NCBI GenBank assembly: GCA_964373575.1 | Contig: CAYJVB010000001.1 | Span: 8,262 to 72,261 of the forward strand | DNA from: an uncultured archaeon | GTDB taxonomy: Archaea; Aenigmatarchaeota; Aenigmatarchaeia; CG10238-14 | DNA length: 64,000 bases | Reading direction: 5' to 3' | Part shown: positions 1 through 64,000 of the stretch, one piece after another | How the letters are laid out: every line of letters begins with the position of its first letter | Numbering within the stretch: position 1 is the stretch's first letter | Notes under the pieces: generated by a model | Databases searched by the model: none | The model's input: only the letters and a program-made list of their open reading frames with translations | What the model was told of the DNA's origin: nothing | Program-made: the position numbers and the translations under genes

Positions 1-101
1 ACGAAGGCCAGCAATATTCTGAATATAACAGTTAATGTTGAAACAGGTTCAACCAATGCACCACCAATAATAAAGGAATATAAGTTACTTTTAAAGTTAT
101 C

Positions 102-527
102 TTAACGAATATCAACTTTTATTGTTTTCTCTAGATGTGTACAAACAGCATCTATAGATAATCTCGTATCGAACCCCCCTCTAGCATCAAATTCAGGGCT
201 CAAATAAACAAATAAATCAGATGTTTCATTAGTGTTGATTTCCAAAACACGTGGTCTTACAACAACCCAACTAGGCCCCTCTAAAGAAACAAAAAACTCG
301 TTATCAAATCCTGTATTAGTCAATTTACCCTTGATTAGCCTACCTTTACCTGTCTCTAAAGTTACATCTGTAGATTGCAGTTGTAGATTTGCAGAAAAAT
401 TTTTACAAAACATCTTTGAGTCTAAAACATCGAAAAACTGAAACAAAATGAAGGAAAACACAAAGATTAAAGAAATCATTGTTAATAAGAAAGCCACTAC
501 ACTTTTCAATTCAATCATTAGAATCAC
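102..527 (-). CDS. Membrane-anchored protein with one CARDB-like beta domain. It is a paralog of the C-terminal repeat of the 686..2188 protein, and its GTG start overlaps the stop of the upstream micro-ORF.
   Basis: N-terminal TM helix. The motif FVYLSPEFDARGGFDTRL matches FAYYSPEFGAKGKFDTRL in the neighbouring 500-aa protein. It is the last gene of a tightly coupled three-gene minus-strand unit. Confidence 0.45.
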   Translation of the reverse strand: MILMIELKSVVAFLLTMISLIFVFSFILFQFFDVLDSKMFCKNFSANLQLQSTDVTLETGKGRLIKGKLTNTGFDNEFFVSLEGPSWVVVRPRVLEINTNETSDLFVYLSPEFDARGGFDTRLSIDAVCTHLEKTIKVDIR

Positions 528-685
528 TTGAAAAGCAAAACTAATGCATAAACTAAGTCAACAATACCAACAATAACGCCGCTAAATACAATTAGATAAC
601 CAAGTCTCGATGTTACTTTGGACTCTAACACTATCGCGAGAAAAAGAAGGAAATTTGAAATCAGCAGCAGTTCAACCAAAACCAT
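524..685 (-). CDS. Small hydrophobic protein of 53 aa (MVLVELLLISNFLLFLAIVLESKVTSRLGYLIVFSGVIVGIVDLVYALVLLFK). It is translationally coupled between the two CARDB-like genes and is not in the ORF track (<60 aa).
   Basis: Its ATG at 685..683 directly abuts the TAG of 686..2188. Its TGA overlaps the GTG start of 102..527 (GTGA). The product is two predicted TM helices. Confidence 0.35.
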   Translation of the reverse strand: MVLVELLLISNFLLFLAIVLESKVTSRLGYLIVFSGVIVGIVDLVYALVLLFK

Positions 686-2188
686 CTAATCACCCCTCAT
701 TACGAAAAAATAAAGCACTACAAAAACACCAATTGCAATTAAAGCCCCGACTAGTATTGAAAGTAGAAATCTGTTTTCTTTAACCCTTTCAAGCAAAGAT
801 CCTCCAGCTTGAACTTCAGTAGTAGTTTCATTTACAGAAACTATTGTATCTGTGACCGGCGAAATATCGATGCTTTCATTCAATGTTGTGCTTGTGGAAG
901 TTGTAGATGTCTCTTCTTTATCAACAACATTAACACTAACCATTTCTTCATCTTGACTTCTTTCAGATTTAGCTGCCAATCTTGTATCAAACTTACCTTT
1001 GGCCCCAAATTCAGGACTATAATAAGCAAAAAGTATCCCACTTTCATTTCCTTCAAGAGTTAGATTTTGTGGTCTTATCGACACCCACGGAACATCAATT
1101 GTTAATTCATAATTATCAGGTAAACTACCTTTGTTCAAAACCTTTGCCGTCAACAATTTTCCCTTCCCAGAAACAATTGTTATCTCATTCGATTCAACTT
1201 GTACATCAACATCATAGCAACTTTGCGCAACAAAATCTATTGAATCTTCCTTGGTTGCAACCGATGAACTCACAGTAAATGTTATATTATATATTCTTGC
1301 GTTTGTCGTCAAGAAAGTAGAATTTATCGTTGCAGATTCCTCTGGCGATAAGGTTGTTTTTTGTGTTACATTAAATGCAGGGATATTTACCTCAAATGTA
1401 TCTGTTTTACTTCCGGTATTTTTAACAACTATAGAAAATGGTTTCTCTTCCACAGCACATGTAATGATTTCTTTATCAAAAGTAACATCAAAGTCATGGC
1501 ATTTATTTCTTTTTATAACAGAAGCAGCAGAATCTTTAGCATAACTGTTTCTCGATTTAGCTACTACCTCCAATGAACTTATAGAATGTTCAGACTGGCA
1601 CATATTTGCAATGGTCAAATTAATGGTTCTAGATTCGCCTGTTTTTAATGCTAAACCCGTTGTTGTCATAGAAACAAAAGATATTGAAGTTCCACCTAAA
1701 GTCAAATCAATATCTTCATCAAACAATCCTTTATTACTAATAGTTACAGGTATCGTTCCTTCTTCACACAAACAGAATGAAATATCATTCTGCAGAGCAA
1801 CGTCAATTATGTGGTCAGGTACAACTGATAGAGTGAATGGAACTGTGCTTTTGGACTGGCCTTTAATTGTAACATTACCTTGATATGTTTTTTCTGGTGA
1901 GAAACAGTCAGCTGTGACGAAGAGATAAATTGTTTTTGTTTGTTCACTCTTCAACTGAACTACATCATCAGTAAGTGTGTACCAATCAGTTGGAATACCA
2001 TCAATAAAAACAGCAAATGTATCATCCTTTCCAGTATTATTAATTAGGATATCATAAGTTGCGATTCCACAAGGTGCAGCCCCAAAACTTTTAGGTACAA
2101 CATCAACATCAACGCTGAATTGTGCAAATGCGATGCCACCAAAAGTGAAGATAAAGACCATGAAAGATATTAAAATCTTATTTTTCAT
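686..2188 (-). CDS. Secreted cell-surface protein with repeated CARDB-like (COG1361-type) beta domains and a C-terminal TM anchor
   Basis: Sec-type signal peptide (MKNKILISFMVFIFTFGGIAFA). Repeated NNTG/KNTG...TF.V motifs (ILINNTGKDDTFAVFIDG, VVKNTGSKTDTFEVNIP, KVLNKGSLPDNYELTIDVPW). Thr-rich stretch, then a hydrophobic C-terminus LLSILVGALIAIGVFVVLYFFV. Confidence 0.55.
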   Translation of the reverse strand: MKNKILISFMVFIFTFGGIAFAQFSVDVDVVPKSFGAAPCGIATYDILINNTGKDDTFAVFIDGIPTDWYTLTDDVVQLKSEQTKTIYLFVTADCFSPEKTYQGNVTIKGQSKSTVPFTLSVVPDHIIDVALQNDISFCLCEEGTIPVTISNKGLFDEDIDLTLGGTSISFVSMTTTGLALKTGESRTINLTIANMCQSEHSISSLEVVAKSRNSYAKDSAASVIKRNKCHDFDVTFDKEIITCAVEEKPFSIVVKNTGSKTDTFEVNIPAFNVTQKTTLSPEESATINSTFLTTNARIYNITFTVSSSVATKEDSIDFVAQSCYDVDVQVESNEITIVSGKGKLLTAKVLNKGSLPDNYELTIDVPWVSIRPQNLTLEGNESGILFAYYSPEFGAKGKFDTRLAAKSERSQDEEMVSVNVVDKEETSTTSTSTTLNESIDISPVTDTIVSVNETTTEVQAGGSLLERVKENRFLLSILVGALIAIGVFVVLYFFVMRGD

Positions 2189-2303
2189 GATATCTAGATA
2201 TAAACTTGAGTTAAAAGATATATGTGTGTTGAGGAAAAGTTTTAATAATGTTCGCTATACTAAAAGAGGAAAAATTACAATATAAGTTAGAAAAACTAGA
2301 TAA

Positions 2304-2410
2304 GCCTCGATAGCTCAGTTCGGTAGAGCATCTGACTTGTATCTGATCTGACGATAAAAGGATGAGTGAAAGATATCAGAGGGTCGAGGGTTCGATTCCC
2401 TCTCGAGGCT
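2304..2410 (+). tRNA. tRNA-Thr(UGU) with a ~33-nt anticodon-loop intron at the canonical 37/38 position (about 2342..2374)
   Basis: Acceptor GCCTCGA/TCGAGGC. D-arm GCTC-AGTTCGGTA-GAGC. Anticodon stem TCTGA/TCAGA, loop CTTGTA with anticodon TGT. Variable loop GGGTC. T-arm GAGGG-TTCGATT-CCCTC. No encoded CCA. Confidence 0.8.
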
Positions 2411-2579
2411 TTAACATATCAACCTTCGTTGCATATTCGTGTAAGGAGACAAAAACCGTACCTTTTCCATAATAAGTATTTTGTTAAATGTTTTGGATTA
2501 TTAAATCCTATTAATTTCATCTCAATCAATTATAAAGTTCTAAAATTGCTTTATATAAATCAGAAATTTAGCGCCAGCC

Positions 2580-3659
2580 TTAATCAAAAAGTAAATCCAT
2601 GTCCAAATTTTTCATCATAGAAGAAAATGGTTTAGCTAAACTAATACCAAAACTAAGCATCCAGTCAGGAACAAAATGCAAAACTCTATGAAGTATTAAA
2701 CTCCTCTTAATTCCAGGACCCAATTTCTCTTTCCACTTTTTATCATAATGCTCCTTCAAAAATCCATAGTCAAACTTATTTTTCTCAAGAGCCCTATAAC
2801 ATGCACCTGCTGCGAATTTCGCACCTATCAAACCATAAACTATTCCCCCACCAGAATATGCTTTAACCTGGCTTGCCGCATCTCCAACAAGCAAAATATT
2901 ATCAGCAGTAGAATCTTCAATCAACCCATATCTAATGACTCCACCTAACACATCCTTTTTATTAGATACATGGCTAAATCTTCTGGCAGCAAAATTTCTG
3001 AAATATTTTACAGCATCCTTCTTTGCAGCCAAACCAACTCTTGCCCAATTCTTATGTTCAGGAACTATCCATGCAAAAAAATCCGGCGTTATTTTTGATC
3101 CAAACCACAATTCGACTACATTTTCACTAAAATCACCTTTGATAGTTTCCTGATAACCGATGACATACTCTTCCGGTAGTTTTATCCCAGCTTTTTTTGC
3201 AACATCAGAATTCGGTCCATCCGCTCCCACCAAAAGTTTCGTTTCATAATTTTCTTTATTAGTCTGTACTTCTAAATGACCATCAACTCTTTTGAACCCT
3301 TCAAATCTAGTTGAAGTCATAATTTTTGCACCAGCTCTTTTAGCCCTCCTTGCAATTTCATCATCTAATCTATGTCTATCAAAAACACGAACCATGTATC
3401 TCGCTTCAAGTTCAAGATAATTTCCAGATTGCGCATAAAATCTTGCTTTGTTAACTTCATTCATAATAATTTTTTCTGGTGCTCCACTTAAAGGTAAAAT
3501 TCTAGGACTATCAATACCAGTGCATTGAACAGGATTTCCTATAGTTGGGTGTTCCTCTAAAACTAACACATCCTTTCCAGTTAAAGCCAGCAACTCAGCA
3601 GTTTTTGACCCGGATGGTCCAGCACCAACTATAATTGCATCATACATATTATTTACCAA
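2580..3659 (-). CDS. Geranylgeranyl reductase family FAD-dependent oxidoreductase (digeranylgeranylglycerophospholipid reductase-like)
   Basis: N-terminal FAD Rossmann motif MYDAIIVGAGPSGSKTAELLA and the overall GGR-family pattern. This is an archaeal membrane-lipid saturation enzyme. Confidence 0.8.
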   Translation of the reverse strand: MVNNMYDAIIVGAGPSGSKTAELLALTGKDVLVLEEHPTIGNPVQCTGIDSPRILPLSGAPEKIIMNEVNKARFYAQSGNYLELEARYMVRVFDRHRLDDEIARRAKRAGAKIMTSTRFEGFKRVDGHLEVQTNKENYETKLLVGADGPNSDVAKKAGIKLPEEYVIGYQETIKGDFSENVVELWFGSKITPDFFAWIVPEHKNWARVGLAAKKDAVKYFRNFAARRFSHVSNKKDVLGGVIRYGLIEDSTADNILLVGDAASQVKAYSGGGIVYGLIGAKFAAGACYRALEKNKFDYGFLKEHYDKKWKEKLGPGIKRSLILHRVLHFVPDWMLSFGISLAKPFSSMMKNLDMDLLFD

Positions 3660-4284
3660 AATTTCTCTTCACATTTGAGAACCATTTAATTGCTTTCATA
3701 AATTCTTTTTTAGAAAAGTCCGGCAACAAAATTTTGGTCACATAAATTTCTGAATACGCCCCCTGCCATAACATAAAATTAGATAATCTACTTTGTCCCC
3801 CTGTCCTTATGAAAAGATCTACAGGCGTTTGTACCAAAAGGTTATTTTCAATATCCTTTTCAGTTACCTCTATCTTACCAACTTCCATCATTTTTTTTGC
3901 AACCTTCTTGAAAGCCTCAAGCAATTCAAATTTACCTCCATAATTAACCATAATATTTAAGATTCTTTTTTGGTGCTTTGCAGTGCTTCTCATTATCTTG
4001 CCCATTAATCTAAAGAGTTTTCGAGGCAATTTCTCAATATCACCAATGAACCTAACTTTAATCTGATATTTTTCTAATAATGATTTAGTTTCATTCTTTT
4101 CCCATTTGCTGAGAAATTCATAATAAAGTTTGTATAATTCCACTACTTCCCTCTTCGGTCTTTTAGATATATTCTCAGTTGAGCCTATCCATACGGAAAT
4201 TTGTGGAATTTTAAGATCAAGACATAACTTTACAAAATTATCCACAGCTTCTGCTCCCTTTCTATGGCCTTTCCACGAAGCCAA
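3649..4284 (-). CDS. uppS: UPP-synthase-family cis-isoprenyl transferase. The TTG-started ORF lacks the catalytic N-terminal motif, which lies upstream behind an in-frame TAA (see findings).
   Basis: RRWAEQRGL...GHRKGAEAV matches the UPPS region DGNRRWA..RGL..GH.AG, and C-terminal features are conserved. It overlaps the downstream GGR gene by 11 nt. Confidence 0.65.
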   Translation of the reverse strand: MASWKGHRKGAEAVDNFVKLCLDLKIPQISVWIGSTENISKRPKREVVELYKLYYEFLSKWEKNETKSLLEKYQIKVRFIGDIEKLPRKLFRLMGKIMRSTAKHQKRILNIMVNYGGKFELLEAFKKVAKKMMEVGKIEVTEKDIENNLLVQTPVDLFIRTGGQSRLSNFMLWQGAYSEIYVTKILLPDFSKKEFMKAIKWFSNVKRNFGK

Positions 4285-4372
4285 ACCTCTTTGTTCAGCC
4301 CATCTCCTATATACGGGATCTTAGAAGATCTTTCCATCAGGAATTAAGGCAATATGATTCGGAATAACTAAA

Positions 4373-5278
4373 TTATCTAATGTCAAATTTATACCACCCC
4401 ACTTTAATCCTTTTTGCTATTTTAGATTTTACAAATAAATTTAAATACCCCAACAATGTGTTTCTATGAAATACAATTTGATATTTTTGTTCTATGTTAT
4501 CTTTTATGCTTTTAAAATTTATTTTATCTGGATAAGAGTTTCGCAGTTGATTATAAATTTCCTTTAAGAATGGTAATTTTGAGTGTGTTTGTTCGGGAAA
4601 CAATTTCATTAACCTATCTATATCTAATTTTTCACCTTTTTTAATGACTTTCAGTTTTCTCTTCTTTGGTCCATCCAAAATATTCATGAAAAAGTCAGCA
4701 GATCTACTACTAAAGCCGTATTTCCATCCAGTAGACCATTTTGTGATTTGGTATCTAAATTTTCTAATATGAATCTCCTCTTTTTTAAGAATTGAGATAA
4801 TCTGGTCGTACAATTTTCTGCTTTTGGTTGAAAATTCTATTGTTCCATCTATTTTAACAGTACCATCGAATATCAACAATCCTGAAATAAAAGCTAATTT
4901 ATGTTCTCTAGTATTATTAAGAATCTGACTTGGTACGGAAACTGTAGTTGATTTTTTGCCATAAGGAAATTCTAAACTATGAAAATATTGGACTAAGATT
5001 TTATTTCCAATGCGATAACGATGCCATTTTCTATGTGACTCAATTGAACCTTTCTTTTTTATTATAGATTTTATCCATTCTGATGCAAGAAAAATGTTTT
5101 CTTTCCATCCATCTGCAATCTCAAAATAGTATGACGAAGCTGGATAGCCGTTCCAAATTTTATTTTGTTTGTATATAGTTCCATCAGCTGCCAAAGCACC
5201 GCACAGTTTACTTATTGTTATACCATTCTTATTATTAGGGATAAAATTATTCTTGAATTCTATAGTATTATTGTACAC
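4373..5278 (-). CDS. Free-standing double-motif LAGLIDADG homing-endonuclease-like protein
   Basis: Two LAGLIDADG-type motifs about 95 aa apart (LCGALAADGTI and FISGLLIFDGTV). The product is basic and Lys-rich. It is not embedded in a host ORF or in an rRNA/tRNA intron. Confidence 0.55.
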   Translation of the reverse strand: MYNNTIEFKNNFIPNNKNGITISKLCGALAADGTIYKQNKIWNGYPASSYYFEIADGWKENIFLASEWIKSIIKKKGSIESHRKWHRYRIGNKILVQYFHSLEFPYGKKSTTVSVPSQILNNTREHKLAFISGLLIFDGTVKIDGTIEFSTKSRKLYDQIISILKKEEIHIRKFRYQITKWSTGWKYGFSSRSADFFMNILDGPKKRKLKVIKKGEKLDIDRLMKLFPEQTHSKLPFLKEIYNQLRNSYPDKINFKSIKDNIEQKYQIVFHRNTLLGYLNLFVKSKIAKRIKVGWYKFDIR

Positions 5279-5314
5279 ACGTACAATTATAATAAATTAA
5301 ATATTTATATTTTT

Positions 5315-5330
5315 CTGTACAATTGTACAG
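5315..5330. promoter_or_regulatory. Perfect 16-bp palindrome CTGTACAATTGTACAG 2 bp upstream of the ATG of the wHTH regulator gene. A second TTGTAC-N4-GTACAA site lies at ~5272..5287 and an AT-rich TATA-like box at ~5298..5310.
   Basis: Read directly from the sequence. The GTACA half-sites are repeated twice upstream of a winged-helix regulator, which is a typical autoregulatory operator arrangement. Confidence 0.4.
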
Positions 5331-5332
5331 TA

Positions 5333-5545
5333 ATGGTAAGAGTAATTGATAAAAGTAAAATCCAGACTATTATAAACTGCCTCAAAAAACACCCAGAAGG
5401 TACTTATATTTCTGAAATAGCTAGAGAAACCAAATTTGCTAAAAGCACAGTTAGTTACATATTGAACAAATATTTAATAGACGAAATAGACGAAATAAAA
5501 TCTGGAAAAGGTGGATTGTTTAAGATTTTTAAATTGAAGAAATAG
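5333..5545 (+). CDS. Small winged-helix transcription regulator. It is the ORF-track ORF 5165..5545 trimmed to the ATG that follows the palindromic operator.
   Basis: MVRVIDKSKIQTIINCLKKHPEGTYISEIARETKFAKSTVSYILNKYL is an HTH of the ArsR/TrmB-like type. The upstream ORF extension overlaps the promoter and the LAGLIDADG gene. Confidence 0.5.
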   Translation: MVRVIDKSKIQTIINCLKKHPEGTYISEIARETKFAKSTVSYILNKYLIDEIDEIKSGKGGLFKIFKLKK

Positions 5546-5561
5546 GTATAACGTATAGTAT

Positions 5562-5695
5562 GGGGCTGTCGTATAACCCGGCTATTATATCTCTCAGTGA
5601 GTAGAAACCGGGCTCCAGAATTTGTTCATGGAGCATTGAAACAAAGATGAAATGAAGAAACCCGCGAGATCTGGGTTCGAATCCCAGCGGCCCCA
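5562..5695 (+). tRNA. tRNA-Trp(CCA) candidate with a ~41-nt canonical intron (about 5619..5659) and an unusually long region (about 20 extra nt) between the D-arm and the anticodon stem
   Basis: Acceptor GGGGCTG/CGGCCCC with discriminator A. T-arm CTGGG-TTCGAAT-CCCAG. Anticodon stem CCGGG/CCCGC, loop CUCCAG with anticodon CCA. The intron contains TGGAGC, complementary to exon GCTCCA, which gives the anticodon-intron helix of a BHB motif. Confidence 0.6.
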
Positions 5696-5792
5696 ATTTA
5701 ATGGATTTATTTAGTTCAAAAGTAATTAAGTACATATTACCCTAAAAATTGATTTAAACAAAGATTTAGAAAAAAGATTCCGACAACTCGCT

Positions 5793-6008
5793 ATGGAAAA
5801 ATTTGGTTACTCTAAAGGTTCTATAAAGAAAGCCACACACAATGCAATAGAGTTATGGACGAAAGAAAACTTAAAATGTGATAAAGAGAAGGAAGTAGAA
5901 GGAAAAAAATTTGTTCTCGAATTCTTATCCATACCGAAAAAAAAGTTTAAAACAAGAATAGATATCAAAAAAATTATCGAGGAAGAATATGAAGTACATT
6001 TATTCTGA
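5793..6008 (+). CDS. Hypothetical small charged protein (71 aa)
   Basis: This ORF stands alone in an intergenic gap downstream of the tRNA. It has no recognisable motif. Confidence 0.3.
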   Translation: MEKFGYSKGSIKKATHNAIELWTKENLKCDKEKEVEGKKFVLEFLSIPKKKFKTRIDIKKIIEEEYEVHLF

Positions 6009-6264
6009 TATTTTCATTTTACCAATTATTTATGACAATGAAACAGATAAAAGAGCAAAAAACGCAAATTTGCTGATAAAGATAGCTGAAGGCAACGTGA
6101 ACTACTTCCATCTTGCGAAAGGAGACTTCCCGCCAACGAAGTTAAAGAAATAGTTAGCGACGACTCAGATTTTGATGGAATAAAAGAAATACAAAGAATT
6201 CCCATATAAACAAATTATTCTACCAACACGTTTTCTAACAAAAATAAAAGAAAAAGGAGAGAGC

Positions 6265-6567
6265 TTATTTCGCCAAAGTTATGCTCATTGTGGAAACGTT
6301 GATTTTGTTTCCCCCTTCAACTTCTCTCTCTTCAGTTCCTATCTCAATGTTTCTAACCTTAACATCTGATAGGAATTTGTGTTTCACAATCTCTGTCACG
6401 TCCACAGCTCTTGATATACTTCTACCTCTAGCTTTGATATATACCTCATTGACGCCACTTGTAAATTGCGTCATTACAGCTAGAACATATGCCATCGCAG
6501 GTTTCTTACCAATAAAGACAACATTATCACCTGCTTTTACTCCTTGTTCCACTTTCTTCTCTACCAT
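6265..6567 (-). CDS. albA: Alba, archaeal DNA/RNA-binding chromatin protein
   Basis: [20 protein letters not shown]...[20 protein letters not shown] matches the Alba signature (IGKKP, KARGRAIS.AVD). Confidence 0.85.
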
Positions 6568-6647
6568 TGTTTCACCTCTCTAGTTTAAAGAGCATTACTG
6601 TTGTTGTATCACTATATTTAGAAGCGAAAAAGCATTTAAACTTTGTG

Positions 6648-8717
6648 TTAACAACTCATTCCTTCTTGTCTTAAACTAAACGCGTCAAACCACCAATTAT
6701 TTCTATATGGAAATGGTGAGACAACTTCTATGCAAATTTTGTTGGTAGACGATTTTGCTGTTATAGTCCTACTAATTTCATTATATTGACCATATTTAAT
6801 TTGATTTCCGTCCATCGACCCACTGTCATAACCATCATTTGTAAATATACGGATACGACCAGACGCTGGATCAGTAGCATATATTTTGTTTTCATTTTGA
6901 ACATCGTATAGGTCTGGATATACGTTAATTGTAAAATCGTATTGTCCAGGAGTCAACCCAGAAACATCTTGACACATCGTAAACTGGGTTGGGCCCCATT
7001 TGAAAATTTTCAAATTTCTATCATTATCAACATAAAACTGATCATCAACAGTCCCTTTTGCAAGCGTATTTGCTTCTGGGGGTAGATATTCTATAGTATC
7101 AAGATTATTTCCTGTTCCAGGATCTATTGTTTCAATATTTTCATTGTCACTACAAGAAGGTGTCTGACCACATGTTAAAGTCCAATCACCCGGCATATTA
7201 ATACTCGTGCCTGTTTGTGCATATGAACCACCGAAACTAGGGTTAGTCAACATGTTAGGACATTTTGGAATAGTAGTTGAAGTCGTTGTTGTAGTTGGTT
7301 TTGGTATAGGCACACCTAATTCCTTAACGCACCATCTACTTCCAGTATTTGGCGTAGGCATGGGAACACCAGATTGATCTTTACAATTACAATCAGTGCA
7401 TTCCCAAAGTATCGGCACATCTTCGCACTCCCTAATACCAGTAATAGGATCAATATTACATACTGTTTTCCATTTTATTGGTGTCCAAACACAATCATTT
7501 ATGTCCATTATAGCAGAATTTTCAGGGCAATTTTTCTTTTTAACATCTATTGTGGCATATACGGAAAATTCTAATTCATCATGATCTTTTGTAGAAAGTA
7601 AATGTTTTTTATCTATACAAGTGAATGTTGCCTCCATTGCACCTCTAGTTTCTTTCCAAAATTTACAAACTTTACCATTACAAAAATCTTCATTTGTCCT
7701 TTGACCTTTCGGTGGCGTCCAACTAAAAGCCTCTTGTAATTTTTCTTCAGAAACACTCCCAATGACTGATTTTCTGTTCCCGTTTGAATCCAATTTAATG
7801 CCTCCACCACACAATGGCCCTGTTGTTCCAAGTTCGCATCTATTACAAAACGGTGGATTTTCCCATGTTTGCACTTCATCACTTCCGGCACACTCTTCTG
7901 TTTCAGTATAATTACAAGCAAATCCGCCACTACAAGTTATCCTTGAACTCGTTGGAAATCCCCCATCATCAAAACCCCTTTGTAAATCCTTCACAGCTAC
8001 TTGTGTGGCATGTTCAACACATGTTTGGAAAGTCGGACAGTGATCAATGCTGGGACAATCACAAATTTTCTCTAGGCAAGTCGCCACTTCATGTTTCAAA
8101 ACATTTCTATTCGCCCATTCACTATATTGCCTGTACATGAGCCAATATCTCACCGGACTTACTTCCTCATAAACATCATTATCAGATTTTGCATTTCCAT
8201 CTTCCCCGATTACTTCAATATTGCTCCCATAAGAGCCAATATTATAGCTAATATCATTTAATCCACTATCAACGCTGCTCTGACTAACATCATAATCAAC
8301 GCAAGCATATTTGGAAACACCATACCTCAGTATATCTCTTTGATTTGCCACATTCAGATTGACAATGTATCTATTAAGATAATCAATTGTATCTTTTGAA
8401 AGATGATATCTTACTTGATCAACAGGTGGAATTTTCGGATCAGTACAGATCCAATTTCTCTCTTGTGGTATACCCAATACCCCACCAAGCTTTCCAGTAT
8501 CTCTCAATGCATTATGACTTGAGAATATCAATGCCACCCTGGAGAAACCCTTCATATAATCAGTCTCCTTGTAAACAAGCTGTTGCTTGATTTGTTCGGT
8601 TAGTCTCTTGCCTGTAGAAAGATTAGTGAATGACGATGAAGCCCAAATAATAAGAAACATTGTAATCAAACTAACTATTACCATAAGACTTGTTTGTGCC
8701 TTGATTTTCATCACCAT
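6648..8717 (-). CDS. Large secreted or membrane-anchored Cys-rich protein (689 aa) of unknown function. It is the first gene of the surface island.
   Basis: N-terminal TM/signal-anchor (MVMKIKAQTSLMVIVSLITMFLIIWASSSF). More than 40 Cys. A poly-Thr linker (TTTTTSTT). No catalytic motif recognised. Confidence 0.5.
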   Translation of the reverse strand: MVMKIKAQTSLMVIVSLITMFLIIWASSSFTNLSTGKRLTEQIKQQLVYKETDYMKGFSRVALIFSSHNALRDTGKLGGVLGIPQERNWICTDPKIPPVDQVRYHLSKDTIDYLNRYIVNLNVANQRDILRYGVSKYACVDYDVSQSSVDSGLNDISYNIGSYGSNIEVIGEDGNAKSDNDVYEEVSPVRYWLMYRQYSEWANRNVLKHEVATCLEKICDCPSIDHCPTFQTCVEHATQVAVKDLQRGFDDGGFPTSSRITCSGGFACNYTETEECAGSDEVQTWENPPFCNRCELGTTGPLCGGGIKLDSNGNRKSVIGSVSEEKLQEAFSWTPPKGQRTNEDFCNGKVCKFWKETRGAMEATFTCIDKKHLLSTKDHDELEFSVYATIDVKKKNCPENSAIMDINDCVWTPIKWKTVCNIDPITGIRECEDVPILWECTDCNCKDQSGVPMPTPNTGSRWCVKELGVPIPKPTTTTTSTTIPKCPNMLTNPSFGGSYAQTGTSINMPGDWTLTCGQTPSCSDNENIETIDPGTGNNLDTIEYLPPEANTLAKGTVDDQFYVDNDRNLKIFKWGPTQFTMCQDVSGLTPGQYDFTINVYPDLYDVQNENKIYATDPASGRIRIFTNDGYDSGSMDGNQIKYGQYNEISRTITAKSSTNKICIEVVSPFPYRNNWWFDAFSLRQEGMSC

Positions 8718-9181
8718 GTATACAATTTTCCTAGAGTGAATTGACCGTCATCACTTGGAATAGGTATTATTATAGTGCTGGCCCTAACCCTTCCATTTAT
8801 TGGAATATCTTGACCCCATTCAAACCCCACGGATTGTACAGTGACATGCCATTTACCAACACCAAAGTTTGTGTCAAAATATTCATAAGTTAATTTTGAT
8901 ACATTCACTCCAAAATCCCCAAATCCATAATTGACAGTTCTTTCTTTCAATAAAACAGCATCACCCAGCATTTGCATAGTGTTTCTTCTTGCTGGCGGAA
9001 CCTTTTTGTAATAATAATCAATCAATGCCGTGTTCGCTCGATCATTCTGGTAAGTGTCAACGAAAAGTTCCTCAATATCCTTTTTGTTTGACGATATGAA
9101 ATACATCGAAATAGCTAGAATTATGACTGAAGTTGCAACCAACAAAAATATTTCCAGAATCTCTTTTGTCTGACCTTTCAT
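8711..9181 (-). CDS. Pilin-like protein with a class III-type N-terminus
   Basis: MKG|QTKEILEIFLLVATSVIILAI has a basic residue, Gly, then a hydrophobic helix, like archaeal prepilin signal peptides. A ~120-aa globular domain follows. Confidence 0.45.
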   Translation of the reverse strand: MKGQTKEILEIFLLVATSVIILAISMYFISSNKKDIEELFVDTYQNDRANTALIDYYYKKVPPARRNTMQMLGDAVLLKERTVNYGFGDFGVNVSKLTYEYFDTNFGVGKWHVTVQSVGFEWGQDIPINGRVRASTIIIPIPSDDGQFTLGKLYTW

Positions 9182-9185
9182 AAAA

Positions 9186-11180
9186 TCACTGTGTAACTAA
9201 AATCTTTTCCCCAGCATTTCTGATATTAAAAATATAACTTCCAGCAGCTTTAACATCTTCAAACTGAATGTCTTTCGTGCAAGAGAGTTTTCTGCAAGAC
9301 GTTGTACCATCATTATAAAACATACATAATTTTTTGTCATCAACATTAGGGCTTTTTGTTACTTTAATCGTTACAGCATCGCAGACTGGCTTGGAGGGGT
9401 TCAGATTAGTCTGTTCAGAATCGATCTTAACATCTCTATCTTGTGATATTGTGTAAGATGTTGTTGCTTCGCATTTTATGGATGCAGGAATACCTATGCA
9501 TGAAGCCCCATCCTTTTCTCCACTAAATTTAATATCATAAGTTCCCGGTTTCTGCGGAGATCCTTCCCACTCCCATACCGAAAAATCAGGACTTCCTGAA
9601 ACAACATTAGGATTAGGGTCGACTATTGTTGTTCCTCCATATGTGTTCAGCAAAACACAAGTATAACCGAAAGATGATTCAACCCTAAACCTTACTCTAT
9701 TATTTCCTATGGAATAAACAGGATAGTGCAGGTTGATTTGATATTGTGAATCAGTTTCAGTCTCACAACTTTCATCTATTTTTCCACTTAATTCTTCTAG
9801 TTCCCCATCAGTCATTTTTATTTGCATTATAGCCGGAAAATATCTCGATTCATCTATTTTTATTGCAACAGGATATCTTGCTGTAACCTGATTTCTCAAA
9901 GCATTATCTTTCGACGCCTCTTCTTGGCCAAACGACCACACCTCTTTTTTAGCATCAGGGTTCTGGAAAAACAAAGATTCTAGCGCTATTGGAGATAGAA
10001 TTGTTCCATGCGTATTTAGGAGCAATAAATCAAACTTCTTTATATCCTCCAAATTTGTTTGCCCGATAAAAAGCCAATCCGAATCAACTTTTATACCAAT
10101 CGGTTGAACATTAACAACAGTCGGGTTTCCATACCCGCCATTATTATGTTTAACAGCAGGACATCCATCATTAGCGCATTTCTCCATCATCATAGCCCAC
10201 AAACAATCAGCATCATAAGGATCAATTATATCCATTATATATCCAATTCTCACAGTATCAGTCTTTCTTTTTTCCGCAGTATATTTTATTACATTCAGTC
10301 CAAACGTAATATCTTCAAAATCAGTATAAGTAAGCCCTCTGCTAGGGCATGCTGTTGGATTACTGCACCAATTATTTGCCTTTTCTATCCACTGTTCTAT
10401 GCTCTCAGTTTTGTAAAATCTGAAACACTGCTGCGGTGTACATCCCCTTCCGGCAGTGGGATCATTTATACCACAAGAAATATCCTGACCTGTAGCGATG
10501 AATGCACCCTTGCCCACAATATGACTATCTTCTGTGTATGCAGCTGTTGTCCTTCCGCTTGTTGTATCAATTAAAATATCTCTCCACGATCCACCAATAG
10601 GTACAACAGAAGCGGATTCACTATGACAATCACCTAAATTGTTTAACGTGTCAATGCCATTTGTAAATGTTTCATCAACCGATTCTTCATTAACATTTGT
10701 CAAATAAGGCGTAGTGTTTTCATAAACAAAAGGTATAAAGAATTCTGGATCAACATCTATCCCTCTATCCCCATCACTCCAAAGCACACCTCCGCTAAAA
10801 ACATAATTCTTTAACTTGTCAAGTTCCTGAGATGTTTCGATATCAACTTTGTATCCAAAACTATAATCTCTAGCACAGCTTGGCTCTATATTAGAATATT
10901 TACTTTTGAATTCATCTAATTTTTTCTTGTCCAAAATCCTATGCGTTGCAAGTTCACCCTCACTTCCTGAGACTCTACCAATTTCATCATAAGCCAAACA
11001 ACTTTTAGAACCAGATAAAACTTCTAAAGTGTTTATCGCCTTGTTGTTTAGCCTTTGTTCTGCAGACTCTTCAGCTGTAATGACATTCAGTGAAAAAAGC
11101 CTGTTGACAGAAATTCCAATTATTAATAGCGTCAATATAAGAAAAACCCCTTTGATTAGAAATTGGGAGATACCTTTCAT
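9186..11180 (-). CDS. Large secreted protein (664 aa) with a class III/pilin-like N-terminus; function unknown
   Basis: MKG|ISQFLIKGVFLILTLLIIGISV at the N-terminus. Cys-rich. Sits within the contiguous minus-strand array. Confidence 0.45.
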   Translation of the reverse strand: MKGISQFLIKGVFLILTLLIIGISVNRLFSLNVITAEESAEQRLNNKAINTLEVLSGSKSCLAYDEIGRVSGSEGELATHRILDKKKLDEFKSKYSNIEPSCARDYSFGYKVDIETSQELDKLKNYVFSGGVLWSDGDRGIDVDPEFFIPFVYENTTPYLTNVNEESVDETFTNGIDTLNNLGDCHSESASVVPIGGSWRDILIDTTSGRTTAAYTEDSHIVGKGAFIATGQDISCGINDPTAGRGCTPQQCFRFYKTESIEQWIEKANNWCSNPTACPSRGLTYTDFEDITFGLNVIKYTAEKRKTDTVRIGYIMDIIDPYDADCLWAMMMEKCANDGCPAVKHNNGGYGNPTVVNVQPIGIKVDSDWLFIGQTNLEDIKKFDLLLLNTHGTILSPIALESLFFQNPDAKKEVWSFGQEEASKDNALRNQVTARYPVAIKIDESRYFPAIMQIKMTDGELEELSGKIDESCETETDSQYQINLHYPVYSIGNNRVRFRVESSFGYTCVLLNTYGGTTIVDPNPNVVSGSPDFSVWEWEGSPQKPGTYDIKFSGEKDGASCIGIPASIKCEATTSYTISQDRDVKIDSEQTNLNPSKPVCDAVTIKVTKSPNVDDKKLCMFYNDGTTSCRKLSCTKDIQFEDVKAAGSYIFNIRNAGEKILVTQ

Positions 11181-11294
11181 TTTATCTGAATGATTATTAA
11201 TTTCATGATTTAATTATTTTGTTGATTATCGTCTGTACGGTAACACAATTGCTGTTGCGTTTTTTAGGACAAAAATACTGTGACACTACAATTA

Positions 11295-13784
11295 TCAGGG
11301 TAAAGGATAGTCAGTGGCAATACTAACAACAGAAGCTAATTCAGTGGAATCTACATGATCCTTTGAAGAAAATCTATTCATTATTGATAATATTCCATTA
11401 AGGTTCCTGTCCAACTCCACAGATGAGTGATCTTGAAATTCTATTTCTATACCTGCAATACCAACTGAATCAAGATAATCAATTGCATCTCCCGTTACTG
11501 GATAACCTGCAGAATAAGAAGGTCGATTACCACAATATCCAGCAAATATCATGCCATTTGGAGCAACACTACTATGATAAAAAATTACACCTTTGACATT
11601 ATTTGAAATAAGGAAATCACGCACAGCCCGCGTTTCAGGTTCTGAAAATGGGTTGCTCCCACCACTAACTATATTGTCTTGCCAATAGGCTGTCTCATCC
11701 CAATTACAGTCCCAGTTTCTATTTAAATCAACATTGTTAGCATTAAGTCTTCTAGATAGGTATTCGTTAAGTGTTAGTCCTGGGGCCCAAATACCCGAAG
11801 AATAACCATCTGGATTCATATTTGGAATTATGAAAAGAGTTATATCATCTGGTATTTGTTGAGGATTTGATTCAAAATACGATACCACATTTGATGCTAT
11901 TTCAATGCCATTGTGTTCATAGCCACCATGAATTCCGCCAACAACAAGTAGTTTAGTATTCCCATGACCAAATTTAAAAACTTCTATTTCCCTTCCTTCT
12001 ACAGATTTTCCTATTATGAATTTATTTGAAAACTCTTCAGAACATAAAAATTCAGGTTTGACATTTTCTCCATTTACTTTCAATTCAATGTGAACATGCG
12101 TTCCTTCACCTAAATTAAACAATGTACCCACCTGTGTTCCTGAAGGGACATTTTTCACGTTACCTTCACCCCGATTTAAATGACTAAGCCAAATTTCATA
12201 ATTATTACCTTCGTCATCAAAGCCTTTGTAAATTCTCAAATAACCCCACATTGGATTTAAATCATTAGGAACACCAAGTTCTGCTCCAGTCCACGACCAT
12301 GTAATAGTTTTGCCATTAATAGAAGGGAGAAAAACAGGTGCACCTGGCCCCGTACTTGATACATCTATTGCATACCCATATGTTTGACTAAGTTTCCATC
12401 CAGCTCTTTTTTTATGGCATACATTAATAGTCCCATCAGGATCTATAGAATCTAATGGACCGGTAGCACCACCAATATTATACGAACATCTACCTGCAGC
12501 GCTAGCAGATCCAGACCAGTAAACATTACTTCCATGACCTCCTTTACATTTAGGGTAATTACTGTTATACGATCCACATGTGATAGTAGGCGATTTAACG
12601 AGACATGTTCCTTGAAGACTGGAAGTTGTTGTCGTTGTACAACGTGTTTCTTTTTGACATTGAGGCCAAACAGGATAATACTGTCCAGCCTTGATATTGA
12701 CATAAGTCATAACTACAGCAGCTTCGCACTGGTAACAATCATATCCCTGGCTTTCACAGTATGGATCACCTGTAATACAGACATCATATTTTCTAGCACC
12801 TATGGTGAGAGAATCTAAATTACCATATACGTCCCAATTCGTGCTACCTGTATCTTTGACAGCTTCAAATATTAGTGCAGCTCCTCCATTGTATGCAGCC
12901 AATGCAGATTTAATGTAGTTGTCAGTTCCGTGTTGCTTAAAATTATAGCCAAAAGACGCGTAAGTGTCTAACGAACTAAATTTATTTTTTAAAACTCTTA
13001 TACCACAACGGAAATTTTTGACTGCAACAGCGCTAATTTCCTCGTAAGTCCCAATATCATTACACGATGATTCCGCCGTACTTCTTGTAACCTGCATAAG
13101 GCCGCCTCTTTGCAAAATATAATCGGCTTCATTCCACCCGGTTTCCGTTCCGATAACAGATGCTACTAGATATACCGCATTTTCTACACTACCCGTGTAC
13201 TGTTGCAAGTTTTCCACAATCACAGCTTCTTTTATCTGATTGTAATATTTGTTGAATCCGTCAATGCATTTTTGATTTCCAACATGGGAAAGGCATATAT
13301 TAGCAGGACAAGAAACTAATTTTTCTTCACAAACCTGAGGAAGTGTTGTGGTTGTAGATGTCGTTGTCGTAGTTAATTTAACACCACCACATCCAATATT
13401 ATTTTCTGGCTTAATGTCAAGTTTTTGTTCTTCTTTTCTGACAATTATTTTATCAGAATCTTCAAAGCACACATCACTTATCTTATTACCTTCTATGAAA
13501 AATGATACCGACTTTCCAGTAGTCTTGTCTTGTACCGAAACTATATTGTCCGAAACACGGAATACATATTTTTTTACCAAAGGACCATAACTTAATGAAA
13601 CATCATTGGTTGAAGCAACAACCCTATAAATTGTGGTTTCTATGTCAGAAGAAAATTCTGCTAAAGGCTGATCTTGGGACGATTGACTCTCCTTGAAAAA
13701 AATTGGTCTCAACAAAAATAATGCTATTCCCACTGCTATCAGTATTCCAACAGTCAAAATAACTTCTGATACATCTCCTTTCAT
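11295..13784 (-). CDS. Pilin-like N-terminus fused to a three-domain murein hydrolase: lytic transglycosylase (SLT), M23 peptidase and M14 zinc carboxypeptidase
   Basis: N-terminus MKG|DVSEVILTVGILIAVGIALFLL. SLT motif ETGWNE...GGLMQV at ~aa 195-330. Poly-Thr linkers. M23 motif GEGTHVHIEL at ~aa 560. M14 motifs HGGYEHNG, IIPNMNPDGY and DLNRNWDCNWDE at ~aa 600-829. Confidence 0.65.
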   Translation of the reverse strand: MKGDVSEVILTVGILIAVGIALFLLRPIFFKESQSSQDQPLAEFSSDIETTIYRVVASTNDVSLSYGPLVKKYVFRVSDNIVSVQDKTTGKSVSFFIEGNKISDVCFEDSDKIIVRKEEQKLDIKPENNIGCGGVKLTTTTTSTTTTLPQVCEEKLVSCPANICLSHVGNQKCIDGFNKYYNQIKEAVIVENLQQYTGSVENAVYLVASVIGTETGWNEADYILQRGGLMQVTRSTAESSCNDIGTYEEISAVAVKNFRCGIRVLKNKFSSLDTYASFGYNFKQHGTDNYIKSALAAYNGGAALIFEAVKDTGSTNWDVYGNLDSLTIGARKYDVCITGDPYCESQGYDCYQCEAAVVMTYVNIKAGQYYPVWPQCQKETRCTTTTTSSLQGTCLVKSPTITCGSYNSNYPKCKGGHGSNVYWSGSASAAGRCSYNIGGATGPLDSIDPDGTINVCHKKRAGWKLSQTYGYAIDVSSTGPGAPVFLPSINGKTITWSWTGAELGVPNDLNPMWGYLRIYKGFDDEGNNYEIWLSHLNRGEGNVKNVPSGTQVGTLFNLGEGTHVHIELKVNGENVKPEFLCSEEFSNKFIIGKSVEGREIEVFKFGHGNTKLLVVGGIHGGYEHNGIEIASNVVSYFESNPQQIPDDITLFIIPNMNPDGYSSGIWAPGLTLNEYLSRRLNANNVDLNRNWDCNWDETAYWQDNIVSGGSNPFSEPETRAVRDFLISNNVKGVIFYHSSVAPNGMIFAGYCGNRPSYSAGYPVTGDAIDYLDSVGIAGIEIEFQDHSSVELDRNLNGILSIMNRFSSKDHVDSTELASVVSIATDYPLP

Positions 13785-13787
13785 CTT

Positions 13788-15269
13788 TTAACACGCCAAT
13801 CCATTCATATATGAAACTAGAGGACCATTATTTCCTGCATCTCCAGTTAAATCCGGATAAATTTCAAATGAACCCCAACCAAACTGCCCATAATGAAATA
13901 TAGCTGCGCCAACAACATAGCTATCTTCCTTCAACTTGGAATCATACCATTTAAGGTCCTCAAGATATGAGCTCGCGTCAGTATGAGCCCTCCAACCACA
14001 ATTATCTTCACAACCTCCAGAATCAATTCCAGTTTCAGTTATTACCAAAGGAATTTCTAAATTATTTGGTTGCAAATATTGTCTGTAAACTTTTCTATAT
14101 CTCAGTGTAAGCCATCCAGTGTCTCCATCCAAATTACATTGCATTGAAGGTGAACAATATTCATGTAAGCTAAGATATCCACCATTTTGTTTTGCAGCCT
14201 CTAATGCAGGCTTAAATTCAGACCATAAAGCCAAATCAGGGTTACCAGCTGAGAACGACCCAATACACGCCTTTCTACTTATACTGTTCAGCAATTTTAT
14301 TCTTTCAACCTCAAAAGAACTCATCCACTGCATTTCTTGAGCTGTATGACCTGGAACAGGTTCATTATATCCTTCCCAACAATCTACACTATTAGTAGAC
14401 TCAATAGTACCTCTATTTCTATTAAACCAATCTCTAGCCCTTTGTGCAGCATCTCCATCAGTTGGCTGTTGTCCAGCGGATTCAACAATTCTTCCAACAA
14501 TAAATGTGCATGGTGACGTCTGTTTTATTTCCTCAGCCTTCCCATAATCGCTATTAAGTTTAACAACAGATGGTTTTGTTGAATCAACAAATTCCATCAC
14601 ACCAGATTTTTGAAATTGTGTCTGAATTCCAAGCTTACTGCGACACGCTAAATTCAAATCACAAGTTCTTGGAGGCATTGTCGTTGTACTTCCAGGCAAT
14701 GTAGTCGTCGTTTCCTCATCCCCACCATAATTGTCAGTAGGTACATGAATAGGTGGTGGCGGGGGTTTAGACAATTCCAAGTTTACAGCATTACTAGTTC
14801 TCTTGAAAGTAACCTCATACTCCTTCACCAACGGCCTTCCAAGTATCTTGTTCACCGCAATCTGAAAATCATTATAATCCTCTAGTGTTCCCATATGCGG
14901 CAACCTAGTCCTGCATCTCAGCTTACTGCATCTATTAAACTGCTCCGACTTAAACTGGAAGCATAGATAATCTCCCTCACTTAACTTATCACTCTTAATG
15001 AGATCGCTAACAGTCGGCAATACATCATCAGGTTTGTCAGTTGTATAAAACACACGTACTTGACTTGGTATCAATAAATCAAAGGTCAAAAAATTTCCCG
15101 GCTCTTGAGAGCATACAGAATCTAAATCTTCGTTTATATTGGAAAATTGCTCAAGAAAAGTTTGTTTTTGAGATTCAATGACAAACGATGCTATTAACTG
15201 ATAACCTATTGAAAAAACCATTAATCCTAATACAATCCCACCAACAGCTAGTAAAATAGTGTCAGCCAT
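13788..15269 (-). CDS. Membrane-anchored, pilin-like N-domain fused through a Thr/Pro linker to a clan GH-A (GH5-like) glycoside hydrolase
   Basis: N-terminus MADTILLAVGGIVLGLMVFSIGY. Linker TTTTLPGSTTTMPP. The catalytic-type motifs WEGYNEP (acid/base NEP) and LVITETGIDS (nucleophile TE.G) are typical of GH5/clan A. Confidence 0.5.
   Translation of the reverse strand: MADTILLAVGGIVLGLMVFSIGYQLIASFVIESQKQTFLEQFSNINEDLDSVCSQEPGNFLTFDLLIPSQVRVFYTTDKPDDVLPTVSDLIKSDKLSEGDYLCFQFKSEQFNRCSKLRCRTRLPHMGTLEDYNDFQIAVNKILGRPLVKEYEVTFKRTSNAVNLELSKPPPPPIHVPTDNYGGDEETTTTLPGSTTTMPPRTCDLNLACRSKLGIQTQFQKSGVMEFVDSTKPSVVKLNSDYGKAEEIKQTSPCTFIVGRIVESAGQQPTDGDAAQRARDWFNRNRGTIESTNSVDCWEGYNEPVPGHTAQEMQWMSSFEVERIKLLNSISRKACIGSFSAGNPDLALWSEFKPALEAAKQNGGYLSLHEYCSPSMQCNLDGDTGWLTLRYRKVYRQYLQPNNLEIPLVITETGIDSGGCEDNCGWRAHTDASSYLEDLKWYDSKLKEDSYVVGAAIFHYGQFGWGSFEIYPDLTGDAGNNGPLVSYMNGLAC
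14811..14982. repeat. Copy 1 of a ~171-bp perfect direct repeat. Copy 2 is at 15342..15512.
   Basis: Compared base by base: acctcatactccttcaccaacggcc ... agataatctccctcact is identical in both copies. The flanks diverge. Confidence 0.85.
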
Positions 15270-15293
15270 TATTATAATTTGTTTTCAAGTATT

Positions 15294-15800
15294 TTATTTT
15301 TTAAAATCAATATTTATTCCGTTGACAGTCCTGGTAAACCTCACCTCATACTCCTTCACCAACGGCCTTCCAAGTATCTTGTTCACCGCAATCTGAAAAT
15401 CATTATAATCCTCTAGTGTTCCCATATGCGGCAACCTAGTCCTGCATCTCAGCTTACTGCATCTATTAAACTGCTCCGACTTAAACTGGAAGCATAGATA
15501 ATCTCCCTCACTCAATTTGTTATTATCTATCAGTTCATCGACATTCAGTAATATTTGATCAGGATTATCGGTAGTGTAAAGAACCCTGACTTGGTTCGAT
15601 ATTCTTATATTTGAAAGATGCGAATTCCCTGGTTCATTTTGGCATACACTTTCTATTTCAGCATTTATTGTATTGATCTGGTTGAGAAAATCATGTTTCA
15701 TAGCCTGTAAAATATTGTTAGTTAACAAATTATATCCTATGAGAAAAATCATTAACCCTATTATAATTCCACCCGCAGCAAGAATAATCGTCTCTGGCAT
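15294..15800 (-). CDS. Truncated paralog of the N-terminal (pilin-like) domain of the 13788..15269 protein. A 60-aa stretch is identical at protein level and 171 bp are identical at DNA level.
   Basis: MPETIILAAGGIIIGLMIFLIGY..., then the stretch LSEGDYLCFQFKSEQFNRCSKLRCRTRLPHMGTLEDYNDFQIAVNKILGRPLVKEYEV, identical to the stretch in the upstream gene. Confidence 0.45.
   Translation of the reverse strand: MPETIILAAGGIIIGLMIFLIGYNLLTNNILQAMKHDFLNQINTINAEIESVCQNEPGNSHLSNIRISNQVRVLYTTDNPDQILLNVDELIDNNKLSEGDYLCFQFKSEQFNRCSKLRCRTRLPHMGTLEDYNDFQIAVNKILGRPLVKEYEVRFTRTVNGINIDFKK
15342..15512. repeat. Copy 2 of the ~171-bp perfect direct repeat. Copy 1 is at 14811..14982.
   Basis: See copy 1. Confidence 0.85.
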
Positions 15801-15824
15801 TATTATAATTTCTCTTCACAGCAT

Positions 15825-16433
15825 TTATCGTTTGAACAATTTGTCTTTGTTTTTAAGATAAACGACTACAGCAATAATTATCAAGGCAAATAATATTAAC
15901 AAAATTCCTATAGTCACATTTCTACTGCTACTGGTTTTTGTAGGCAAAGTAGTAGTTGTGCTTCTAACAGTAGTCGTTGTAAGTCTTGTTGTTGTAGTTG
16001 CCTGCAATGTTGTTGTAGTTGCCTGCAATGTTGTTGTAGTTGCCTGCAATGTTGTTGTAGTGATAGAACTAGGCAATGTAGTAGTCGTCACTGATGGTTG
16101 ATTTACATCTATAAAAACCTCATCGGATTGACCCTCATTACAGTCTGCTTTAATCTTAACTGTTCCGAGTGGTGAGCCACAACTGGTCCAATTTATACTT
16201 GCAATTCCCGTCGATGATATCTTTGGTAGGCACGAAGGACTGCTGACAAGCAATTTGTAAACAATTAAATTTCCTTGTGTACAATTTTCTACAACCTTGC
16301 ATTCACAAGTCTTGTCAGTGTCGCATTTCCAGTTTTCATTTCCCGATTTGCAGTATTGAATAGTAATAGCAGCTGACACATTACTAATAATAACCAAAAA
16401 AACCATAGCTGTAATAAGCATTTTTTTCAGCAT
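15825..16433 (-). CDS. Secreted Cys-rich protein with a (TTTTLQA)n repeat linker and a C-terminal TM anchor
   Basis: Sec signal MLKKMLITAMVFLVIISNVSAA. Eight Cys in the first 100 aa. TTTTLQATTTTLQATTTTLQATTTT. C-terminal stretch IGILLILFALIIIAVVVYL followed by basic residues. Confidence 0.5.
   Translation of the reverse strand: MLKKMLITAMVFLVIISNVSAAITIQYCKSGNENWKCDTDKTCECKVVENCTQGNLIVYKLLVSSPSCLPKISSTGIASINWTSCGSPLGTVKIKADCNEGQSDEVFIDVNQPSVTTTTLPSSITTTTLQATTTTLQATTTTLQATTTTRLTTTTVRSTTTTLPTKTSSSRNVTIGILLILFALIIIAVVVYLKNKDKLFKR
15988..16060. repeat. 21-bp tandem repeat (gttgttgtagttgcctgcaat, about 3.5 copies) inside the CDS. It encodes the TTTTLQA repeats (minus strand).
   Basis: Three exact consecutive 21-nt units at 15988..16008, 16009..16029 and 16030..16050, plus a partial fourth unit. 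Confidence 0.8.
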
Positions 16434-19400
16434 GTGAACGCCTCCTGTTTTAATCTATAAATTCTATTCAATGGATTATCAAATCTGTATACAGATATTA
16501 TTGCAGTTAGCTTTGTCCCAGTAGAGCATGTTAGAATATTTGCTAATGGAATAGATAAAATACCTGTTGATCCCGCATTTAATTTTTGGAATTGTGCATA
16601 ATAAATTATTCCCTCGGGTTCATGAATTAAATTAACATAAACTATTACATCAACACCCACCAAATTTTTAGTTATTTGTAAATTGCACTTTTCTTTACTG
16701 CAAGTAACGTCACTCATATCGAATTGTTGATTTGGTAATGTAGTTGTTGTAGTTGAAGAAGTGGTGGTTGTAGCCTGCAAAGGCACAACATTTGCTGTTA
16801 TAGACAATTCATCTATCACTGCAGTCGCTTGACTAACTTTATCCATGTTAGACCCAATAAACAAATCATTTCCCAGTGATGATGGAACATTTACAGACAG
16901 ATCACTTCCTACAAGAACACCATCAACATAAAGCATTATCTCATTGGATCTCCAAGTCGTCCTGATATTGTGCATCACATTTGCCTTCCACGATGAAACA
17001 TCAGCACTTACAGTATTGATATTGCCAGCACCATCAATTAAATCAAATACAAGTCTGTTGCCAAAGTTTTTGTATATAGATATCCTGTTGCTGTCTTTGC
17101 TTTCTCCAACATCAATGAAATAATGTGAAGAGTCATCATTACCATTCCAATATGGTTTAACCCAAAAATCAACTGTTCCCTTGTTGGGGTCGATATTTTT
17201 TACAGTCGAATAAGTTAATACATTGTTTGTTTTAATTACAACCCCATCATTTTTTTTGCCCGTATCAAAGCCAGTCGGTGATATTTTGATGTTATCTAAT
17301 AATATTGTTCCCACATCGGTAGCAGACTCGAAATCAATCTTCAACTTGTTTATCTGTCCGTCATTATCTGTCCACTCAGTATCAGTGATATCAAATGATA
17401 GTGTTGCATAATCATTGCTATCAGTTATTGAAAATGACTGTGAGCATGCTTCATCAAACACAGCGCAATCCACTCCATCCGTATAGTATACCTTGATGCT
17501 CTTCGGTCCTCCCTGGTACCCCTTGTATCTCAACGACAAGTGATTTAGCGAAGCATCAAAGCTTACTGATTTGAAAATATAGGGGTCAAATGTTGAAGTC
17601 AATTGCCCTTGATATTCGCCTCCACTTACACTCCCTCTTATCATATTTTCCTGCCAGTCTTCAGTATTGCTTGTAAAGTCGTCTATCAACACCTCTTTTT
17701 GGTTAGGATTTTCACCACCCTGGCACGTCAGAGTATTATCAAAACCGCATAATAATTCAGTTGAAGTTGGTGTAGTAGTAGTAGAAGTAGTGGTTGTTGC
17801 TCCCGGTAAAGTTGTACTGGTCGTTGTTGTTGCACCGGGAACAGTTGTAGATGTTGTAGTAGTTCCACCCGGAGATAAAGTGACTGGAATTATCAACTTT
17901 TTAACGATTTCTGTTATTCCGCTTGGATCAAAGCATATTGAAAGTACTTTTATCTTTCCGTCAGTACCTGTTGGAACAATAGTAACCTCTGTTGGTGGAA
18001 TGTCGACTACAGGTGATTGAATGAGATAATCTAATGGCGTCTTATCTTCATTTGTGATGACCCATAACCCCCCATTACAGTTTTGAACAGTGCACTTAAG
18101 AGGTTGACCTGTTTGAACTGAAGTTTTGTCACATGCAAGAGTATATTTTGGCGGCAAAGTTGTTGATGTAGTAGTACCACCTCCCACACCACCAGATGGT
18201 GTACACGCTCCATTAGAACATGTTTTATCTGCTGAACAAACATTATTACATCCACCGCAATTATTTTTATCTGTTTTTAAATTTACACATGTTCCAGCAC
18301 AATTTGTAGTTCCACTTGGACATGTACCACCTCCCCCGCCGCCAGAACTAACGCCATAACCAACAGTCTCAGATTGGCATTGATCGCTTATGAATTTTGC
18401 CTGATAAGTTTTTTCCGTTGATGAAGCCGTTCCTTTGAAAGTCCATGTCCACTGCCCACCAGTAGGACCGCTTATTTCTGGTTTATCATTGGGATTGGGT
18501 GTTGCACCATCACCAGTGTTAATTTTTACATTGGTGTATCCACTTGAAGCAGTAAAAACAAATTTAATTCCACCACCAGGTGTTACAGTAGAAGGGTCAA
18601 TATTTAATTTTCCACAAGTGCTTGAACCACTACCGGAAGCAGTAGTCCAACAAGGATCATTTATATTCTCACAACTGCACGCGTGATTTCCTTTTTCAGG
18701 AGTTCCTCCAACTGAATAACACCAATAAGCGTATCCATCTATACATTTAGCTCCTATAGAAGTACAACTGCCACCTGTTCCAGTTCCAGGACTTGTTGTC
18801 CAACACGATGGTGGCGACGAAACCTGATTTGAAGTAATATTGCAACTACAAGGATGGTTTCCTTTGTCAAAACCACGGCTATCAGTATAACACCACCAAG
18901 CCCAACCTTGACTGCATACAGGACCTGCAGGAGAACATGAAACACCTTGGGTTGTACCGCCACCAGTTCCAGTTCCTCCACCCCCGCCGGAAGACTTTAT
19001 ACTAAAACTATATGTCGAAGAATCATATGAAGCTTCACCATTCTTGGCAAATACAATCCATTCATATCTATGACCATTGACTAGACCACCAACAGAACAA
19101 GAAATAGTCACAATATCAATATTATCCCCACCACCACCACATTTTACATCGAAGTCTCCGCCTACTGTTGCATCTTGGAATTGTACTTCATGAACGCGTG
19201 AACCACCGATGCAACTGTCAAGTTTATAATCAATTTTAACCTTAAGAGTTACACTAGTAGTTCCAGCTGCCAATTGGGCACCGCTGACAGGTTCAGGAGA
19301 AGTGATTGTTGGTATCCGTGATTCACAAAGTGCGCTGCAACACAAATATGGAGGTGTACATGTGTTTGCGACATTACAAGGGGGAACAGCCAACACAAGA

Positions 19401-19459
19401 CTCAAATTATTTAACATTACAACTAAAATTACAATAAGTATTTTACTACGTGATTTCAT
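16427..19459 (-). CDS. Giant secreted Cys-rich modular protein (1010 aa). It has duplicated Cys-rich WCY modules, poly-Gly/Thr linkers and a C-terminal LamG/concanavalin-like lectin domain.
   Basis: Sec signal MKSRSKILIVILVVMLNNLSLVLA. Repeated modules GWAWWCYTDSRGFDKGNHPCSC and GYAYWCYSVGGTPEKGNHACSC. Linkers TTTSTTVPGATTTTSTTLPGATTTTSTT. LamG-like segment ~aa 720-880 (HYFIDVG...LVFDLIDGAGN...IMLYVDGVLVGS). Confidence 0.55.
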   Translation of the reverse strand: MKSRSKILIVILVVMLNNLSLVLAVPPCNVANTCTPPYLCCSALCESRIPTITSPEPVSGAQLAAGTTSVTLKVKIDYKLDSCIGGSRVHEVQFQDATVGGDFDVKCGGGGDNIDIVTISCSVGGLVNGHRYEWIVFAKNGEASYDSSTYSFSIKSSGGGGGTGTGGGTTQGVSCSPAGPVCSQGWAWWCYTDSRGFDKGNHPCSCNITSNQVSSPPSCWTTSPGTGTGGSCTSIGAKCIDGYAYWCYSVGGTPEKGNHACSCENINDPCWTTASGSGSSTCGKLNIDPSTVTPGGGIKFVFTASSGYTNVKINTGDGATPNPNDKPEISGPTGGQWTWTFKGTASSTEKTYQAKFISDQCQSETVGYGVSSGGGGGGTCPSGTTNCAGTCVNLKTDKNNCGGCNNVCSADKTCSNGACTPSGGVGGGTTTSTTLPPKYTLACDKTSVQTGQPLKCTVQNCNGGLWVITNEDKTPLDYLIQSPVVDIPPTEVTIVPTGTDGKIKVLSICFDPSGITEIVKKLIIPVTLSPGGTTTTSTTVPGATTTTSTTLPGATTTTSTTTTPTSTELLCGFDNTLTCQGGENPNQKEVLIDDFTSNTEDWQENMIRGSVSGGEYQGQLTSTFDPYIFKSVSFDASLNHLSLRYKGYQGGPKSIKVYYTDGVDCAVFDEACSQSFSITDSNDYATLSFDITDTEWTDNDGQINKLKIDFESATDVGTILLDNIKISPTGFDTGKKNDGVVIKTNNVLTYSTVKNIDPNKGTVDFWVKPYWNGNDDSSHYFIDVGESKDSNRISIYKNFGNRLVFDLIDGAGNINTVSADVSSWKANVMHNIRTTWRSNEIMLYVDGVLVGSDLSVNVPSSLGNDLFIGSNMDKVSQATAVIDELSITANVVPLQATTTTSSTTTTTLPNQQFDMSDVTCSKEKCNLQITKNLVGVDVIVYVNLIHEPEGIIYYAQFQKLNAGSTGILSIPLANILTCSTGTKLTAIISVYRFDNPLNRIYRLKQEAFTC

Positions 19460-19620
19460 AATTAAAATATTGAATTCTTTTAATATTAAATTTTGTGAGA
19501 AAGGTTTACTTCTTAAGGAACAACAACGTTCATCGTCTTAGCCGTTCTACTGCACACTAAAGTCGCCAAATAATTTTCATCCACATCATCAATAGTAACA
19601 AAATAAATTATTTTTAGCCA

Positions 19621-20532
19621 TTAACACGAATCCACCGTCAATGCAGCTGTTGCCTTTCCCTGTGGTCCAGTACAAATCAACTGCACAGTCCATGTATCAG
19701 GTGCCTTTGTACAAATTTGATTCAAAGTATTTGTTATAGAAGGCTGAGATCTAACCTTGCCACCAGAAACAGTTGGTGTTGCTCCTACAGTCGGCGTGTA
19801 TTCCCCATTAAGAACAACTATCCCCGAAGCCGAGTTACATCCAGTATTGCAATCTATTGACCACGGTGTTGTAGTTTTATCCAATTTACAATTAGACAGA
19901 GTTAGCGAACCACCAGTAACTATATTCATACATGAAGCCGATGCATATCCAGCCTGCTGCCACCACCAATCTGCCTGCAAATCAGTTGGTGGAGTATATC
20001 CCAAATCAGCCCACATCTTCGGATCTTTGTTGCAGCTTCCGGAATAAATACCAGTATTCTCATTTGTGATTAGCTTAATTGCAGTATCACCCGGCAATCC
20101 TTCATCAAGTTGATAATAATCACACAATACTCTCAAACAATTTTCAGCTGTCAGTCTGTAATTACCGCAGCTGCAGTCTGTTACATGGAAGCAATAAAGC
20201 GCATCTTCGCAATAAGGTAAACTTCTGACAAAATTACCTCTATATTTTTCTCCAGGTCTTTTATCACCAGTAATATCTAGATTGACCTTCTTCAAACAAT
20301 AATCAACAGCATCCCTTCTGTTACAATTACCATCTCTATAGCTGTCACAAACCTGGTTGCACGAAGCCTTTTGCGCTGTTATCTGATACGCATCTTCAAA
20401 TGCCCTTAACTGTTCATTTATCTTGTCAGGCTTTACTATAGCCGTGAACATCCTTATCAAAACAAGAACAACAATTATAAGAACAAACATACCAAATATA
20501 ATTTCCAAAGCCCCAATACCCTTCTTCTTCAT
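19621..20532 (-). CDS. Pilin-like protein: class III N-terminus plus a Cys-rich globular domain
   Basis: MKKKG|IGALEIIFGMFVLIIVVLVLI has a KG cleavage-type site, a Glu early in the mature part and a hydrophobic helix. About 20 Cys follow. Confidence 0.5.
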   Translation of the reverse strand: MKKKGIGALEIIFGMFVLIIVVLVLIRMFTAIVKPDKINEQLRAFEDAYQITAQKASCNQVCDSYRDGNCNRRDAVDYCLKKVNLDITGDKRPGEKYRGNFVRSLPYCEDALYCFHVTDCSCGNYRLTAENCLRVLCDYYQLDEGLPGDTAIKLITNENTGIYSGSCNKDPKMWADLGYTPPTDLQADWWWQQAGYASASCMNIVTGGSLTLSNCKLDKTTTPWSIDCNTGCNSASGIVVLNGEYTPTVGATPTVSGGKVRSQPSITNTLNQICTKAPDTWTVQLICTGPQGKATAALTVDSC

Positions 20533-20610
20533 TCTATCCTGTAACTATTATTATTTTTCCTAAATAAATGTTATTGTTTGTTTGTCCACAGGTTTTCACA
20601 TGTTATCTAG

Positions 20611-20919
20611 TCAAATTCTGTAAAACTTCTTCATAATCTGCTCTATTTGTGAAGATCTTCTTGGATTCAAAGATACCTCCATACCATAGTGAGTTGGTTT
20701 ACTCAAAATAAATCCATCTCTAATAAGATCTCTTGTAATTTCTTGAACTCTTTTCAAACCATGTTTTCCAAGATCACGCTCATTCCATCCCCTTTTCAAA
20801 TTGTCAAATGAAGTGTGGGATTCTCCCCACTTACCTCTTTTAGTTAGCTTCAGAAATATTCTTACCCTTATTTCGTCATCTGAAATCATAGGTACACTTA
20901 TAATACCTTTGAAAGTCAT
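20611..20919 (-). CDS. Hypothetical basic protein (102 aa), divergent from the wHTH regulator gene
   Basis: The ORF shares a ~30-bp AT-rich divergent promoter region (20920..20950) with the 20951..21286 regulator. No motif recognised. Confidence 0.35.
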   Translation of the reverse strand: MTFKGIISVPMISDDEIRVRIFLKLTKRGKWGESHTSFDNLKRGWNERDLGKHGLKRVQEITRDLIRDGFILSKPTHYGMEVSLNPRRSSQIEQIMKKFYRI

Positions 20920-20950
20920 GTTTAAATACCTACAGATATATGTATTATTT

Positions 20951-21286
20951 ATGACAGACGATACACTGCTAATTCAATTTCTTGGAAACAACCCAACCTT
21001 AAGGGTAATCGACTTTTTTTTAGATAATAGAACTGATTATTCAAAAAAAGAAATAATAAATGCTCTTGGAATGTCAAAAACAACTTTCTACAAAGTTTGG
21101 AAACAATTGGAGAAATTTGGTGTAGTAATGCCTACAAGAAGATATGGAAATGCGGTGTTATTCAAAATTAATGAAAACAACCCCATTGTCAGAAAACTGA
21201 TGATTTTTGACTTTACATTAATTAAACAGGCTATTCCTTACGCAAAACAGAAAGTTAACACATCTAGAAGACCATTGAAACTATAA
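20951..21286 (+). CDS. Winged-helix transcription regulator embedded in the pilin island. The ORF-track ORF 20801..21286 is trimmed here to an internal ATG.
   Basis: MTDDTLLIQFLGNNPTLRVIDFFLDNRTDYSKKEIINALGMSKTTFYKVWKQLEKFGVV is an HTH + wing. The ORF-track extension overlaps the opposite gene. Confidence 0.5.
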   Translation: MTDDTLLIQFLGNNPTLRVIDFFLDNRTDYSKKEIINALGMSKTTFYKVWKQLEKFGVVMPTRRYGNAVLFKINENNPIVRKLMIFDFTLIKQAIPYAKQKVNTSRRPLKL

Positions 21287-21391
21287 TAAACAATATTTCT
21301 GTAAAATAACTGTTAACTTGAATTTCCTTTACAGTTAAAGATACACAAGAATATTCAAACTAATTCAATATGATAGTAATTACTAACATAA

Positions 21392-21838
21392 TCAATCCAA
21401 ACAAATCAATATATCATTATTCAAAACACGTTTAGATGCCATCGATATTTTTTTATTTTCTACATAATCAAATCCAATATAAATTGTATTAGTATTTATC
21501 TCAGGAGAAACGCAACTTTCCACTCTAGCTACATCTCTTTCTTTACTTATCGTTCTAACAAAATTCTGTATGTCATTAAATGTAATTCTTTCTTTTGCCT
21601 TACCCTTGAATTCGAAACACTGATTAGTCACAAATCCATACAAAACATTTTTAAAATCTTCATAGCTTATCTCACCGCCATTCAAAAATTCACACAAATA
21701 AGTTGCATTAGCCACAGGAACAAAACTAGACTTATCCTCACCCTGTCTGAAAATTGAAATCATTATCGCACTTGCAATTCCAACAAAAACCAGTAATAAA
21801 AAAAACCCAAAAGCATAATCCAAAGCTAATCCCTTCAT
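21392..21838 (-). CDS. Pilin-like protein with a class III N-terminus
   Basis: MKG|LALDYAFGFFLLLVFVGIASAIMISIF. Confidence 0.45.
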   Translation of the reverse strand: MKGLALDYAFGFFLLLVFVGIASAIMISIFRQGEDKSSFVPVANATYLCEFLNGGEISYEDFKNVLYGFVTNQCFEFKGKAKERITFNDIQNFVRTISKERDVARVESCVSPEINTNTIYIGFDYVENKKISMASKRVLNNDILICLD

Positions 21839-21839
21839 T

Positions 21840-22250
21840 TTAACACGTTATCTTTACTTTTCTGATAAGTGAATCATATTGGAAAAATACAGTCTTCGTA
21901 TTCTTATTGCACTCAATATTGCAGTATTCTTTAACATCATTTTGTAACAAAATTGATGAAGGGTTAACATCCGTTTCTAAACTAACAGCATAGCATAACC
22001 CATTTTCAGGGCATTGGCCTTCTTCACTTTTGCCCCAGCATAAATTACAATATTTTCCAACAATATCTGCTGTTAACGAATTCTCATTTGATGGCTTATC
22101 TATTTTAATTTCGCATTTATTTTCATTGCATGGGGGAAAAATACAAATCCTACTTATATTATCCCTGAAAGTCCACATGATACCTATGAGCACCATAACT
22201 ACAACAAAATACAAAATCATCTTCATCGGATATTCTAAAACCATCGACAT
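21840..22250 (-). CDS. Small membrane-anchored Cys-rich protein (136 aa)
   Basis: N-terminal TM (ILYFVVVMVLIGIMWTF) and 11 Cys. Coupled to neighbours (1-nt spacing). Confidence 0.4.
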   Translation of the reverse strand: MSMVLEYPMKMILYFVVVMVLIGIMWTFRDNISRICIFPPCNENKCEIKIDKPSNENSLTADIVGKYCNLCWGKSEEGQCPENGLCYAVSLETDVNPSSILLQNDVKEYCNIECNKNTKTVFFQYDSLIRKVKITC

Positions 22251-22781
22251 CTAAATTACCTCTATTTTCTTAGCATCAGCATTATATCTTATAGCAATCG
22301 ATTTAGGTCCTGATATTACTCCTGTTTTCCACAATAAAATATTCGAATATCCCTGGTTGTCAAGCAAGGTCTTAACAGAACTTTCCAATACTTCGCCGTT
22401 AACACCTGAAATAATCATTTCATAGCATAACTGGTTTCTTCCGAAATTAGCTGCACCCGTTTTTTGCCAGCATGCAGCTACATGAGTAGCAATTTCGAAA
22501 GATATCTTTTCCGGAATGTTAGTATTCAGTTCTATTGTCTCCAGATTAACAGAAATTTCAGATGAACAATAAACAGGCAATGACGGTCTAAGATGTGAAG
22601 GCAACGGCAGAATAGAAGTCACGCCTTGAAATACAGAACAATAAGCCTTACTCAATGCAGGTTTAATCCTCGTTCCTATCAATGCTATAAGCAGTGATAT
22701 CGCTACGATCGCAAGAATCATGTAAGCAATTGTTGACAATGCAATGCCTTTCATTTTCTCTGTATAATTTATAGCTTTCAT
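22251..22781 (-). CDS. Pilin-like protein. The likely true start is the internal Met at 22754, which gives MKG|IALSTIAYMILAIVAISLLIAL.
   Basis: A class III-type motif follows the second Met. A globular domain follows that. Confidence 0.45.
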   Translation of the reverse strand: MKAINYTEKMKGIALSTIAYMILAIVAISLLIALIGTRIKPALSKAYCSVFQGVTSILPLPSHLRPSLPVYCSSEISVNLETIELNTNIPEKISFEIATHVAACWQKTGAANFGRNQLCYEMIISGVNGEVLESSVKTLLDNQGYSNILLWKTGVISGPKSIAIRYNADAKKIEVI

Positions 22782-22864
22782 AAAATAAACAGATCGGTCG
22801 CTTTGAGAACCGCTGGGAAAAATGCTGAAGTTGTCAGGAAAAGTTGAAATTATTTACACTTACA

Positions 22865-24319
22865 CTAAACGCTCTTCAACAAACTATATTTTTCCTTGAG
22901 CACCATAATCCTAGTTATCTTTTCTTTTATCAACTCTTTTGAAATTTCTCCAGAATTAATCATAGATACAATAGTCGAATATGCCGCATTAGCATTAGAA
23001 GAAGAGCTAAACAACAGTATATCAACATTTGTCGCAGCCCTTTTTACCATTTCTTCAAATGTTATTCCTAAATGTGTATTTTTGCCTGTAAGCGAATCTG
23101 ATATTAACACAGCATTTGGTGATATTTGTCTAGCCCGGTTTGTTAATGTGGGTGAAAAAACAGCTAAATTATTAGGATCAATATTTGTGTAAACTATGTT
23201 ATTCATCATTATCATATCCAAATCATTTGACAATCCAGCATAAGGTTTTATATCACTATTTTCCAAATCCTGCATAGTTCTGCTATCTGTTGCTTTCTGA
23301 AAATCACTATTGTCCATCTGATTCCCATAACCTGGGAAATGTTTTCCTGTAGCTATGACACCCTCATCATGAAGACCTTTAGCAAAAGCCCTGCCTATAG
23401 TCTCAACATTTGCAGGATTTCCGGAAAAAGATCTTTCTTGATTATATATTAATCCAGACAAGGATACATCCAACACAGGCGCAAGATTGGTATTTAGATT
23501 ATGTTGTTTCATTTCTATTGCGATATCCTTCGCATGATTCTCAATATCTAATATACTCATAGTTCCAGATGTATACCTACTTCCAATATCCCTCGCAGAA
23601 ATTCTTCCAGGATTAAAATCTTTAGGCATTCTTCTAACCAATCCACCTTCTCCATCTGTAGCAACAAAAGGCCATATCTGCACATTGTTTATTACAGTAG
23701 GTATAGGAGAGAAACCGGCTTGTATATTAGAAGCAAACAAATAATAATTTTTATATTTCGTTCCATCAGGTGTAGACATTATCATTTGTTCCACCAATTG
23801 CTCAGTAGTCATTCCATTAACCAGATTAACAGCTAATGAAGGGATAGTTGTTGTAGTTGTAGCAACTGGAATTGTAGTAGTCGTTTCTTCAGTTGGTAAA
23901 GTAGTTGTTGTACTTTTTTTTATCACCTCTTCAGAGAATAATAAAACCTTTCTTTCATACCCATCATATCTTACTTTAATTTGGTATTGTTTGTTCGCAT
24001 CAATTTTTTTGAATTTAATATCCACAAAATCTCTTTTCACTTTTTCTAAATCCTGTTCTATGCCCTTGTCAGTCGAAATAGCTTTAATGACAAAACAGTC
24101 ATCTACAATGCTATCGCTACCAGAATTATGCTTACTCCAGCACAAGTTAGAGCATGTTACAAGATTCTGTACTATTAGCTCTGAGGCCGTATTCTGATCC
24201 AGGTAACATATCTTTGGAACCGTCTGCCAACTAATAGTAATCAAAACAATAACTGTGAATATTGGAACAACAATAAGCAATAACCCAACAACATTTTTTT
24301 CAACAGACAACAGCACCAC
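22865..24319 (-). CDS. Membrane-anchored glycoside hydrolase family 3 (NagZ-like beta-N-acetylglucosaminidase) behind a poly-Thr linker
   Basis: N-terminal TM. Linker TTTTLPTEETTTTIPVATTTTTIPS. GH3 N-domain motifs NLAPVLDV, KHFPGYGN...DSR and VLISDSL (compare NagZ: PVLDL, KHFPGHG..DSH, SDDL). Confidence 0.55.
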   Translation of the reverse strand: MVLLSVEKNVVGLLLIVVPIFTVIVLITISWQTVPKICYLDQNTASELIVQNLVTCSNLCWSKHNSGSDSIVDDCFVIKAISTDKGIEQDLEKVKRDFVDIKFKKIDANKQYQIKVRYDGYERKVLLFSEEVIKKSTTTTLPTEETTTTIPVATTTTTIPSLAVNLVNGMTTEQLVEQMIMSTPDGTKYKNYYLFASNIQAGFSPIPTVINNVQIWPFVATDGEGGLVRRMPKDFNPGRISARDIGSRYTSGTMSILDIENHAKDIAIEMKQHNLNTNLAPVLDVSLSGLIYNQERSFSGNPANVETIGRAFAKGLHDEGVIATGKHFPGYGNQMDNSDFQKATDSRTMQDLENSDIKPYAGLSNDLDMIMMNNIVYTNIDPNNLAVFSPTLTNRARQISPNAVLISDSLTGKNTHLGITFEEMVKRAATNVDILLFSSSSNANAAYSTIVSMINSGEISKELIKEKITRIMVLKEKYSLLKSV

Positions 24320-26345
24320 CCGAACCAGTGACTATAGGAATTATCAATTGTTGGAATGCAATCAATGCTATAACACTAACAGCGCCATAAACCATCATCC
24401 CAGTCATGAGACTCTTCGCTATTAAATAATTTCTTGAAGTTTCATCAAACCCATTCTCAATCCCATTAAGCAATATTGAAAAAATAGTAATGATCTCCAC
24501 AGTATAAATTCCAATAATTATTTGCAACACGGTCATAGGCATTACTTGCGTAAAATTCCCAACAAGGTCATTCAGAATGCTTCCAACACTAGCTGTTGCA
24601 CTTTGAACAAATGCTACACTAAAAGATCTTTCAATCTGTTGCAACTGGCACGAAAGTGTCCTCAGCATATTAAGAAAAAATATACCCAAAACTCCTGTCA
24701 TGGCACAAACAAGTGGCACAACAAAGGTACTCTCCAGTCTAGCACTCGCCCTTACATCCTCCAGCAATTCTTTTATCTTAGCTTCAATATTGTTTAAATT
24801 TTCCAGATACGATCCGATTGTCTTAGCAACATTTCCTAATAGAACAGAACTTTTTGATGAGGCATCACCCAAGATCCTCATTATCTCTTCAATAAGAACC
24901 GAGGGAAAAAATCTAATCAATCCATCTTTGCCAAAAATTGCATTCATAAAATCCGTGCCTAGGTTTTTCATTTTGTTATACAGTTGCGAAAAGAAATTGT
25001 AAGTGGGATTCTTCTGTAGCCCTAGTTTTTCATATTCATCCAAGCTCTTCTCAATACCCTTTTCAATAGGATAACCCTCAGAGAGGAAATTGCCTAAAGT
25101 ATACAAACCCAACTGGAAATCATTTTCAATGCCCTTTATCTGATTTCTGATATTAATTCTAGGAGCACTTTTCATGTAGAAATACAAAAAGAAGAATACT
25201 GCAACGCCGAATGTCACAGAAAATGTAGAGACCAAATTTTCCAGACTAAACTCAGCCTCCTTTTTCAGCATATCAAGCTTCACTCCTTCACTGGCCACCG
25301 ATAAGTTAGAATACAGATCAACAAAATGCAGGACACCATAAACCATTATCAGCAACGACACTACAACAGCAGCAGGCGCAATTGGTATCAAAACAGTTTT
25401 TGTAGATAACCTCAACGGATATCTATTTGTCGGAGGTAGTTGTGGATGTTTGGAAATATCCGGAACCATAAATGCAGATGGTCTCTTGAGTATTATCCTG
25501 TTTACAAGAAACAGCAGCAGCAAAGGCAGTACAACTGTATAACCAATTCCTAAATAAAATGGATTAATAGAGTTATGCAGAAACATTGAAATCAAGGGAA
25601 ACATTATTATTCCCATAACAGGCAGCAGTATTCCAAGAAAATACAAAATATTGATAGGCCCGTTAATATCCTCAACATAAGTCTTCATCTTCCTTTCCGT
25701 GCTTGTCAATAGAAAGTTAAGTGATTTCATCAAAATCCTTTCCCTCTCACCCTCGGATGGTTCAACCAGAATATTGTACAAAAGCGTAATCGATCTTACA
25801 AAATCCTCATTCCACACCCTCCACTTGGCCATATAAACTGCTAGCGCATCCTCAATTGTGTTATATCTCCCTATCTGCAGATCCCACATTACCTTTTTTA
25901 TATCCTTTGACAACGGCCCTTTAGAATGAGCTGCAGCAAAATTCATTGCGCCTTCAAAATTCGGATGCAGTTTAAGGTAGATTACCATATAGAGAATGAT
26001 CTTTATTGATTCGTCGCCTGTTTGTATTCTCAGTACTTGAGACATGAATCTCGGATAAGTGAATACCAGATAGCTTGTAATGGCTGGGATAAGAAGAAGA
26101 AACGGCAATGCACGCAAGTTATTTGCTATCAATGCAAAACTAGCGAATGCTATCGAAAGCAACAAGAATGTTAAAATTGTGGCTGATACAACACCTCTTG
26201 TGGAAACATTGAGTGTTGAAAATACAATATCCTCTTTCAACTGTCTACTTGATTTCTTCGGTAGATCGAGACCCAACACCTCACTATATCTACACAGCTT
26301 CTCAAAACCACTCTTAGCTTCCTTCGCTTCCTTCTCTTGAAACAA
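24300..26345 (-). CDS. TadC/FlaJ/GspF-like polytopic membrane platform protein of a type IV pilus-like system (paralog 1)
   Basis: 681 aa. Cytoplasmic helical domains alternate with TM clusters. Region-by-region similarity to the 39151..41196 protein (VMWDLQIGRYNTIEDALAVYMAKWRVWNEDFVRSI versus ILWDVHTRRYSSVEEALQDFGDKWKVQNEEFTRSL). Architecture matches the T2SS-F / archaeal FlaJ family. Confidence 0.6.
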   Translation of the reverse strand: MFQEKEAKEAKSGFEKLCRYSEVLGLDLPKKSSRQLKEDIVFSTLNVSTRGVVSATILTFLLLSIAFASFALIANNLRALPFLLLIPAITSYLVFTYPRFMSQVLRIQTGDESIKIILYMVIYLKLHPNFEGAMNFAAAHSKGPLSKDIKKVMWDLQIGRYNTIEDALAVYMAKWRVWNEDFVRSITLLYNILVEPSEGERERILMKSLNFLLTSTERKMKTYVEDINGPINILYFLGILLPVMGIIMFPLISMFLHNSINPFYLGIGYTVVLPLLLLFLVNRIILKRPSAFMVPDISKHPQLPPTNRYPLRLSTKTVLIPIAPAAVVVSLLIMVYGVLHFVDLYSNLSVASEGVKLDMLKKEAEFSLENLVSTFSVTFGVAVFFFLYFYMKSAPRINIRNQIKGIENDFQLGLYTLGNFLSEGYPIEKGIEKSLDEYEKLGLQKNPTYNFFSQLYNKMKNLGTDFMNAIFGKDGLIRFFPSVLIEEIMRILGDASSKSSVLLGNVAKTIGSYLENLNNIEAKIKELLEDVRASARLESTFVVPLVCAMTGVLGIFFLNMLRTLSCQLQQIERSFSVAFVQSATASVGSILNDLVGNFTQVMPMTVLQIIIGIYTVEIITIFSILLNGIENGFDETSRNYLIAKSLMTGMMVYGAVSVIALIAFQQLIIPIVTGSGGAVVC

Positions 26346-26442
26346 GAAATTTAGATATTCTTCCGAGATAAGAGGCTTTTGCTTCTCTTTGATTTAAACC
26401 ACAAATATTATTCCTTTAAATGAAGAAATATATTTAGATGTT

Positions 26443-27330
26443 ATGTCCAATTATCGTCTGCTTATACTTTTGGCAGTAATAATCTTTCTTTCAGGCTGCA
26501 CTACTCAGAACGGTGGGCAAACTTATAATAATGAAGTTATAAAAGTTGATGTTGAGGCCCCGCAAAAAGTTTTGCCAAATCAAAACATAGACATAACATT
26601 ATCAATATCAAACACTAACGCAAATCCAGTTTCAAATCTAGATGTTGTAATGACAGATACTTATGGCCTAGATATTGCAAGCATAAATTGCGATCGTGGT
26701 ACAAAAATAGACGGTGGTTGTCATTTCGATTCAGTTGCTGGCTTTGAAAATTTAAGAATAAACTATAAAACCGGAGTACCTAGCACATACGTCACAGGCG
26801 CTACAAGCGTTCAAGTAAATCCAGAAATAACAATAACTTATGATTATTCCGGGCAGACAGTATGGACTATACCGATAGTGAAAAAGAATTACGCGGGCAC
26901 TATTAGCACAAAGCCGCCCACGTCAACTGCAGGTCCGATACAGGCTACTATACAACGAGGCTTAGACGAGAGTAGTCAAGAACAAACCGATAGATTAGCG
27001 GAAGACGGCTATCTATTCATTACCATAACATTAAATGACGCATTAGGCAATCCTATAACAATAACCAAAGATAATTTATGGGTAAAACTCATCAATTTAG
27101 ATATAGACAAAAGTACTAGTGAAAATGTCTGTGATTTTCAGGGAACTCCTGTTAAACTAACTCCTTTAAAAGATGTAGTAATTCCATATGACCCAACATT
27201 AGAATGTGGTTTGCGGGCTAAAAGTGTATTGCAAGAAGATCTAGAAAACGCCCAAATTGAGGTTAATTTCAACTATCAATACAAAATAATCAAAAATACA
27301 CCAATGGAAATTCTTGCTAGAAAGAGATGA
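26443..27330 (+). CDS. Putative lipoprotein / surface protein with CARDB-like beta domains
   Basis: Signal peptide with a lipobox-like LSGC (MSNYRLLILLAVIIFLSGCTTQNGG). DITLSISNTNANPVSNLDVVM is a CARDB-like strand pattern. Confidence 0.45.
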   Translation: MSNYRLLILLAVIIFLSGCTTQNGGQTYNNEVIKVDVEAPQKVLPNQNIDITLSISNTNANPVSNLDVVMTDTYGLDIASINCDRGTKIDGGCHFDSVAGFENLRINYKTGVPSTYVTGATSVQVNPEITITYDYSGQTVWTIPIVKKNYAGTISTKPPTSTAGPIQATIQRGLDESSQEQTDRLAEDGYLFITITLNDALGNPITITKDNLWVKLINLDIDKSTSENVCDFQGTPVKLTPLKDVVIPYDPTLECGLRAKSVLQEDLENAQIEVNFNYQYKIIKNTPMEILARKR

Positions 27331-29885
27331 ATATCGTGATAAAAATAATTTTTCAAACACCAACATCAGATCCACCAAAAGATAAACCCGATTCACCAAA
27401 ACCAGAAGAACCAACAAAAGAAGAACCAAAATCAACAAAACCATCAATTGACTGGAGAACTATAATAATTTTTTTATCATCATTAGCAGTAGCAGGTTCA
27501 ACAGTATTTGCAATCTATTATTTCAAACTCATTACCATATTTCTAGATCCCACATTAGTGATGATCGCTTATGGACTGATTTTTCTCACTATTTTTTTTG
27601 GTATAATGGCTTTGTTCAATATTAGTTTCGCAAAGAAAATTTTAATATTGGTAATAGTAGCAGATATTATTTTTGCTTCTTTTTTCATCTTTGTAAGTAC
27701 TGCTTTTGGAAAGGAAGCTGCAGCATCTGCAATATTCTTCTTCAAAAAAGCCACAAAAGACATCGGTAAAAGTTTTTGTTACCTAAAGCCAGAAAACATT
27801 GCTACTGGCGATTATTCTGATTGTCGGGAAGATGAAGTTGAAAAGGAAGGAGAGTATGAAAGCTTAATGGTGGAGTTTGGTACAAAAGAAGGCAATAATT
27901 TAATACCAATATTAAAACCTGAAAAAGGAGAACCCTACACTTTAGATCTAACTTTGTCTAATGTCAATTCTCAGCAAGATATTGTTGTCAAATCCATTAC
28001 CGCATACGCTTCTGTAACACCCTTATCCGCTTTAAATGATCCAGAAAGATTGTCACTCACCAAAACAGAATATCTCGACGAATTTACATTGAAAGCCGGA
28101 AAACAGCAATGGTTAAGAATTAACTTTGATTCAATACCTGAATGTACTAGTTTAATATATTTCCTTACTAGAACAACAACTTTGCAAAAAGGCGGAGGAA
28201 TTTCATACTTCAGAATAATTCCAACACGTCAGGGCTTAGATGAGAAATATTTTGATACTAAATACACTCTACCATCAACAAAAACTGATGCAGGACCCGT
28301 CGATGCTTACGCCTTTGTCTATTCAACACTTCCTAAATTAATAGTAATGGACGAATTACAAGGAAATAGTTTCGATGTAATAATAAAAGTTGCAAACTTA
28401 TTCAAAAAAGGTGTTGCGGGTGTTAAATCTTTAAACTTATCAACGACTTTTGATTATATCACCATCGACAAATGTTCATCGCCAAAAATTCCTGATATAG
28501 AACTCACAAAATGTTCAGAGCAGGAGCAAGAAAACTGCGTTAAGATGAATTTAGAACAGGAAGAAAATTTAGACATCGCTGATACTCTTGAAATCGACTG
28601 CAAGGCAACAATCGATTCTTCAAAATATGATGAGAATGCAGTCACCGGTTGGATTCGTGTATCAACAGAATATGAACATTCAATAGATTCGGAAGATTTC
28701 CCAAGAAAGGCAGTATGTAATAATCCTACAATAATAGGAGGATCCTTTGGTACAGGCGGATGTCCAGAAAACCAGTGCCTGTTGGACAGACCTTCTAAAA
28801 ACAATGTTCAATATCCTTCATGTGGTAATAAAATTATAGTTGAAGGGACAGATCCAACAAAACCAGATTCATGTGACAGCCCGAAAAATATTTACAACTT
28901 CATACACGATAATTCAAAAACAGCATTGGATCCTTATGATGTAGATAATCCACAGCTCAAATCAGAAATAGAAAGTCAACTTACAACAACTAACTTTTTA
29001 GGTTTATCCGTTCGCATTAACAACAAGGTAGTTCCTAAATTAGCAGAAGTTGAAAACATAATTAACTCTAAATATTCGCATAGCGGTACAACATATGAAT
29101 TCCCAAGCGGTACATATACTTTCAAAAATAGCGGTAGCTACAATTTCAGGACAAATGTTAATAACCCAAGCGTTTTGAGTTCTCATTCTTTTGGTACAGC
29201 ATTGGATTTGAATGCAGAAACAAACTGGGGCAATCTTGCTGGTTACTCATGTCAATTTGATATTCCTCCTGAATTAGTTGAGGCGTTCGAATCTATAGGT
29301 TTCAGATGGGGAGGTAGATATTGGCCTCAGTTAGATCCAATGCATTTTGAGTATATACCAAGTTGTATCTCTACGTCGTCAAGTTCTACTGGAGATAATA
29401 CAATTTTAGCAAAATGTCCGAGCCAAGATGAAATAAAACAAAAAATTGCAAGCACAGCAAAATCTATTGGCGTACCAGTAGATATAATGTTAGCAGTATC
29501 TGAAGTTGAATCAGGCTTCTCGCATTGCGATGCATATGGTAATGTAAAAATAGGAAGAGCAGCAGGAGAAGTAGGTTTATTTCAAGTAACACCCGGAACT
29601 GCTGGTTGTTCTAAAGAATATCTTAGAGATCCAAATAACAATATCGAATGTGGTGTTAAAGTTTTCAAAGGAAAACATGATGCTTATTATCCATCAAATA
29701 GCAATGGCGATAAAACAGATCCAAATGATGTAGACTACGATCCTCTTAATTGCGGTTATTACTATCCCGATGAATGGGACAGAGCTATTAGAGGTTATAA
29801 TGGATGGGGCTGTCCTTACGAATCAAATAAAAATTATGTGAATTTAGTTAAAGATCGAGTGCCAAAATACAGCAGTTATAATTAA
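27327..29885 (+). CDS. Membrane-anchored bifunctional murein hydrolase: VanY/M15-type D-Ala-D-Ala (or L-Ala-D-Glu) peptidase domain plus a lytic transglycosylase (SLT) domain
   Basis: Pro/Lys/Glu-rich N-terminus, then about 4 TM helices. M15 motifs SHSFGTALDLNAE and DPMHFEY (~29170..29350). SLT motifs SEVESGFS ... GLFQVTPGTAG (~29440..29700). Confidence 0.6.
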   Translation: MNIVIKIIFQTPTSDPPKDKPDSPKPEEPTKEEPKSTKPSIDWRTIIIFLSSLAVAGSTVFAIYYFKLITIFLDPTLVMIAYGLIFLTIFFGIMALFNISFAKKILILVIVADIIFASFFIFVSTAFGKEAAASAIFFFKKATKDIGKSFCYLKPENIATGDYSDCREDEVEKEGEYESLMVEFGTKEGNNLIPILKPEKGEPYTLDLTLSNVNSQQDIVVKSITAYASVTPLSALNDPERLSLTKTEYLDEFTLKAGKQQWLRINFDSIPECTSLIYFLTRTTTLQKGGGISYFRIIPTRQGLDEKYFDTKYTLPSTKTDAGPVDAYAFVYSTLPKLIVMDELQGNSFDVIIKVANLFKKGVAGVKSLNLSTTFDYITIDKCSSPKIPDIELTKCSEQEQENCVKMNLEQEENLDIADTLEIDCKATIDSSKYDENAVTGWIRVSTEYEHSIDSEDFPRKAVCNNPTIIGGSFGTGGCPENQCLLDRPSKNNVQYPSCGNKIIVEGTDPTKPDSCDSPKNIYNFIHDNSKTALDPYDVDNPQLKSEIESQLTTTNFLGLSVRINNKVVPKLAEVENIINSKYSHSGTTYEFPSGTYTFKNSGSYNFRTNVNNPSVLSSHSFGTALDLNAETNWGNLAGYSCQFDIPPELVEAFESIGFRWGGRYWPQLDPMHFEYIPSCISTSSSSTGDNTILAKCPSQDEIKQKIASTAKSIGVPVDIMLAVSEVESGFSHCDAYGNVKIGRAAGEVGLFQVTPGTAGCSKEYLRDPNNNIECGVKVFKGKHDAYYPSNSNGDKTDPNDVDYDPLNCGYYYPDEWDRAIRGYNGWGCPYESNKNYVNLVKDRVPKYSSYN

Positions 29886-30790
29886 TTAGGAGAAACAATA
29901 GAGCAAATATCATTATTTGACATTATTACAAAATCATTTGAACATTTAACAACGCTAGGTAAATCTTCTGGTTTATATTTAGAGCCGGTAGCAATTTTTT
30001 CAACTAAAAACTTCACTCCTATTACACTTTCTGTTCTAGAATTTGTTTCAGAATCATATAGCCAATATTTTCCTTTTTCACTAATAACAACCTTAACATA
30101 ATCTAACCTATCTGTTAATTCTATTGCTATTCTATCATTTTCCAATTCACCTTTGATTTCATTCAAATCCTCACCAGAATTTATTTTGTTAATTACTTTT
30201 TCTGCAACATTCAAAATTTCAGCAAAATTTGTTTTCAAATGTGTTTTAATCGAAAATTCTTTAGATATCTTAAAAGGACTTTCATCATAAGTTATTGTAA
30301 CCGAACCCAGATCAACTGAAATTTCTTGCAATTCAAATACACCCACCGCATTTTTCTCATTCCAATCTAAAGACCAATATTTCGATCTACTTCTATCACT
30401 AAAAAATTTAATATAGTCGTTGAAGTAATTTTTGAAGTATGATTTTGATAAATCAGCAATATTTTGTTTAATTTCGTCTCTCGGAACGCTTTTCCAATAT
30501 GGCAATCGTTCTACAAGATTAAACTCAATTGAATTAGTTTTAGTTACCGAAATTTGCCCAATGTCTTTTACTGTCTGCAAAGTAGCCAAATCACCCGCCA
30601 TTTGTATCATTTTTCCTGTAGTTTCTAGTCTATTCCCCTCTTGCAGAATTTTTTCTTGAAACGACCTTTTTTCAATAATAATTTTCGTTCCAAAGAAGAA
30701 CAAAGCTCCTACCACAGCAAGTACTAACATAATAGCTATCCCAACTACAAAAAACCCCTTTTTATTGCTCGCCATTTCGTATCTAATCAT
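29882..30790 (-). CDS. Pilin-like protein (class III N-terminus); last gene of the minor-pilin operon
   Basis: MIRYEMASNKKG|FFVVGIAIMLVLAVVGALFFFG. Confidence 0.45.
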   Translation of the reverse strand: MIRYEMASNKKGFFVVGIAIMLVLAVVGALFFFGTKIIIEKRSFQEKILQEGNRLETTGKMIQMAGDLATLQTVKDIGQISVTKTNSIEFNLVERLPYWKSVPRDEIKQNIADLSKSYFKNYFNDYIKFFSDRSRSKYWSLDWNEKNAVGVFELQEISVDLGSVTITYDESPFKISKEFSIKTHLKTNFAEILNVAEKVINKINSGEDLNEIKGELENDRIAIELTDRLDYVKVVISEKGKYWLYDSETNSRTESVIGVKFLVEKIATGSKYKPEDLPSVVKCSNDFVIMSNNDICSIVSPN

Positions 30791-31259
30791 AAGTCGAAAA
30801 TTCCCCCGGAATTACGAAATTTCTACCATCATAAATTTGTGGAAACACAAAAGTTGTTCTAAAGTTATATTTTCCTGTTACAAAATTTCGTTTGCTATTG
30901 CAGGAAACGTCATGACCACCAGAAATAACATGATCTCTGTCATTTTTTATACCTCCAAGCAAAAATTTATAGCAGGTCGAAGAAGCTAATTTATTCATAG
31001 TTTCTTCTAATTCTGTTGAAGTTTGCACCTCATCCTTCACTAAAGCAACAGCCAAATTGTCGTTATTTAAATAATATCTTGAATTTACAATTGCAAGCGG
31101 TATTAAACTGTTCTGACTTAAAGTTATTGTCTGCTCTCTGGCAACTGTTATGGTATATGTAAAAAGGTAAACAAATATGACAAGTGAAATAGCTGCAAAA
31201 ACTAGAAAAATGTTTATTGCTAATAGAGTTGCAATTCCCTTAGAATCCATCCGGAACAT
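30783..31259 (-). CDS. Pilin-like protein (class III N-terminus)
   Basis: MFRMDSKG|IATLLAINIFLVFAAISLVIFVYLF. It overlaps its neighbours by 8 and 20 nt, which indicates operon coupling. Confidence 0.45.
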   Translation of the reverse strand: MFRMDSKGIATLLAINIFLVFAAISLVIFVYLFTYTITVAREQTITLSQNSLIPLAIVNSRYYLNNDNLAVALVKDEVQTSTELEETMNKLASSTCYKFLLGGIKNDRDHVISGGHDVSCNSKRNFVTGKYNFRTTFVFPQIYDGRNFVIPGEFSTYD

Positions 31260-32076
31260 TTAAAATCACTCTCGTACCATCGTTTTCTATTTTAGCAGGG
31301 AAACAGCCTATTGGCCATCTTTCAGTTGATATTTCATCAATTCTTTTGTTAACTTCTTGTATGTTAAAACCACAGCTTATAACTTTACAAAGCTCTGTTC
31401 CATCTGAGGATAAGATGCATATTTTATAGTTATTAGTAGAGGATATTTTTTCAATTTTGATACCATCACTCGTTTGCATCAATTCATAAATGCTTATATC
31501 ATTTGAATATTTATTTTTAGAACATGCAATAGCTAAATTATTAGCGATATTTGAAAGTGGTGTTTTTACCAAATTAATCTTCATTTCAGCAGGATATCTT
31601 TCATTGTTTCCATCTGCAATAACTACGGGTATGCTATAAGTCCTCAAAAACTTTTCACCAGGAATTTGTTTGCATTTTTTACCCTGTTCAAAAAAATTTT
31701 TAATTGAGACAGCAGGAAATCCGATATCAAAAGACTCTTCTGTCTTCAAATTTTTTACTTGGAGTGAATAATCATATTCTATGTAGCTGCAACAATCTAA
31801 CTCTTTTTTTGAATCTCTAATTTCAATCAACTTTTCTTTTGAAATAACCGCTTTCTCTGGCTGGTTATTAGTATCTTTGACAACGAGATCAGAAGATGTT
31901 GCTATAACATTCAATATATTAATCGCCTTTCCGACTTCTTCATAAACCTCCTTTTCATTTTTGAATTTTACAATGTCACCAGTTAGAAAACCAAAAATTA
32001 GAATAACAACGGATAAAGTAACTAAAGCGCCAATTAACTCTCCAAAACCTATTGCTATAGATAATCCTTTATTCAA
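31240..32076 (-). CDS. Pilin-like protein (class III N-terminus)
   Basis: MNKG|LSIAIGFGELIGALVTLSVVILIFGFL. The Glu in GFGELIG resembles the conserved Glu of type IV pilins. Confidence 0.5.
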   Translation of the reverse strand: MNKGLSIAIGFGELIGALVTLSVVILIFGFLTGDIVKFKNEKEVYEEVGKAINILNVIATSSDLVVKDTNNQPEKAVISKEKLIEIRDSKKELDCCSYIEYDYSLQVKNLKTEESFDIGFPAVSIKNFFEQGKKCKQIPGEKFLRTYSIPVVIADGNNERYPAEMKINLVKTPLSNIANNLAIACSKNKYSNDISIYELMQTSDGIKIEKISSTNNYKICILSSDGTELCKVISCGFNIQEVNKRIDEISTERWPIGCFPAKIENDGTRVILNVPDGF

Positions 32077-32527
32077 TAATTTCCACCTTCAATTTGTTAA
32101 TAGAATATTCTTTTCTGATTTTTACATCAAAAAAATTCTCAATTTTATCGGGTGCAGTGAAATCAACTCCAGAGCTCGATGAAGTTTTCTTGAAAAGGTT
32201 TTCCAGTTCTTCTTGATTAAATCCTAATGGCAATGATGTAGCTCCCTGTTCTGCATCTATAAAAACCATTCTTCTACCAAATAACGCCGTATAAAAAAAT
32301 TTTGTTGCTGGTTTTAAATAAATTATTTCAACAGAACCCGGAACACCAGCGGATACAGTAATAAGCTCGCTTAAACCATCACTTACAGCCTCTGAACTTC
32401 CTTTGACAAAAAAGTAAGTGAATACGGCAACACCTTCGAGTATTTTACCGGCCATCATTAAGGTAATAATAAAAATACCGATCGTAATTAAGATAAAATT
32501 TAACGCCTCTTTACCCATTCCAAACAC
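32069..32527 (-). CDS. Possible pilin-like/membrane protein in the pilin operon
   Basis: MFGMGKE|ALNFILITIGIFIITLMMAG hydrophobic N-terminus. Coupled to its neighbours. Confidence 0.35.
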   Translation of the reverse strand: MFGMGKEALNFILITIGIFIITLMMAGKILEGVAVFTYFFVKGSSEAVSDGLSELITVSAGVPGSVEIIYLKPATKFFYTALFGRRMVFIDAEQGATSLPLGFNQEELENLFKKTSSSSGVDFTAPDKIENFFDVKIRKEYSINKLKVEIIE

Positions 32528-33200
32528 ATCCTATTTGTTTTTCACAAGCTTCCTCGCCTTTCACTATAATATTTCCACTTGCATCTACTATATCGTGGAA
32601 TGAGTAGCAGGGTATAACTGTGCCTAAACATTTATCAATATCAGGACATATAGCTCGTCTACATGATGTATCTCTTGTTTTAACTAAACTACATCCTTTT
32701 TGTCCTCCGCATTTATCTAAAGGCGAACTGCTTGATACGCCAAACAATGTACAAATAGCTGCATCACCAGTACATCTCGGTATAAAAACTTCTTTCACTG
32801 TTATTACAACATCATACTCTTTAGCTTTAGAAGCGTCAAGTTTACCACCCTCTTTAGAGAAGTCAAAGATCACAGAATTCATTCCATATGGACACTGTGT
32901 ATTTATCTTTCGAATAAAATCTTCATTCTTCAACCGGTATTCTAAGTTCATGTCACTTCCTTTGAATTCAGCATACGTTACGCAATCCAGCAGCTCAATT
33001 TTAGAAATATCGTCAATATCAGAATCTCCTATTTGACAAGCCCTATCTATAATTCCACTTATTTTGTTTTTAAAAAGATAATTGCACGCATCATTTTTTA
33101 CTTTCTGTCCTATTACACCAGAAATCGCTACAACAACACCTATAATCAAAACAGTTCCTATAATTACCACTATGAACGAATCAACGCTGCCTTTCATCAA
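32511..33200 (-). CDS. Pilin-like protein with a Cys-rich globular domain
   Basis: MMKG|SVDSFIVVIIGTVLIIGVVVAISGVIG. Twelve Cys in the C-terminal domain. Confidence 0.45.
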   Translation of the reverse strand: MMKGSVDSFIVVIIGTVLIIGVVVAISGVIGQKVKNDACNYLFKNKISGIIDRACQIGDSDIDDISKIELLDCVTYAEFKGSDMNLEYRLKNEDFIRKINTQCPYGMNSVIFDFSKEGGKLDASKAKEYDVVITVKEVFIPRCTGDAAICTLFGVSSSSPLDKCGGQKGCSLVKTRDTSCRRAICPDIDKCLGTVIPCYSFHDIVDASGNIIVKGEEACEKQIGCVWNG

Positions 33201-33239
33201 TTAAGAATAGATTTTTGTGGTTATTTATTTTATCTTGAG

Positions 33240-33542
33240 TTAAACATCTTCGCAATCTATAATTGCACCACCTGAAGAACCAGGTTTGCATACTGCCTCG
33301 TTATCACAAAAATCTCCTCTACCACCAAAATTACCACTACATTTTCCATCTGTATCAGAAAAATCTTTTGGAAAATCTCCTGTTTGTAAAGTACACCACT
33401 CAGCTAACAACGCTTTACATCCATTGAAAGCAACAGAATCTCTAAATGGTCCCAATCCAAGATATAATAAACTTACAATAACACCAAGAACTATTAACGC
33501 TAAAATAATCTTAACAATCGTTTCTTGAGCCATTCCTTTCAT
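33240..33542 (-). CDS. Small pilin (100 aa). It is the best candidate for the major pilin or a pseudopilin subunit.
   Basis: MKG|MAQETIVKIILALIVLGVIVSLLYLGLG is a class III signal with Glu at +4 and a hydrophobic helix, followed by a short Cys-containing head. Confidence 0.5.
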   Translation of the reverse strand: MKGMAQETIVKIILALIVLGVIVSLLYLGLGPFRDSVAFNGCKALLAEWCTLQTGDFPKDFSDTDGKCSGNFGGRGDFCDNEAVCKPGSSGGAIIDCEDV

Positions 33543-33604
33543 TGTACCACTAAACTAGATTTGATTTTTTTCTATATTAATCTTTCCTATCACTCAGAAA
33601 TCCG

Positions 33605-33763
33605 TTAAAATATGTTTTCCAAACCCTTCTTAATGGTTTCTATAACTTTTGTGATTAAGTCGGGTGCAGATTTTGACAAAATAAACAGCGTTACAACTAG
33701 TAAAACTAAAAACACTATCCCAACAACTAATAAAACTAGAATTTTTTGGCTTTCTTCTGGCAT
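33605..33763 (-). CDS. Small membrane protein of 52 aa (MPEESQKILVLLVVGIVFLVLLVVTLFILSKSAPDLITKVIETIKKGLENIF). It is the first gene of the pilin operon and is not in the ORF track.
   Basis: Clean ATG...TAA ORF on the minus strand with a single TM helix. The plus-strand ORF 33612..33821 over the same DNA looks less plausible. Confidence 0.3.
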   Translation of the reverse strand: MPEESQKILVLLVVGIVFLVLLVVTLFILSKSAPDLITKVIETIKKGLENIF

Positions 33764-33789
33764 TGTACTAGCCCACCACATCTATCATT

Positions 33790-33905
33790 CTATCTCTAAA
33801 GTATACTTCACTTGGAGTTAAATATCCTAGTGCTTGATTCTTTTGTAATTGTAATATGTCACAAATCCATTCAATGTCTTGAATTTGTTGTCTTCTTCTT
33901 CATAA
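33790..33905 (-). pseudogene. Remnant of an integrase/transposase (rve-type DDE) C-terminus; degraded mobile-element scar
   Basis: The minus-strand frame translates to ELVKKIVIRWYRTYEEEDNKFKTLNGFVTYYNYKRIKH*. This resembles the conserved C-terminal FN..L..FI.YYN..R.H tail of IS3/IS481/retroviral-type integrases, but it is bounded by stops and no full ORF exists. Confidence 0.3.
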
Positions 33906-34142
33906 GTCCTATACCATCTGATGACGATTTTTTTCACTAATTCTTAAATGACTAGCAATCGTATAATTAGTCTACCATCAATTTTCTTTTCATAATCAAT
34001 CTTCTCTATCTTAATTCTCTACCCACAATATCGCCCCCTGTTTAATTGTTATAATAGGAGTGACTTATGTTATAGGACAGCACAAAATTTTCATGAACCC
34101 AATAAACTTAAATAATAATATGAGCCATTCTTTTTGATATAA

Positions 34143-34529
34143 ATGTTTCAAGATCCAAAAACAAGAGAATATATAAAAATTGAACCAAATTTGCTTTATA
34201 GAACTGATGAAGCAGCTGCTTTTTTAAAAGTTGAACCTGGTACAGTCAGGGTTATGATAAGAGATGGAAGATTAGATGCCACATATTTAGGAAGATATCG
34301 TGTTTTAGGTCAAACTTTATTGAATATGACAGAATATGCTCCTCCGATAGATGTTCTATATACTCCAGAAGAAGTCGCCGCATATCTAAGATACAGAACA
34401 CGTACTATACATGCTATGATAAGAAATGGGAGATTGAAAGCAGTTGATATTTCAGGAGGCGGAAAACCTCGTTATAGAGTCTGGAAAAAAGACATTCAAG
34501 CATTATTAACCAATTATTCAGTTAAATAA
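34143..34529 (+). CDS. Protein with two tandem excisionase-family (HTH_17/MerR-like) DNA-binding domains
   Basis: Internal repeat: AAAFLKVEPGTVRVMIRDGRLDATYLGRYRV versus VAAYLRYRTRTIHAMIRNGRLKAVDISGGGKPRYRV. This is the pattern of Xis / helix-turn-helix_17 domains. Confidence 0.5.
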   Translation: MFQDPKTREYIKIEPNLLYRTDEAAAFLKVEPGTVRVMIRDGRLDATYLGRYRVLGQTLLNMTEYAPPIDVLYTPEEVAAYLRYRTRTIHAMIRNGRLKAVDISGGGKPRYRVWKKDIQALLTNYSVK

Positions 34530-34557
34530 TAAAAAGCAAAAGAAACCTCTTATATTT

Positions 34558-35166
34558 TCAATACCGTCTATATTTTTCTTTAAGTTTCGTAAATTTATCA
34601 TCTTTTTTCTTTAGTCTCCAAACATAAATAACAACAGCACTTACAATCCCAACAATTGAAAATATAATGAGAGTTTTCATGTTACCGGGTTTTATAATTG
34701 TTGTGGTAGTCGTTATAGATACACATTCTTTCGGGCAAATAAGTTCAGATTCTCCCCTATCAGATTCACAAATATTATTCTCATTGCAGATGTAACCCGA
34801 AAGCTCAACCTCTTTTATAACCGTATCATTATGCAAAAATCTGATAGTTCTATATTCATCATTCCACGGTATTCTATGATACGCTCGCGAATAATTCACT
34901 TCACCAACTTCAAACTTATAGAAAACGACAGGAATCGTCAACGCCACTAAAGTGTTATTTCCTTCTCCTCTAATAAATAACTGATACTCCTCCGTTCCAG
35001 GTGTATAAAATACTGTTCCATTAGAATATTTTATATCAACTATCTCAATAGAATCATCTATGTATATAACATAATTCAAAATCAAAATCGGTTCTGCATA
35101 TGATATTTGTAACAAAAACAACAAACTAAATAGCAGACTAACAAAAACAATGATAAATTTAGTCAC
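34558..35166 (-). CDS. Secreted protein with a C-terminal TM anchor (202 aa); function unknown
   Basis: Sec signal MTKFIIVFVSLLFSLLFLLQISYA. C-terminal TTTTIIKPGNMKTLIIFSIVGIVSAVVIYVWRLKKKDDK. Confidence 0.45.
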   Translation of the reverse strand: MTKFIIVFVSLLFSLLFLLQISYAEPILILNYVIYIDDSIEIVDIKYSNGTVFYTPGTEEYQLFIRGEGNNTLVALTIPVVFYKFEVGEVNYSRAYHRIPWNDEYRTIRFLHNDTVIKEVELSGYICNENNICESDRGESELICPKECVSITTTTTIIKPGNMKTLIIFSIVGIVSAVVIYVWRLKKKDDKFTKLKEKYRRY

Positions 35167-37642
35167 AATAACCAGCCTCTCTAATTCTTACCAATATAGA
35201 ATTATAACCTTCCGAGCCAAATTTAACCGGATTTCCCACCATAATATAATTACCTTGACTATCTCTATACATATTTCCCCCACCACCCATTATATCTGTA
35301 TCATATGGTGGAGAGTTACCACCTATTTTCTTTCCACATGTTCCAAGATCGCAAGCAGTGTTATCAACACTGCAATCTGTATCACATTTATCATCTGGAC
35401 CTATTCCATTATCTAATGGATATGGGTTCCCACAACTAGAAAAAGGTTGAGATTCTTTCAGAATACCAAAATTCTTAAAACGAACATTTTGTCCTTCCCA
35501 AGTAAATCTATCATATTCATCGCATAACTTAAATTTATGTCCAATTTCATGCGCAGGACAAGTTCTATCAAGACCTTCAGGTAAACCACCGAAGCACATA
35601 GCAAAAGGTAACACCATATCTGCAAACCCATTTACTATAGGATCATCACTAAGTGCAAATACTAAATCATGATCATTTAAACCCATATTTTCAACACACT
35701 GTAAAACTTCTTGTTCGCAAATGTCCCATGTAGAATCATAATCACTTAAATCGGGGCATTGACAATTCTGATCTAAAATCCTTATGTCAATTCCATTTCT
35801 GCATTCTCTGAAAGGAGATTCTTCCAAAAATGTATTCATCCTATCTTGAGCTCTTTTTCTATATGCATTCATGTCGTCATAATTCACAGCAACAACATAA
35901 ATTCTATAACGATTAGCTAATTTTATTATATTTCCAGTATATTCAGCTTTATTAGAGTTACCCGCCTTATCGCCAGCAATTGTTACAAGTTTGTATTCCC
36001 CCACTCGGTTCAATATAAAGGAGCCAGTACAACTTACAAGGAAACTTACTCTATTATGACCTATTGATGCAGCTAAATCCAAACTATCACAATCTAGATC
36101 TTGACTATAATACCGAGCTCCATTTTGTTCTATGTACATTTCTATAGAATCTTTATCAAGGTTCACATCTTCATCATAGATTAGAGCTTTAGCAATAATA
36201 GGCGAGTTTGTGTAACCAAAAGTTGGTATAGTATACGCATCTATGACAGGCAAGTTATCGTCCGGTAATATTGTAACAGAAGTTTCAATATTATTTTCCT
36301 TTGTAGTTTCAAATCCAGACTGACTTCTGCAGGAAATGTAGTATTTTTTCTCTTCCACCATTCCATTGTTTAGGCCAAAACATAGTATATAATCCGAAAA
36401 TGTTGTTGTATTAGGGTATAAATTATCTTGAGTGACGAGATTGAAATTATCATAATTGGGGCAATCCAAAGTCATCTCATCGAAATTTAGATCTCTATCC
36501 GATATCCTACAAATTGAATTTTCTGAAGGAATAACCCGAATCATAGGATTTAATTGTTTTGTGCTGGAAGGACTATCAATAGATGCAAAACATTTAACAT
36601 CGGGTTTATTATCATATGTAATCTCTTCTTCACAAACTGGACAACTTTTTGTTGTCAAGACATTATAAGTACAAGATTTGTCAGAAGCAAAACACCCATA
36701 AAGCCTTCTTTCTGCTGTATAATCATTGGCACAAAACCACCCATTACTAGATGTACATGATTCAGGACACGAAATTATTTCTCTGTCTTTACACCCAGGA
36801 TATTCAGATAGGTCATAATCATAATAAGCTGGATTATCTTGCCAACTTATTTTATCATCGTCATTCAAATCACAATCATATGGAAAACAGTTATCTGCTC
36901 CTGAGTCATAAGTATCGTCAAATATGTTATAATCTAACTTATCCCTTATACCATCCACATTTATATCAGGACAAGCACCTATAGGACAATTTGAGAATTC
37001 TGAAGCCAATTTTCCTAAGTTATCTTCAACCCATTGACGGTCTTCTTCATCTACAATTCCATTATTATCAAAATCACAATCAGTTACCCATGCAGCAGCA
37101 CAATACGACTCCCCTAAACTATATCTAAGATCATCAACATCTTTCTGATCTATTAACCCATCTCTATTTCCGTCAGGACAATCAAATTCCAATTTTGGTT
37201 CAATAGTTAGACTTATAACATTACTCTCAAAATCAAGCTTCTCTTCTCTTACGTTGTATCCTCCAACAAGTCTAAGCTGATAATCACCACTTTCTTTTAT
37301 ACAGTCTGAAATTCTGAATTCTCCCTTTATGGCTCTTTCTCCTTTGACAATCACGAAATCTCCAATTTTATAAATTTTACAAAATTTCCATTCTTCATTA
37401 GAACTTGCCTTTCTATACTGAACTCCAAGCTGATAATCTTTTTCTGCCAAAAAAGCTTCAATTCTGTCAGTGAAATCAAATTCAAAAGTAAAAAAATCTT
37501 TCAGACTACCTTTTGTTCTTAACCCAAGAGTTGGTTCTGCAGCTTGCAGTGTATCTAATAGAATAACTGTTACAAGAATCGTAGCTAACAACACAACACA
37601 AAATTTTGTTTTATTCACGTAATCCTCCTCTAAATGTTTCAA
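35159..37642 (-). CDS. Secreted zinc metalloprotease (HExxH) with multiple Ca2+-binding Dx[DN]xDG (thrombospondin-type-3/dockerin-like) repeats
   Basis: Signal peptide. Repeats DCPDGNRDGLIDQKDVDD, DCDFDNNGIVDEED and CPDINVDGIRDKLD. C-terminal HEIGHKFKLCDEYD zincin motif. Confidence 0.55.
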   Translation of the reverse strand: MKHLEEDYVNKTKFCVVLLATILVTVILLDTLQAAEPTLGLRTKGSLKDFFTFEFDFTDRIEAFLAEKDYQLGVQYRKASSNEEWKFCKIYKIGDFVIVKGERAIKGEFRISDCIKESGDYQLRLVGGYNVREEKLDFESNVISLTIEPKLEFDCPDGNRDGLIDQKDVDDLRYSLGESYCAAAWVTDCDFDNNGIVDEEDRQWVEDNLGKLASEFSNCPIGACPDINVDGIRDKLDYNIFDDTYDSGADNCFPYDCDLNDDDKISWQDNPAYYDYDLSEYPGCKDREIISCPESCTSSNGWFCANDYTAERRLYGCFASDKSCTYNVLTTKSCPVCEEEITYDNKPDVKCFASIDSPSSTKQLNPMIRVIPSENSICRISDRDLNFDEMTLDCPNYDNFNLVTQDNLYPNTTTFSDYILCFGLNNGMVEEKKYYISCRSQSGFETTKENNIETSVTILPDDNLPVIDAYTIPTFGYTNSPIIAKALIYDEDVNLDKDSIEMYIEQNGARYYSQDLDCDSLDLAASIGHNRVSFLVSCTGSFILNRVGEYKLVTIAGDKAGNSNKAEYTGNIIKLANRYRIYVVAVNYDDMNAYRKRAQDRMNTFLEESPFRECRNGIDIRILDQNCQCPDLSDYDSTWDICEQEVLQCVENMGLNDHDLVFALSDDPIVNGFADMVLPFAMCFGGLPEGLDRTCPAHEIGHKFKLCDEYDRFTWEGQNVRFKNFGILKESQPFSSCGNPYPLDNGIGPDDKCDTDCSVDNTACDLGTCGKKIGGNSPPYDTDIMGGGGNMYRDSQGNYIMVGNPVKFGSEGYNSILVRIREAGYCD

Positions 37643-38663
37643 CTAGTTCTGAACCAAGTTTAGTAACTACAAAAGTAAATGGAAATGTGACAAGATCATC
37701 AGTTTTCTTAGGTAATAGAGCAGTTGTTATTTTATATTTGCTATCGCAAAATGTCATCTCCATATCACTATCGCTCGAACAAAATTCTTTTTGTTCCGGA
37801 ACTGGTTTATTTCCACATTTAAAATTGAGTTTAATCAAATAATCTTCTGAATTCGTGCAACCGTCGGGATAGACATCTTTTATTAAAACGCCATCATTCA
37901 GCCCTAAAGGATAAAATTCATTTAATTTTAAATTCATAGTTTTTTCAACATTCTGTTCAATATTTCTATCAGAATAAAAATCAAAAACTATTAATGATTC
38001 ATCAACGTTAGTTACAAAAGTTATAGGAATTGACTCTTCAATGAATTTTTGTTTTATTGCATCATAATAAAATGGGTTTGAATCACCAGATATTAATATA
38101 GTCTCCGACCCTCTTATTTTTACACCTTCTACACCACATTGAGACGGATCACTTCCATACTCATCAGTAACAATATTGTCAGTTACTACTATCGTATTTG
38201 GCTGAAGTAATCCTTTAAACATATTAGATAGAGCCAGATAATCAAGTGCGCCAGCAGTAGACGTTTCAATACATTGATAATTTTCTCCTAAATTGGATTT
38301 TTCAATCCATGAATCCTTATTGTCTAATTGCACGATTATAGGAAACTGAAATCCACAAATCCTATCACTACCAATAAAATTAATTATTTCAGGATTGCAA
38401 TAATTGCTACATCTAAAATCAGAAGCGTCATCTTTTATATTTTTTACTTCATCACTATCACACCCATAATAACATCTGGCCATAACACACTGAGCTGCTA
38501 GTTCTGCAACACTCGTTCCCTGAAAGCATTTAAATGGGTCTTCTTTAACACAGGGATTATTTCCTAAAATTGATAAAAAAGCAACTAAAGCAAGAATTAC
38601 AAAAACAGCAACTAGAAAATACATAACTAACTTGCTTGTACCTATATCAGAATTTCCTTTCAT
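37611..38663 (-). CDS. Membrane-anchored/secreted Cys-rich protein (350 aa)
   Basis: MKGNSDIGTSKLVMYFLVAVFVILALVAFLSILG N-terminal anchor and about 16 Cys. Its ATG overlaps the stop of the upstream micro-ORF (ATGA). Confidence 0.4.
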   Translation of the reverse strand: MKGNSDIGTSKLVMYFLVAVFVILALVAFLSILGNNPCVKEDPFKCFQGTSVAELAAQCVMARCYYGCDSDEVKNIKDDASDFRCSNYCNPEIINFIGSDRICGFQFPIIVQLDNKDSWIEKSNLGENYQCIETSTAGALDYLALSNMFKGLLQPNTIVVTDNIVTDEYGSDPSQCGVEGVKIRGSETILISGDSNPFYYDAIKQKFIEESIPITFVTNVDESLIVFDFYSDRNIEQNVEKTMNLKLNEFYPLGLNDGVLIKDVYPDGCTNSEDYLIKLNFKCGNKPVPEQKEFCSSDSDMEMTFCDSKYKITTALLPKKTDDLVTFPFTFVVTKLGSELVETFRGGLRE

Positions 38664-38788
38664 TTTATCACTTTACTAAACCAGTCAATAATATTATTGA
38701 ATAAACCATATGAACTTCCAATAAAAATTAGTAATATAGTTAAAATAATCAGTGCAATTATCAATCCAACAATAAATTTAGTCTCCAT
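38660..38788 (-). CDS. Micro-ORF of 42 aa, single TM (METKFIVGLIIALIILTILLIFIGSSYGLFNNIIDWFSKVIK); not in the ORF track
   Basis: Clean ORF. Its TGA overlaps the ATG of the 37611..38663 gene. Confidence 0.3.
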   Translation of the reverse strand: METKFIVGLIIALIILTILLIFIGSSYGLFNNIIDWFSKVIK

Positions 38789-38995
38789 TCAACCACATTT
38801 ACAATCCATGAAAACTCCTATTACGCCTAAAGTGCCTTGCATAGATTCGCATAGCTTACAACCAACTTCATCTACAAATTTTTTTCCACCTTCCGTTGCA
38901 TTGTTCAAAAAAATCCATAATAAAACCAATCCAAGCATAGCTACTATTAACGATATTACTATTACCAATGTATGTCCACTTATACCTTTTTTCAT
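38789..38995 (-). CDS. Small pilin-like protein (68 aa) with four Cys
   Basis: MKKG|ISGHTLVIVISLIVAMLGLVLLWIF, then CKLCESMQG...CKCG. The ATG overlaps the TGA of the upstream micro-ORF (TGATGA). Confidence 0.45.
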   Translation of the reverse strand: MKKGISGHTLVIVISLIVAMLGLVLLWIFLNNATEGGKKFVDEVGCKLCESMQGTLGVIGVFMDCKCG

Positions 38996-39150
38996 CACGA
39001 CACCTTCAACAAATTTCTGAAAACATCTCTTAGCGATTGGACAAACGATTCCAATTGTTCTCTAAATATAACTATGATTGAAACTAGAAAAAGAGTTACT
39101 ACTATGAGCATTATCACAGTTGTTATCACCTCTCTGGATACTCCTTTCAT
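38995..39150 (-). CDS. Micro-ORF of 51 aa with a class III-like N-terminus (MKG|VSREVITTVIMLIVVTLFLVSIIVIFREQLESFVQSLRDVFRNLLKVS); not in the ORF track
   Basis: Its ATG directly follows the TAG of the TadC-like gene (TAGATG), so it is translationally coupled. Confidence 0.4.
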   Translation of the reverse strand: MKGVSREVITTVIMLIVVTLFLVSIIVIFREQLESFVQSLRDVFRNLLKVS

Positions 39151-41196
39151 CTAGACACCAATATCTGAAATCAAGCGTCCTAGAACAAAGAATATAATCA
39201 ATACAGTAGCTGTAAATATCAATGCACCTCTCATCAAGCTTGTAGCTATAGAATATTGAATTTCTATATTGTCATCTCCCTTTTCAATTCTAACCGAAAA
39301 AACGCTAAGAGAAATCAGAACTTCTATCATATAAATACCAACAACTATCACAAAAATTTCTAGCGGCATTATGTTTTCAATCGATAAAGGTAAATTTTTG
39401 ACATCTTCTATAGGAAAAGATTTGAATAAATCGCTAATATAAATCAAAATTCTTACTAATATTCCACCTAGTCCAACAACAGCTCCAGCAGCCAATGGCA
39501 CTAGAACTATTGACATAATCTTCATCGATGAGATAACATCCTCCAAAATATCTTTCAAATTCTGGCTTACAGTTTGAATTCCTTTCAAATAATCCGAAAC
39601 AGCTATCAACGTCGTCGCAGCAATACCCATTCCTTTTGTCGTCGACTCAACAGTTATCCTCATCGTATTCTTAATCAAAGCCGACGGGTATTCATTTATC
39701 AACCCAACATCTTTATTGAACACAGCTTCTTTAAGAGTCAGTCCCATTTGCGATATCCTGTACAACAATTTCTCGAAAAACACATGAATCTTCTCATTCT
39801 TCACCTTTTCAGTAACTTTCTTTAATGAGTTCTCCAATGGCTGTCCCGATCTTAAAACAGTTCCAAGAATGAACATAGCATCCCCAAAATCTCTCTCAAC
39901 ACCCTCAATTTCTTCTTTGATTTTTTTATTTTTGTTGCTTGAAAAGAAAGTGTAAAACACAATAGCAATTATTAAACCCCAAAAAATACCTAACGAAGCA
40001 AACAACTTATCGTCAAGAGTTATACCTTCACTGGGATTAAATAAAGTCACCAATCCAAAACTTGATACCAATAAGAAAAACATTGCAGCAATAGGAACTA
40101 ACGGAATCTCTATCTTATTTTTACCAATAAATATAGCAGCATTCCCCGGTTTTGCAGCTTGAGGATGATTATATATATCGGGAACATAAAATCCATACGG
40201 CCTCTTCTCCAACTGATTTTTCATTAACCACAAAACAAGAAACGGCAGTATCAAATCATATAAACCAACAAGCACATATATCTTTGCCGTCTTCCCCAGA
40301 ACCAGCGTGACAATAGGAAACAAAATCAATGTTATAACAGGCAATAAAATCCCTAGCGCATGTATAGTTGTTATTGGCGCCTTCAACTCTCTAGAATATT
40401 CCTTCATCCTCTCCAAATTCGATTCAAGTATGAGTTTTACAGCATTATCAATAGTTTTATCTCTATTAACAGGTTCTAACAAAGAAGTTGTTAACATATC
40501 TAATGATCTAGTAAACTCTTCATTCTGAACCTTCCACTTATCTCCAAAATCTTGCAACGCCTCCTCAACACTAGAATATCTCCTAGTATGAACATCCCAC
40601 AGAATCTTTCTCAAATCCTTCCCTACAGCCCCAGGTAAATTAACAGCAGCGAACGTAACAGCATTTTCTAAATTAGGCGTATTCCTCAAGCCAATTGCAA
40701 TATACAAAACCGCAAGAACAAGTTCAGATGAAGCCCCCACTCTTACCTTTTTAGAATAGCTATTAGGATACGTCAGCAAGTAATATGAAAATGCAAAACC
40801 AACCATTGATTCCAGCAACAAATACGGTAGTATTTTCCCAAACGTTATTCCAGCTGATAAAATAAAAAACAACCCCGCCGATAGAAACATTGCAATTACT
40901 GTAGCTATCAATCCAAAAACAAAAGTTGAATAAACAGTATAAGGTTCTACATTAAGATTAGAAAAATTCAGTTTAGCATACAAATCTTTTTCTTTCTCAT
41001 CACTTATTTTTATCCTAATTAAATTTCCAGAAAATGCACACAATTTCTCATACCAATTTCTTTTCTCAGATTCTGTTTTGATGTATTCTAAAAAATCCTG
41101 TGACAGTCTTTTCCCAACAACATTGACAAAATCATCGTATAACTTGTCTAATTCTCTCTTCATCCTAACCACGTATTTGCCTTCTAAGCCAGTCAT
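39151..41196 (-). CDS. TadC/FlaJ/GspF-like membrane platform protein (paralog 2), immediately downstream of the ATPase
   Basis: 681 aa, the same length and domain order as the 24300..26345 protein. It overlaps the ATPase gene by 32 nt. Confidence 0.6.
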   Translation of the reverse strand: MTGLEGKYVVRMKRELDKLYDDFVNVVGKRLSQDFLEYIKTESEKRNWYEKLCAFSGNLIRIKISDEKEKDLYAKLNFSNLNVEPYTVYSTFVFGLIATVIAMFLSAGLFFILSAGITFGKILPYLLLESMVGFAFSYYLLTYPNSYSKKVRVGASSELVLAVLYIAIGLRNTPNLENAVTFAAVNLPGAVGKDLRKILWDVHTRRYSSVEEALQDFGDKWKVQNEEFTRSLDMLTTSLLEPVNRDKTIDNAVKLILESNLERMKEYSRELKAPITTIHALGILLPVITLILFPIVTLVLGKTAKIYVLVGLYDLILPFLVLWLMKNQLEKRPYGFYVPDIYNHPQAAKPGNAAIFIGKNKIEIPLVPIAAMFFLLVSSFGLVTLFNPSEGITLDDKLFASLGIFWGLIIAIVFYTFFSSNKNKKIKEEIEGVERDFGDAMFILGTVLRSGQPLENSLKKVTEKVKNEKIHVFFEKLLYRISQMGLTLKEAVFNKDVGLINEYPSALIKNTMRITVESTTKGMGIAATTLIAVSDYLKGIQTVSQNLKDILEDVISSMKIMSIVLVPLAAGAVVGLGGILVRILIYISDLFKSFPIEDVKNLPLSIENIMPLEIFVIVVGIYMIEVLISLSVFSVRIEKGDDNIEIQYSIATSLMRGALIFTATVLIIFFVLGRLISDIGV

Positions 41197-44100
41197 CCCA
41201 TCTATTGAAAATTTCTTCTGGATTCAAAACGCCATAATCCCTTTTTACATCATCCGAAATGAGGTGAAACATTTCGTTGCTCAATGAAACCCACTCAGCT
41301 TCTAATATATCCTTTCTATCAAGCCTGTTAGCATAATCCACCATCGTCTGCTTCATCTTTGCCCTCAACTCAATATTATCCCAAACAGCCTCCCAGTTGC
41401 CATGCCAATCTCTAACCCTTTTCGCAATCTCATTAACAACAAGCGATTCTCCATTAAGCAATGTTCCAGTTGGTTTCAACTCATCATCTTTAGCCGAATA
41501 TTCCATCAAAGTAACAAAACCCTTTTCATCCATAGGGTCACTCTTCCAATGTTTCCTCACTTCAGCAACTTCAAGTATTCTTCTATATCTATGCAGGCCA
41601 TCCCCAGATTTTATCATTCCTGAAATAACAATTACGTCAATTGCTTTGAAACTTGTCGCTGTCACACCCAAATCATTTACAACTCTATCAAAAACACCGT
41701 ATGGCGACTCTCCATGTATAGTTCCAGCGACAACATTGGATAACGCACCAATCCTCATCGCCTCAAACAAAGCTCTAGCTTCAGTATTATGCAACAATAT
41801 ACCACCAAACCCACCAACAAAATTTTCACTAGGATTAACTGATAAATCATAAACAAATTCACTCTTTTCTAGCTCTATTTCTTTGATTTCGACTATTTCG
41901 TCAAGGAAGAAATCTCCCCCTGCAAAATTCTTTAGTCTTCCTGACGTTTGACATTCTTTATCATTCACTACTCTCTCCAAATATTTCTTGCTGCATTTTT
42001 CAAAACGGAACAAATGTCTATATTTTCTAGGATATCTAGTAAGATGTTTTTTCAGTTCAATTTTATCGAAATATACCATATTAACCTTTGTGTGTTCCCA
42101 TCCCGCTTCAATCATTACAGGATCATATTTAGTAAAACCAACCTCTTTTAAAAATATTTTGACCATTTTCCTATCTTTAAATTCAACTGTCCATAAAGGT
42201 TTTCTGCTTTTTTTATTTCTTATTTCTTTAATTCTAGCAACTATTCCAAAAACAAGAAGTAGATATAACAGATCCTCAGCAAGCAACTTCGAAGTTGTGT
42301 AATATCTTACTGCATTTCCAGACCTTATAGATTTTGTGAAATTTCCGTCACCGCTATAAAGCCCACGTAAAAATGCCGCTATTTTCTTTCGGTTTAATCC
42401 AAAAATCAGTGGTGGAATTCTTTTATCGCCTGAAGTTCTGCCACATTCCAACTTTGATAAAAATGTTGATAACGGAGATGAGAATAAATGAACTTGAGTT
42501 GATTTACCCCAACCAGTGATCGATCTGAAAGACGGCTTGATATTGAAGGTTTTATTCGAAATATCTACAATTTCTTGAATTATTTCTGGATTAGAATTTG
42601 TTATTACAACACGGCCACCCCTACCTTCAGTCAAATCATAATAACCTTCTGCTACATAATAACCCAAAAATTTACAAAAATCTTCATTAACAGAAATCAC
42701 AGCAGGTATTGGGTTGCCGGTGCCACGGGTTATCATTAATTCTTCAGGTTCATAAAATGTATTTGTAGCCTTCATCAATTGAACAAAATTGTGAACCGGT
42801 ATGTTTGTTTTCTGGGCTCTGAAATAATTATAAATATCACCAGAAGTAACCTTACAGATTTCAGTAGCTTTTTTCCACCCAACTTTTTGAATACTTCTTC
42901 TTACAGCATCTTCAAAATTTTTTAATCTAAATTCCGGTAATATATCAATTAAATTTAGATCATCTATATCATTGAATCCACAAAGCATCTTAGAGGGTAT
43001 AACTACCTGATTACCAGGTTTAAGTTTATCACATTCTATCGCTGCAATTCTAAAATCTTTAGTAGCAGTAAATAAACTATGGTCAGGAGTAACTGTGACC
43101 TTCCTACCAGTTTTTGTTGTTATTTCAATAAGTTTTTTCCTTGGTGGGTGTTTAACAAAGTCTGCTAAGGGCCTTATATTCATTTTCAGATTGAAATCGA
43201 GAGTAGGCACATTGTAATTTTTGATCCCCCTGTTTTCCAAATCTTTTATCTTAACTCTTTTTGTAACATTATTTTCTATCACTAAAACTTCTTGATCCCC
43301 TCTAATAGAACTTCTCACCTCACCAACAATCAAACAAGAATCACCCAATCTCAACGCAGTTCTTAATGCATCATCTGCCGGCAACTCGGATTCAATTCTT
43401 GTAATAACAGATCGCGACTTCATCCTTTCGATATTATATCCTATGTCTCTTAGTTGTGTTATAGGTAATTCAAGCGTGTCCTCTAGGCTAATTACACGAA
43501 ACTTTTTCATCATTTCCAACATAGTCGCTCCTAGCAGTGATGATTTACCACTCGATCTTCCACCTGCAAACAAAATAGTCCTCGAACCGTCAACAAGAAA
43601 ACTCATCAATCCAGCAAACATCGAATTCATATATTTCGTGTTCATAAACAATGGATAAGTCCATGGTCTATCTCTATGCCTTCTCAATGCATATGCCAAT
43701 CCTTCTGGACTTAATGTCCTTGTAATAGCACCAACCCTAGCCCTCCCGCCAGGTACAAACAACTCAGTATCAAGAACAGGATTTGCCTCATCTAACGGTC
43801 TTCCAGAAAGCAGTCTGAACCTCGTAGCCCAACTCTCAGCATCCTCCCTTGTCGGTATTAAATTAGTCTCGCACTCTTCATAATCGTCATGCAATACATA
43901 AACCGGCGTGATCCCTATAGGCGAATTTATGTAAATATCTTGCAACTTGGTATCACTCAGCAACAATTCCAATATCCCAAATCCTGCAGTATATCTAACA
44001 AGTATATTCACCATCTCTTCCAGTTCCTTCGGTGTATATTGATTTTTTGCAGCCATCTGATTAATCATATCCTTTCCAATATTCAGGAAAATTTCCCTCG

Positions 44101-44914
44101 CCCTTTCAGGTTGTGTGAACTCCTTCTCTCCAGGCTTATGTTCAGTCAGCTGTGACCTTGCCGAATTAATAATCGCATACTTGTCATCCGTAAGCTTGAA
44201 CTCAGGTGCAATAAGATGATAAAAATATCTTACCTTATTTGGAACCCTGTAAATCTCAACCTGCAAATTTCCTTGTACATCATATCTCTCAACAAGCCTC
44301 CCACCCTTCGGCGGAAGAAAAGCATACCTCGTCAACATGAAAATAGGTCTTATAAGAGGATTGAATATCTGCCTATAGACATCTCTATTTCCGATAACAT
44401 ATCCATACAAGTTATCCTTGACAAGGCTGATCAGTTTTGTCTTCTCCAACTCTTTGAGTACCGGCTCTAGAACATTCCTCACAAACATCAGATAGTAAGC
44501 CCCATCTTTTGTTGTTTTGACCTTTGAATAATATTGCCTCATCATCCTCCTTATCTTAACATACGCCCCAATGGGATCTCTTTTGACCATCTGTTCCAAA
44601 ACAACCTTGAATTGATTGAGCGGCGCACCTAATATCCTTGCCGCAGCCTGACCTCCAATTTTTGAAAAATCAATTCCTTGTGTAGCGAGTCTATCATAAA
44701 CATCAGCCACTTCTAACAACAGCTTTGTCTGATCATAGTCATATTCATACTCCCTTGTTTCAGCAAGAATAATCCTCTCAACCCTTTTGAGTTGAAGTAT
44801 CTTATCAATAACACTGCCCATTATAATGTCAGAATCTTCTAGATTAGTGCCGTACACACTGTTCATTACATTAACCTTCAGAATACCGTCAATCATTTCA
44901 TGCTCTAATGCCAA
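41165..44914 (-). CDS. Type IV pilus/secretion ATPase (GspE/FlaI/TadA/VirB11 superfamily) containing a large intein
   Basis: Walker A FAGGRSSGKSSLLGAT. Asp/His-box region RLGDSCLIVGEVRS is interrupted and resumes TEARALFEAMRIGALSNVVAGTIHGESP, matching the host motif IIVGEVRG.EA...TGH.G..TTIHA. A long N-terminal domain is typical of archaeal FlaI-like ATPases. Confidence 0.75.
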   Translation of the reverse strand: MALEHEMIDGILKVNVMNSVYGTNLEDSDIIMGSVIDKILQLKRVERIILAETREYEYDYDQTKLLLEVADVYDRLATQGIDFSKIGGQAAARILGAPLNQFKVVLEQMVKRDPIGAYVKIRRMMRQYYSKVKTTKDGAYYLMFVRNVLEPVLKELEKTKLISLVKDNLYGYVIGNRDVYRQIFNPLIRPIFMLTRYAFLPPKGGRLVERYDVQGNLQVEIYRVPNKVRYFYHLIAPEFKLTDDKYAIINSARSQLTEHKPGEKEFTQPERAREIFLNIGKDMINQMAAKNQYTPKELEEMVNILVRYTAGFGILELLLSDTKLQDIYINSPIGITPVYVLHDDYEECETNLIPTREDAESWATRFRLLSGRPLDEANPVLDTELFVPGGRARVGAITRTLSPEGLAYALRRHRDRPWTYPLFMNTKYMNSMFAGLMSFLVDGSRTILFAGGRSSGKSSLLGATMLEMMKKFRVISLEDTLELPITQLRDIGYNIERMKSRSVITRIESELPADDALRTALRLGDSCLIVGEVRSSIRGDQEVLVIENNVTKRVKIKDLENRGIKNYNVPTLDFNLKMNIRPLADFVKHPPRKKLIEITTKTGRKVTVTPDHSLFTATKDFRIAAIECDKLKPGNQVVIPSKMLCGFNDIDDLNLIDILPEFRLKNFEDAVRRSIQKVGWKKATEICKVTSGDIYNYFRAQKTNIPVHNFVQLMKATNTFYEPEELMITRGTGNPIPAVISVNEDFCKFLGYYVAEGYYDLTEGRGGRVVITNSNPEIIQEIVDISNKTFNIKPSFRSITGWGKSTQVHLFSSPLSTFLSKLECGRTSGDKRIPPLIFGLNRKKIAAFLRGLYSGDGNFTKSIRSGNAVRYYTTSKLLAEDLLYLLLVFGIVARIKEIRNKKSRKPLWTVEFKDRKMVKIFLKEVGFTKYDPVMIEAGWEHTKVNMVYFDKIELKKHLTRYPRKYRHLFRFEKCSKKYLERVVNDKECQTSGRLKNFAGGDFFLDEIVEIKEIELEKSEFVYDLSVNPSENFVGGFGGILLHNTEARALFEAMRIGALSNVVAGTIHGESPYGVFDRVVNDLGVTATSFKAIDVIVISGMIKSGDGLHRYRRILEVAEVRKHWKSDPMDEKGFVTLMEYSAKDDELKPTGTLLNGESLVVNEIAKRVRDWHGNWEAVWDNIELRAKMKQTMVDYANRLDRKDILEAEWVSLSNEMFHLISDDVKRDYGVLNPEEIFNRWDDWLRRQIRG
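41786..43309 (-). other. Intein (~508 aa; protein residues ~536-1043) with a LAGLIDADG homing-endonuclease domain, inserted in the Asp-box/His-box region of the ATPase
   Basis: The insert starts with Ser after GEVRS and ends ...GILLHN, followed by extein Thr+1. It has Hint-like blocks and LAGLIDADG motifs (FLGYYVAEGY, LRGLYSGDGNF). Removing it restores the contiguous conserved motif VGEVRS-TEARAL. Confidence 0.6.
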
Positions 44915-44963
44915 TTATATCACAATATGAAAAATAATATCTCTTTAGTAATCAAAATAACTA

Positions 44964-45365
44964 TTGGTTGTTATGGTATTCGACAAAAAACCTGATGAAG
45001 GAGGTTTTCAAACAGAACTTGTGAGAAGAATCAACGACGGCACAAGAAGGATAAGAATGATAGAGCAGAACATAGATGTTCTCAATCTTAAAATAATAGG
45101 GATAGAAGAGAGAGTGATCAGTGACATGGAATCATTGAAAAAAAATTTTGATCAACTTTTTTTAGACATTCAAGAAATAACAAAAACTATGAACGAGCTT
45201 AGAGGAGAAATTCTTAAGATTAACAAAAATTTGGACAAGACAGCAAAAAAAACAGAAGTCAAAGAGTTGGAAGGTCTTCTAGATTTGTACAATCCAGTAA
45301 AATCAACATTTGTTACAAGAGAAGAATTGGAAAGACTACTGGAAGAAAAAATTAGCAAGAGATAA
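44964..45365 (+). CDS. Coiled-coil protein (133 aa), divergent from the ATPase operon
   Basis: Heptad-rich Lys/Glu sequence with no TM. Confidence 0.35.
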   Translation: MVVMVFDKKPDEGGFQTELVRRINDGTRRIRMIEQNIDVLNLKIIGIEERVISDMESLKKNFDQLFLDIQEITKTMNELRGEILKINKNLDKTAKKTEVKELEGLLDLYNPVKSTFVTREELERLLEEKISKR

Positions 45366-45413
45366 TAAATATAAGTTAAGTCAATTCTATTATATTAATT
45401 AAGGTGCCTTCAA

Positions 45414-46106
45414 TTGATAAAATTTCTAGGTCTTGCAAATAAAAAGGAGCCGGAAAGAATGGAATCTTTTGGAAAAGGTTTTGTACCAGCTGATAGAGTA
45501 AAACAACTTACAGGCAAAGGATTTTCAGAACCGGAGATTATAGACATACTTAGAAAAGAGGGATTTTCTTCTGAAGAGATAGATCGCGCATTGACACAAG
45601 CATTAAAGATTGGTGTTACAGGTGAAGAAGGAACAGGGCAATTGCCTACACTAAGAGATCTTCAAGCACAGCCAACAACCACACAAGAAGGCAGTCAGCT
45701 ATTTAATCTACCCACAGGACATCACGAAGAACCCGCTTCACAACAACCTGCATATCAAGATTATTATCAGCAACAGGAAGGTTACAGTGCAGAAGAATTG
45801 GTTGAAGCGATAGTTGAAGAAAGAATGATGGAACTCGATGGCAAACTAGGCGAATTCCGAGAAAAATATTCAAATCTTGAAAGAAAAATTTCAGATATCC
45901 ATCATAGACTTGAAATACTAGGAAAGAGCAGAAGCCAAAGGGATGAGGTCCTTTTAACAAAAATAGATTCAATGAAAGATAGCTTGTCTGAAATAGAGGG
46001 AAAAATGTCTAGCCTTGAAAAAGCATTCAAAGACGTATTGCCAGCATTAATAGAAAGTGTTCGTTCACTAACAGACCTTGTGCAGAGACTAAAAAGAGAA
46101 AGTTAA
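45414..46106 (+). CDS. Hypothetical protein with a small N-terminal alpha-helical domain, a Gln/Thr-rich low-complexity linker and a C-terminal coiled coil
   Basis: GFSEPEIIDILRKEGFSSEEIDRALTQAL is a UBA-like helical motif. The linker is QAQPTTTQEG...QQPAYQDYYQQQEGY. A coiled coil follows. Confidence 0.35.
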   Translation: MIKFLGLANKKEPERMESFGKGFVPADRVKQLTGKGFSEPEIIDILRKEGFSSEEIDRALTQALKIGVTGEEGTGQLPTLRDLQAQPTTTQEGSQLFNLPTGHHEEPASQQPAYQDYYQQQEGYSAEELVEAIVEERMMELDGKLGEFREKYSNLERKISDIHHRLEILGKSRSQRDEVLLTKIDSMKDSLSEIEGKMSSLEKAFKDVLPALIESVRSLTDLVQRLKRES

Positions 46107-46139
46107 AATTATTTATTGATAGACTAACAAATTGGTAAT

Positions 46140-46649
46140 ATGGTTAGTCCGTTTGAAGCAGCAGCTCAAAAAATAGCAGAACTCGGTTTTTTTAATTTCG
46201 TGGTACCATTTCTTATTACAGGTGCAGTCTTCTACGGCTTATTAAAAAAATCTGGTTTCTTTTCTTTTGGTGTAAATGCAACCCTTTCAATATCAGTATC
46301 ATTCTTGATTTGGGGTTTCTTGGTTGCATCACCCGGAGTAGAATTAGGAACGGCGTTTTCTAAATTTTTTACTCAAATATCAGTCATAATATTATTGTTC
46401 CTATTTTCGATTGTCGGCGCGAGTATGTTCTTCCCTGATTTTAATGAAGCTTTGAAAGCGGCCTTCCCCGGCGGGTCATTTATGTGGGTATTTTTCGCAA
46501 TTTTTTTGATAATATTTTTTGTATCTAGCGGTTTAGGTGATATATCAGGTTTACCACTTTTTTTTGGAGGTCCTGGAGGTATAATGATATTAATTTTATT
46601 TCTATTATTCATAGGTGTATTGATAGCAACACTTGTTGCAAGACAATAA
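46140..46649 (+). CDS. Polytopic small membrane protein; member 1 of a tandem triplicated family
   Basis: Shared N-terminal signature ELGFFNFVVPFLITGAVFYGLLKKSGFF, then 4-5 TM segments. Confidence 0.5.
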   Translation: MVSPFEAAAQKIAELGFFNFVVPFLITGAVFYGLLKKSGFFSFGVNATLSISVSFLIWGFLVASPGVELGTAFSKFFTQISVIILLFLFSIVGASMFFPDFNEALKAAFPGGSFMWVFFAIFLIIFFVSSGLGDISGLPLFFGGPGGIMILILFLLFIGVLIATLVARQ

Positions 46650-46658
46650 GGTGAAAAA

Positions 46659-47234
46659 ATGCCAGAAATATTCAGACCAATAATTTTGCAATTGAGAGAA
46701 ATGGGAGCATTCAACTTCCTATTTCCATTTCTTCTAACGTCAGCAATTATTTATGGTCTTTTAAGGAAATCAAAAATTTTTGGTGCACCCACTGAAAACG
46801 TTGCAATTAATGCTGTAATATCTTTAGTTGCTGCATTCATGGTCTGGGCGTTTCCAGTAATGCAAGGCATTGATATTGAGACACAGTTGGCAGCATTTTT
46901 CGCACAAGGTACATTTATTACACTTAGCATGATTTTTGCAATGATGTTTTTTAGCGTGGTAGTGCCGGAACCTTCCGAAACGCTGAAAAAATATTTTACT
47001 GAAAATAGGGCAGCAACTTTTGTAGTAGTTGCAATAATAGCTGGTATTTTTATTTTTCTGACAAGCGGTCTTTTTAATTTGATAATACCGAAAGAAACTT
47101 TGGCCGGAATACCTTCAGATGTTTTAATGGGTTTAGGCGTGATATTAATAGCGGTAGTACCATTATTTTGGATAGCTAGTGGAGACAGACCAACTAACTC
47201 TGGTGGACAACAAAAACCCCAATCAGGAGGATAA
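46659..47234 (+). CDS. Polytopic small membrane protein; member 2 of the tandem family
   Basis: EMGAFNFLFPFLLTSAIIYGLLRKSKIF. An RBS-like aggtga lies 8 nt upstream. Confidence 0.5.
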   Translation: MPEIFRPIILQLREMGAFNFLFPFLLTSAIIYGLLRKSKIFGAPTENVAINAVISLVAAFMVWAFPVMQGIDIETQLAAFFAQGTFITLSMIFAMMFFSVVVPEPSETLKKYFTENRAATFVVVAIIAGIFIFLTSGLFNLIIPKETLAGIPSDVLMGLGVILIAVVPLFWIASGDRPTNSGGQQKPQSGG

Positions 47235-47235
47235 A

Positions 47236-47814
47236 ATGCCAACAACAGCACTTTCATCGGCCCTTGATGTTTTGAAACAGTTTGGAGTTTTCGAAGTATA
47301 TCTTCCATTTCTTTTGACATTCGCCTTGTTTTATGGTTTGTTAAAGAAAATGAATCTCTTCGGTGAGGGTTCAAATAAAATCACAACTGTTGTTGCCGGC
47401 GTAGTTGCAGCATATGTAATGATATTTTCACCAGCCGCAATACCCATTAGTCAATTCTTCGCAACATTCTTTACTCAGGCATCTGTCTTATTAGTTGTGT
47501 TATTGGTAGGTGTAATGGTAGTCGGCCTATTATGGTCATCACCTCATTTAGGATTGAAAGTACCCGATTTAACGAAATTAAGTCCATGGATTATACTAAT
47601 GGCATTTTTGATTGTTTTCGGAATGTTCTTTTCAAGCGGTGGCGTTCAATTGTTTTCAAGAGTTATACCATCCGGTGTCAATATAAGTGGAGAAGATGTA
47701 GCATTAATTTTACTTGTTTTGATGACTATAGGTGTGATATTCTTCTTGGTTAGTGGAGATAAAGAAGAAAGATCTGGAGAAAGAGGTCACGGTTGGAGAC
47801 TTGCTCCATATTAA
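47236..47814 (+). CDS. Polytopic small membrane protein; member 3 of the tandem family. The ORF-track ORF 47179..47814 is trimmed here to the ATG after a ggagg RBS.
   Basis: MPTTALSSALDVLKQFGVFEVYLPFLLTFALFYGLLKKMNLF. Confidence 0.5.
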   Translation: MPTTALSSALDVLKQFGVFEVYLPFLLTFALFYGLLKKMNLFGEGSNKITTVVAGVVAAYVMIFSPAAIPISQFFATFFTQASVLLVVLLVGVMVVGLLWSSPHLGLKVPDLTKLSPWIILMAFLIVFGMFFSSGGVQLFSRVIPSGVNISGEDVALILLVLMTIGVIFFLVSGDKEERSGERGHGWRLAPY

Positions 47815-47857
47815 CTCAATATATGTAATCAAAGACTAAATAATTCATTTCTGGAAA

Positions 47858-48253
47858 TTACCACAAATTATATTGTTGTTTTGCTTGTTCTGAAGCAGCT
47901 ATTAGTGATGTTATACCTTGTACACCTTGGCTTAATTGGTAATGAGTATGTGTTAATTGTATCATATCAGCATCATATAATGCTTTAAAGCCTTCTATTA
48001 ACTGACCGGCTGTTTGAGCCATAGTTTGAGCATATAGTTGAAGAGCAGGATCTTGTGCACTGTTTTCAATAAACTGTTTATAAGCTACGAGTGCACCTAG
48101 TATTTCCCCCCATTTTTGGGCCCTGTCTTTGTCGGCAACTGCTTTCTGTAGCGGTTCGGTAAATTGTTGATAATCTCTATAAAATTTTGCAATTTTTCCT
48201 ACTTCTGGCTGTAAGGGTTCGTATAAGGCATTTACGAAATCTTGTGGTGCCAT
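47858..48253 (-). CDS. Hypothetical soluble alpha-helical protein (131 aa); locally higher GC than its surroundings
   Basis: Clean ORF rich in Gln/Ala. No motif recognised. Confidence 0.4.
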   Translation of the reverse strand: MAPQDFVNALYEPLQPEVGKIAKFYRDYQQFTEPLQKAVADKDRAQKWGEILGALVAYKQFIENSAQDPALQLYAQTMAQTAGQLIEGFKALYDADMIQLTHTHYQLSQGVQGITSLIAASEQAKQQYNLW

Positions 48254-48299
48254 AATTTATCACTACTCTATAGTAGTATTATATACTATTTAAGCATTT

Positions 48300-48539
48300 C
48301 TATTCCAGACTAGATACTTTGATTAATCCCATTTCCTTCCCGATTTCGACCCACGCCCAAGACCAAATAATCGATTCAAAAGCAAGGACATAATCTCCTT
48401 CTTTCAACCAGTGTTCACAATCATCAACATAAGCCTGGATATTTCTAATAAAATCAGGTTTACCCTTGATATTTTTCATCTCTTCTTTAACCTTTTCAAG
48501 CCACTTCTCAATCTCTTCTCTAGGAACCCTATCTCTCAT
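48300..48539 (-). CDS. Small conserved hypothetical protein (79 aa), co-oriented and overlapping with dph5
   Basis: 4-codon overlap with the downstream diphthine synthase gene. Contains acidic and Trp-rich helices. Confidence 0.4.
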   Translation of the reverse strand: MRDRVPREEIEKWLEKVKEEMKNIKGKPDFIRNIQAYVDDCEHWLKEGDYVLAFESIIWSWAWVEIGKEMGLIKVSSLE

Positions 48540-49302
48540 CTCTGAACATCTCCAAATACTCCCTTTCCGTAAAATGCAAAGATCCAGGCACTATAATCAA
48601 CATTGGCGGTTCTCCAAAATCTCTATCTAACATATCATTTACCTTTCCATAAACTATCAACGGTTTCTCACTATTAGCCCTGGCAAAAACAATAACATCA
48701 GTATATTCAGTGAAAACCTCCCCTCCCCTCCCCTTTTCCATCTCTAAAAATATCTTCATCCCCTCATTAGCAGTCATTATCTTCTTCTTTTCAACATCCA
48801 TATCCAACAGCATCAGTGTATGCAATCCCCTCTCTTTATTATCTCTCAATCTATCATAAGCCGAAAACGGCATTTTACCACCAACCTTCTCAAGATAAGG
48901 AATAGTTATCGTAGTTCCAAACTTGTACATATGCAGCCCGCACTCACTTACAGCTGAATATATAGAAGATGCGTGTACAATCTTCGTCTCAACACCTTCC
49001 TGCATAGCCTCATGCTTCAAAGCTATATGTGTTGTCGCAACAAAAGGATCGCCACCAACAAGCAACCCAACCCTCTTTGTCTTCGCCGGTTCAAGAATAA
49101 TATCTGTTTGCTCTTCCACTTGCTCTCTAGACAATTCAATAATTTTTTTTCCAATGAGCTTTCCCAATTTTTCTCTATCCGTGTTCATCTTCTGTGTATA
49201 AAATTCCACAAACAACACATCACATTTCTTAGCTACCTCTAACCCCTTCAAACTAATATCCTTCTCATCATAAAGCCCAATGCCAATAAAATACAGAACC
49301 AC
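48529..49302 (-). CDS. dph5: Diphthine synthase (EF-2 diphthamide biosynthesis methyltransferase)
   Basis: MVLYFIGIGLYDEKDISLKGLEVAKKCDVLFVEFYT is a tetrapyrrole-methylase-fold N-terminus typical of Dph5. Confidence 0.85.
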   Translation of the reverse strand: MVLYFIGIGLYDEKDISLKGLEVAKKCDVLFVEFYTQKMNTDREKLGKLIGKKIIELSREQVEEQTDIILEPAKTKRVGLLVGGDPFVATTHIALKHEAMQEGVETKIVHASSIYSAVSECGLHMYKFGTTITIPYLEKVGGKMPFSAYDRLRDNKERGLHTLMLLDMDVEKKKIMTANEGMKIFLEMEKGRGGEVFTEYTDVIVFARANSEKPLIVYGKVNDMLDRDFGEPPMLIIVPGSLHFTEREYLEMFRDER

Positions 49303-49983
49303 TTATATCCCACTATACAATCTCAATGCTAAAAAATCTGGAAGGCCAAATTTAATAATCTTTTGCGCAGCTTTCTCTATATCATAATCCACCCTAATTA
49401 TCTTTGCAAAAAGTCTTTCAACATCTATAATAGCAAAACTCGCCTTAGGATTAGAATCTCTCGGTTGTCCCACAGAACCCGGATTCAATATTAACTTGTT
49501 TCCAATTCTTTTCACGAAAGGAACATGTGTATGTCCCATTACTATTACATCAAAATATATATCCTTAACAAAATCACTATTGACATAAGTAGGATGTACA
49601 TATTCCCAAATAGGATTCCTCGGTGACCCATGAACCATCAATATTCTGTGATCTTTAACCACTACCTCATTTCTCTCTGGAAATTTTAAAATGAATTTTA
49701 CATCATTTTCTTCTAGATCATCGATAGTCAACAATATTGATTTAGCTGCATTAATATTGAACCATGTAACATTGTGGGTAACAACAGCCAAATCATGATT
49801 CCCCATAACAGAAGGTATATGAAATTCTCTAATTAACTTCAAACATTTGGATGGTGAAGCCCCATAGCCAACAACATCGCCGCAACAATATATCTTATCA
49901 ATTTGCTGTTTCTCTATCTCCTGCAGCACAGCTTCAAAAGCCTCCAAATTACTATGAACATCTGAAATTATAGCAAGTTTCAT
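49303..49983 (-). CDS. Calcineurin-like metallophosphoesterase (YfcE/MJ0936-like)
   Basis: ISDVHSN, GDVVGYG, GNHD and MGHTH phosphoesterase motifs. Confidence 0.75.
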   Translation of the reverse strand: MKLAIISDVHSNLEAFEAVLQEIEKQQIDKIYCCGDVVGYGASPSKCLKLIREFHIPSVMGNHDLAVVTHNVTWFNINAAKSILLTIDDLEENDVKFILKFPERNEVVVKDHRILMVHGSPRNPIWEYVHPTYVNSDFVKDIYFDVIVMGHTHVPFVKRIGNKLILNPGSVGQPRDSNPKASFAIIDVERLFAKIIRVDYDIEKAAQKIIKFGLPDFLALRLYSGI

Positions 49984-50008
49984 AATATATATTTCATAAA
50001 TTAAAGTT

Positions 50009-50833
50009 ATGGGTTTTTCTATTCCAAAAAGTTACGAGATAATCGGGTCAAAAGAATCTGCGATAGCTATAGTGGAAATACCAAACAACTTGAGAAAGAA
50101 AGAAAAACTGATAGCGAAAGAGATTATGAAAAGGCACAAAAATGTTAAAACAGTATTGAAAAAATTGTCTGAAAGAAAAGGAAAATACAGAACAAGAGAA
50201 TTTAAAATACTTCTAGGTTCAAAAAATACAGAAGTTCTGCACAAAGAATTTGGGTGCATGTTTAAATTGGATCCAACAAAAGTTTATTTTTCATCGAGGG
50301 AGAGCACAGAGAGATTTAGAATTGCCAATTTAGTTAAACCAAAAGAAACAGTAATGGTGATGTTCGCAGGAATAGGCGCCTTTCCAATTGTTATAGCAAA
50401 ACACAAACCCATGATAAAGCAAATAATTGCTATCGAAATTAGTCCCATAGCAGTAGCCTACATGAATGATAATTTAAGACTAAACAAACAGCAAGAAAAA
50501 ATTCTATCAATTCTCGGTAATGTAAAATTCAAAGCAAAAGGCTGGTTTGGAAAATGTGACAGAATTGTTATGCCTCTACCACATGATTCATGGAAATACT
50601 TTGATACAGCGTTGAAATGCATCAAAAATAAAGGTGATATTCATCTCTATACTATTGCAAGCGAAAAAGATATAGAAGTGGTGACAAAAAAGCATATGAA
50701 TAAATATGATAACATAATTTCCAAATATTCGATAAAAAAAGTTCTTCCTTATGCACCACGCATTAACAAATATTGTGTTGATATCAAAATTAAACTAAAG
50801 AGAAAAGTCCAGCGCCCGCATAAGCGACGATGA
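50009..50833 (+). CDS. Trm5/Tyw2-family class I SAM-dependent tRNA methyltransferase
   Basis: ETVMVMFAGIGAFPIVIAK matches the SAM-binding motif of Trm5/TYW2 (D.FAG.G.F.I). Overall length ~270 aa. Confidence 0.6.
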   Translation: MGFSIPKSYEIIGSKESAIAIVEIPNNLRKKEKLIAKEIMKRHKNVKTVLKKLSERKGKYRTREFKILLGSKNTEVLHKEFGCMFKLDPTKVYFSSRESTERFRIANLVKPKETVMVMFAGIGAFPIVIAKHKPMIKQIIAIEISPIAVAYMNDNLRLNKQQEKILSILGNVKFKAKGWFGKCDRIVMPLPHDSWKYFDTALKCIKNKGDIHLYTIASEKDIEVVTKKHMNKYDNIISKYSIKKVLPYAPRINKYCVDIKIKLKRKVQRPHKRR

Positions 50834-51281
50834 TATGTCTAATGAATTTTCCACTTACTAAAGCAACGATATATTTTTTGAAGTCATATCTGATAATACC
50901 ACAAAAAATCGATACAACGTCCAACGGAAGTGGTAGCAGTGATGCAATAAACACCAATATGAAAGCACCATGTTTCTCAAAGCTCTTTCTTGTGCTATCT
51001 ATTTGTTTCTGATATTTCTTTTCTAAAATCTCTTTTCCACCCAACCCAAGAACATATGCTAGAGAATCACCTATTACAGATCCTACAGTACCAAAAATCG
51101 CAACCCCAAAAGGATTCAATATTCCACCAGCAGCAAATATCAAAGCTTGTGAAGGGAACGGAAAGAAAAACAAACTCGCACTTGAAATTAGCGAAAAAAC
51201 AAACACACCTAGATATCCCCACTGGTAAATCAAATTATTACTATTTGTCAAAACTGCGGTTATAATATCAGAAACAACCAT
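50790..51281 (-). CDS. DedA/TVP38-family membrane protein
   Basis: GYLGVF..., IFAAGGILNPFGVAIFGTVGSVIGDSLAYVLG and the TM topology typical of the DedA (SNARE-associated) family. Confidence 0.6.
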   Translation of the reverse strand: MVVSDIITAVLTNSNNLIYQWGYLGVFVFSLISSASLFFFPFPSQALIFAAGGILNPFGVAIFGTVGSVIGDSLAYVLGLGGKEILEKKYQKQIDSTRKSFEKHGAFILVFIASLLPLPLDVVSIFCGIIRYDFKKYIVALVSGKFIRHIIVAYAGAGLFSLV

Positions 51282-51324
51282 GATTCTCTATTGAATAAAA
51301 AGATTTAAAAAACCGATAATCCTC

Positions 51325-51882
51325 TTAAATTACAATAAATGCAAGAACTGTTAATAGCACTAGAAAACCCCACATCTCAAAATTCCATAGCATTATTTTA
51401 CTTCCATCCAATGGGGGAATGGGCAACAGATTGAATATAGCTAACATAGCATTAATCTGAGCTAACAAGTGAAATATTTCACCACTGAGAATTCCAAATA
51501 ACCAGGCAAAAATAATATTTATACCAACACCAGCCAGCGCAATATGTCCTAAATCTCTAGGAGTTACTTTTATCACTTTTATTCCCCATCTTCCGAACTT
51601 GTAAGGAACTATCTCAACATATCCTGGAGCAAAAAATCTAATAGGCAAAACCAGCGTAACCAGCCCCGCTAATATACCAAACGGCCACATCTTGAATGTT
51701 GCGGTGCAATCAAGTTTTGAGGCCCACATTTTATGACCCATCTCATGAAGGAAAAAAGATAGAAAAATAACAACTAAAGCTAAAAAGAATTTCTCCTGTA
51801 AATTAGGATAGGCAAAAATTAACGCTAAAGCAAGGATTGATATCGTAAAATCTCTTAGTTCTTCAACTGTAAAAAGCTTCAT
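51325..51882 (-). CDS. M50-family (site-2 protease-like) intramembrane zinc metalloprotease
   Basis: HEMGHKMWASK HExxH motif within a TM helix, and a later LDGS-like motif (PPLDGSKI). Confidence 0.6.
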   Translation of the reverse strand: MKLFTVEELRDFTISILALALIFAYPNLQEKFFLALVVIFLSFFLHEMGHKMWASKLDCTATFKMWPFGILAGLVTLVLPIRFFAPGYVEIVPYKFGRWGIKVIKVTPRDLGHIALAGVGINIIFAWLFGILSGEIFHLLAQINAMLAIFNLLPIPPLDGSKIMLWNFEMWGFLVLLTVLAFIVI

Positions 51883-51981
51883 ACAAATGATTTCGTTTTG
51901 TTTTTATTAATTTGTTATTTTGTTGCCGCTATGGGAAAGCATAAATACGATTACGTTATATTATTTGTGTGATAAAAATGG

Positions 51982-52194
51982 GTGAAAGCCTTTGCATCCA
52001 GAAGAATCATCTTAGCTTTGTCTAGTCCTAAAACTCGTTTAGAACTTCTTAGAATAACAAACCTTCCTGATAGAACATTAAGATACAATATCGCAATTCT
52101 GAAAAAGAAGAAATTGGTAAGAGAAACTCTAATTTTCACCGATATGCGAGCCAAGATGTTCGTTTTAACTTCAGGAGGTAGTGAAAATGTATAA
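51982..52194 (+). CDS. Small winged-helix regulator-like protein
   Basis: LALSSPKTRLELLRITNLPDRTLRYNIAILKKKKLV is an HTH-like segment. Confidence 0.4.
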   Translation: MKAFASRRIILALSSPKTRLELLRITNLPDRTLRYNIAILKKKKLVRETLIFTDMRAKMFVLTSGGSENV

Positions 52195-52513
52195 GCAAGA
52201 TTTTGAAATAGGTTTCACAGATGATGCAGACGTATTACTTACAACACTAGCTAGAGCGGCATTATTTGACATCAAATCAGTAACTAAACTGGATTTTCAA
52301 TTGGTTAAACATCAGATAGGAAAAAAACGTACATACCAAATTATCATTGGCGATACTAGAATAGGACGTTATTATCCTGATGCTAAAGGAGGAGAGATTA
52401 TTCTTTACAATCTAGAGGGGGTTAACAGGACTAGTGGGAATTTTGTTTTGCACTTCAAAGTATATGGTGTGAGATTGTTACACTATGGTGGTTGTGGCAT
52501 AATTTCACTATAA
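52181..52513 (+). CDS. Hypothetical protein (110 aa)
   Basis: ORF only. Confidence 0.3.
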   Translation: MKMYKQDFEIGFTDDADVLLTTLARAALFDIKSVTKLDFQLVKHQIGKKRTYQIIIGDTRIGRYYPDAKGGEIILYNLEGVNRTSGNFVLHFKVYGVRLLHYGGCGIISL

Positions 52514-52659
52514 CATGTTGATAACAGGTTGTCTTTTTAAATTTGATTATATATGAAATATCTATAAATGGTGGGTTAAGTGACCGGCGAAGATCTTTGC
52601 AACTACTAGATTGAATTTATCTAGTTCTAATTCTATTAACATGAAAAATATTGTTTTAA

Positions 52660-52775
52660 GCGAGGTTGGCAGAAACTATTTAGCTGGAACGGCGATGCAG
52701 CCGCCTGCAGCACATTTTCTCGAATTAATGAAGTGCAGAGAGCGGCGCAAAGGGGTTCAACTCCCCTACCTCGCT
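52660..52775 (+). tRNA. tRNA-Cys(GCA) with a 30-nt canonical (37/38) intron and an expanded D-region; located immediately upstream of cysS
   Basis: Acceptor GCGAGGT/ACCTCGC with discriminator T. T-arm AGGGG-TTCAACT-CCCCT. Anticodon stem GCCGC/GCGGC (5 bp), loop CUGCAG|A with anticodon GCA. The intron carries GTGC, which pairs with GCAC across the 5-prime splice site. Confidence 0.7.
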
Positions 52776-52795
52776 TTAACATAAAGGTGCGATGA

Positions 52796-54151
52796 ATGAC
52801 ACTAAAATTATTCAACACAATGACAAGAAAAAAAGAAATATTCAAACCAATGAAAGGAAAAAAGATAAACGTGTTTGTTTGCGGCCCAACTGTTTACGAT
52901 TATTCACACATCGGTCATGCAAAAACTTATATTCAATTCGATATTATAGTAAAATATTTACGATATAGAGGTTATAACGTCTTCTATCTTCAAAACATCA
53001 CAGATTTAGACGACAAAATAATACAACGTGCAAAAGAAAAACAAATAATACCTAAAAAACTTGCAGAACAATTTGAAAGGGAATATTATAAAGATATGAA
53101 AGCATTAGGAGTAAATAGTGTAAACAAATACGCACGAGCAACTGATTTTATAAAAACTATAATACAACAAGTAGAAACTTTGACGAGAAAGAGTTTTGCT
53201 TACGAAATAGATGATGGTATCTATTATGACTTATCAAAATTCTCAGAATACGGAAAATTATCTGGAAGAACAAGTTTAGAGGCAGAAGATGCTGTCACTA
53301 GAATAGACGAGAATATTGCTAAGAAAAACAAAGGAGACTTTTGCTTATGGAAAAGATCTAAGCCAAATGAACCGAAATGGCCATCAAATTGGGGGAATGG
53401 AAGACCGGGTTGGCATATTGAAGATACAGCTATAACCGAAAGCTTCTTTGGTCCTCAATATGATATTCACGGCGGAGCAAGGGATTTAATATTTCCACAT
53501 CATGAAGCAGAGATCGCTCAAATGGAAGCAGCTTCAGGCAAAAAACCTTTTGTGAAATATTGGTTACATACAGGATTTCTAACAGTTAACGGTCAAAAAA
53601 TGGCTAAGTCTCTAGGCAACTTCATTACAATAAGAGATGCATTGAAAAAATGGGATGCAAAAACCCTGAGATATCTTTTCATTTCGACTCATTACAAAAG
53701 CACCATTGATTTCTCAGAAAAAAATTTAGACAAAGCTAAAAATAGTTTAGATAGACTGAACGAGTTTGTGAGAAAAACAAAAAAAGGCAAAGACAACTAT
53801 GATCCAAAATTGATAGAAAAAACAAGAGAAAAATTCATCAAAGCAGTGGATAACGATTTCGATACTCTTAATGCACTTGCAATTATATTCGATTTCGTGA
53901 AAGAGGTTAACAAAGTTGGTGGCGGAAAAAAAGCATATAATCTTATGATGGAATTTGACAAGATATTTGGGATACTTTCTAATGTTGGGGAAATTAAATT
54001 GTCAGGAGAAGCTATGAAACTTATTGCAGAAAGAGAAAAAGCCAGAAAAAATAATGATTGGGAAAAAGCAGATAAAATTAGGGAAGAGTTAAAGAAAAAG
54101 GGAATAATTCTGGAAGACACGAGAGCTGGTGTTAAATGGAAATTAGTTTAA
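52796..54151 (+). CDS. cysS: Cysteinyl-tRNA synthetase
   Basis: HIGHAKTY (HIGH) and KMAKSLGN (KMSKS) class I motifs. Cys-binding region CGPTVYDYSHIGH. Confidence 0.9.
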   Translation: MTLKLFNTMTRKKEIFKPMKGKKINVFVCGPTVYDYSHIGHAKTYIQFDIIVKYLRYRGYNVFYLQNITDLDDKIIQRAKEKQIIPKKLAEQFEREYYKDMKALGVNSVNKYARATDFIKTIIQQVETLTRKSFAYEIDDGIYYDLSKFSEYGKLSGRTSLEAEDAVTRIDENIAKKNKGDFCLWKRSKPNEPKWPSNWGNGRPGWHIEDTAITESFFGPQYDIHGGARDLIFPHHEAEIAQMEAASGKKPFVKYWLHTGFLTVNGQKMAKSLGNFITIRDALKKWDAKTLRYLFISTHYKSTIDFSEKNLDKAKNSLDRLNEFVRKTKKGKDNYDPKLIEKTREKFIKAVDNDFDTLNALAIIFDFVKEVNKVGGGKKAYNLMMEFDKIFGILSNVGEIKLSGEAMKLIAEREKARKNNDWEKADKIREELKKKGIILEDTRAGVKWKLV

Positions 54152-54177
54152 TTACCCATTAATTCATAATACATTCT

Positions 54178-54804
54178 ATGGAATCAAAAGAGAAAAAAAA
54201 CAGATTATTTTCTAGAATGAAAGAAGTTTGGATTAAAAATAAAGATGGCACTTTGGAAAAATTTAATAAAGAAAAAATAAAGGAAGCATTGGTAAAAGTA
54301 GGCACTCCTCTAAGATTGGCATCTGAAATCTCATCGAAAGCGCTTTTATGGTCTAAAAAGAAAAAAGAAATCGATGTCAATGAACTAGAAAAAAAAGTAT
54401 TTGAATTGACTGCTCAAAAAAGTATTTCTGCCGCGTACGCTTTCAAAGAATTTACAACGAAAAAAATTATTGGAAAGGTTAGACAACAATTTACTAAAAA
54501 AGAAGTTGCAAGAATGCTAACATCATTGTTCGTCATTATTCAAATCTATGCATTTCGAGGTGAATATTTTGAAATAAGTAAAGGATTACTGATCTTATCA
54601 TTAAGCATAGTCACATCATCAATTGTCCTGTTATTGTATGTTGGAAAAATTGAAATGTGGAAACATTTATTTGTCGGCATTTTAGTATCACTCATACTTT
54701 CAACAACTGCAGCATTGATATTAAATGTGAAATTGGAAGGAATTGTTGTAGCAGCTTCAGCTGCTTTACCCGTATCAACTATGGTTAATGTATTAAAATC
54801 ATAA
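54178..54804 (+). CDS. Membrane protein with an N-terminal ATP-cone-like domain
   Basis: VWIKNKDGTLEKFNKEKIKEALVKVG resembles an ATP-cone. Three to four TM helices are at the C-terminus. Confidence 0.4.
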   Translation: MESKEKKNRLFSRMKEVWIKNKDGTLEKFNKEKIKEALVKVGTPLRLASEISSKALLWSKKKKEIDVNELEKKVFELTAQKSISAAYAFKEFTTKKIIGKVRQQFTKKEVARMLTSLFVIIQIYAFRGEYFEISKGLLILSLSIVTSSIVLLLYVGKIEMWKHLFVGILVSLILSTTAALILNVKLEGIVVAASAALPVSTMVNVLKS

Positions 54805-54806
54805 AT

Positions 54807-55081
54807 GCAAGGAGCACATCCTTGGTGGATATGACTCTACGATTAAGTTTATCCGAGATCTTTCCTCCACCTTCTGAACTCGTGAGCACTGAAGCATATA
54901 CCTTATGGCTGCTCGGTTCCCCGACTGACCAGTTTCGATATACATACAGTCCCAGGAGGGAAGGCTTCTCAGTCCAGATTCCGGGCTTAATCATGAAACC
55001 ATACCGCCCTTGAACTTCAACCCCCGCTGTAGCTCACTTCGGGTTACAGGGAAGAGCTAACTCCCCGGTCTAGCTCCTTGC
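54807..55081 (+). ncRNA. GC-rich structured ncRNA (~275 nt) with base-paired termini; candidate SRP (7S) RNA, or alternatively RNase P RNA
   Basis: A ~50%-GC island in a ~30%-GC genome. The 5-prime GCAAGGAGC pairs perfectly with the 3-prime GCTCCTTGC, like helix 1 of archaeal SRP RNA or P1 of RNase P. There are internal helices (GGUGGA/UCCACC) and CCGGGCUUA- and GGAAGG-containing internal loops. No ORF is plausible across it. Confidence 0.4.
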
Positions 55082-55217
55082 AATTAAGTTAATAGGATCG
55101 AGATATTTTAAATTACCTTTCGTAACCAATAGTTCATATAAAAAATATATTATGGAGTATATAAAAACTTAAATACTATATGTTACTATTAAGTAGTAAT
55201 AATCAAGGTGAAAATAT

Positions 55218-55625
55218 ATGGTACTAGATACAAACCAAGAAATCACTGTATTCTATATACTTAATCCCTTTTTAGGTGAAGATAATTACTTTCGATATTT
55301 GCTTGAATTCACTGGCGGGTCGGATTTTCCTAACGACCAATTAAGAAATGACTTTGAGATGATCACAAGATCTATAGGTCAAATTCCCGGTAGTACTGAT
55401 TATTATGCTAGTATATACCAAAGAGATGCGGAAGGCGGATTAATAGACTTTGCTAGGGAAAGAGGATATGTCGTTGTACAATTTGATGAAGGAAGAAAAC
55501 AATTATCTGATGCTAAACACCCCCTTAGAATTGCCGGTATTACAACCCCATACCATAAAACAGCTTCTGAGTTATCTAGTCTTTTGGAAGAAAGAGGGTA
55601 TGCTGTAAAAAAGGGATATCAATAA
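55218..55625 (+). CDS. Hypothetical protein (135 aa)
   Basis: ORF with a plausible AT-rich promoter; no motif. Confidence 0.35.
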   Translation: MVLDTNQEITVFYILNPFLGEDNYFRYLLEFTGGSDFPNDQLRNDFEMITRSIGQIPGSTDYYASIYQRDAEGGLIDFARERGYVVVQFDEGRKQLSDAKHPLRIAGITTPYHKTASELSSLLEERGYAVKKGYQ

Positions 55626-55676
55626 TTTAACTTTCCTTTCCGAACTTAACAAGAGAAATTTCTTCGATAAAATGAA

Positions 55677-56852
55677 CTATCCTAATACTTTCTCTATTCT
55701 AGCCATCGCTTCCTCAATTTTATGATAAACAGTAGCATAACTTATCCTAACAAACCCTTCTCCATACTTCCCAAACTCAGTTCCCGGCACAACCAACACC
55801 TTAGCCTTCTTCAGCAAAAATTCGGAAAATTTGACAGATTTCATTCTAAACGATCTAATATTTGGGAAAACATAAAACGCTCCTTTAGGCTCTAATGTCT
55901 TAAATCCAGAAATTTCATTTAATCTTCTCATCACCAACTTTCTCCTTCTATCATATTCACCAACCATCTTCTTTACTGATTTCTGCGGACCTTTCAATGC
56001 GGCAACAGCAGCTAATTGCGAAATTGTCGGTGTAGATAGTGTAGTCCCCAATTTTAATCTCGTCATCGCTTTAATCAATTCAGGATGCCCTGTGGCATAT
56101 CCAACCCTGAACCCCGGCATCGCATAAGTCTTAGAAAACGTGAAAATACTTATGACATATTCCTCCATACCATTCAAACTACCAATACTCACATGTTTAG
56201 CATTATCATAAACAAAATCCTCGTATGCCTCATCAGAAATTACAACTAGTTTACTATCAACCGCAAAATCTGCAATCTCTTCCAATCTCTTCTTACCAAA
56301 AACTGTTCCAGTCGGGTTCGACGGCGAGTTCAATATAACAGCTCTAGTTTTCTTGGGATGTATAACCTCTTTCATTCTATCAATGTTATATTCAAAATGC
56401 TCATCTTGCCTCAACTGGAGAGATAACGGAACACCATTCAGGCTTTCAACTATTGGAATATACGCCAAATATCCGGGATTAGGAACAATGACAGATTCTC
56501 CAGGATCAACTAATGACATTAACGATAGCAAAATAGCCTCCTTTCCACCGACAGTTATTACAATATCTTCCGGTCTAGTATCTATCTTATTTTTCCTTTT
56601 CAATTTCCTTGCTATAACTTCTTTAACTTCTGCCATTCCGCCAATAGCAGTATAATGTGTAAAACCCTTATCTAGCATTCTTTTAGCATAATCTCTTACA
56701 TTTTTTGGTGCAACAAAATCCGGTTCACCGGGTCCAAGAGAAATAACACCTTTCTCCTCCTCAGCAATCTTCATTATCTCTACAAATTGCGTCTCCGGCA
56801 ATTCCATCTCTCTTTCAGAAATAATTCTTCTGATAGCAAAATGTTTTTTCAT
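55677..56852 (-). CDS. Class I/II pyridoxal-phosphate aminotransferase (aspartate aminotransferase-like)
   Basis: Fold-type I AAT pattern: ...SFSKTYAMPGFRVGY (PLP-Lys region), LNSPSNPTG, GEPDF. Confidence 0.8.
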   Translation of the reverse strand: MKKHFAIRRIISEREMELPETQFVEIMKIAEEEKGVISLGPGEPDFVAPKNVRDYAKRMLDKGFTHYTAIGGMAEVKEVIARKLKRKNKIDTRPEDIVITVGGKEAILLSLMSLVDPGESVIVPNPGYLAYIPIVESLNGVPLSLQLRQDEHFEYNIDRMKEVIHPKKTRAVILNSPSNPTGTVFGKKRLEEIADFAVDSKLVVISDEAYEDFVYDNAKHVSIGSLNGMEEYVISIFTFSKTYAMPGFRVGYATGHPELIKAMTRLKLGTTLSTPTISQLAAVAALKGPQKSVKKMVGEYDRRRKLVMRRLNEISGFKTLEPKGAFYVFPNIRSFRMKSVKFSEFLLKKAKVLVVPGTEFGKYGEGFVRISYATVYHKIEEAMARIEKVLG

Positions 56853-56890
56853 AATATGAACATTTTAATTCGCGAAAATAAATTATTACC

Positions 56891-58264
56891 ATGAACGTTT
56901 CAAAGTCCTTTTTCAATCCCAAATCAGTTGCTGTTATAGGTGCATCCAGAGAACCAGAAAAATTAGGCTACATAGTTTTTTCAAATTTCATAAAAAGCGG
57001 ATACAAAGGAAAGGTATACCCAGTTAATCTAAATGCAGAAATGATTCTTGGTAAAAAATCGTACAAATCAGTTCTTAACATTCCGAATGAGGTTGACCTC
57101 GCCATAATTATTATTCCTGCTAAAATTGTCTCAACAATTCTTAATGAGTGCATAGAGAAGAAAATCAAATCAGCTATTGTGATTTCGGCTGGTTTCGCGG
57201 AAACAGGGAGTCAAGGAAAAAAATTGGAGGACGATCTGAAAAAAATAATTTCTGGAAAAATTACAAGAATCATAGGTCCAAACTGTTTGGGCATATACGA
57301 CGCATATTCTAAGGTAGATACATTGTTTCTGTCTAAAGAAAGGTGTGGTAGGCCAGAAAAAGGCAACATTTCCTTCATATCTCAATCCGGGGCTGTTGGT
57401 TCTACAATTCTCGATTGGCTGGCAGAAGAAAATATCGGAATCAGCAAATTCATCTCCTACGGGAATGCACTTGATGTAGATGAAAGCGATCTTATCGAAT
57501 TCCTAGGCAACGATAAATCCACTGATGTTATTCTAGTCTATCTAGAAGGTATAGAATCATCTGGTGAGAAATTCATTGAAATAACAAAAAAAGTTTCAAA
57601 AAAAAAGCCAATCATCGTCTTGAAATCAGGTAAAACAAAAAAAGGTATGCAAGCAGTTTCTTCACATACAGGTTCCTTAGCAGGGTCAGGCCAAATTTAT
57701 TCTGCCGCCTTCAAACAAGCCCATATTATCGAAGCCGACAACTGGGAAGAGCTTCTTGATTTTGGTTTAGCGTTTGCAACCCAAGAATTGCCTAAAGGAA
57801 ATAGAATAGCCATTATTACAGACGGCGGGGGTTTTGGTGTATTAGCAACAGACGAAGCAGAAAGACAGCAACTATTTCTACCAGAACCATCATCAGGATT
57901 AAAACAAAAAATGTCAAAACTAATGCCACCTTACGTTAGTCTTCACAACCCTATTGATTTAACTGGCGATGCAGATGCAAAACGGTACAAGCTAGCCATA
58001 GAAGAATGCATGAAAAGCAAGGAGTTCGATGGTGTAATTGCTATAACATTGTTTCAAGTTCCAACACTGGGAAAAGAAATTGTTGATTATTTGTCTGCAA
58101 TAAAAAGAAAATATAAAAAGCCATTATTGGCTTGCGCAGCGGGAGGAAAATTTTCTAATGAATTAAGCAACAAATTAATAGAAAAAGGAATTCCAGTTTA
58201 TACGACACCTGAAAGAGCAGTTAAGGCAATGAAAGCTTTAGTCAACTTTGGCATTTCTCACTAA
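56891..58264 (+). CDS. ADP-forming acetyl/acyl-CoA synthetase alpha subunit (CoA-binding + succinyl-CoA-synthetase-like flavodoxin domain)
   Basis: N-terminal CoA-binding motif KSVAVIGASREPEKLGY. Catalytic-His region SHTGSLAG. About 457 aa, as in archaeal ACD alpha. Confidence 0.7.
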   Translation: MNVSKSFFNPKSVAVIGASREPEKLGYIVFSNFIKSGYKGKVYPVNLNAEMILGKKSYKSVLNIPNEVDLAIIIIPAKIVSTILNECIEKKIKSAIVISAGFAETGSQGKKLEDDLKKIISGKITRIIGPNCLGIYDAYSKVDTLFLSKERCGRPEKGNISFISQSGAVGSTILDWLAEENIGISKFISYGNALDVDESDLIEFLGNDKSTDVILVYLEGIESSGEKFIEITKKVSKKKPIIVLKSGKTKKGMQAVSSHTGSLAGSGQIYSAAFKQAHIIEADNWEELLDFGLAFATQELPKGNRIAIITDGGGFGVLATDEAERQQLFLPEPSSGLKQKMSKLMPPYVSLHNPIDLTGDADAKRYKLAIEECMKSKEFDGVIAITLFQVPTLGKEIVDYLSAIKRKYKKPLLACAAGGKFSNELSNKLIEKGIPVYTTPERAVKAMKALVNFGISH

Positions 58265-58886
58265 CACGATTTACATTACTCGCATTGGTTGGGATGAACT
58301 GTTGACCACAATAGAAATTATCATCAACTCTACCGCAACACAGTATTTTCGAATTAGAAAATGTATAATAATCACAATCTTTATCCTTAGCATAACTACA
58401 CTCTAGACTCCTATAACTGTTTTCTAGTCCTGTATGTTTGTTTTGTAAGTCATTAAATGCGCCTTGTATAGCAGCACTGGTGTTGATTAATTGTGTAAAC
58501 TCTGCATTGCAGCTAGTTAACTTTTCTTCAGTAACTTTCAGGTCAGCTTCAGTTCTATTTAACATCTCTTTTCTATTTCCCAAATCTGTATTACACACAG
58601 CCAAGCTGGTTTCATAATCTCCAACTTCTTCTTTCAACGCATTAATCTGACCTTCTTGAACAACAAGTTGCGATTGCGTTTCAGCTATCTTTGCTGTATA
58701 AGATGCATATCCAGTATAAGACAAACCGCCTATAGCTAAAACAGCCAAAATGACTACGACAAATGGGAACTTGTTATCCCTAAAACTGTAGGAAAAAATA
58801 TTTTTTATGGGTCTCTGGACTCTATCTTTCAATCTTTCAAAGAATTCTCTTGCCTTGGTCTTCTTCTCTTCATAAGGTTCGTACAT
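58242..58886 (-). CDS. Membrane-anchored coiled-coil protein (214 aa)
   Basis: TM FPFVVVILAVLAIGGLSYTGYASY, followed by a coiled coil and a Cys-rich C-terminus. Confidence 0.4.
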   Translation of the reverse strand: MYEPYEEKKTKAREFFERLKDRVQRPIKNIFSYSFRDNKFPFVVVILAVLAIGGLSYTGYASYTAKIAETQSQLVVQEGQINALKEEVGDYETSLAVCNTDLGNRKEMLNRTEADLKVTEEKLTSCNAEFTQLINTSAAIQGAFNDLQNKHTGLENSYRSLECSYAKDKDCDYYTFSNSKILCCGRVDDNFYCGQQFIPTNASNVNRVSEKCQS

Positions 58887-58923
58887 TATTATCTGAAATA
58901 CTTTTGACTTTCAAACTATATAT

Positions 58924-59205
58924 TTATTTTTTAAAAGCCGTTTCGAACTCTTTTCTCAATTCCTTCAATTCTACTTGAACCCTATTTGCACTATCCCTCA
59001 AAGCCTTTTGTGGTTGTGCCCTGCCCTTCATCTTTACAAAAACTTTGGGTTCTGCCATGTACGGATGTTCTTTTACGCTAGCAGATTCTTCAACATTTTC
59101 ATCATTCCACAGCTCATCCCTGATCAAATTTGCAAATCCAATAGTATCCCCTTTCAGCTCAACAAGAATAGTGTTCCCATCACTTTTGACCTCCCTTACT
59201 TCCAT
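58924..59205 (-). CDS. rpoL: DNA-directed RNA polymerase subunit L (Rpo11)
   Basis: MEVREVKSDGNTILVELKGDTIGFANLIRDEL...HPYMAEPKVFVK is the RpoL/Rpb11 fold signature. Confidence 0.75.
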   Translation of the reverse strand: MEVREVKSDGNTILVELKGDTIGFANLIRDELWNDENVEESASVKEHPYMAEPKVFVKMKGRAQPQKALRDSANRVQVELKELRKEFETAFKK

Positions 59206-59870
59206 TATTTCACCTCAATTACAAAAAGATCAACATCAAACTCCACTTTAGGTTTTCTGTGGAACCTAAACATATGTGGTATCCTAAATTTATAAGTGAT
59301 AATACTTTTAACCTTTCCGTTTCTTGCTTCTACAAAGTCCCTGATAAAATTTCTAGACTTTTCATAGCTCCGATGCAGGGTATATATATTCTTAGCCACT
59401 TCCAGAGCCTTCTTTAAAAAAGGCCTATCAGCATGCTTGTTTTGAATGCCAAAAGGAGGATTTTGTATCACAGTATCAACATTCTCATCCCATTCATTAA
59501 TGTCAGAATTGACAAAATCGATTTTTATTTGTTCTTGGGTCATTTTTCTGATAATTTCAACATTTTCTCTAGCAGTTTTCAAGGCATTTTCATCTACGTC
59601 TAGTGCAACAACCTTTTTTGCCCCCAATAAAGAAGCTCCTATCGCTAACCTTCCACTCCCACATCCAAAGTCAGCAACAACCCTGTTTTTTATATGTTCA
59701 GAAATATACGCAAGATTCAAAATCTCAGCAGCCAAATCTCCGGTTATAGTATACTGCTCTAGACTAGGCTTCGGGTTAAATTGTTCCTTTAATCCAGATA
59801 ATATAATTTCCAATTCCTTCTTCATCCCCATTCTATCAGAAATAATAATCAAATAAAGGTTATAAACCAA
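59205..59870 (-). CDS. SAM-dependent N6-adenine-type (NPPF motif) RNA methyltransferase, METTL5/HemK-like
   Basis: VADFGCGSGRLAIGA (motif I) and VIQNPPFG (motif IV). Confidence 0.7.
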   Translation of the reverse strand: MVYNLYLIIISDRMGMKKELEIILSGLKEQFNPKPSLEQYTITGDLAAEILNLAYISEHIKNRVVADFGCGSGRLAIGASLLGAKKVVALDVDENALKTARENVEIIRKMTQEQIKIDFVNSDINEWDENVDTVIQNPPFGIQNKHADRPFLKKALEVAKNIYTLHRSYEKSRNFIRDFVEARNGKVKSIITYKFRIPHMFRFHRKPKVEFDVDLFVIEVK

Positions 59871-59872
59871 AC

Positions 59873-60640
59873 TCAGAGAACTCTCCTAAGAAGCTCTAAA
59901 ATTTTATCAAGAATTAATGTAATCCATGCAGTTGGCTTAGTTTTGAGCAAGTGTGAATAATCACCTTCTTTTATTCCCAAGTTCTTACCTACAGCCGAAT
60001 CTGTTTTTTCAAGAACTTCAATAACATCTTCATAGCTGTATGATATCTCAGCATAGTATGAATTGGAACATTTTCTAGTCACATTTCTTTCATTTGAACA
60101 AGGGAAATAAAACTTGCATGGTTGTGTTATTGTCCAAAATTTTTCACCCTTCTCTAGTTTGTTATCCACTTTGCTCTCAAAAGGTAAATGGCACTTGAAA
60201 TAATCCTCTCCCATTGTCTGATGAACAGGAACATAGCTATCAGTAAAATAATGGGCTGCAACACCAACATAAAACGAGAAATTACTAATAGTAGCATTAT
60301 TCAATGCCTCCTCGAAATTTTCCATTGCAGGACAATCAAAATAATTATCTTCCATGCACTCCTGAAAATCAGTAAAATATGGTAATTCACCAGCATTTGT
60401 TCTGTTTACATCGATTACTTTACACTGCTTAGCAACATAGCAATAATGATTTCTCGAATCTTTATACTCTTTGTCAGGAGCAAGACACCCTCTCAGAAAT
60501 TCATCTCTATCTAATCTTTTATTTAGTTCTATATTAGAATTGTAAATGTGTTCACAAAAAAAAGAATGTGTTTCCCATCCCCAGCTATAGACAGCAGGGA
60601 TAGTTAGCAAGAATGCAGCCAAAATTGATAATAATTTCAT
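59873..60640 (-). CDS. Secreted zinc-dependent phospholipase C / S1-P1 nuclease-family protein
   Basis: Signal peptide, then a mature N-terminus WGWETH. The Trp1/His6 zinc-ligand signature is typical of the PLC/P1 nuclease fold. His/Asp-rich. Confidence 0.45.
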   Translation of the reverse strand: MKLLSILAAFLLTIPAVYSWGWETHSFFCEHIYNSNIELNKRLDRDEFLRGCLAPDKEYKDSRNHYCYVAKQCKVIDVNRTNAGELPYFTDFQECMEDNYFDCPAMENFEEALNNATISNFSFYVGVAAHYFTDSYVPVHQTMGEDYFKCHLPFESKVDNKLEKGEKFWTITQPCKFYFPCSNERNVTRKCSNSYYAEISYSYEDVIEVLEKTDSAVGKNLGIKEGDYSHLLKTKPTAWITLILDKILELLRRVL

Positions 60641-60654
60641 GTAAAGAAATTATT

Positions 60655-61533
60655 TTACTCTAATAAATCCTCATCGTCCATTCTAGGGCAAACAAGATTT
60701 AGTATAACATCAAACTTCATTCCAATAGTTTTGCTTTTAGCAATTGTATCGAAAGCGAGTATATGTACCTCTTTTCCTTCTGATTCCAATTTCTCCTTTA
60801 CCCTCATAGCCTCTTCAATCCTATTCTGTCCTTGCTTCCATGAAACTGTTATACCAACAACTTTAGCTTCCTTTAATTTGTAATCATGCCAAGCCTTCTT
60901 CTGAAGATACTTTTTCTTTTCCGGTTCCAAGCTGATAATATCATTTCTTTCAACATCTAATGAAAAAACTGGTTTTTCAGTAATTAATGCTAAACCCAAA
61001 GGATGAAACTTTCCACCGCCAACATACAAGAAGCAATCAACTTTGTCTTCTATCGCTTTCCCTGCATAAACCCTGCAACCAAGAACCTGACCTTCATGTT
61101 TTTGTGACTTGTAAACATAAGCCTTCTTCCCATATTTTTCTAGATATTCTTTCACCATTTTGAGCGCAGGAACATATTGAATACTGCAAAACAATCCAAT
61201 ATTCTTGAAATCTTTCAGTTTGTCAAAATTCTTTTTCAAAGCTGGTATAGGATCAACGTCTAGAAAATAATCCCAATAAACAACAGGTAATTCCGATTTA
61301 ACACCAAAATCTGAGTGTGCTATGTGTAAAACAGCCTGACAATCAAGTCTCTTAGCCTCGAAATCCCTGATGTCACATGCCCCAAAAACAGGTTCACAGC
61401 ATAATACTGTTTCAAATCCCTCTTTCTTCAATTGTTTATCTATATTTTGTATCTTTGTCTTTAAACCTTCCGGATACTGCACAAAGACCCTTTTTGCTTT
61501 CAATTTTTTCAGTTCTCGAATCGCTTCTTCCAT
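60655..61533 (-). CDS. dph2: Diphthamide synthesis protein Dph2 (2-(3-amino-3-carboxypropyl)histidine synthase)
   Basis: KRVFVQYPEGLK...LCCEPVFGACD...three-Cys radical-SAM-like Dph2 pattern. Confidence 0.8.
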   Translation of the reverse strand: MEEAIRELKKLKAKRVFVQYPEGLKTKIQNIDKQLKKEGFETVLCCEPVFGACDIRDFEAKRLDCQAVLHIAHSDFGVKSELPVVYWDYFLDVDPIPALKKNFDKLKDFKNIGLFCSIQYVPALKMVKEYLEKYGKKAYVYKSQKHEGQVLGCRVYAGKAIEDKVDCFLYVGGGKFHPLGLALITEKPVFSLDVERNDIISLEPEKKKYLQKKAWHDYKLKEAKVVGITVSWKQGQNRIEEAMRVKEKLESEGKEVHILAFDTIAKSKTIGMKFDVILNLVCPRMDDEDLLE

Positions 61534-61572
61534 AATTCTAGCCTTTTATTTCATTAAACGCATAAGATTTAT

Positions 61573-62751
61573 ATGTTTTCAGACATTCGAAAAATGTACA
61601 TCTTTACATTTTTAAGAAATTTTTTCCTCATAGGAGCTGTCACAGTACCATTTTTTATGGAGTGGGGAAAGTTAAGTTACACTCAATTATTTTTTCTCCA
61701 ATCATGGTTTTCCTTCTGGCTTTTTGTTTTAGAAATACCTACAGGCACAATTGCAGATAGATTCGGCAGAAAAGTTTCAATTGCTTTAGGGGCTCTTAGT
61801 ATTGCTATTTGTTTCTTAATATATTCAACCACCCCAAATTTTATAATTTTCTTGATCGCAGAATTCATTGCTGCTTTAGGTGGCGCATTAATTTCAGGTG
61901 CAGACAAAGCTCTAATTTATGATAAATTGAGACGACTGAAGAGATCTAAAGATGCCAAACACATTTTTTCAAATTATTCAATTGCAAGTACTTTAGGAAT
62001 TATCGTTGCACTACCAATCGGTTCGCTTATTGCAAGCATGATGATACTGCCGTATCCAAACAATTTTTCTTTAGTGATGGCAATATCAGCAGTTCCTCTT
62101 TTTATTGCATTCTTAATTGCTCTAACAATAAAGGAACCAAAAACTAGAACACCACCTGAAAATTATTTTATGATTGCTAAAAAGGGATTGCAGTACTTCA
62201 TTGCTCATAAAACACTAAGAGTTTTAGCACTAGATTTAACTCTAACATCAGCAGTAACATTTTTCATTTTTTGGTTATATCAGCCATTGTTGAGAAACGC
62301 TGGTATTGACATAAAATATTTCGGATTTGTTGGTTCGGCATTTAATATTTTTGAAATAATCCTCTTAAGAAATTTGAGATTTTTTGAAAAAACCTTCAGT
62401 AATAAAAGAATCATTTTTTTCACTGCATTAATTCCTTCAGTAATGTATATTATTTTAGGAATTTCTACAAATATCATGTTAATAACACTTGCTTTCTTTC
62501 TAATAGTCGGACTGCGAGAATTGAGAAGACCTATTTTCGAACATTATATAAATAAAATAACACCAAGCAAACAAAGAGCGACAATATTATCATCCGTTTC
62601 CATGCTTGAACGATTCATAATAGCAGTAATGTATCCATTCTTAGGCCTCTTGTTGGACTGGTCATTTAACAAAGCAATAATAATTCTTGGTGTAGTTTCA
62701 CTTTTTCTTGTTTTTACATCCAAAGTAACGGAAGATATGTTAATAGACTAA
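61573..62751 (+). CDS. MFS transporter
   Basis: Twelve TM helices with the GTIADRFGRK motif in the loop 2-3 region. Confidence 0.7.
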   Translation: MFSDIRKMYIFTFLRNFFLIGAVTVPFFMEWGKLSYTQLFFLQSWFSFWLFVLEIPTGTIADRFGRKVSIALGALSIAICFLIYSTTPNFIIFLIAEFIAALGGALISGADKALIYDKLRRLKRSKDAKHIFSNYSIASTLGIIVALPIGSLIASMMILPYPNNFSLVMAISAVPLFIAFLIALTIKEPKTRTPPENYFMIAKKGLQYFIAHKTLRVLALDLTLTSAVTFFIFWLYQPLLRNAGIDIKYFGFVGSAFNIFEIILLRNLRFFEKTFSNKRIIFFTALIPSVMYIILGISTNIMLITLAFFLIVGLRELRRPIFEHYINKITPSKQRATILSSVSMLERFIIAVMYPFLGLLLDWSFNKAIIILGVVSLFLVFTSKVTEDMLID

Positions 62752-63032
62752 TGTTTAAACCTTTTCTCAGCCAAAATAAACTTATGCTCACAGTATCAAC
62801 AAAAACACGTCAAAAAGGCTATTGGATTTTCAAAGAGGGCAAAGCAAAACTTGATATCGACACACCTAAAAGAAAATACTACAAGGTTGAAGGAGAAAGT
62901 AGCGAATATTCTGTAATTTATGATAAATCCAAAAATCAGTGGAAATGCGACTGTCAATTCTTTTCCCTCAAAATCCAGGATTGTTCTCATACAATTGCAT
63001 GCCGCTTGCTTGAAGGTGAAAAGATTGAATAA
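62751..63032 (+). CDS. SWIM zinc-finger protein
   Basis: CDCQFFSLKIQDCSHTIACRLL is a CxC...CxH SWIM motif. Confidence 0.5.
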   Translation: MFKPFLSQNKLMLTVSTKTRQKGYWIFKEGKAKLDIDTPKRKYYKVEGESSEYSVIYDKSKNQWKCDCQFFSLKIQDCSHTIACRLLEGEKIE

Positions 63033-63192
63033 AAAAAGCTTCTACTGTCCCCATTGTAAAAAATTTGTCAATGATTATATAATCGAACCCCAAGTTACAG
63101 CAAGAGCAATATCCCTCACCTTCGCCTCAGGACCAGTAGTAGCAGTATGCAAGAAATGCAAATCCGTATTACTACAACTCACAGAGGATTAA
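63016..63192 (+). CDS. Possible small zinc-ribbon protein (GTG start overlapping the SWIM stop). This is the ORF-track ORF 62920..63192, trimmed.
   Basis: CPHCKKF...CKKCKS gives two CxxC pairs. Confidence 0.3.
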   Translation: MKRLNKKSFYCPHCKKFVNDYIIEPQVTARAISLTFASGPVVAVCKKCKSVLLQLTED

Positions 63193-63193
63193 T

Positions 63194-64000
63194 ATGCCAG
63201 TCAATGCTCCAGTAGAATATTACAAAGCAGAAGATGCATACAAATCAGCCAAAACTAGGGAAGAAAAAATAAAATGTTTGGAGGATATGATACGTTTATT
63301 ACCTAAACACAAATCAAGCGAAAACGTTCTTGCTCAATTAAGGAGAAGATTATCCAAGATAAAACAGCAAAAGGAAATATCAGCAGGGAAAAAACAATCA
63401 TTTTCTATAAAAAAAGAAGGTGTAGGTCAAGTTTGTCTAATAGGTTTACCCAATTCAGGAAAAAGTACCTTATTCAAACAATTAACTAGTGTAGATGTAG
63501 AAATAGCAGATTTCCCTTACACTACAGTAAAACCTGAAGTTGGGATGATGAAATATGAAGATGTTTGGGTTCAAATAATAGAGATACCATCCACATTTTA
63601 TCCTCAATGGATGGGCATTGCTCACTCAACAGATTTAGTTATAAGAGTAATTGATGGAGATGGGGATCTTAACAGGCAGAGAAAAGATTTGAATGACATT
63701 ATGAACAAGTTTCACGTAAAAACAAAAACAATCAAAGTCACTTCTAAAAGGCCAATAAATCTTAGCAAACTGAAATTAGAAATTTGGAACAATTTAAATG
63801 CTATCAGAGTATATACTAAAGTTCAGGGAAAACCTCCGGAAAAGAAACCGATAGTAATGAAAAAGGAAGCTACAGTGAAAGATGTAGTGAAAGAAGTGCA
63901 TAAAGAATTTCTTAAAACTTTCAGATTTGCAAGAATTTGGGGCAAGTCTGTTAAATTTGATGGGGCAAATGTTGGGTTAGCACACAAATTGGAAGATAGA
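63194..64000 (+). CDS. Drg/Obg-family GTPase with a C-terminal TGS domain (partial; runs off the window end)
   Basis: G1 GLPNSGKSTL. G2 region YPFTT-like FPYTTVKPEVG. C-terminal TGS-like IRVYTKVQGKPPEK...IWGKSVKF. Confidence 0.75.
   Translation, partial: MPVNAPVEYYKAEDAYKSAKTREEKIKCLEDMIRLLPKHKSSENVLAQLRRRLSKIKQQKEISAGKKQSFSIKKEGVGQVCLIGLPNSGKSTLFKQLTSVDVEIADFPYTTVKPEVGMMKYEDVWVQIIEIPSTFYPQWMGIAHSTDLVIRVIDGDGDLNRQRKDLNDIMNKFHVKTKTIKVTSKRPINLSKLKLEIWNNLNAIRVYTKVQGKPPEKKPIVMKKEATVKDVVKEVHKEFLKTFRFARIWGKSVKFDGANVGLAHKLEDR

Follow-up and report, generated by a model that had tools for sequence, protein, structure and literature searches.

The uppS gene on the minus strand of the 64,000-nucleotide stretch of archaeal DNA analyzed here (the window) is interrupted, after HIALIPDG, by a 21-nt insert that carries an in-frame TAA. 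Judged from its sequence, this insert is very likely a bulge-helix-bulge (BHB) intron of the archaeal tRNA type, which lies in the pre-mRNA and is cut by the tRNA-splicing enzyme. In the proposed mechanism, the intron would fold with the adjoining exon 1 and exon 2 sequences into a canonical hBHBh' structure, EndA would release the 21-nt intron (4331..4311) by cutting between the second and third nucleotides of each 3-nt bulge, and an RNA ligase (RtcB in archaea) would then join the exons. The joined mRNA would encode a full-length, catalytically complete UppS with the motif DGNRRWA. A tiny spliced element was among the explanations offered in an earlier note on this DNA, and it is the one favored by the BHB fold, the splice register, the recurrence of the insert, and the covariation described below.

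When the frame of the ORF at 3649..4284 (minus strand) is read upstream, its translation is GINLTLDNLVIPNHIALIPDGKIF, a stop, and DPVYRRWAEQRGLASWKGH, exactly as the earlier note had written it. The sequence upstream of the insert constitutes exon 1, and uppS probably starts at the TTG of this exon, 7 nt downstream of a Shine-Dalgarno-like GGGGTGG (4400..4394). The coordinates of the gene, of the predicted intron, and of the structural elements discussed below are collected in Table 1.

Table 1. Features of the interrupted uppS locus and its neighbor, in window coordinates
Feature	Position	Strand	Description
uppS exon 1	4332..4386	-	55 nt; probable TTG start; MTLDNLVIPNHIALIPDG plus first base (A) of the Asn codon
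BHB mini-intron (predicted)	4311..4331	-	21 nt, AGAUCUUCUAAGAUCCCGUAU; phase 1; holds TAA 4323..4321
uppS exon 2	3649..4310	-	662 nt with the TAA stop; begins with AU (rest of the Asn codon) and RRWAEQRGL...
Outer helix h, 5' strand	4338..4343	-	UUCCUG, exon 1; partner 4309..4304; 6 bp
Outer helix h, 3' strand	4304..4309	-	UAGGAG, exon 2
Central helix H, 5' strand	4334..4337	-	AUGG, exon 1 end: Asp wobble base and GG of Gly
Central helix H, 3' strand	4313..4316	-	CCGU, intron
5' bulge	4331..4333	-	AAA; predicted cut between 4332 and 4331
3' bulge	4310..4312	-	AUA; predicted cut between 4311 and 4310
Inner helix h'	4317..4330	-	GAUCU/AGAUC, 5 bp; loop UCUA
LAGLIDADG homing-endonuclease-like gene, free-standing	4373..5278	-	301 aa; upstream of uppS exon 1; stops 11 nt into the uppS start region

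An unconstrained minimum free energy fold of positions 4285-4365 (minus strand) consists of a 6-bp helix, an AUA bulge, a 4-bp helix, an AAA bulge, a 5-bp helix, and a UCUA loop. This structure contains the 4-bp central helix between two opposite-strand 3-nt bulges by which the BHB motif is defined (PMC10485636), and with an outer helix of 6 bp and an inner helix of 5 bp it has the strict hBHBh' form. The pairs of the central helix are A4337-U4313, U4336-G4314, G4335-C4315, and G4334-C4316. The inverted repeat that the earlier note had reported is present (GAUCU/AGAUC, 4330..4326 and 4321..4317) and forms the inner helix, so the hairpin it described is real, but that description missed both the full bulge-helix-bulge, which includes exon sequence, and the link of the insert to the neighboring LAGLIDADG gene. 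No ribozyme or other RNA family was found at the insert by Rfam at the gathering threshold, and inserts of the 13-40 nt seen in this gene and its relatives are too small to be group I or group II introns.

Strict BHB motifs are not enriched in the window (2 on both strands, compared with ∼1.55 expected from dinucleotide shuffles); the motif alone therefore proves nothing, and the case rests on register, recurrence, and covariation. What is improbable is the exact position and length of the motif, which are set independently by protein homology; for any one position and length, the chance is roughly 1.55/(128,000 × 27), or ∼4e-7. A permissive scan of the window for genes that could be repaired by BHB excision returned thousands of false positives, and under strict settings uppS was the only such gene (6/6 outer pairs, 6 inner pairs, restored motif). 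Three further candidates from the strict scan that have long ORFs on both sides (59898..59849, 59227..59184, and 35175..35142) look like ordinary gene boundaries, one of them with a TAA, a Shine-Dalgarno sequence, and an ATG.

The structure of ARMAN-2 EndA with RNA indicates that the second bulged nucleotide attacks the phosphate next to it through its 2'-OH, which places the cut between bulge nucleotides 2 and 3 (PMC12397907). Applied to the window, this rule removes exactly 21 nt (4331..4311) and restores the conserved Asn of DGNRRWA. The predicted exon junction is CCTGATGGAA followed by ATAGGAGATGGGC, and the predicted mature mRNA reads ...GAU GGA A/AU AGG AGA UGG... at this point, where the slash marks the junction. 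Deletion of a 21-nt segment had been suggested in the earlier note; its length was correct and removal of 4332..4312 does give HIALIPDG-YRRWA, but these boundaries are one base off, and the conserved Asn is lost. The predicted spliced product of 238 aa covers positions 1-219 of the 219 in PF01255 (E=1.1e-64, 218.5 bits) and aligns without a gap across the junction to the UppS structures 7jli and 6acs (IPNHIALIPDGNRRWAEQRGL compared with IPEHIAIIMDGNGRWAKKRSL). Only after splicing does the gene encode a full-length PF01255 domain with the N-terminal D-G-N-x-R-W-A motif. At the position of the junction, the intron-less genes of the close relatives L011 and L012 read GAY GGY AAY MGA AGR TGG. The D-G-N-x-R-W-A loop of UppS (D26/N28/R30 in Escherichia coli) is, we assume, the diphosphate/Mg2+ site.

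An ORF with a TTG start at 4284 does exist downstream, and it would be conceivable that this ORF yields a truncated UppS, or one of two polypeptides that reassemble, with the insert as an intergenic spacer. The 211-aa product of this ORF, however, misses D-G-N-R-R-W-A, the segment aligned to DGNGRWA of solved UppS structures; the earlier note had recognized that it would lack the essential Asp. In addition, the first available start in relatives varies, from a position after RRWA to one 40 residues downstream, and exon 1 spans just 18 codons and shares the Asn codon with exon 2. We consider a truncated or split enzyme extremely unlikely.

The same interruption is found in other archaea. A pattern scan that was limited by exon coding only, and that left the insert unconstrained, identified 35 distinct interrupted archaeal uppS sequences; with four more found via the neighboring gene, the total is 39. 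The 35 come from Micrarchaeota, Aenigmatarchaeota, and 'Nanoarchaeum sp.' MAGs and from metagenomes, and the uppS genes of the 39 are only 35-100% identical. The interruption always lies at the same phase-1 position, and the insert is 13-40 nt long. Cutting between bulge nucleotides 2 and 3 computationally restores DGNRRWA and the reading frame in 39/39 relatives, and the spliced ORF is intact (221-228 codons) wherever the contig of the relative is complete. The same scan returned 6 distinct bacterial sequences, in which uppS is uninterrupted and has no BHB. In several relatives the motif is relaxed: the central helix keeps three of its four pairs, the outer helix contains an A.A mismatch, or internal loops replace a clean 5' bulge; such motifs would need a broad-specificity EndA in those organisms.

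Recurrence also bears on whether the 21 nt exist in the genome at all, since a short, palindrome-containing insert in metagenome-derived sequence could be an assembly or sequencing artefact, as the earlier note had considered. The identical 21-nt insert is present in an independent assembly from a different sequencing run (L010, Logan ERR4904391), and dozens of unrelated NCBI, JGI, ENA, and Logan assemblies carry homologous inserts of differing sequence and length at that codon. These observations leave an artefact with a negligible probability.

Translational recoding, another of the options raised previously, would produce UppS from the unspliced message by readthrough of the TAA or by ribosomal bypassing (hopping) over the insert. 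Insert length is divisible by 3 in the uppS of the window and in 7/35 sequences from the pattern scan, and a hairpin beside a stop codon recalls the bypass in T4 gene 60. In the other 28 of these 35 sequences, however, this length is not divisible by 3, which puts the exons in different frames and excludes readthrough. Readthrough would also place 7 extra residues in the invariant DGNxRWA loop, the Asn codon is split (A/AU), and TAA is a standard stop here, being the commonest one in the window (it ends 33 of the 52 ORFs that have 150 codons or more), which bears out the earlier remark that it is used as a normal stop. For bypassing, a matching pair of take-off and landing codons was not found by eye, with GGA recurring only out of frame, and this process has no need of conserved BHB geometry such as the 3' bulge and the exon-intron helix. 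We regard recoding as very improbable.

The predicted structure is preserved by compensatory change. Pairing in the predicted register amounts to ∼91-92% for the central helix (32 distinct sequences), 81% for the outer helix, and 82% for the inner helix, compared with 23-63% when the partner strand is slid. In a structure test, 83.2% of positions were paired versus 70.3 ± 1.2 in shuffled sequences (0/500) and 29-46% in slid registers, and the covariation score was 0.385 versus 0.179 when shuffled (0/500) and 0.02-0.14 when slid; the significance of these shuffles, and that of the Fisher tests that follow, is overstated because the sequences are phylogenetically related. Double-sided changes occur at 5 pairs, among them all three anchored inner-helix pairs, which are compensatory in relatives. 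The Asp wobble base and its intron partner are U-A in 13 sequences, C-G in 20, U.G in 2, and C.A in 0 (Fisher 7e-8), and in the outer helix the Pro wobble base and the first nucleotide of Arg are G-C in 17 and U-A in 5 (Fisher 2e-4). Helix covariation thus runs partly through synonymous exon positions. In one pair of relatives (L049 and L050), near-identical introns differ by one double compensatory change. Based on these comparisons, the insert shows the conserved structure with compensatory changes in homologs that is expected of a BHB element.

The same data speak to the proposal that a recent micro-insertion has pseudogenised uppS, leaving a dead or decaying gene with an incidental hairpin. 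The unspliced frame is broken by the TAA, and public gene calls in relatives are N-terminally truncated: in the top 120 hits there are seven clusters of truncated UppS (P0002, P0017, and P0063 among them) that lack the catalytic Asp. Each of these truncated calls, however, hides the same interruption, which recurs in all 39 distinct sequences with an intact ORF on every complete contig. The spliced uppS ORFs have pN of 0.18-0.47 versus a saturated pS of 0.65-0.99, and pN so far below pS indicates strong purifying selection and that the interrupted genes are not pseudogenes. Exon 1, which would be useless if the gene were dead, remains conserved in relatives as H-[IV]-A-x-I-x-D-G, compensatory exon-insert changes maintain the structure, and no second uppS copy is present within the 64-kb window. 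A pseudogenising insertion, which the earlier note had also entertained, is accordingly an exceedingly improbable explanation.

The splicing of uppS in vivo is presumably performed by EndA and RtcB, whose presence we infer because the host is archaeal and carries an intron-containing tRNA. The window contains an archaeal SRP RNA, and its tRNA-Thr has a 33-nt intron with a 3' bulge, AUA, like that of the uppS intron (both RNAs identified with Rfam); because of this intron, the tRNA was missed by ARAGORN.

The gene directly upstream of uppS exon 1 encodes a protein with a match to Pfam LAGLIDADG_3 (PF14528, E=6e-7). Foldseek searches with its AF2 model (pLDDT 90.4) matched PI-PfuI (E=7.5e-11), I-DmoI (TM 0.72-0.76 of target), and I-Tsp061I, and the best structural matches thus include two archaeal intron-encoded endonucleases, I-DmoI and I-Tsp061I. 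The invariant residues D32-G33 and D138-G139 end helices 17-32 and 124-138, so that the protein has two LAGLIDADG helices, each with a conserved acidic end, in a fold of the I-DmoI/I-CreI type. In the window this ORF lies outside the 21-nt intron and is neither intron- nor intein-encoded. Its N-terminus (..NNFIPNNKNG..), however, derives from uppS exon 1, of which it is a decayed copy that begins the reading frame exactly at the intron insertion point, and in one relative (L059) a duplication of ∼60 nt, comprising exon 1 and the 5' splice site, flanks the LAGLIDADG ORF. Together, the exon-1 remnant and this duplication suggest that the ORF once resided within the intron.

The LAGLIDADG gene directly adjoins the intron-bearing uppS on its upstream side in 10/10 lineages examined and was seen nowhere else among them, a result from loci that were mostly chosen for carrying the intron and that cover 7 of the 11 database clusters (all but P0124, P0126, P0129, and P0130). 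It is absent beside the intron-less uppS of L011 and L012 (two loci). These associations suggest, with less certainty than attaches to the BHB intron itself, that the LAGLIDADG gene is a present or former mobility partner of the uppS intron site. More tentatively, the mini-intron and the LAGLIDADG gene may form, or may recently have formed, a composite mobile element, which we rate as possible rather than probable. In such an element, the putative endonuclease would target the conserved DGNRRWA-coding site of intron-less uppS (near GAYGGNAAYMGNMGNTGG), the mini-intron, by interrupting this site, would shield the genome that carries it, in the manner of 'collaborative homing,' and the endonuclease ORF would have begun as an in-frame extension of exon 1 at the point of intron insertion. 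If true, this would be the first case of an archaeal protein-coding gene whose BHB intron is associated with a homing endonuclease, and it would give concrete support to the old speculation that short archaeal mRNA introns such as that of cbf5 arose by deletion from mobile introns that carried an ORF. With its exon-1-copy N-terminus and its place beside the intron, the I-DmoI-like gene provides a testable system for the spread and decay of enzyme-spliced introns in protein-coding genes.

A 2023 review lists only two archaeal genes, cbf5 and HVO_1309, that are spliced by the tRNA endonuclease, and states that more probably remain to be found (PMC10485636). Our literature search likewise turned up BHB splicing for cbf5 and HVO_1309 only, and returned no protein-coding BHB intron in uppS, in Micrarchaeota, or in DPANN archaea; subscription journals were poorly covered by this search, so a prior report is possible. 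With uppS as a third host gene, the range of archaeal mRNA splicing would reach far past Crenarchaeota and a single haloarchaeon, to a lipid-carrier synthesis enzyme in at least three DPANN groups, with a strict motif and with exon-intron covariation that is kept via synonymous codon choice. Because gene callers emit truncated UppS proteins without the catalytic motif, metabolic reconstructions of DPANN archaea could wrongly score the enzyme as defective. A search that combines BHB structure with homology could recover uppS and perhaps other hidden genes.

The closest known case is the cbf5 pre-mRNA intron of Crenarchaeota, a BHB-type intron of 16-44 bp for which splicing by the tRNA-splicing endonuclease was shown experimentally (Watanabe 2002; Yokobori 2009, PMC2738675). 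Like the uppS intron, it is short, lies in an archaeal protein-coding gene, is defined by a BHB, has been gained and lost patchily, and is too short to encode a protein. The two differ in host gene (an RNA pseudouridine synthase versus a lipid-carrier synthase) and in lineage (Crenarchaeota versus Aenigmatarchaeota-like, Micrarchaeota, and 'Nanoarchaeum sp.' MAGs of the DPANN). The cbf5 motif is frequently relaxed, whereas that of uppS in the window is a strict hBHBh', and cbf5 splicing is experimentally established, whereas uppS splicing is predicted. The cbf5 intron has no associated endonuclease gene, and its descent from an ORF-containing intron was only speculated upon by its authors; in contrast, the uppS intron adjoins a LAGLIDADG gene with an exon-1-derived N-terminus. 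The HVO_1309 mRNA of Haloferax volcanii is likewise an archaeal mRNA with a BHB, and in that case cleavage by EndA and spliced RNA in RNA-seq data are documented (PMC10485636); for HVO_1309, neither conservation across phyla nor a linked endonuclease gene is reported in the literature searched.

The BHB introns of archaeal rRNAs and tRNAs share their RNA motif, and presumably their enzymes, with the uppS intron. They reside in stable RNAs with no reading frame to keep, whereas the uppS cut must be exact to 1 nt to rebuild the Asn codon. Those rRNA introns that encode LAGLIDADG endonucleases (I-DmoI and I-Tsp061I) carry the ORF within the intron, whereas the uppS-associated ORF precedes exon 1 and is not part of the 21-nt intron. 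In this arrangement the uppS locus resembles the collaborative-homing introns of phages, in which an ORF-less intron occupies a highly conserved site of an essential gene next to a free-standing homing-endonuclease gene, and in which the target of the endonuclease is the intron insertion site, so that the intron protects its own genome. The phage introns, however, are self-splicing group I ribozymes that are paired with non-LAGLIDADG endonucleases, whereas the uppS intron of 13-40 nt is predicted to be an enzyme-spliced BHB element of cellular archaea.

Translation of the minus strand upstream of the ORF at 3649..4284, in the frame of that ORF, gives ...TLDNLVIPNHIALIPDGKIF*DPVYRRWAEQRGLASWKGH..., and the frame of the undecaprenyl-diphosphate synthase gene (uppS) is therefore interrupted by an in-frame TAA, as an earlier note on this DNA had stated. 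TAA is a normal stop here, as had also been assumed, and is the commonest one in the window (33 of 52 long ORFs). That note also held that the downstream ORF alone would lack the essential Asp; a product initiated at TTG 4284 would be without the DGNRRWA motif, which we take to be part of the UppS catalytic site, and for that reason a truncated enzyme from this start is rejected as an explanation. No second uppS copy is present within the window, which has a G+C content of 35% and is archaeal, since an Rfam search of it identified an archaeal signal recognition particle (SRP) RNA.

When the minus-strand RNA from 4285-4365 was folded without constraints (RNAfold), the predicted structure of the insert and its flanks was a canonical hBHBh' substrate, the strict bulge-helix-bulge (BHB) form with both flanking helices, of the archaeal RNA-splicing endonuclease (see the table). 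In the crystal structure of a Micrarchaeota (ARMAN-2) endonuclease-RNA complex, the attacking group is the 2'-OH of the second bulged nucleotide and its target the adjoining phosphate (PMC12397907), which places the cut between nucleotides 2 and 3 of the bulge. Applied computationally to both strands, this rule excises exactly 21 nt, window 4331..4311 (AGAUCUUCUAAGAUCCCGUAU), and the predicted junction, GAU GGA A + AU AGG AGA UGG, encodes D-G-N-R-R-W-A. The spliced product of 238 amino acids spans positions 1-219 of 219 of the Pfam UppS profile (PF01255, E=1.1e-64) and shows no gap at the junction when aligned with solved UppS structures (IPNHIALIPDGNRRWAEQRGL versus IPEHIAIIMDGNGRWAKKRSL). 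The earlier proposal that a 21-nt deletion restores the motif thus had the right length and the wrong boundaries, which lay one base too far left and yield DGYRRWA with loss of the conserved Asn. We conclude that the insert is very probably a BHB mini-intron in the minus-strand uppS pre-mRNA.

Features of the interrupted uppS gene, its neighbors, and other elements (window positions unless a locus of a relative is named)
Feature	Position	Strand	Basis
In-frame TAA of insert	4323..4321	minus	translation
Outer helix, 6 bp	4343..4338 with 4309..4304	minus	RNAfold
3-nt bulge AUA	4312..4310	minus	RNAfold
Central helix, exactly 4 bp	4337..4334 with 4316..4313	minus	RNAfold
3-nt bulge AAA, strand opposite AUA bulge	4333..4331	minus	RNAfold
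Inner helix, 5 bp	4330..4326 with 4321..4317	minus	RNAfold
UCUA loop closing inner helix		minus	RNAfold
LAGLIDADG gene, window	4373..5278	minus	
LAGLIDADG gene, L007	842-1726		
LAGLIDADG gene, L026	2834-3711		
LAGLIDADG gene, L035, L049, L050, L055-L060			
SD-like GGGGTGG	4394..4400	minus	
Geranylgeranyl-reductase-like gene	2580..3659	minus	
tRNA-Thr(UGU), 107 nt	2304-2410	plus	Rfam
SRP RNA	54808-55080		Rfam
Second strict BHB-like motif	14023..14049	minus	
Weaker BHB-like motifs	59849..59898, 59184..59227, 35142..35175	minus	

The motif is by itself no evidence, because the number of strict BHB motifs in the window (outer and inner helices of no fewer than 6 and 5 bp, respectively, and an intron of 14-40 nt) matches that in dinucleotide shuffles (2 observed, mean of 1.55 in shuffles). 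The uppS motif gains its weight from protein homology, which sets its position and length without reference to RNA structure; the probability that such a motif would occur at a specified position with a specified length is on the order of 4e-7, a rough figure from approximately 1.55/(128,000 x 27). The only other strict motif in the window is of like quality (outer helix 6 bp, inner helix 5 bp, 27-nt "intron"). Weaker motifs across three junctions of long same-strand ORFs look like ordinary gene boundaries, as at least one of them holds a stop, an SD, and an ATG.

A protein search with the spliced UppS placed the gene among Aenigmarchaeota-like DPANN archaea. The majority of homologues are full length with an uninterrupted DGNRRWA (for example, cluster P0001, 82% identity), and seven clusters (P0002, P0017, P0020, P0063, P0090, P0101, and P0110) are public, automated gene calls that are N-terminally truncated (196-222 amino acids) and without this motif, which could mislead metabolic reconstructions of DPANN archaea. 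The P0020 call begins within the intron (MFPVDRRWA...). DNA was compared for 6 of the seven truncated clusters, the comparison with relatives that the earlier note had called for. The identical 21 nt is present in a 99% identical locus from a separate sequencing run (L010), which rules out the assembly or sequencing artefact considered in that note; dozens of independent assemblies also carry inserts. In the lineages of the other five truncated clusters (L001-L009, 62-69% identical), exon 1 (...H[IV]ALIPDG) lies close upstream and is interrupted at the same site by 21, 20, 17, 20, and 19 nt, and its frame differs from that of exon 2 in 4 of the 5.

By scanning genome and metagenome collections for the exon coding pattern H-[IV]-A-x-I-x-D-G-N...N-R-R-W-A with a free gap of 12-40 nt and an unconstrained insert, we identified 35 unique sequences from archaea, which come from MAGs of Micrarchaeota (10), Aenigmatarchaeota (2), and "Nanoarchaeum sp." (1), from MAGs labelled only as uncultured archaea (2), and otherwise from metagenome contigs. 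Cutting between bulge nucleotides 2 and 3 rebuilds DGNRRWA in all archaeal cases, and the spliced ORF is intact on every complete contig (221-228 codons counted from the His codon). The inserts are 13-40 nt long and in 28 of 35 the length is not divisible by three, so stop readthrough or another translational recoding event, one option in the earlier note, is excluded as a general explanation; in the window, readthrough would put seven residues into the invariant DGNxRWA loop. As negative controls, the six distinct bacterial matches (L016, of which L030 is a duplicate, L019, L020, L033, L036, and L047) have uninterrupted genes and no BHB. Four more lineages (L055-L060), whose exon sequences are outside the reach of the scan pattern, were found through the neighboring gene and are interrupted at the same site.

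Pairing in these relatives was assessed at positions anchored solely on the protein-defined junctions. The central helix was paired in 90.7% of cells in register and in 23-39% when the 3' partner was slid by 1-3 columns; the corresponding values were 81.0 and 27-63% for the outer helix and 81.9 and 23-43% for the first three pairs of the inner helix. In a formal count over an alignment of 32 distinct junction-anchored strings (A2), 83.2% of cells were paired compared with 70.3±1.2% in 500 shuffles, and the covariation score was 0.385 compared with 0.179 (0.02-0.14 in slid registers); neither observed value was reached by any shuffle. Cells changed on both sides numbered 57 versus 25 in shuffles, and all three inner-helix pairs have such double-sided changes. 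Two covarying pairs include synonymous exon positions. One joins the wobble base of the Asp codon to its partner in the intron (U-A 13, C-G 20, U.G 2, C.A 0; Fisher 7e-8), and the other joins the wobble base of the Pro codon to position 1 of the Arg codon (G-C 17, CCG...CGG; U-A 5, CCU...AGG; p 2e-4). The p-values here are optimistic because the sequences share ancestry, a problem from which the slid-register control is free. The near-identical introns of close relatives L049 and L050 differ by a double compensatory change (GAU...CCAU versus GAC...CCGU).

These results also bear on the pseudogenising micro-insertion suggested in the earlier note. If uppS were dead and the insert incidental, neither the 18 codons of exon 1 nor a compensating RNA structure would also have been retained; pN is 0.18-0.47 despite saturated synonymous sites (pS 0.65-0.99), and no sequence has a second defect, so this explanation is rejected. 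Ribosomal bypass over the insert is rejected as well, as there are no in-frame matching take-off and landing codons and bypass leaves the conserved 3' bulge and the exon-intron helix unexplained. Rfam finds no ribozyme or group I/II intron at the site, and the inserts are far too short for one. Among the options listed in the earlier note, the tiny spliced element is the one borne out. These data demonstrate the anatomy, exact register, recurrence, covariation, and selection of the uppS intron. Its presence requires at least 12 changes by Fitch parsimony on a neighbor-joining tree of 138 uppS sequences, and it is often gained or lost, as is the cbf5 intron.

In the proposed pathway, the uppS pre-mRNA would fold locally, the splicing endonuclease EndA would cut both bulges, and an RtcB-type ligase would join the exons. 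The organism must have a working BHB splicing system because its tRNA-Thr(UGU) contains a 33-nt intron at position 37/38, with the same 3' bulge AUA as the uppS intron and a slightly relaxed BHB (G.A in the central helix). This tRNA has an Rfam match of 61 bits and is missed by ARAGORN. Some relatives have relaxed uppS motifs (3 of 4 central pairs, internal loops, or 13-15-nt bulge-helix-loop forms), consistent with the reported diversity of DPANN endonucleases, many of which are said to have loops tied to broad substrate specificity (PMC5829648). The shortest inserts, L024 (13 nt) and L044 (15 nt), have no inner helix and place the 5' splice site within the hairpin loop; these forms would need a broad-specificity endonuclease.

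The 3' end of the neighboring ORF, which encodes 301 amino acids, falls just within the uppS start region. Its product matches Pfam LAGLIDADG_3, and a confident AlphaFold model (pLDDT 90.4, pTM 0.88) finds its best structural matches among homing endonucleases of archaea: PI-PfuI, I-DmoI (TM 0.72-0.76 across the full length of I-DmoI), and I-Tsp061I, the last annotated as an "archaeal intron-encoded homing endonuclease"; the product looks like an I-DmoI-like homing endonuclease. Asp-32 and Asp-138, the acidic ends of both LAGLIDADG helices, are invariant in the family, a very small one with 11 clusters in a database of 5.8 billion proteins. In 10 of 10 lineages examined (six from the uppS set and four chosen by the LAGLIDADG protein alone; 4 clusters were not covered), the gene is immediately followed, in the same orientation, by an intron-bearing uppS, and it is absent in both intron-less relatives compared, L011 (82% identity) and L012 (71%). 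The order [M29][M24][LAGLIDADG][uppS][GGR] in L055 differs from [M29][M24][uppS][GGR] in L001 by the clean gain or loss of this one gene. In L026 (2816-3720, an Aenigmatarchaeota MAG), the homologue is broken up into two ORFs that overlap in different frames, which may reflect a decaying gene, a sequencing error, or another interruption. The SD-like GGGGTGG, which precedes the TTG start of uppS by 7 nt, falls inside the codons of the LAGLIDADG protein's G-W-Y motif (Gly-294 and Tyr-296 invariant), whose conservation may be partly due to a ribosome-binding role for uppS.

The N termini of the LAGLIDADG proteins are variously decayed copies of uppS exon 1 (alignment A1): cluster P0127 begins ...KRDIHVALIPDGK|TGITISKL, an exon 1 copy followed by TGITISKL, and the window protein holds ...NNFIPNNKNGITISKL. 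In L059, the ORF lies between the two copies (about 17-80 and 920-990) of a direct repeat of ∼60 nt that takes in the 5' region, exon 1, and 5' splice site of uppS; with the lone 3' splice site, the upstream copy could still fold into a weaker BHB (-15.3 versus -20.3 kcal/mol in matched constructs), which makes a choice between two 5' splice sites conceivable. In L055-L057 (2501-3439) and L058 (2501-3436), the LAGLIDADG ORF continues in frame across the downstream exon 1 and has its stop codon inside the mini-intron; splicing there would delete the endonuclease stop and could fuse the endonuclease to UppS or switch products. Pairwise identities of the endonuclease (51-67%) show hardly any correlation with those of uppS (40-77%; Spearman 0.29, p=0.14), and movement is an easier explanation than strict co-inheritance because the endonuclease is more conserved than UppS between the deepest clades. 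Simple co-transfer fits poorly, since intron type tracks the host clade and not the endonuclease. Tentatively, these observations on the neighboring gene, taken together, suggest that it arrived where the intron is inserted, extending exon 1 in frame, and that the intron and endonuclease could be, or could once have been, a composite mobile element.

A gene for a geranylgeranyl-reductase-like FAD protein follows uppS in the window, L001, L003, L007, L012, L055, and nearly all relatives, and a trans-polyprenyl synthase gene also follows it in L003; uppS and these downstream genes are a conserved isoprenoid-lipid gene cluster.

We found no paper linking a protein-coding BHB intron to uppS or undecaprenyl, Micrarchaeota, or DPANN archaea in a search of incomplete coverage, and an earlier report is possible. 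The proposed pairing of the uppS intron with its putative endonuclease resembles the collaborative homing of phage group I introns, in which the site of intron insertion is the target of a free-standing endonuclease (PMC3984707). The closest known case to the intron itself is that of cbf5 in Crenarchaeota: at 16-44 bp it has no room for a nuclease gene, its BHB is often relaxed, and its distribution is patchy (PMC2738675); HVO_1309 of Haloferax is a second. Compared with these, the uppS intron has a new host gene, new phyla, and an unusually clean motif, and its kind is rare but already known.

Follow-up and report, generated by a model that had tools for sequence, protein, structure and literature searches.

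A conserved type IV filament locus of Aenigmatarchaeota encodes pilin-like proteins fused to lineage-variable enzyme domains

Introduction

In bacteria, specialised lytic transglycosylases open the wall for the passage of pili, flagella and secretion systems, and murein is recycled by a pathway that includes lytic transglycosylase, NagZ and MpaA-type enzymes. Among DPANN archaea, murein hydrolases have been published as pointing to bacterial hosts, both for Woese- and Pacearchaeota and for archaea generally (PMC8204110, PMC9723730, PMC12352652); the main genomic study of Aenigmatarchaeota inferred partners that are archaeal, not bacterial (PMC8407114). For the bindosome, proteins with class III signals were proposed to "functionalise" a type IV filament (TFF) base (10.64898/2026.04.22.720090), which gives a precedent for the proteins described here. 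Searching the literature, we found no report of a link between such hydrolases and a pilus locus, nor of its presence in Aenigmatarchaeota. A sequence-only reading of this DNA had taken the combined arrangement as apparently undescribed; the general idea of murein hydrolases and bacterial hosts is published for other DPANN groups.

Results

The window (the whole 64,000-nucleotide stretch of DNA analysed) belongs to an archaeal and not a CPR genome, as already supposed and as Dph5, Dph2 and an archaeal SRP RNA attest, and its closest relatives are Candidatus Aenigmatarchaeota; the organism is thus a tiny DPANN archaeon. The region is a conserved TFF locus of this phylum, with a single secretion ATPase, a pair of paralogous platform proteins and ~18 pilin-like proteins, and the conserved module reaches ~47814, beyond the end first placed at 44914. 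The machinery and the genes beside it are:

41165..44914, minus strand: secretion (FlaI/TadA-type) ATPase, 1249 aa (Pfam T2SSE, Intein_splicing, LAGLIDADG_3)
39151..41196, minus strand: platform protein 1 (FlaJ/TadC-like), 681 aa, T2SSF at 26.5 bits, above the Pfam threshold
24300..26345, minus strand: platform protein 2, 681 aa, T2SSF at 21 bits, below the Pfam threshold
44964..47814, plus strand: five divergent genes adjoining the ATPase, for a coiled-coil protein of 133 aa, a protein of 230 aa and three paralogous 4-TM proteins

The intein-bearing ATPase was recovered as described, its three Pfam profiles being joined by weak FlaI/TadA matches and intein N- and C-terminal models in NCBIfam. 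A 508-aa intein carrying a LAGLIDADG endonuclease (LAGLIDADG_3) follows Walker B (~41786-43309), and the 741 aa of extein that remain run collinear with orthologs lacking an intein. Both TadC/FlaJ-like platform proteins also held up, the first (8 hydrophobic segments in a hydropathy scan; homologs nearly all labelled Candidatus Aenigmatarchaeota) by its own profile match and the second as a full-length paralog of it at 29% identity, with orthologs in related loci L006, L009, L013-L015 and L089-L127. The five divergent genes gave no above-threshold Pfam match and have homologs at the same position in 16-30 Aenigmatarchaeota loci. No prepilin peptidase gene was found within the window or the related loci retrieved.

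If island is taken to mean acquired DNA, the term is contradicted by a GC content matching that of the flanks and by housekeeping genes that border the locus in relatives too, with Dph5/Trm5 at one end and UppS/GGR at the opposite end. Horizontal acquisition as a genomic island or integrated element, with the genes associated by accident, would account for the homing endonuclease of the intein, a free LAGLIDADG ORF at the edge, the HTH_17 gene, which is excisionase-like, and the 4 kb of lineage-specific insert, but the locus lacks an integrase and its internal order is kept in relatives down to ~50% protein identity; this synteny contradicts the idea, which we hold to be exceedingly improbable. 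The locus is, in our reading, a resident one, and it lies mostly on one strand, as described, apart from an M15+SLT protein, its lipoprotein-like neighbour and the HTH gene, which are on the plus strand.

The pilin-like proteins outside the fusions treated below are:

37611..38663, minus strand: pilin-like protein, 350 aa, MKG plus hydrophobic helix, 14 Cys, strict class III N-terminus
29882..33542, minus strand: pilin-like cluster 1, six ORFs of 100-302 aa (33240-33542, 32511-33200, 32069-32527, 31240-32076, 30783-31259, 29882-30790)
19621..22781, minus strand: pilin-like cluster 2, recognised by N-termini, at 22251-22781 (176 aa), 21840-22250 (136 aa), 21392-21838 (148 aa) and 19621-20532 (303 aa)
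6648..11180, minus strand: three pilin-like proteins closing the locus, 664, 156 and 689 aa, with class III N-termini

Applying a strict class III rule (K/R-G/A within the first 20 residues, then a hydrophobic stretch), we found enrichment in the locus, with such N-termini in 13/32 of its ORFs vs 0/41 flank ORFs. Five further ORFs bear an anchor at the N-terminus but lack the KG motif, which brings the loose total to ~18; the earlier count was at least 15 class III proteins. Across related loci, K-G is almost invariant among 181 pilin-like N-termini, and gene order is retained as well: orthologs of the 350-aa protein come after platform 1, cluster 1 (five of six ORFs with strict class III N-termini) keeps its order in L006-L017, L092, L093 and L106, and relatives keep the 176-, 136-, 148- and 303-aa series of cluster 2 downstream of platform 2. 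The 664-, 156- and 689-aa proteins, for which a Pfam search gave no match, keep their order in L001-L005, where they adjoin UppS/GGR, and in L090, L102, L112 and L114, where they occupy the distal end.

Several pilin-like subunits are, by their predicted architecture, modular, combining a conserved N-terminal part (class III signal, hydrophobic helix, small globular module) with a Thr/Pro-rich linker and an exchangeable enzyme domain:

11295..13784, minus strand: 829-aa fusion of a pilin-like module (residues 1-124) with SLT, a divergent M23-like region and an M14 carboxypeptidase
22865..24319, minus strand: fusion of a pilin-like module (~1-131), a Thr-rich linker and a NagZ-like GH3 domain (122.9 bits)
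13788..15269, minus strand: 493-aa fusion of a pilin-like module, a Pro/Thr linker and a (beta/alpha)8 glycosidase of clan GH-A
15294..15800, minus strand: stand-alone pilin module, 168 aa, a free copy of the module of the neighbouring glycosidase

Most of the murein-hydrolase assignments made from the sequence survived profile searches, the non-canonical parts being the M23-like region and the GH3 dyad. In the 829-aa protein, whose N-terminus is modelled by AF2 as a helix plus beta-sheet (pLDDT ~70), Pfam places SLT at 25.5 bits, above threshold, and M14 at 85.8 bits, the latter also matching the PDB; M23 stays at 16.6 bits, below its threshold of 28.7, with a match to its C-terminal half alone and the canonical HxxxD histidine absent. 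The GH3 domain has NagZ enzymes as its best PDB relatives, as proposed, and reads N-S-D where NagZ has its Asp-His dyad. For the glycosidase previously called GH5-like, Pfam and PDB sequence searches found no match, and its confidently predicted structure (AF2 pLDDT ~95 over residues 210-490) is a clan GH-A barrel of unclassified family, with Foldseek matches to GH2/GH5/GH157/GH158/GH53 and invariant NEP and TExG motifs. The adjoining 168-aa ORF is 65% identical to residues 17-168 of this protein and shares a 299-nt DNA repeat with it.

Comparison with relatives showed that the modules stay and the enzymes are swapped. Orthologs of the 829-aa protein have residues 1-124 alone in common with it and end in Peptidase_C1, Glyco_hydro_cc or a sequence without a Pfam match; in the GH3 protein, residues 1-131 are all that is common to it and the same-position pilins of 128-215 aa in relatives, which lack GH3; and the nearest ortholog of the 493-aa protein bears LysM. 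Across lineages, the conserved modules carry SLT, M23, M15, GH3, GH-A and papain-like protease domains, and even distant Aenigmatarchaeota TFF loci have pilin-like M23, SLT and M15 proteins.

A divergent pair of genes separates the two halves of the locus:

27327..29885, plus strand: slot hydrolase, 852 aa, M15_4 (50.6 bits) and SLT (27.6 bits)
26443..27330, plus strand: lipoprotein-like slot partner, 295 aa, LSGC lipobox-like signal

Having a Pro/Lys-rich N-terminus, three TM helices and a conserved centre (~145-465) ahead of its M15_4 and SLT domains, the slot hydrolase supplies the reported M15 peptidase and the second of the two reported SLT proteins. Its best PDB match is the L-Ala-D-Glu peptidase of Listeria phage Ply500, and it also matches phage lysin and tape-measure proteins. 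The closest relatives of its M15 domain are in other Aenigmatarchaeota, which speaks for a long stay in the phylum and against a recent acquisition. By lineage, orthologs carry M23, SLT or NlpC/P60 in place of M15+SLT, making this a fixed, divergently transcribed position where a conserved scaffold hosts four peptidoglycan-hydrolase families; the slot partner's orthologs adjoin it in 7 loci.

Such a membrane-anchored enzyme, fixed between two platform genes, might instead remodel the archaeon's own envelope to let the filament through, just as dedicated SLT, M23 or NlpC/P60 enzymes commonly sit in bacterial machine loci. Pseudomurein, however, is cleaved by enzyme families other than those here. 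Pilus insertion does need S-layer rearrangement according to the TFF preprint, but murein-like walls are absent in archaea outside Methanobacteria/Methanopyri (PMC12352652), and S-layer genes are reported in Aenigmatarchaeota (PMC8407114). Several of the hydrolases are moreover fused to exported pilin modules and vary by lineage, a pattern better suited to a target outside the cell that changes than to a constant structure of its own, and we think self-remodelling very unlikely.

The remaining large or lineage-specific proteins are:

15825..19459, minus strand: Cys/Thr-rich secreted protein of 1010 aa and Thr-repeat anchored protein of 202 aa
34143..37642, mixed strands: lineage-specific insert of three genes, as follows
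34143-34529, plus strand: tandem HTH_17 protein (Pfam HTH_17)
34558-35166, minus strand: signal-peptide/C-terminal-anchor protein, 202 aa
35159-37642, minus strand: Cys-rich secreted protein, 827 aa, one HEIGH motif and two dockerin/EF-like motifs

Bearing Laminin_G_3 and Stig1-like domains (Pfam), the 1010-aa protein is likely an adhesin or lectin; L122 has an ortholog in the corresponding place, and this part of the locus contains a tandem repeat. The insert has no counterpart in the loci of relatives except a 223-aa match (43% identity) to its 202-aa protein in L102. As for the putative Ca-binding HExxH protease reported there, the motifs are present in the 827-aa protein (a single HEIGH and two DxNxDGxxD), but neither Pfam nor PDB gave a match even at E<=5.

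To place the co-localisation of hydrolases and pilus genes beyond this genome, we surveyed ATPase-platform pairs and found peptidoglycan hydrolases on their pilin side, no more than 10 kb away, in 12/26 Aenigmatarchaeota loci and in 0/36 of a comparison set of other platform loci (Fisher p=4.5e-6, an optimistic value because the compared loci are not phylogenetically independent). The association thus recurs and is not a one-genome coincidence; relative to the platform gene, every one of the 13 hydrolase ORFs is located towards the pilins, and 14/26 loci had no hydrolase within 10 kb at limited detection sensitivity. The arsenal, described earlier as strikingly murein-specific, is not strictly so, since pilin scaffolds orthologous to ours bear papain-like proteases and other glycosidases in relatives, and class III-type proteins near platform genes also include M28 peptidase, lipase/esterase and adhesion domains, so that murein is not the sole target.

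Discussion

We interpret the locus as encoding, somewhat probably, a filament or bindosome-like machine that would present hydrolases to bacterial envelopes, whether to attack or to scavenge. We infer the following course. A prepilin peptidase encoded elsewhere would cleave after the K-G motif, and the ATPase and platform proteins would pull the hydrophobic helices from the membrane to assemble a filament or short bindosome-like pseudopilus reaching past the S-layer. In it, the subunits that carry enzymes would take minor or tip positions, and the large proteins, both LamG/Cys-rich and pilin-like, would serve as adhesins. Upon meeting a bacterium, the enzymes on display would cut murein glycan strands and peptide stems or cross-links, opening the wall and freeing amino sugars and amino acids beyond the biosynthetic reach of this reduced archaeon. 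Of the attach-and-breach apparatus first proposed, the hydrolase-pilus link stands, and several of the hydrolases are themselves pilin-like fusions; live attack and the scavenging of debris are not separable here.

A machine that only scavenges peptidoglycan, protein and polysaccharide debris (necromass), with no specific bacterial host, seems to us possible but unlikely. Its enzymes (lytic transglycosylase, NagZ-like, MpaA-like M14, M15) recall the series used in bacterial murein recycling, turned to the outside of the cell, and it would supply amino sugars and amino acids; the proteases, M28, lipase/esterase and other glycosidases of relatives suit it, nutrient capture is the bindosome precedent, and Strock et al. 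left the possibility open. Against this, there is no muropeptide or sugar transporter in or adjoining the locus, the large adhesin-like proteins and many minor pilins suit surface contact, and the four endo-acting wall-cleaving families at the slot suit intact sacculi. Attack and scavenging are mutually compatible.

The enzymes could also be bacteriocin-like weapons of competition that the pilus genes merely help to export, neither feeding nor symbiosis being involved. Secreted archaeal M23 hydrolases do kill bacteria (PMC12352652), and the fast exchange of catalytic domains resembles arms-race dynamics, but described weaponised hydrolases are patchy or plasmid-borne whereas this locus is chromosomal, phylum-conserved and syntenic, its enzymes look anchored and not freely released, and a reliance on partners for nutrients is presumed for DPANN genomes (PMC8204110), leaving us to rate a pure weapon as scarcely probable.

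Returning to the displayed-hydrolase machine, the new point is its architecture, in which conserved pilin-like N-terminal modules with lineage-variable enzyme domains are combined with a fixed hydrolase slot in a TFF locus. Such pilin-borne wall-cutting enzymes suggest that this archaeon may attach to and digest bacteria.

A conserved pilus locus in an archaeal genome

GC content in the window is low (0.30-0.41) and composition does not shift at the region, where almost every ORF in 6648-44914 lies on the minus strand; the single-strand layout described by the sequence-only reading holds for nearly all ORFs, but not for a hydrolase gene combining M15 and SLT domains, its lipoprotein neighbour and an HTH_17 gene, which are on the plus strand. 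Genes in the flanks include those for diphthine synthase and Dph2 (both matched at NCBIfam equivalog level), a methyltransferase of Trm5/Taw type, a member of the geranylgeranyl-reductase family and an ADP-forming acetyl-CoA synthetase alpha subunit, while the locus proteins have closest relatives named Candidatus Aenigmatarchaeota or Aenigmarchaeota, with platform protein 1 being 75% identical to its counterpart in MAG RIFCSPHIGHO2_02_FULL_35_12. An archaeal SRP RNA (Rfam 121.6 bits, gathering threshold 96.5) independently supports the archaeal genome that the same reading had called, and together with the archaeal flank genes it rules out a CPR bacterium. Also outside the locus are a tRNA of 107 nt (Rfam 61.4 bits; missed by ARAGORN) that is probably intron-containing and archaeal, and two neighbouring secreted or anchored proteins with a common ~98-aa domain (35% identity), the larger of which has a weak Ig-like match.

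Features of the window discussed in the text
102-527 and 686-2188 (-), adjacent secreted or anchored proteins, not part of the locus
2304-2410 (+), tRNA
4373-5278 (-), free LAGLIDADG_3 ORF (301 aa)
11295-13784 (-), 829-aa protein with SLT and M14 domains
13788-15269 (-), pilin module fused to a clan GH-A-type barrel
14773-15071 and 15304-15602, 299-nt direct repeat
15987-16061, 21-nt tandem repeat
22865-24319 (-), GH3 protein
24300-26345 (-), platform protein 2
26443-27330 (+), lipoprotein partner of the slot hydrolase
27327-29885 (+), 852-aa "slot" hydrolase between the two locus halves
33600-37642, lineage-specific insert, including the 827-aa HExxH protein (35159-37642)
39151-41196 (-), platform protein 1
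41165-44914 (-), ATPase, with intein at 41786-43309 (-)
44964-47814 (+), five genes beside the ATPase
52796-54151, CysRS
54808-55080 (-), archaeal SRP RNA

Although the region had been taken for a surface island, synteny and composition identify it instead as a conserved pilus locus of the phylum. Gene order proved to be constant in relatives down to ~50% platform identity. The first half runs from Trm5, Dph5 and DUF357 through three to five small opposite-strand genes to the ATPase and platform 1, and then through ~8 pilin-like genes and an opposite-strand membrane-anchored hydrolase with its lipoprotein to platform 2. The second half comes from metagenome loci that have the platform 2 gene at their centre, in which it is followed by a short pilin, p176, p136, p148 and p303 (pilin-like proteins, named by length in residues), a LamG protein in one locus, p168, one or two pilin-enzyme fusions, and p664, p156 and p689; the distal end adjoins UppS and GGR in the nearest relatives, as it does in the window. 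The five genes beside the ATPase belong to this conserved module, being kept in 16-30 Aenigmatarchaeota loci, and their products (a coiled-coil protein of 133 aa, another protein of 230 aa and three 4-TM paralogs, none belonging to a Pfam family) are possible uncharacterised accessories of the machinery. An acquired genomic island, mobile element or provirus was rejected, since the locus contains no integrase, its GC resembles that of the flanks, and both flanks and gene order are conserved.

Differences from relatives were also seen in and around the locus. The insert at 33600-37642 comprises an excisionase-like gene with tandem HTH_17 (+), an anchored protein of 202 aa and a Cys-rich 827-aa protein with a HEIGH motif and dockerin-like motifs. 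It has no counterpart in the relatives' loci, save that the 202-aa protein is matched over 223 aa at 43% identity in one of them (L102). The free LAGLIDADG_3 ORF separates UppS from the end of the pilus locus, and the four relatives L002-L005 have no gene at its position; the window's second homing-endonuclease domain is in the ATPase intein. Another platform paralog adjoins CysRS on the opposite strand in many related loci, usually with no adjacent ATPase (e.g., L024, L028, L032-L035, L037, L040 and L051), and the CysRS of the window has no platform gene beside it.

Assembly machinery and class III-type proteins

Profile searches confirmed the intein-bearing ATPase called from sequence. Its Pfam T2SSE match exceeds threshold (27.3 bits), its FlaI and TadA NCBIfam matches fall below the equivalog cut-offs (FlaI 91, cut-off 550), and it shows a Walker A-like GGRSSGKS and a conserved LIVGEVR stretch just ahead of the intein. 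The insert consists of Intein_splicing and LAGLIDADG_3 domains (Pfam), and taking out residues 536-1043 leaves a 741-aa extein that aligns without gaps to intein-less orthologs over the conserved LIVGEVRS/(T)EA(R/V)ALFEAMR junction. Across related loci the intein is patchy, with ATPases of ~1250-1290 aa in L008/L011, L021 and L043 and most others of 741-775 aa, a pattern that fits a homing element; ATPase-like ORFs of 1692 aa (L026) and 1043 aa (L062) also occur. The two TadC/FlaJ-like platforms were likewise upheld by T2SSF similarity: each is 681 aa with 8 hydrophobic segments in a hydropathy scan, and they are paralogs, 29% identical over their full length, although T2SSF is above threshold for one only.

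To recognise class III proteins we applied a strict rule (K/R-G/A near the N-terminus with a hydrophobic helix immediately after), which 13 of the 32 ORFs in the region passed versus 0 of the 41 flank ORFs, and the K-G motif is kept across related loci; we regard these N-termini as predicted prepilin-type signals. Five additional region ORFs have the N-terminal helix but no K-G; the sequence-only reading had counted at least 15 class III proteins. Neither the scanned window ORFs nor the fetched loci yielded a gene for a class III signal (prepilin) peptidase; this peptidase is often encoded away from the filament locus and may well lie beyond these 64 kb. The locus pairs one ATPase with two platform genes, which is the defining arrangement of TFF System 1 (Epd-like), and an archaellum was rejected because no locus ORF has a Pfam match to archaellin (FlaB) or to the archaellum accessory proteins (FlaH, FlaF/G, FlaC-E/X) and the FlaI score is far under its cut-off.

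Cell-wall hydrolase domains

Domain searches and motif inspection sorted the enzymes that had been proposed from sequence into firm and partial assignments. SLT domains in two proteins and the M15 VanY-like peptidase are firm, and the putative M14 carboxypeptidase has a strong domain match: by Pfam, the 829-aa protein has SLT (25.5 bits, threshold 21.3) and M14 (85.8 bits) and matches M23 weakly, and the slot hydrolase has M15_4 (50.6 bits) and SLT (27.6 bits, same threshold). The SLT domains display GTETGW...GGLMQV...AYNGG and VESGF...GLFQV...GYNGWG, that is, the catalytic Glu (E-S/T) and GLMQ/AYNxG motifs of GH23/SLT enzymes, while the M15_4 domain has SxHxxGxAxD and the C-terminal His, its alignment to Ply500 giving SSHSFGTALD...MHFE. 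M14 carboxypeptidases, MpaA-like ones included, have zinc ligands HxxE...H and an NRN motif; in the M14 domain here NRNW and the third His align, and the first motif, HGGYE, is one residue longer than HxxE. The proposed M23 domain is putative: only its C-terminal half matches (SHL...THVH), the score is below the Pfam threshold (16.6 versus 28.7 bits), and of the HxxxD and HxH zinc ligands of a full LytM fold the His at the canonical HxxxD position is missing; bona fide M23 domains are present in relatives. An AF2 model of the 829-aa protein (3-sequence alignment, pLDDT 36) is usable only for residues 5-130, where a long N-terminal helix is followed by beta strands (pLDDT ~70), a modelled topology that is expected of a pilin.

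The two glycosidases kept their general class. In the GH3 protein, described as NagZ-like, the GH3 domain retains KHFPG and the S-D nucleophile motif and its top PDB matches are NagZ enzymes, but the NagZ Asp-His dyad is absent (N-S-D in place of D-S-H, generally D-[ST]-H) and the NCBIfam score is 113.8 bits against a cut-off of 207; it may work like a NagZ-type GH3, of which it is a candidate member. For the supposed GH5-like protein there was no Pfam match and a PDB sequence search gave chance-level matches only, yet its C-terminal 280 residues fold confidently (AF2, 43-sequence alignment, pLDDT ~95) into a (beta/alpha)8 barrel that Foldseek matches to GH2, GH5, GH157, GH158 and GH53 structures (E 2e-7 to 1e-5). 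Clan GH-A is defined by such a barrel in which strand 4 bears the acid/base (NEP) and strand 7 the nucleophile (TExG-type), and the protein has invariant N302-E303-P304 and T411-E412-x-G414; the assignment is to the level of clan GH-A, and not of GH5 or any other single CAZy family. Homologs of this domain (P0049-P0166) form a widespread family with 535 matches and no Pfam model, including Chloroflexota and Methanomicrobiales records in which it is often fused to dockerin or CBM_4_9, and this family may be a candidate unclassified glycoside hydrolase family.

The proposed Ca-binding HExxH protease was not sustained, as the 827-aa protein has motifs only, and searches of Pfam, NCBIfam and the PDB gave no match at limits as loose as E<=5 or 10. 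Pfam at E<=5 likewise gave nothing usable for ten unassigned locus proteins. Pseudomurein endoisopeptidases are a separate enzyme family, and pseudomurein enzymes were rejected because the families found are of murein type. Taking the enzymes by family, SLT would cut glycan strands, M15, M23, NlpC/P60 and M14 would cut stem peptides and cross-links, and GH3 would act on GlcNAc termini, so that the set would amount to complete murein dismantling.

Interchangeable catalytic modules in the slot and on pilins

Comparison of the slot protein across lineages showed that the TM helices and ~300 central residues are constant (25-28% identity), whereas the C-terminal catalytic module varies by lineage, such that one scaffold bears four unrelated murein-hydrolase families.

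Catalytic module of the slot protein by locus (L numbers are related loci from other genomes or metagenomes)
M23: L006, L008, L009, L015, L017 (Pfam); L010 (local model only)
SLT: L013 (Pfam); L014 (local model only)
NlpC/P60: L106
M15_4 + SLT: window

Two further slot orthologs have distinctive N-termini: that at L090:446-2599 has an N-terminal zinc-ribbon (Pfam, cytoplasmic) and no recognisable C-terminal catalytic domain, and that at L102:8079-9506 has a CxxC...CxxC pattern. The scaffold may have a role beyond hydrolase carrying.

Fusion proteins on the pilin side vary in the same manner. Only residues 1-131 of the GH3 protein are common with the 128-215-aa pilins at the equivalent position in relatives, and the 829-aa protein has residues 1-382 (pilin module plus SLT) in common with its nearest orthologs but residues 1-124 only with more distant ones, whose C-termini are a papain-like C1 protease, a Glyco_hydro_cc barrel or without a Pfam match. 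The pilin module that is joined to the GH-A enzyme also exists on its own, as a 168-aa ORF, and in distant Aenigmatarchaeota loci small pilin-like proteins bear M23, SLT or M15_4. At the DNA level, the 299-nt direct repeat (83% identity) corresponds to a duplication of the pilin module, and a long run of identical residues in the 168-aa and GH-A proteins (~positions 95-153) suggests recent gene conversion. Nearby, a Thr-rich protein of 202 aa with a C-terminal anchor contains TTTLQAT units, specified by a perfect tandem repeat of 21 nt in 3.6 copies; the linkers in the enzyme fusions have similar Thr runs, which may break assemblies in relatives.

To survey this cargo, we scanned 78 class III-type proteins of at least 280 aa near Aenigmatarchaeota platform genes against Pfam, finding M23 (4), SLT (3), C1 (3), ConA-like 3keto-disac_hyd (3), VWA (2), and one each of M28, M15_4, GDSL lipase, alpha/beta-hydrolase, Glyco_hydro_cc and transglutaminase-like domains. 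Murein hydrolases were thus the largest enzyme class, but the murein-specific arsenal of the sequence-only reading has to be widened to include C1, M28, lipase and other classes. Enzyme domains behind pilin-like modules constitute class III-signal cargo other than structural pilins, as in bindosome-type systems, and no SBP or ABC transporter domains were present in the locus.

We then evaluated hydrolase placement with local models of M23, SLT and M15, applied to the 10 kb that follow the ATPase-platform pair downstream, an approach of limited sensitivity in distant loci. Hydrolases were near the pair in 12 of 26 loci versus none of 36 loci with other platform paralogs (p=4.5e-6), an association that is indicative rather than rigorous given that the compared loci are mutually related, and relative to the platform gene all 13 hydrolase ORFs were on the same side as the pilins. 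For 59 ORFs that follow platform genes in loci scored as "hydrolase-negative", no hydrolase appeared among the 25 of 57 Pfam families listed, and a weak SLT is possible.

Comparison with described systems

A 2026 preprint classes archaeal TFF systems, among them a "System 1" with a single ATPase and two platform genes that occurs in DPANN too, and puts forward the idea that TFF bases are functionalised by binding proteins with class III signals, with no mention of hydrolases or peptidoglycan (10.64898/2026.04.22.720090). Our locus resembles System 1/Epd (Methanococcus maripaludis Epd; Thermococcales, DPANN) in its one ATPase, two platform genes, many pilins and adhesin-like accessories, but neither hydrolase-bearing pilins nor an embedded peptidoglycan hydrolase is described there (10.64898/2026.04.22.720090). 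Epd-type loci are also marked by system-specific arCOGs, namely the Epd pilin (arCOG06620) and a dedicated peptidase, EpdA, and no such peptidase was seen in the window; the likeness drawn here is one of gene content. The Sulfolobus bindosome (BasEF) similarly has non-filament proteins with a pilin-type N-terminus that need a TFF base for surface display ("functionalised TFF"); its cargo, however, is solute-binding proteins and ABC transporters encoded away from the base machinery, whereas in the window the hydrolase cargo is encoded within the locus and no transporter is present.

Murein-degrading enzymes are already known from DPANN and other archaea. Woesearchaeota and Pacearchaeota have large SLT proteins, DPANN murein lytic transglycosylases read as tools to bind or attack bacterial walls and taken as evidence of bacterial hosts (PMC8204110, PMC9723730), but those are giant (up to 3000 aa), belong to other phyla and have no reported link to pilus genes or class III signals, unlike the several enzyme families on pilin modules found here in Aenigmatarchaeota. 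A survey of archaeal murein hydrolases in 3,706 genomes found them prominent in GTDB Nanoarchaeota, took in Sec/Tat signals and contractile injection systems but not pili, and reported two haloarchaeal M23 enzymes that kill bacteria (PMC12352652). These Woldo/Danwoldo-type enzymes of Halogranum show that archaeal M23-type enzymes act on bacterial murein and that their domains are shuffled; they carry Sec/Tat signals or none, have wall-binding domains, and are patchy and often plasmid-borne (PMC12352652), in contrast to the class III-type signals and conserved chromosomal locus of the window. No canonical wall-binding domain was found in the window, and LysM was found in one relative.

Outside archaea, CPR/Patescibacteria episymbionts (Saccharibacteria, Vampirococcus) are likewise ultrasmall, reduced cells with type IV pili for host contact and murein hydrolases (PMC9894109; PMC12206443; PMC8080830), but their machinery is bacterial, they have murein of their own, and their hydrolases are not reported as pilin fusions or pilus-locus members. 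Phage tape-measure and lysin proteins (M15/M23/SLT) offer another parallel, a filamentous or tube structure that brings a wall-cutting domain to the contact point, and the M15 domain of the window is 31-37% identical to tape-measure proteins and to Rhizobium phage lysin A; the similarity is confined to the catalytic domain, and the phage proteins belong to a virus structure without ATPase/platform assembly. We did not find the pilus-locus hydrolase arrangement in full-text literature (open-access and bioRxiv) on DPANN/Aenigmarchaeota pili and murein hydrolases, in keeping with the earlier statement that it appears to be undescribed. We rate as new the joining of the archaeal TFF/bindosome concept with DPANN murein hydrolases, each part being already known.

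Proposed function and implications

From the observed parts list, locus conservation and modularity, we infer processing, assembly, subunit roles and adhesion as follows. A class III peptidase encoded outside the window would remove a short leader, and the single ATPase with either platform protein would build a filament, or else a bindosome-like stub, from the helices. Modules that bear enzymes would serve as minor or tip subunits, while LamG or Cys-rich proteins and large pilin-like proteins would mediate adhesion.

Archaeal murein-like walls are limited to Methanobacteria/Methanopyri (PMC12352652), and the Aenigmarchaeota genomics paper lists FlaI/FlaJ-like genes and S-layers, leaves peptidoglycan unmentioned and explicitly discounts bacterial hosts (PMC8407114). 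A murein-type wall is therefore not expected in an Aenigmatarchaeota archaeon, and because the enzyme set would dismantle murein, the target is most plausibly a bacterial wall, whether of a living host or prey or of debris. That the locus encodes an "enzymatic pilus" (a type IV filament with minor or tip subunits made of pilins fused to interchangeable wall-, protein- or lipid-degrading domains, plus a membrane-anchored murein hydrolase) with which Aenigmatarchaeota attach to and feed on living bacteria is a tentative reading that we consider rather doubtful at present.

DPANN life on bacteria has so far been argued from isolated murein-hydrolase genes, and the locus offers a concrete, conserved and testable unit, namely a defined set of pilin-enzyme fusions and a fixed hydrolase slot in a phylum-wide pilus locus. 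It provides targets for zymography, antibodies, cryo-ET, hydrolase-based host-range prediction and genome mining for proteins that combine a class III signal with an enzyme, widens the bindosome idea beyond the binding of nutrients to the display of enzymes, and represents a reservoir of modular antibacterial enzymes. If the enzymatic-pilus reading is true, it would be the first defined molecular apparatus for parasitism or predation by an archaeon on bacteria, and would overturn the published inference of archaeal-only partners for Aenigmatarchaeota. Were scavenging or remodelling of the cell's own envelope to be true instead, the locus would still show archaeal type IV filaments being functionalised in a way not described before.

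Follow-up and report, generated by a model that had tools for sequence, protein, structure and literature searches.

Bacterial type IV pilins can be modular, as are PilB and PilC of Streptococcus sanguinis; they occur in many architectures, predicted peptidases among them, and display at the pilus tip has been proposed (Raynaud et al. 2021, PMC8179133). In archaea, SPIII binding proteins and the bindosome have been described, together with 'system 1' loci that contain two platform genes in DPANN genomes (Sivabalasarma & Albers 2026 preprint, bioRxiv 10.64898/2026.04.22.720090). A positively charged residue at position -2 is a hallmark of archaeal SPase III substrates (PMC3387779), and PibD is able to cleave leaders of only 3 aa (PMC4187195). 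Peptidoglycan hydrolases are also found in murein-free archaea, where they are presumably aimed at bacteria and where most of them have no recognisable Sec/Tat signal (Strock et al. 2025, PMC12352652). Among DPANN archaea, large GH23 proteins are known, as exemplified by the 'vampiristic' genes of Woesearchaeota (Vigneron et al. 2022, PMC9723730).

Here we describe a gene for an 829-aa protein found in a window of 64,000 nucleotides, that is, the whole stretch of DNA that was analysed. On balance, the product of this gene is probably a modular protein of the pilin-like (pseudopilin-like) kind, which belongs to a type IV filament system and displays murein hydrolases in a DPANN archaeon (Aenigmatarchaeota), a reading that we hold with modest confidence. 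The window contains an archaeal SRP RNA as well as genes for Alba, geranylgeranyl reductase and diphthamide synthase, and its named relatives are Candidatus Aenigmatarchaeota; a bacterial (CPR) origin was ruled out by the SRP RNA, Alba and diphthamide synthase.

The N-terminal carrier module and its family

The ORF is uninterrupted on the minus strand (Table 1), and an identical protein (P0001) is present in NCBI on an 88-kb contig. A gene-fusion artefact was ruled out by the same multi-domain build in orthologues on independent contigs. The layout given in a preliminary description of this DNA, namely one protein with an N-terminal module of ~130 aa, a poly-Thr linker and a downstream enzyme block, was borne out, with a module of ~125 aa. 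Because the ATG sits 3 nt past an upstream stop codon, the leader can be no longer than MKG.

Table 1. Positions of the genes and protein segments discussed in the text (aa numbers are those of the encoded protein; a slash in a motif marks the putative cleavage site)
Feature	Position	Strand	Basis
Whole gene, carrier-SLT-M23-like-M14 protein, 829 aa	11295..13784	-	ORF and translation
Putative class III signal-peptide leader M-K-G (aa 1-3)	13776..13784	-	K at -2, G at -1
Hydrophobic alpha1N helix (aa 4-25) with Glu7, Leu10, Gly13	13710..13775	-	most conserved carrier-family segment
Carrier module (aa 1-126), helix and seven-strand head	13407..13784	-	AF2 model and family profile
Poly-Thr linker 1 (aa 138-147)	13344..13373	-	sequence
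Cys-rich segment and SLT lytic transglycosylase domain (aa 150-382)	12639..13337	-	Pfam match aa 201-314 = 12843..13184
Thr-rich linker 2 (aa 383-389)	12618..12638	-	sequence
M23-like (LytM-type) domain, non-canonical metal site (aa 390-582)	12039..12617	-	sub-threshold Pfam, hhalign
M14 zinc carboxypeptidase domain (aa 586-829), HGGYE variant motif	11298..12029	-	Pfam, PDB, PHROG
Three pilin-like genes downstream, conserved trio: 664 aa MKG/IS.., 156 aa MKG/QTKE.., 689 aa ..KA/QTS..	6648..11180	-	
Operon subunit 'B' (aa 1-168), Pro/Thr linker and putative glycosidase domain	13788..15269	-	NEP and ITETG motifs by eye
Standalone paralogue of subunit 'B'	15294..15800	-	sequence identity
Small class-III-shaped ORFs (303, 148, 167-176 aa), conserved after platform gene	19621..22781	-	
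Operon subunit 'A' (aa 1-130), poly-Thr linker and GH3 NagZ-like beta-N-acetylhexosaminidase	22865..24319	-	Pfam GH3 E 2e-35; NCBIfam beta-N-acetylhexosaminidase
Platform protein 2 (T2SSF/FlaJ-TadC-like), heads operon containing the 829-aa gene	24300..26345	-	Pfam T2SSF 21 bits vs cutoff 25.2, sub-threshold
Polytopic membrane protein with M15_4 (VanY-like) and SLT domains	27327..29885	+	Pfam, translation
Five further class-III-shaped ORFs in array (100-302 aa)	29882..33542	-	
68-aa MKKG/ISGH.. ORF (candidate major pilin, adjoins platform gene) and 350-aa MKG/NSD.. ORF	37611..38995	-	
Platform protein 1 (T2SSF)	39151..41196	-	Pfam, above threshold
FlaI/TadA-type secretion ATPase split by intein	41165..44914	-	Pfam T2SSE, Intein_splicing, LAGLIDADG; NCBIfam FlaI/TadA

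Two further ORFs within the span 19621..22781, 20611..20919 and 21840..22250, do not have the class III shape, and one within the span 29882..33542, ORF 32069..32527, was not flagged by the N-terminal scan.

The protein starts with MKG-DVSEVILTVGILIAVGIALFLL, in which MK-G/DVSE and 22 hydrophobic residues give the shape of a class III signal peptide. K2 and G3 occupy positions -2 and -1 of the putative cleavage site, in line with the archaeal class III criterion (PMC3387779), and the hydrophobic stretch (aa 4-25, hydrophobicity score 3.03) begins right after it. A word-index homologue search was almost blind to the carrier family, returning three matches with the full protein and two with a 35-sequence profile, so an exhaustive HMMER profile search was needed. 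Among its 65 matches, 58 were judged genuine, and seven WD40/STAND proteins were discarded as spurious repeat matches. The module is located at the extreme N-terminus in 58/58 proteins, which range from 77 to 1268 aa and include standalone forms of ~125 aa. Two members are labelled Aenigmatarchaeota/Aenigmarchaeota, and one of the loci used for comparison, L001, is labelled Aenigmatarchaeota too.

Leaders in this family read [KR]-[GAS], with K at -2 in 91% and G, A or S at -1, and the helix that follows has E7 in 94% (Glu at +4/+5), L10 in 97% and G13 in 100% of the proteins (n=58). The +1 residue is D in the 829-aa protein and V, I or L in its relatives, and the Glu lies at +4 here and at +4 or +5 in the relatives. 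The alpha1N helix is the best-conserved part of the carrier, with 2.9 bits per column against 2.4 for the rest of the module, as is usual for the assembly helices of pilins but not for passive anchors. We describe the carrier as a new family of pilin-like sequences, which can be searched for with the signature of a ~125-aa module bearing K-G/xx[ST]E-ILT-G-LIA.

An AF2 model of the carrier, built from an alignment of 35 family sequences, was confident (pLDDT 88.6) and consists of a 55-residue helix (aa 3-57) and seven strands at 62-125. The long helix and the beta-sheet head of the model lean towards a pilin fold for this region; the fold likeness to solved pilins is weak, and a Foldseek search against PDB gave no match. 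The Pfam models Class_IIIsignal, Pilin_N, Arch_flagellin and N_methyl, which are curated for pilins or class III signals, gave no reported match at E values up to 10, in a search where the HMMER filters drop most matches above ~0.1, and the nearest curated model was Tad (TadE/G-like), with a sub-threshold E of 0.056 for the relative P0010 only.

The missing pilin HMM match and the weak fold matches would be expected if the N-terminus were a plain signal-anchor, that is, an uncleaved type II membrane anchor holding the enzymes on Thr-rich stalks through the S-layer, with the pilus operon giving co-regulation only (pili attach, anchored enzymes digest). We regard this explanation as somewhat unlikely, given that K at -2, G/A/S at -1 and Glu at +4/+5 (94%), along with a Gly that never varies, are maintained by 58 divergent proteins; such constancy would not be expected of a passive anchor, nor would an N-terminal helix that is the most conserved part of its module. 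Besides, the N-flank of the helix is net negative and its C-flank positive (R26, K31), which under the positive-inside rule disfavours an N-in anchor, and the standalone carriers of 125 aa have no cargo to anchor. The prepilin-like N-terminus proposed in the preliminary description has gained support from the K-G leader, from a 58-member family with conserved leader and alpha1N helix, from the confident AF2 model, and from the operon context considered below.

Enzymatic domains and exchangeable cargo

The SLT domain passes its Pfam cutoff (25.5 bits vs 21.3, aa 201-314) and contains the catalytic signatures E214 (GTETGW), GLMQ (228-231) and AYNGG (297-301). These motifs are invariant across three close homologues, and the SLT region is conserved in P0002-P0004 and P0041.

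The domain that follows scores below the Pfam M23 threshold (16.6 bits vs cutoff 28.7, E 0.009), with only the C-terminal half of the profile aligned, and had no match in the PDB profile search or PHROG. The hhalign comparison with P0031 was negative or trivial, with no full-domain alignment, and the sole full-domain alignment obtained was to the canonical M23 domain of the relative P0041 (106 columns, E 4.7e-4, probability 32%), which occupies the same position after SLT. In this alignment YG--YAID faces YGIHSGID of P0041, and the zinc-binding His of HxxxD is absent, while the HxH (H563/H565), the SHL His and Asp D474 are kept. The HxH reported earlier for an M23 domain is present, in a domain whose match is sub-threshold and whose HxxxD His is missing.

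The M14 domain is clearly recognised by Pfam (aa 586-738, 85.8 bits vs cutoff 21.6, E 5e-24), matches the PDB carboxypeptidases B/N/A2/T with E 5e-9 to 1e-6, and has a PHROG match to zinc carboxypeptidase. Its motifs are NPDG (657-660), DLNRNW (686-691), H736 (FYHSS) for the third zinc His and IEIEF (779-783), the last being assigned as the catalytic Glu by inspection. NPDG and DLNRNW thus agree with the signatures first listed, but the zinc motif is HGGYE (HxxxE) rather than HxxE; it needs a one-residue gap in the HMMER alignment and is conserved in P0004. Likeness to the murein amidase MpaA is weak (NCBIfam, 24 bits vs cutoff 157), and "murein-lytic" can be applied to this domain only conjecturally, because it is nearer to general carboxypeptidases than to MpaA.

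Since one zinc ligand is absent from the M23-like domain and the zinc motif of M14 is HxxxE, activity may be lost or changed in two of the three enzymes. The designation as a triple murein hydrolase with intact catalytic signatures is overstated: only SLT is clearly both intact and murein-specific, the metal site of the M23-like domain is degenerate, which in part speaks against the earlier proposal, and M14 belongs to the generic carboxypeptidases and has a variant of their zinc motif. Full-length AF2 of the 829-aa protein from a 3-sequence alignment (pLDDT 36) gave no usable model for the catalytic domains or for a fold search.

Across the family, the carrier occurs either by itself or joined to varied hydrolases (SLT, M23, M14, Amidase_2, papain, gingipain, reprolysin, GH5/39). 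The cargo counts are SLT 6, papain C1 4, C25 3, M14 2, M23 2, GH5 2, reprolysin 2 and Amidase_2 1, in addition to GH39/GH2/GH_cc. Even four close orthologues from the same locus differ, carrying SLT+M23-like+M14, SLT+M23-like, SLT+reprolysin and SLT+reprolysin+M14, respectively. This swapping of C-terminal enzymes among close orthologues suggests fast adaptation to differing targets, and the cargo list could be read as a catalogue of what the cells with this carrier digest.

SLT genes inside secretion or pilus loci are common in bacteria, and the enzyme could be conceived as a machine-associated "specialised" lytic transglycosylase (VirB1/BfpH-type) that opens the cell's own wall for pilus assembly, or that acts on archaeal pseudomurein. 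Such a role is highly improbable, however, as the SRP RNA marks the organism as an archaeon and DPANN archaea are, to our knowledge, not murein makers, and as GH23 enzymes cut MurNAc-beta-1,4-GlcNAc, which is absent from pseudomurein. Moreover, bacterial murein is indicated by the M15, NagZ-like, Amidase_2 and LysM modules that accompany it here and in related loci, and the cargo is replaced by proteases and cellulases in relatives.

The exposed Thr-rich linkers are potential cleavage points, proteases are encoded by the operon in relatives, and archaeal peptidoglycan hydrolases are secreted and kill bacteria, 68% of them having no recognised Sec/Tat signal (PMC12352652). These observations would fit a released bacteriolysin, in which the carrier only directs the protein to the type IV machinery, and either this machinery works as the pseudopilus of type II secretion does or the linker is cut, so that a soluble antibacterial or scavenging hydrolase block is freed. 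We consider this improbable: there is no outer membrane to cross and no sign of a processing site, and covalent fusion to the conserved assembly-type helix is kept in every member of the carrier family.

The pilus-like gene cluster and neighbouring hydrolases

The 829-aa gene lies at a fixed position of a conserved operon, beside the genes of the FlaI/TadA-type ATPase and of both platform proteins, and the gene order is kept in L001, L002, L004, L005, L006 and L007 (synteny in L005-L007 was read from gene tables). The platform protein that heads this operon is 54-57% identical to its counterparts at the head of the syntenic operons, and the first member of the downstream trio carries vWA in other genomes. 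Class-III-shaped N-termini are concentrated around the gene: within the 6.6-41 kb cluster 15 of 29 ORFs have one, as against 0 of 27 elsewhere in the window (Fisher p = 6e-6).

Hydrolases are also attached to other products of this region. The N-module of subunit 'B' is 65% identical to its standalone paralogue in the window and 39% identical to a standalone 174-aa protein in L002, and its orthologues in L001 and L005 carry LysM. The C-terminal domain of this protein had no match in Pfam, PDB or PHROG, leaving the earlier "GH5-like" label unsupported and the domain as a putative glycosidase by eye only. The N-module of subunit 'A' matches standalone proteins of 133-136 aa in L002 and L004, and the GH3 domain announced for this gene was confirmed by Pfam, as were the M15 and SLT domains of the membrane protein encoded on the plus strand. 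Two small operon subunits besides the carrier are predicted to bear grafted hydrolases in the same genome. The TM-linker-hydrolase build had been said to recur in all three genes; in 'A' and 'B' an N-terminal TM helix and module are indeed joined to a hydrolase by a low-complexity linker, but there is no K-G motif, and the third protein has a polytopic, multi-TM N-terminus and hence another architecture.

Because the subunit A and B fusions, with TM N-termini that have no K-G leader, look like plain anchors, membrane tethering alone could explain the architecture. The signal-anchor explanation also draws on the prepilin peptidase: the Pfam tables of the 64-kb window and of loci L001, L002 and L004-L007 show no Peptidase_A24 gene, and no peptidase candidate emerged when the multi-TM ORFs of the window, L001 and L002 were scanned for GxGD.

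Proposed pilin-like display of hydrolases and comparison with known systems

Under the pilin-like display that we favour, the carrier (residues 1-126) would comprise a 3-residue leader and a hydrophobic alpha1N with Glu at +4, which starts a ~55-residue helix under a small beta-sheet head. A class III signal peptidase, with its gene in another part of the genome, would cut off the leader, and the helix would then be taken up by the ATPase/platform machinery of the operon. The final site may be a pilus, in which the protein would most likely be a tip or low-abundance subunit, or else a short surface stalk of the bindosome type, from which the two Thr-rich linkers would hold the SLT, M23-derived and M14 carboxypeptidase domains outside the cell. 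Together with the neighbouring GH3/NagZ-like, M15+SLT and possibly glycosidase domains, these could cut glycan strands and trim stem peptides. As the archaeon is without murein of its own, the substrate would be bacterial peptidoglycan. Overall, the data suggest that a filament, or a stalk on the cell surface, displays the enzymes for attack on, or scavenging of, bacterial walls, with the purpose of breaching the wall of a bacterial host or prey or of harvesting wall fragments.

A bolder proposition, which we put forward tentatively and consider unlikely as it stands, is that the Aenigmatarchaeota type IV filament is a lytic tool, in which exchangeable hydrolase cargo is displayed along the filament or at its tip by the carrier family and by two or more further small operon subunits, so that contact dissolves the bacterial wall locally. 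If true, it would provide the first molecular mechanism for a DPANN archaeon breaching a bacterial host or prey, and would define a new functional class of type IV filaments, enzyme-armed pili with cassette-like exchange of murein hydrolases, cysteine and metallo-proteases and glycosidases. 

Already the pilin-like display of the hydrolases would join two themes treated apart so far, DPANN pili and DPANN murein hydrolases, and a class III/pilin-like route would explain the export of some archaeal peptidoglycan hydrolases. The "modular pilin" idea, developed for bacterial adhesins, and the "bindosome" idea, developed for binding proteins, would be widened to enzymes. These questions bear on the physical contact of DPANN archaea with their partners and on bacteria as DPANN targets.

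In comparison with the bacterial modular pilins, the 829-aa protein is archaeal and its carrier belongs to a new sequence family. It has a K-G leader of only 3 residues and no IPR012902/N-methylation motif G/[FM]xxxE (no N_methyl match), and its cargo is a predicted chain of murein hydrolases, whereas theirs consists of adhesin modules.

The Sulfolobus bindosome and archaeal SPIII substrate-binding proteins need a type IV filament-like ATPase/platform system to be localised at the surface (Zolghadr 2007; Sivabalasarma & Albers 2026), as is proposed here. In contrast to these, the 829-aa protein has no SBP domain and carries hydrolase cargo instead of ABC-transporter binding proteins, this cargo sits on a complete pilin-like head domain, and the genes are found inside a pilus operon and not beside transporters.

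The locus resembles Epd/Tad-type ('system 1') pili, with their TadE/TadF/TadG pseudopilins, in its single ATPase, its pair of platform genes and its numerous minor pilin-like genes, in a G/xxxE-type processing motif and, in syntenic loci, in a large vWA-bearing pseudopilin like TadG. It differs from them in the absence of an EppA/TadV peptidase from the locus, and likeness at the sequence level is confined to the sub-threshold Tad match (E 0.056). We know of no Tad or Epd subunit with hydrolases.

The reports on archaeal peptidoglycan hydrolases and on the GH23 genes (PMC12352652, PMC9723730) describe proteins that have either a Sec/Tat signal or no signal at all, and propose contractile injection systems; they draw no connection to class III signals, a pilin-like carrier or a pilus operon. 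Finally, as in type II secretion, a type IV filament machinery would here serve the export of hydrolytic enzymes; but while the type II pseudopilus pushes separate substrates through an outer-membrane secretin, in this archaeon, which has no outer membrane, enzyme and pseudopilin-like subunit are joined covalently in one protein.

Genomic setting of the carrier-hydrolase gene

The gene encoding the 829-aa protein, in which an N-terminal carrier module of ~125 aa precedes the enzyme domains (cargo), lies inside a ~39-kb region together with an ATPase gene, two platform genes and fifteen class-III-shaped ORFs. The shape, M..[KR][GA]↓hydrophobic, was found at the true starts of these fifteen ORFs, which are all minus-strand and fall in the stretch from 6.6 to 39 kb; this corresponds to 15 of the 29 ORFs in the cluster and 0 of the 27 elsewhere in the window (p = 6e-6). 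This make-up of one ATPase, two platform genes and many pilin-like genes matches that of the Epd-like 'system 1' loci described from DPANN (bioRxiv 10.64898/2026.04.22.720090). The intein of the ATPase carries a LAGLIDADG endonuclease; another LAGLIDADG ORF, this one free-standing, is found at a distance of 36 kb.

The window is archaeal, as indicated by its SRP RNA, by flanking genes that include those for Alba, geranylgeranyl reductase, UPP synthase and diphthamide synthase, by a uniform G+C of ~35%, and by the two carrier-family members with names, both Aenigmatarchaeota. Among the GTDB species representatives, a relative is present in only one, 'Candidatus Aenigmatarchaeota archaeon RIFCSPHIGHO2_02_FULL_35_12'.

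Features of the window, in order of position
Feature	Coordinates	Strand	Remarks
tRNA	2304..2410	+	107 nt, 61 bits (Rfam); presumably intron-containing; ARAGORN: no tRNA in window
LAGLIDADG ORF	4373..5278	minus	free-standing
Trio of pilin-like genes	6648..11180	minus	664, 156 and 689 aa; downstream of carrier-hydrolase
Carrier-SLT-M23-like-M14 gene	11295..13784	minus	uninterrupted ORF, 829 aa
Subunit B + linker + putative glycosidase	13788..15269	minus
Subunit B, standalone	15294..15800	minus
Laminin_G_3 (ConA-like lectin) + Cys-rich Stig1-like domain	16427..19459	minus	1010 aa, Sec signal; inside operon
Subunit A + poly-Thr + GH3 NagZ-like	22865..24319	minus
Platform gene, T2SSF-type	24300..26345
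M15_4 + SLT protein	27327..29885		polytopic N-terminus
HTH_17 (excisionase-type) ORF	34143..34529	+	antisense, mid pilin-gene array
Platform gene, T2SSF-type	39151..41196
FlaI/TadA-type ATPase	41165..44914	minus	split by intein
Three tandem paralogous membrane-protein ORFs	46140..47814	+	N-termini …FNFVVPFLIT…, …FNFLFPFLLT…, …FEVYLPFLLT…; no Pfam match above threshold
Archaeal SRP RNA	54808-55080		Rfam
Zn-dependent phospholipase C	59873..60640	minus	Sec-type signal peptide; membrane-attacking

Gene order was compared with related loci in other genomes (BLAST of the L001, L002 and L004 ORFs against the window, the gene tables of L005, L006 and L007, and the L001 ORF list). The conserved order runs from a platform gene through small subunit A, three or four small class-III-shaped proteins, a large secreted protein, small subunit B and the carrier-hydrolase to the trio and Alba. 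In L004 the carrier-hydrolase gene occurs twice in tandem. The first member of the trio bears a vWA domain in L002 and L004, reminiscent of TadG/PilB-type adhesin pilins, and the whole trio is tandemly duplicated in L002 (12306..19108) and L004 (16521..23034). The lectin domain of the 1010-aa protein shares its superfamily with the cargo that PilC, a modular pilin of S. sanguinis, carries, and in L005 the same position is taken by a Laminin_G_3 protein close to it in size (1046 aa). The HTH_17 ORF may be a regulator or a mobile-element remnant.

In related genomes subunits A and B are standalone proteins of 133-174 aa (L002 1220..1621 and 9434..9958), while in this genome both carry C-terminal hydrolase grafts: the N-module of the GH3 fusion matches a standalone 133-aa L002 protein (E 1e-21), and duplication has given subunit B a bare and a fused copy, the two modules being 65% identical. 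Orthologues of the subunit B fusion in L001 and L005 carry LysM. The TM-linker-hydrolase build that the preliminary description saw recurring along the cluster is present in the A and B fusions, although neither has a K-G leader, but does not extend to the M15_4 + SLT protein, whose build is unlike that of the carrier-hydrolase.

The N-terminal carrier module

The protein begins with MK-G↓DVSE followed by 22 hydrophobic residues. This fits the class III rule for archaea, which asks for a positively charged -2 residue and for Gly/Ala at -1 (PMC3387779), and a leader of three residues is at the lower limit of known PibD cleavage (PMC4187195). The upstream gene ends with its stop codon 3 nt before the ATG, so the N-terminus can reach no further than M-K-G and no longer leader is available.

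An exhaustive search of 1.84 billion representatives with a profile of residues 1-134 from three close homologues found 65 proteins, seven of which were rejected as spurious WD40 matches. In all 58 remaining proteins (77-1268 aa) the module is at the extreme N-terminus, and several proteins of ~125 aa consist of the module alone, with no cargo. The family leader has the form M-x(0-n)-[KR]-[GAS], then xx[ST]-E-x-I-L-T-x-G-x-L-I-A; in a 35-sequence alignment K at -2 is conserved in 91%, Glu7 in 94%, Leu10 in 97% and Gly13 in 100%. The hydrophobic helix is the best-conserved carrier segment (2.9 bits per column vs 2.4 elsewhere in the module), a pattern to be expected of a pilin assembly helix rather than of a passive membrane anchor.

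The main rival explanation is that the helix is an uncleaved signal anchor. In its favour, the subunit A and B fusions look like plain anchors, and no A24 (prepilin/class III signal) peptidase was found in the window or in any syntenic locus. Against it stand the conserved -2/-1/+4 positions and the existence of standalone modules without cargo, as well as the charge distribution: the leader side is net acidic and the flank behind the helix is positive (R26, K31), with a conserved basic residue right behind the helix within residues 24-32 (window ~13689..13715; family consensus LQLRG), which is unusual for an N-in anchor.

The fold prediction leans toward the prepilin-like character proposed for the N-terminus. 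A confident AF2 model built on the 35-sequence alignment (pLDDT 88.6) has a helix at 3-57 and then seven beta-strands, a predicted lollipop architecture, but neither Foldseek with this model nor curated pilin HMMs gave a match; the sole hint among the HMMs was a sub-threshold Tad (TadE/G-like) match in one relative.

Enzyme domains and exchangeable cargo

Three intact murein-lytic domains had been described for this protein, which proved overstated. The SLT domain (aa 201-314) is over the Pfam threshold, with intact family-1 motifs: E214 (GTETGW), GLMQ 228-231 and AYNGG 297-301. The M14 domain (aa 586-738, Pfam E 5e-24) can be aligned to PDB carboxypeptidases B, N, A2 and T and contains NPDG, DLNRNW, the YHSS His and the C-terminal IEIEF, but its first zinc motif reads H-G-G-Y-E and can be aligned with the expected HxxE only through a gap of one residue. 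The same variant occurs in the homologue P0004, and the domain resembles MpaA, a murein tripeptide amidase, only marginally.

The remaining domain matches only the last half of the Pfam M23 profile (16.6 bits vs a gathering score of 28.7) and had no match in the PDB profile search or in PHROGs. Its hhalign alignment with the M23 of P0041, a distant family member consisting of carrier, SLT and canonical M23 (E 4e-20), covers 106 columns (E 4.7e-4, probability 32%) and keeps HxH, the 'xHL' His and the Asp, while the HxxxD His is absent (YG--YAID vs YGIHSGID of P0041). Given the sub-threshold score and the missing His, this domain is best called M23-derived, with a non-canonical metal site and uncertain activity. 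Judged from these motifs, it is doubtful whether two of the three enzyme domains are catalytically competent.

Cargo is diverse among the 58 members, with Pfam matches to SLT (6), papain C1 (4), gingipain C25 (3), M14, M23, GH5 and reprolysin-like (2 each) and Amidase_2 (1), besides GH39/GH2_C/GH_cc. The four closest relatives, which lie on independent contigs at one and the same position of the locus, have carrier and SLT in common and unlike C-termini: SLT is followed by M23-like and M14 in the window protein, M23-like only in P0002 (complete gene on L007), reprolysin-like in P0003 (L001), and reprolysin-like and M14 in P0004 (L005). The design is that of a carrier with an exchangeable effector. 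In L005, from a closely related genome (GCA_964373165.1 CAYJTF010000005.1), the GH3 protein at 1..620 has a GDSL lipase domain in addition, and the operon contains an inserted small gene for Amidase_2 (2273..2584), which is further evidence of cargo shuffling over the whole locus.

Proposed delivery route and precedents

To our knowledge the organism has no murein of its own, and the SLT, M15, NagZ-like GH3, Amidase_2 and LysM domains point to bacterial peptidoglycan as the probable substrate. The most economical model makes the carrier a class III (pseudo)pilin: once its leader had been removed, it would be built by the operon machinery into a pilus, probably as a tip or low-abundance component, or else into a short stalk resembling the bindosome, and the Thr-rich linkers would hold the enzymes beyond the S-layer. 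What the analysis established is the domain content, the carrier family, the prediction of a helix followed by a sheet, and the conservation of the operon; cleavage, assembly, enzyme activity and the choice between predation, parasitism and scavenging as the purpose are inferred. The phospholipase C encoded in the same genome as these murein hydrolases would fit a lytic lifestyle.

The finding is of interest in that it proposes a concrete and testable way for DPANN lytic enzymes to be delivered, with processing and filament incorporation as its putative steps; the interest is tempered by the doubtful competence of two of the enzyme domains. Neither a pilin-like family of carriers for hydrolases nor murein hydrolases as subunits within an archaeal type IV filament operon turned up in the literature searches, and on these searches rests the new aspect, a hydrolase-bearing pilin-like carrier in such an operon. 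The concept itself has known precedents in bacterial modular pilins, which include predicted peptidase modules (PMC8179133), in archaeal class III binding proteins and the bindosome, in the GH23 genes of DPANN (PMC9723730), and in archaeal peptidoglycan hydrolases, for which either Sec/Tat signals or no signal at all were reported (PMC12352652).
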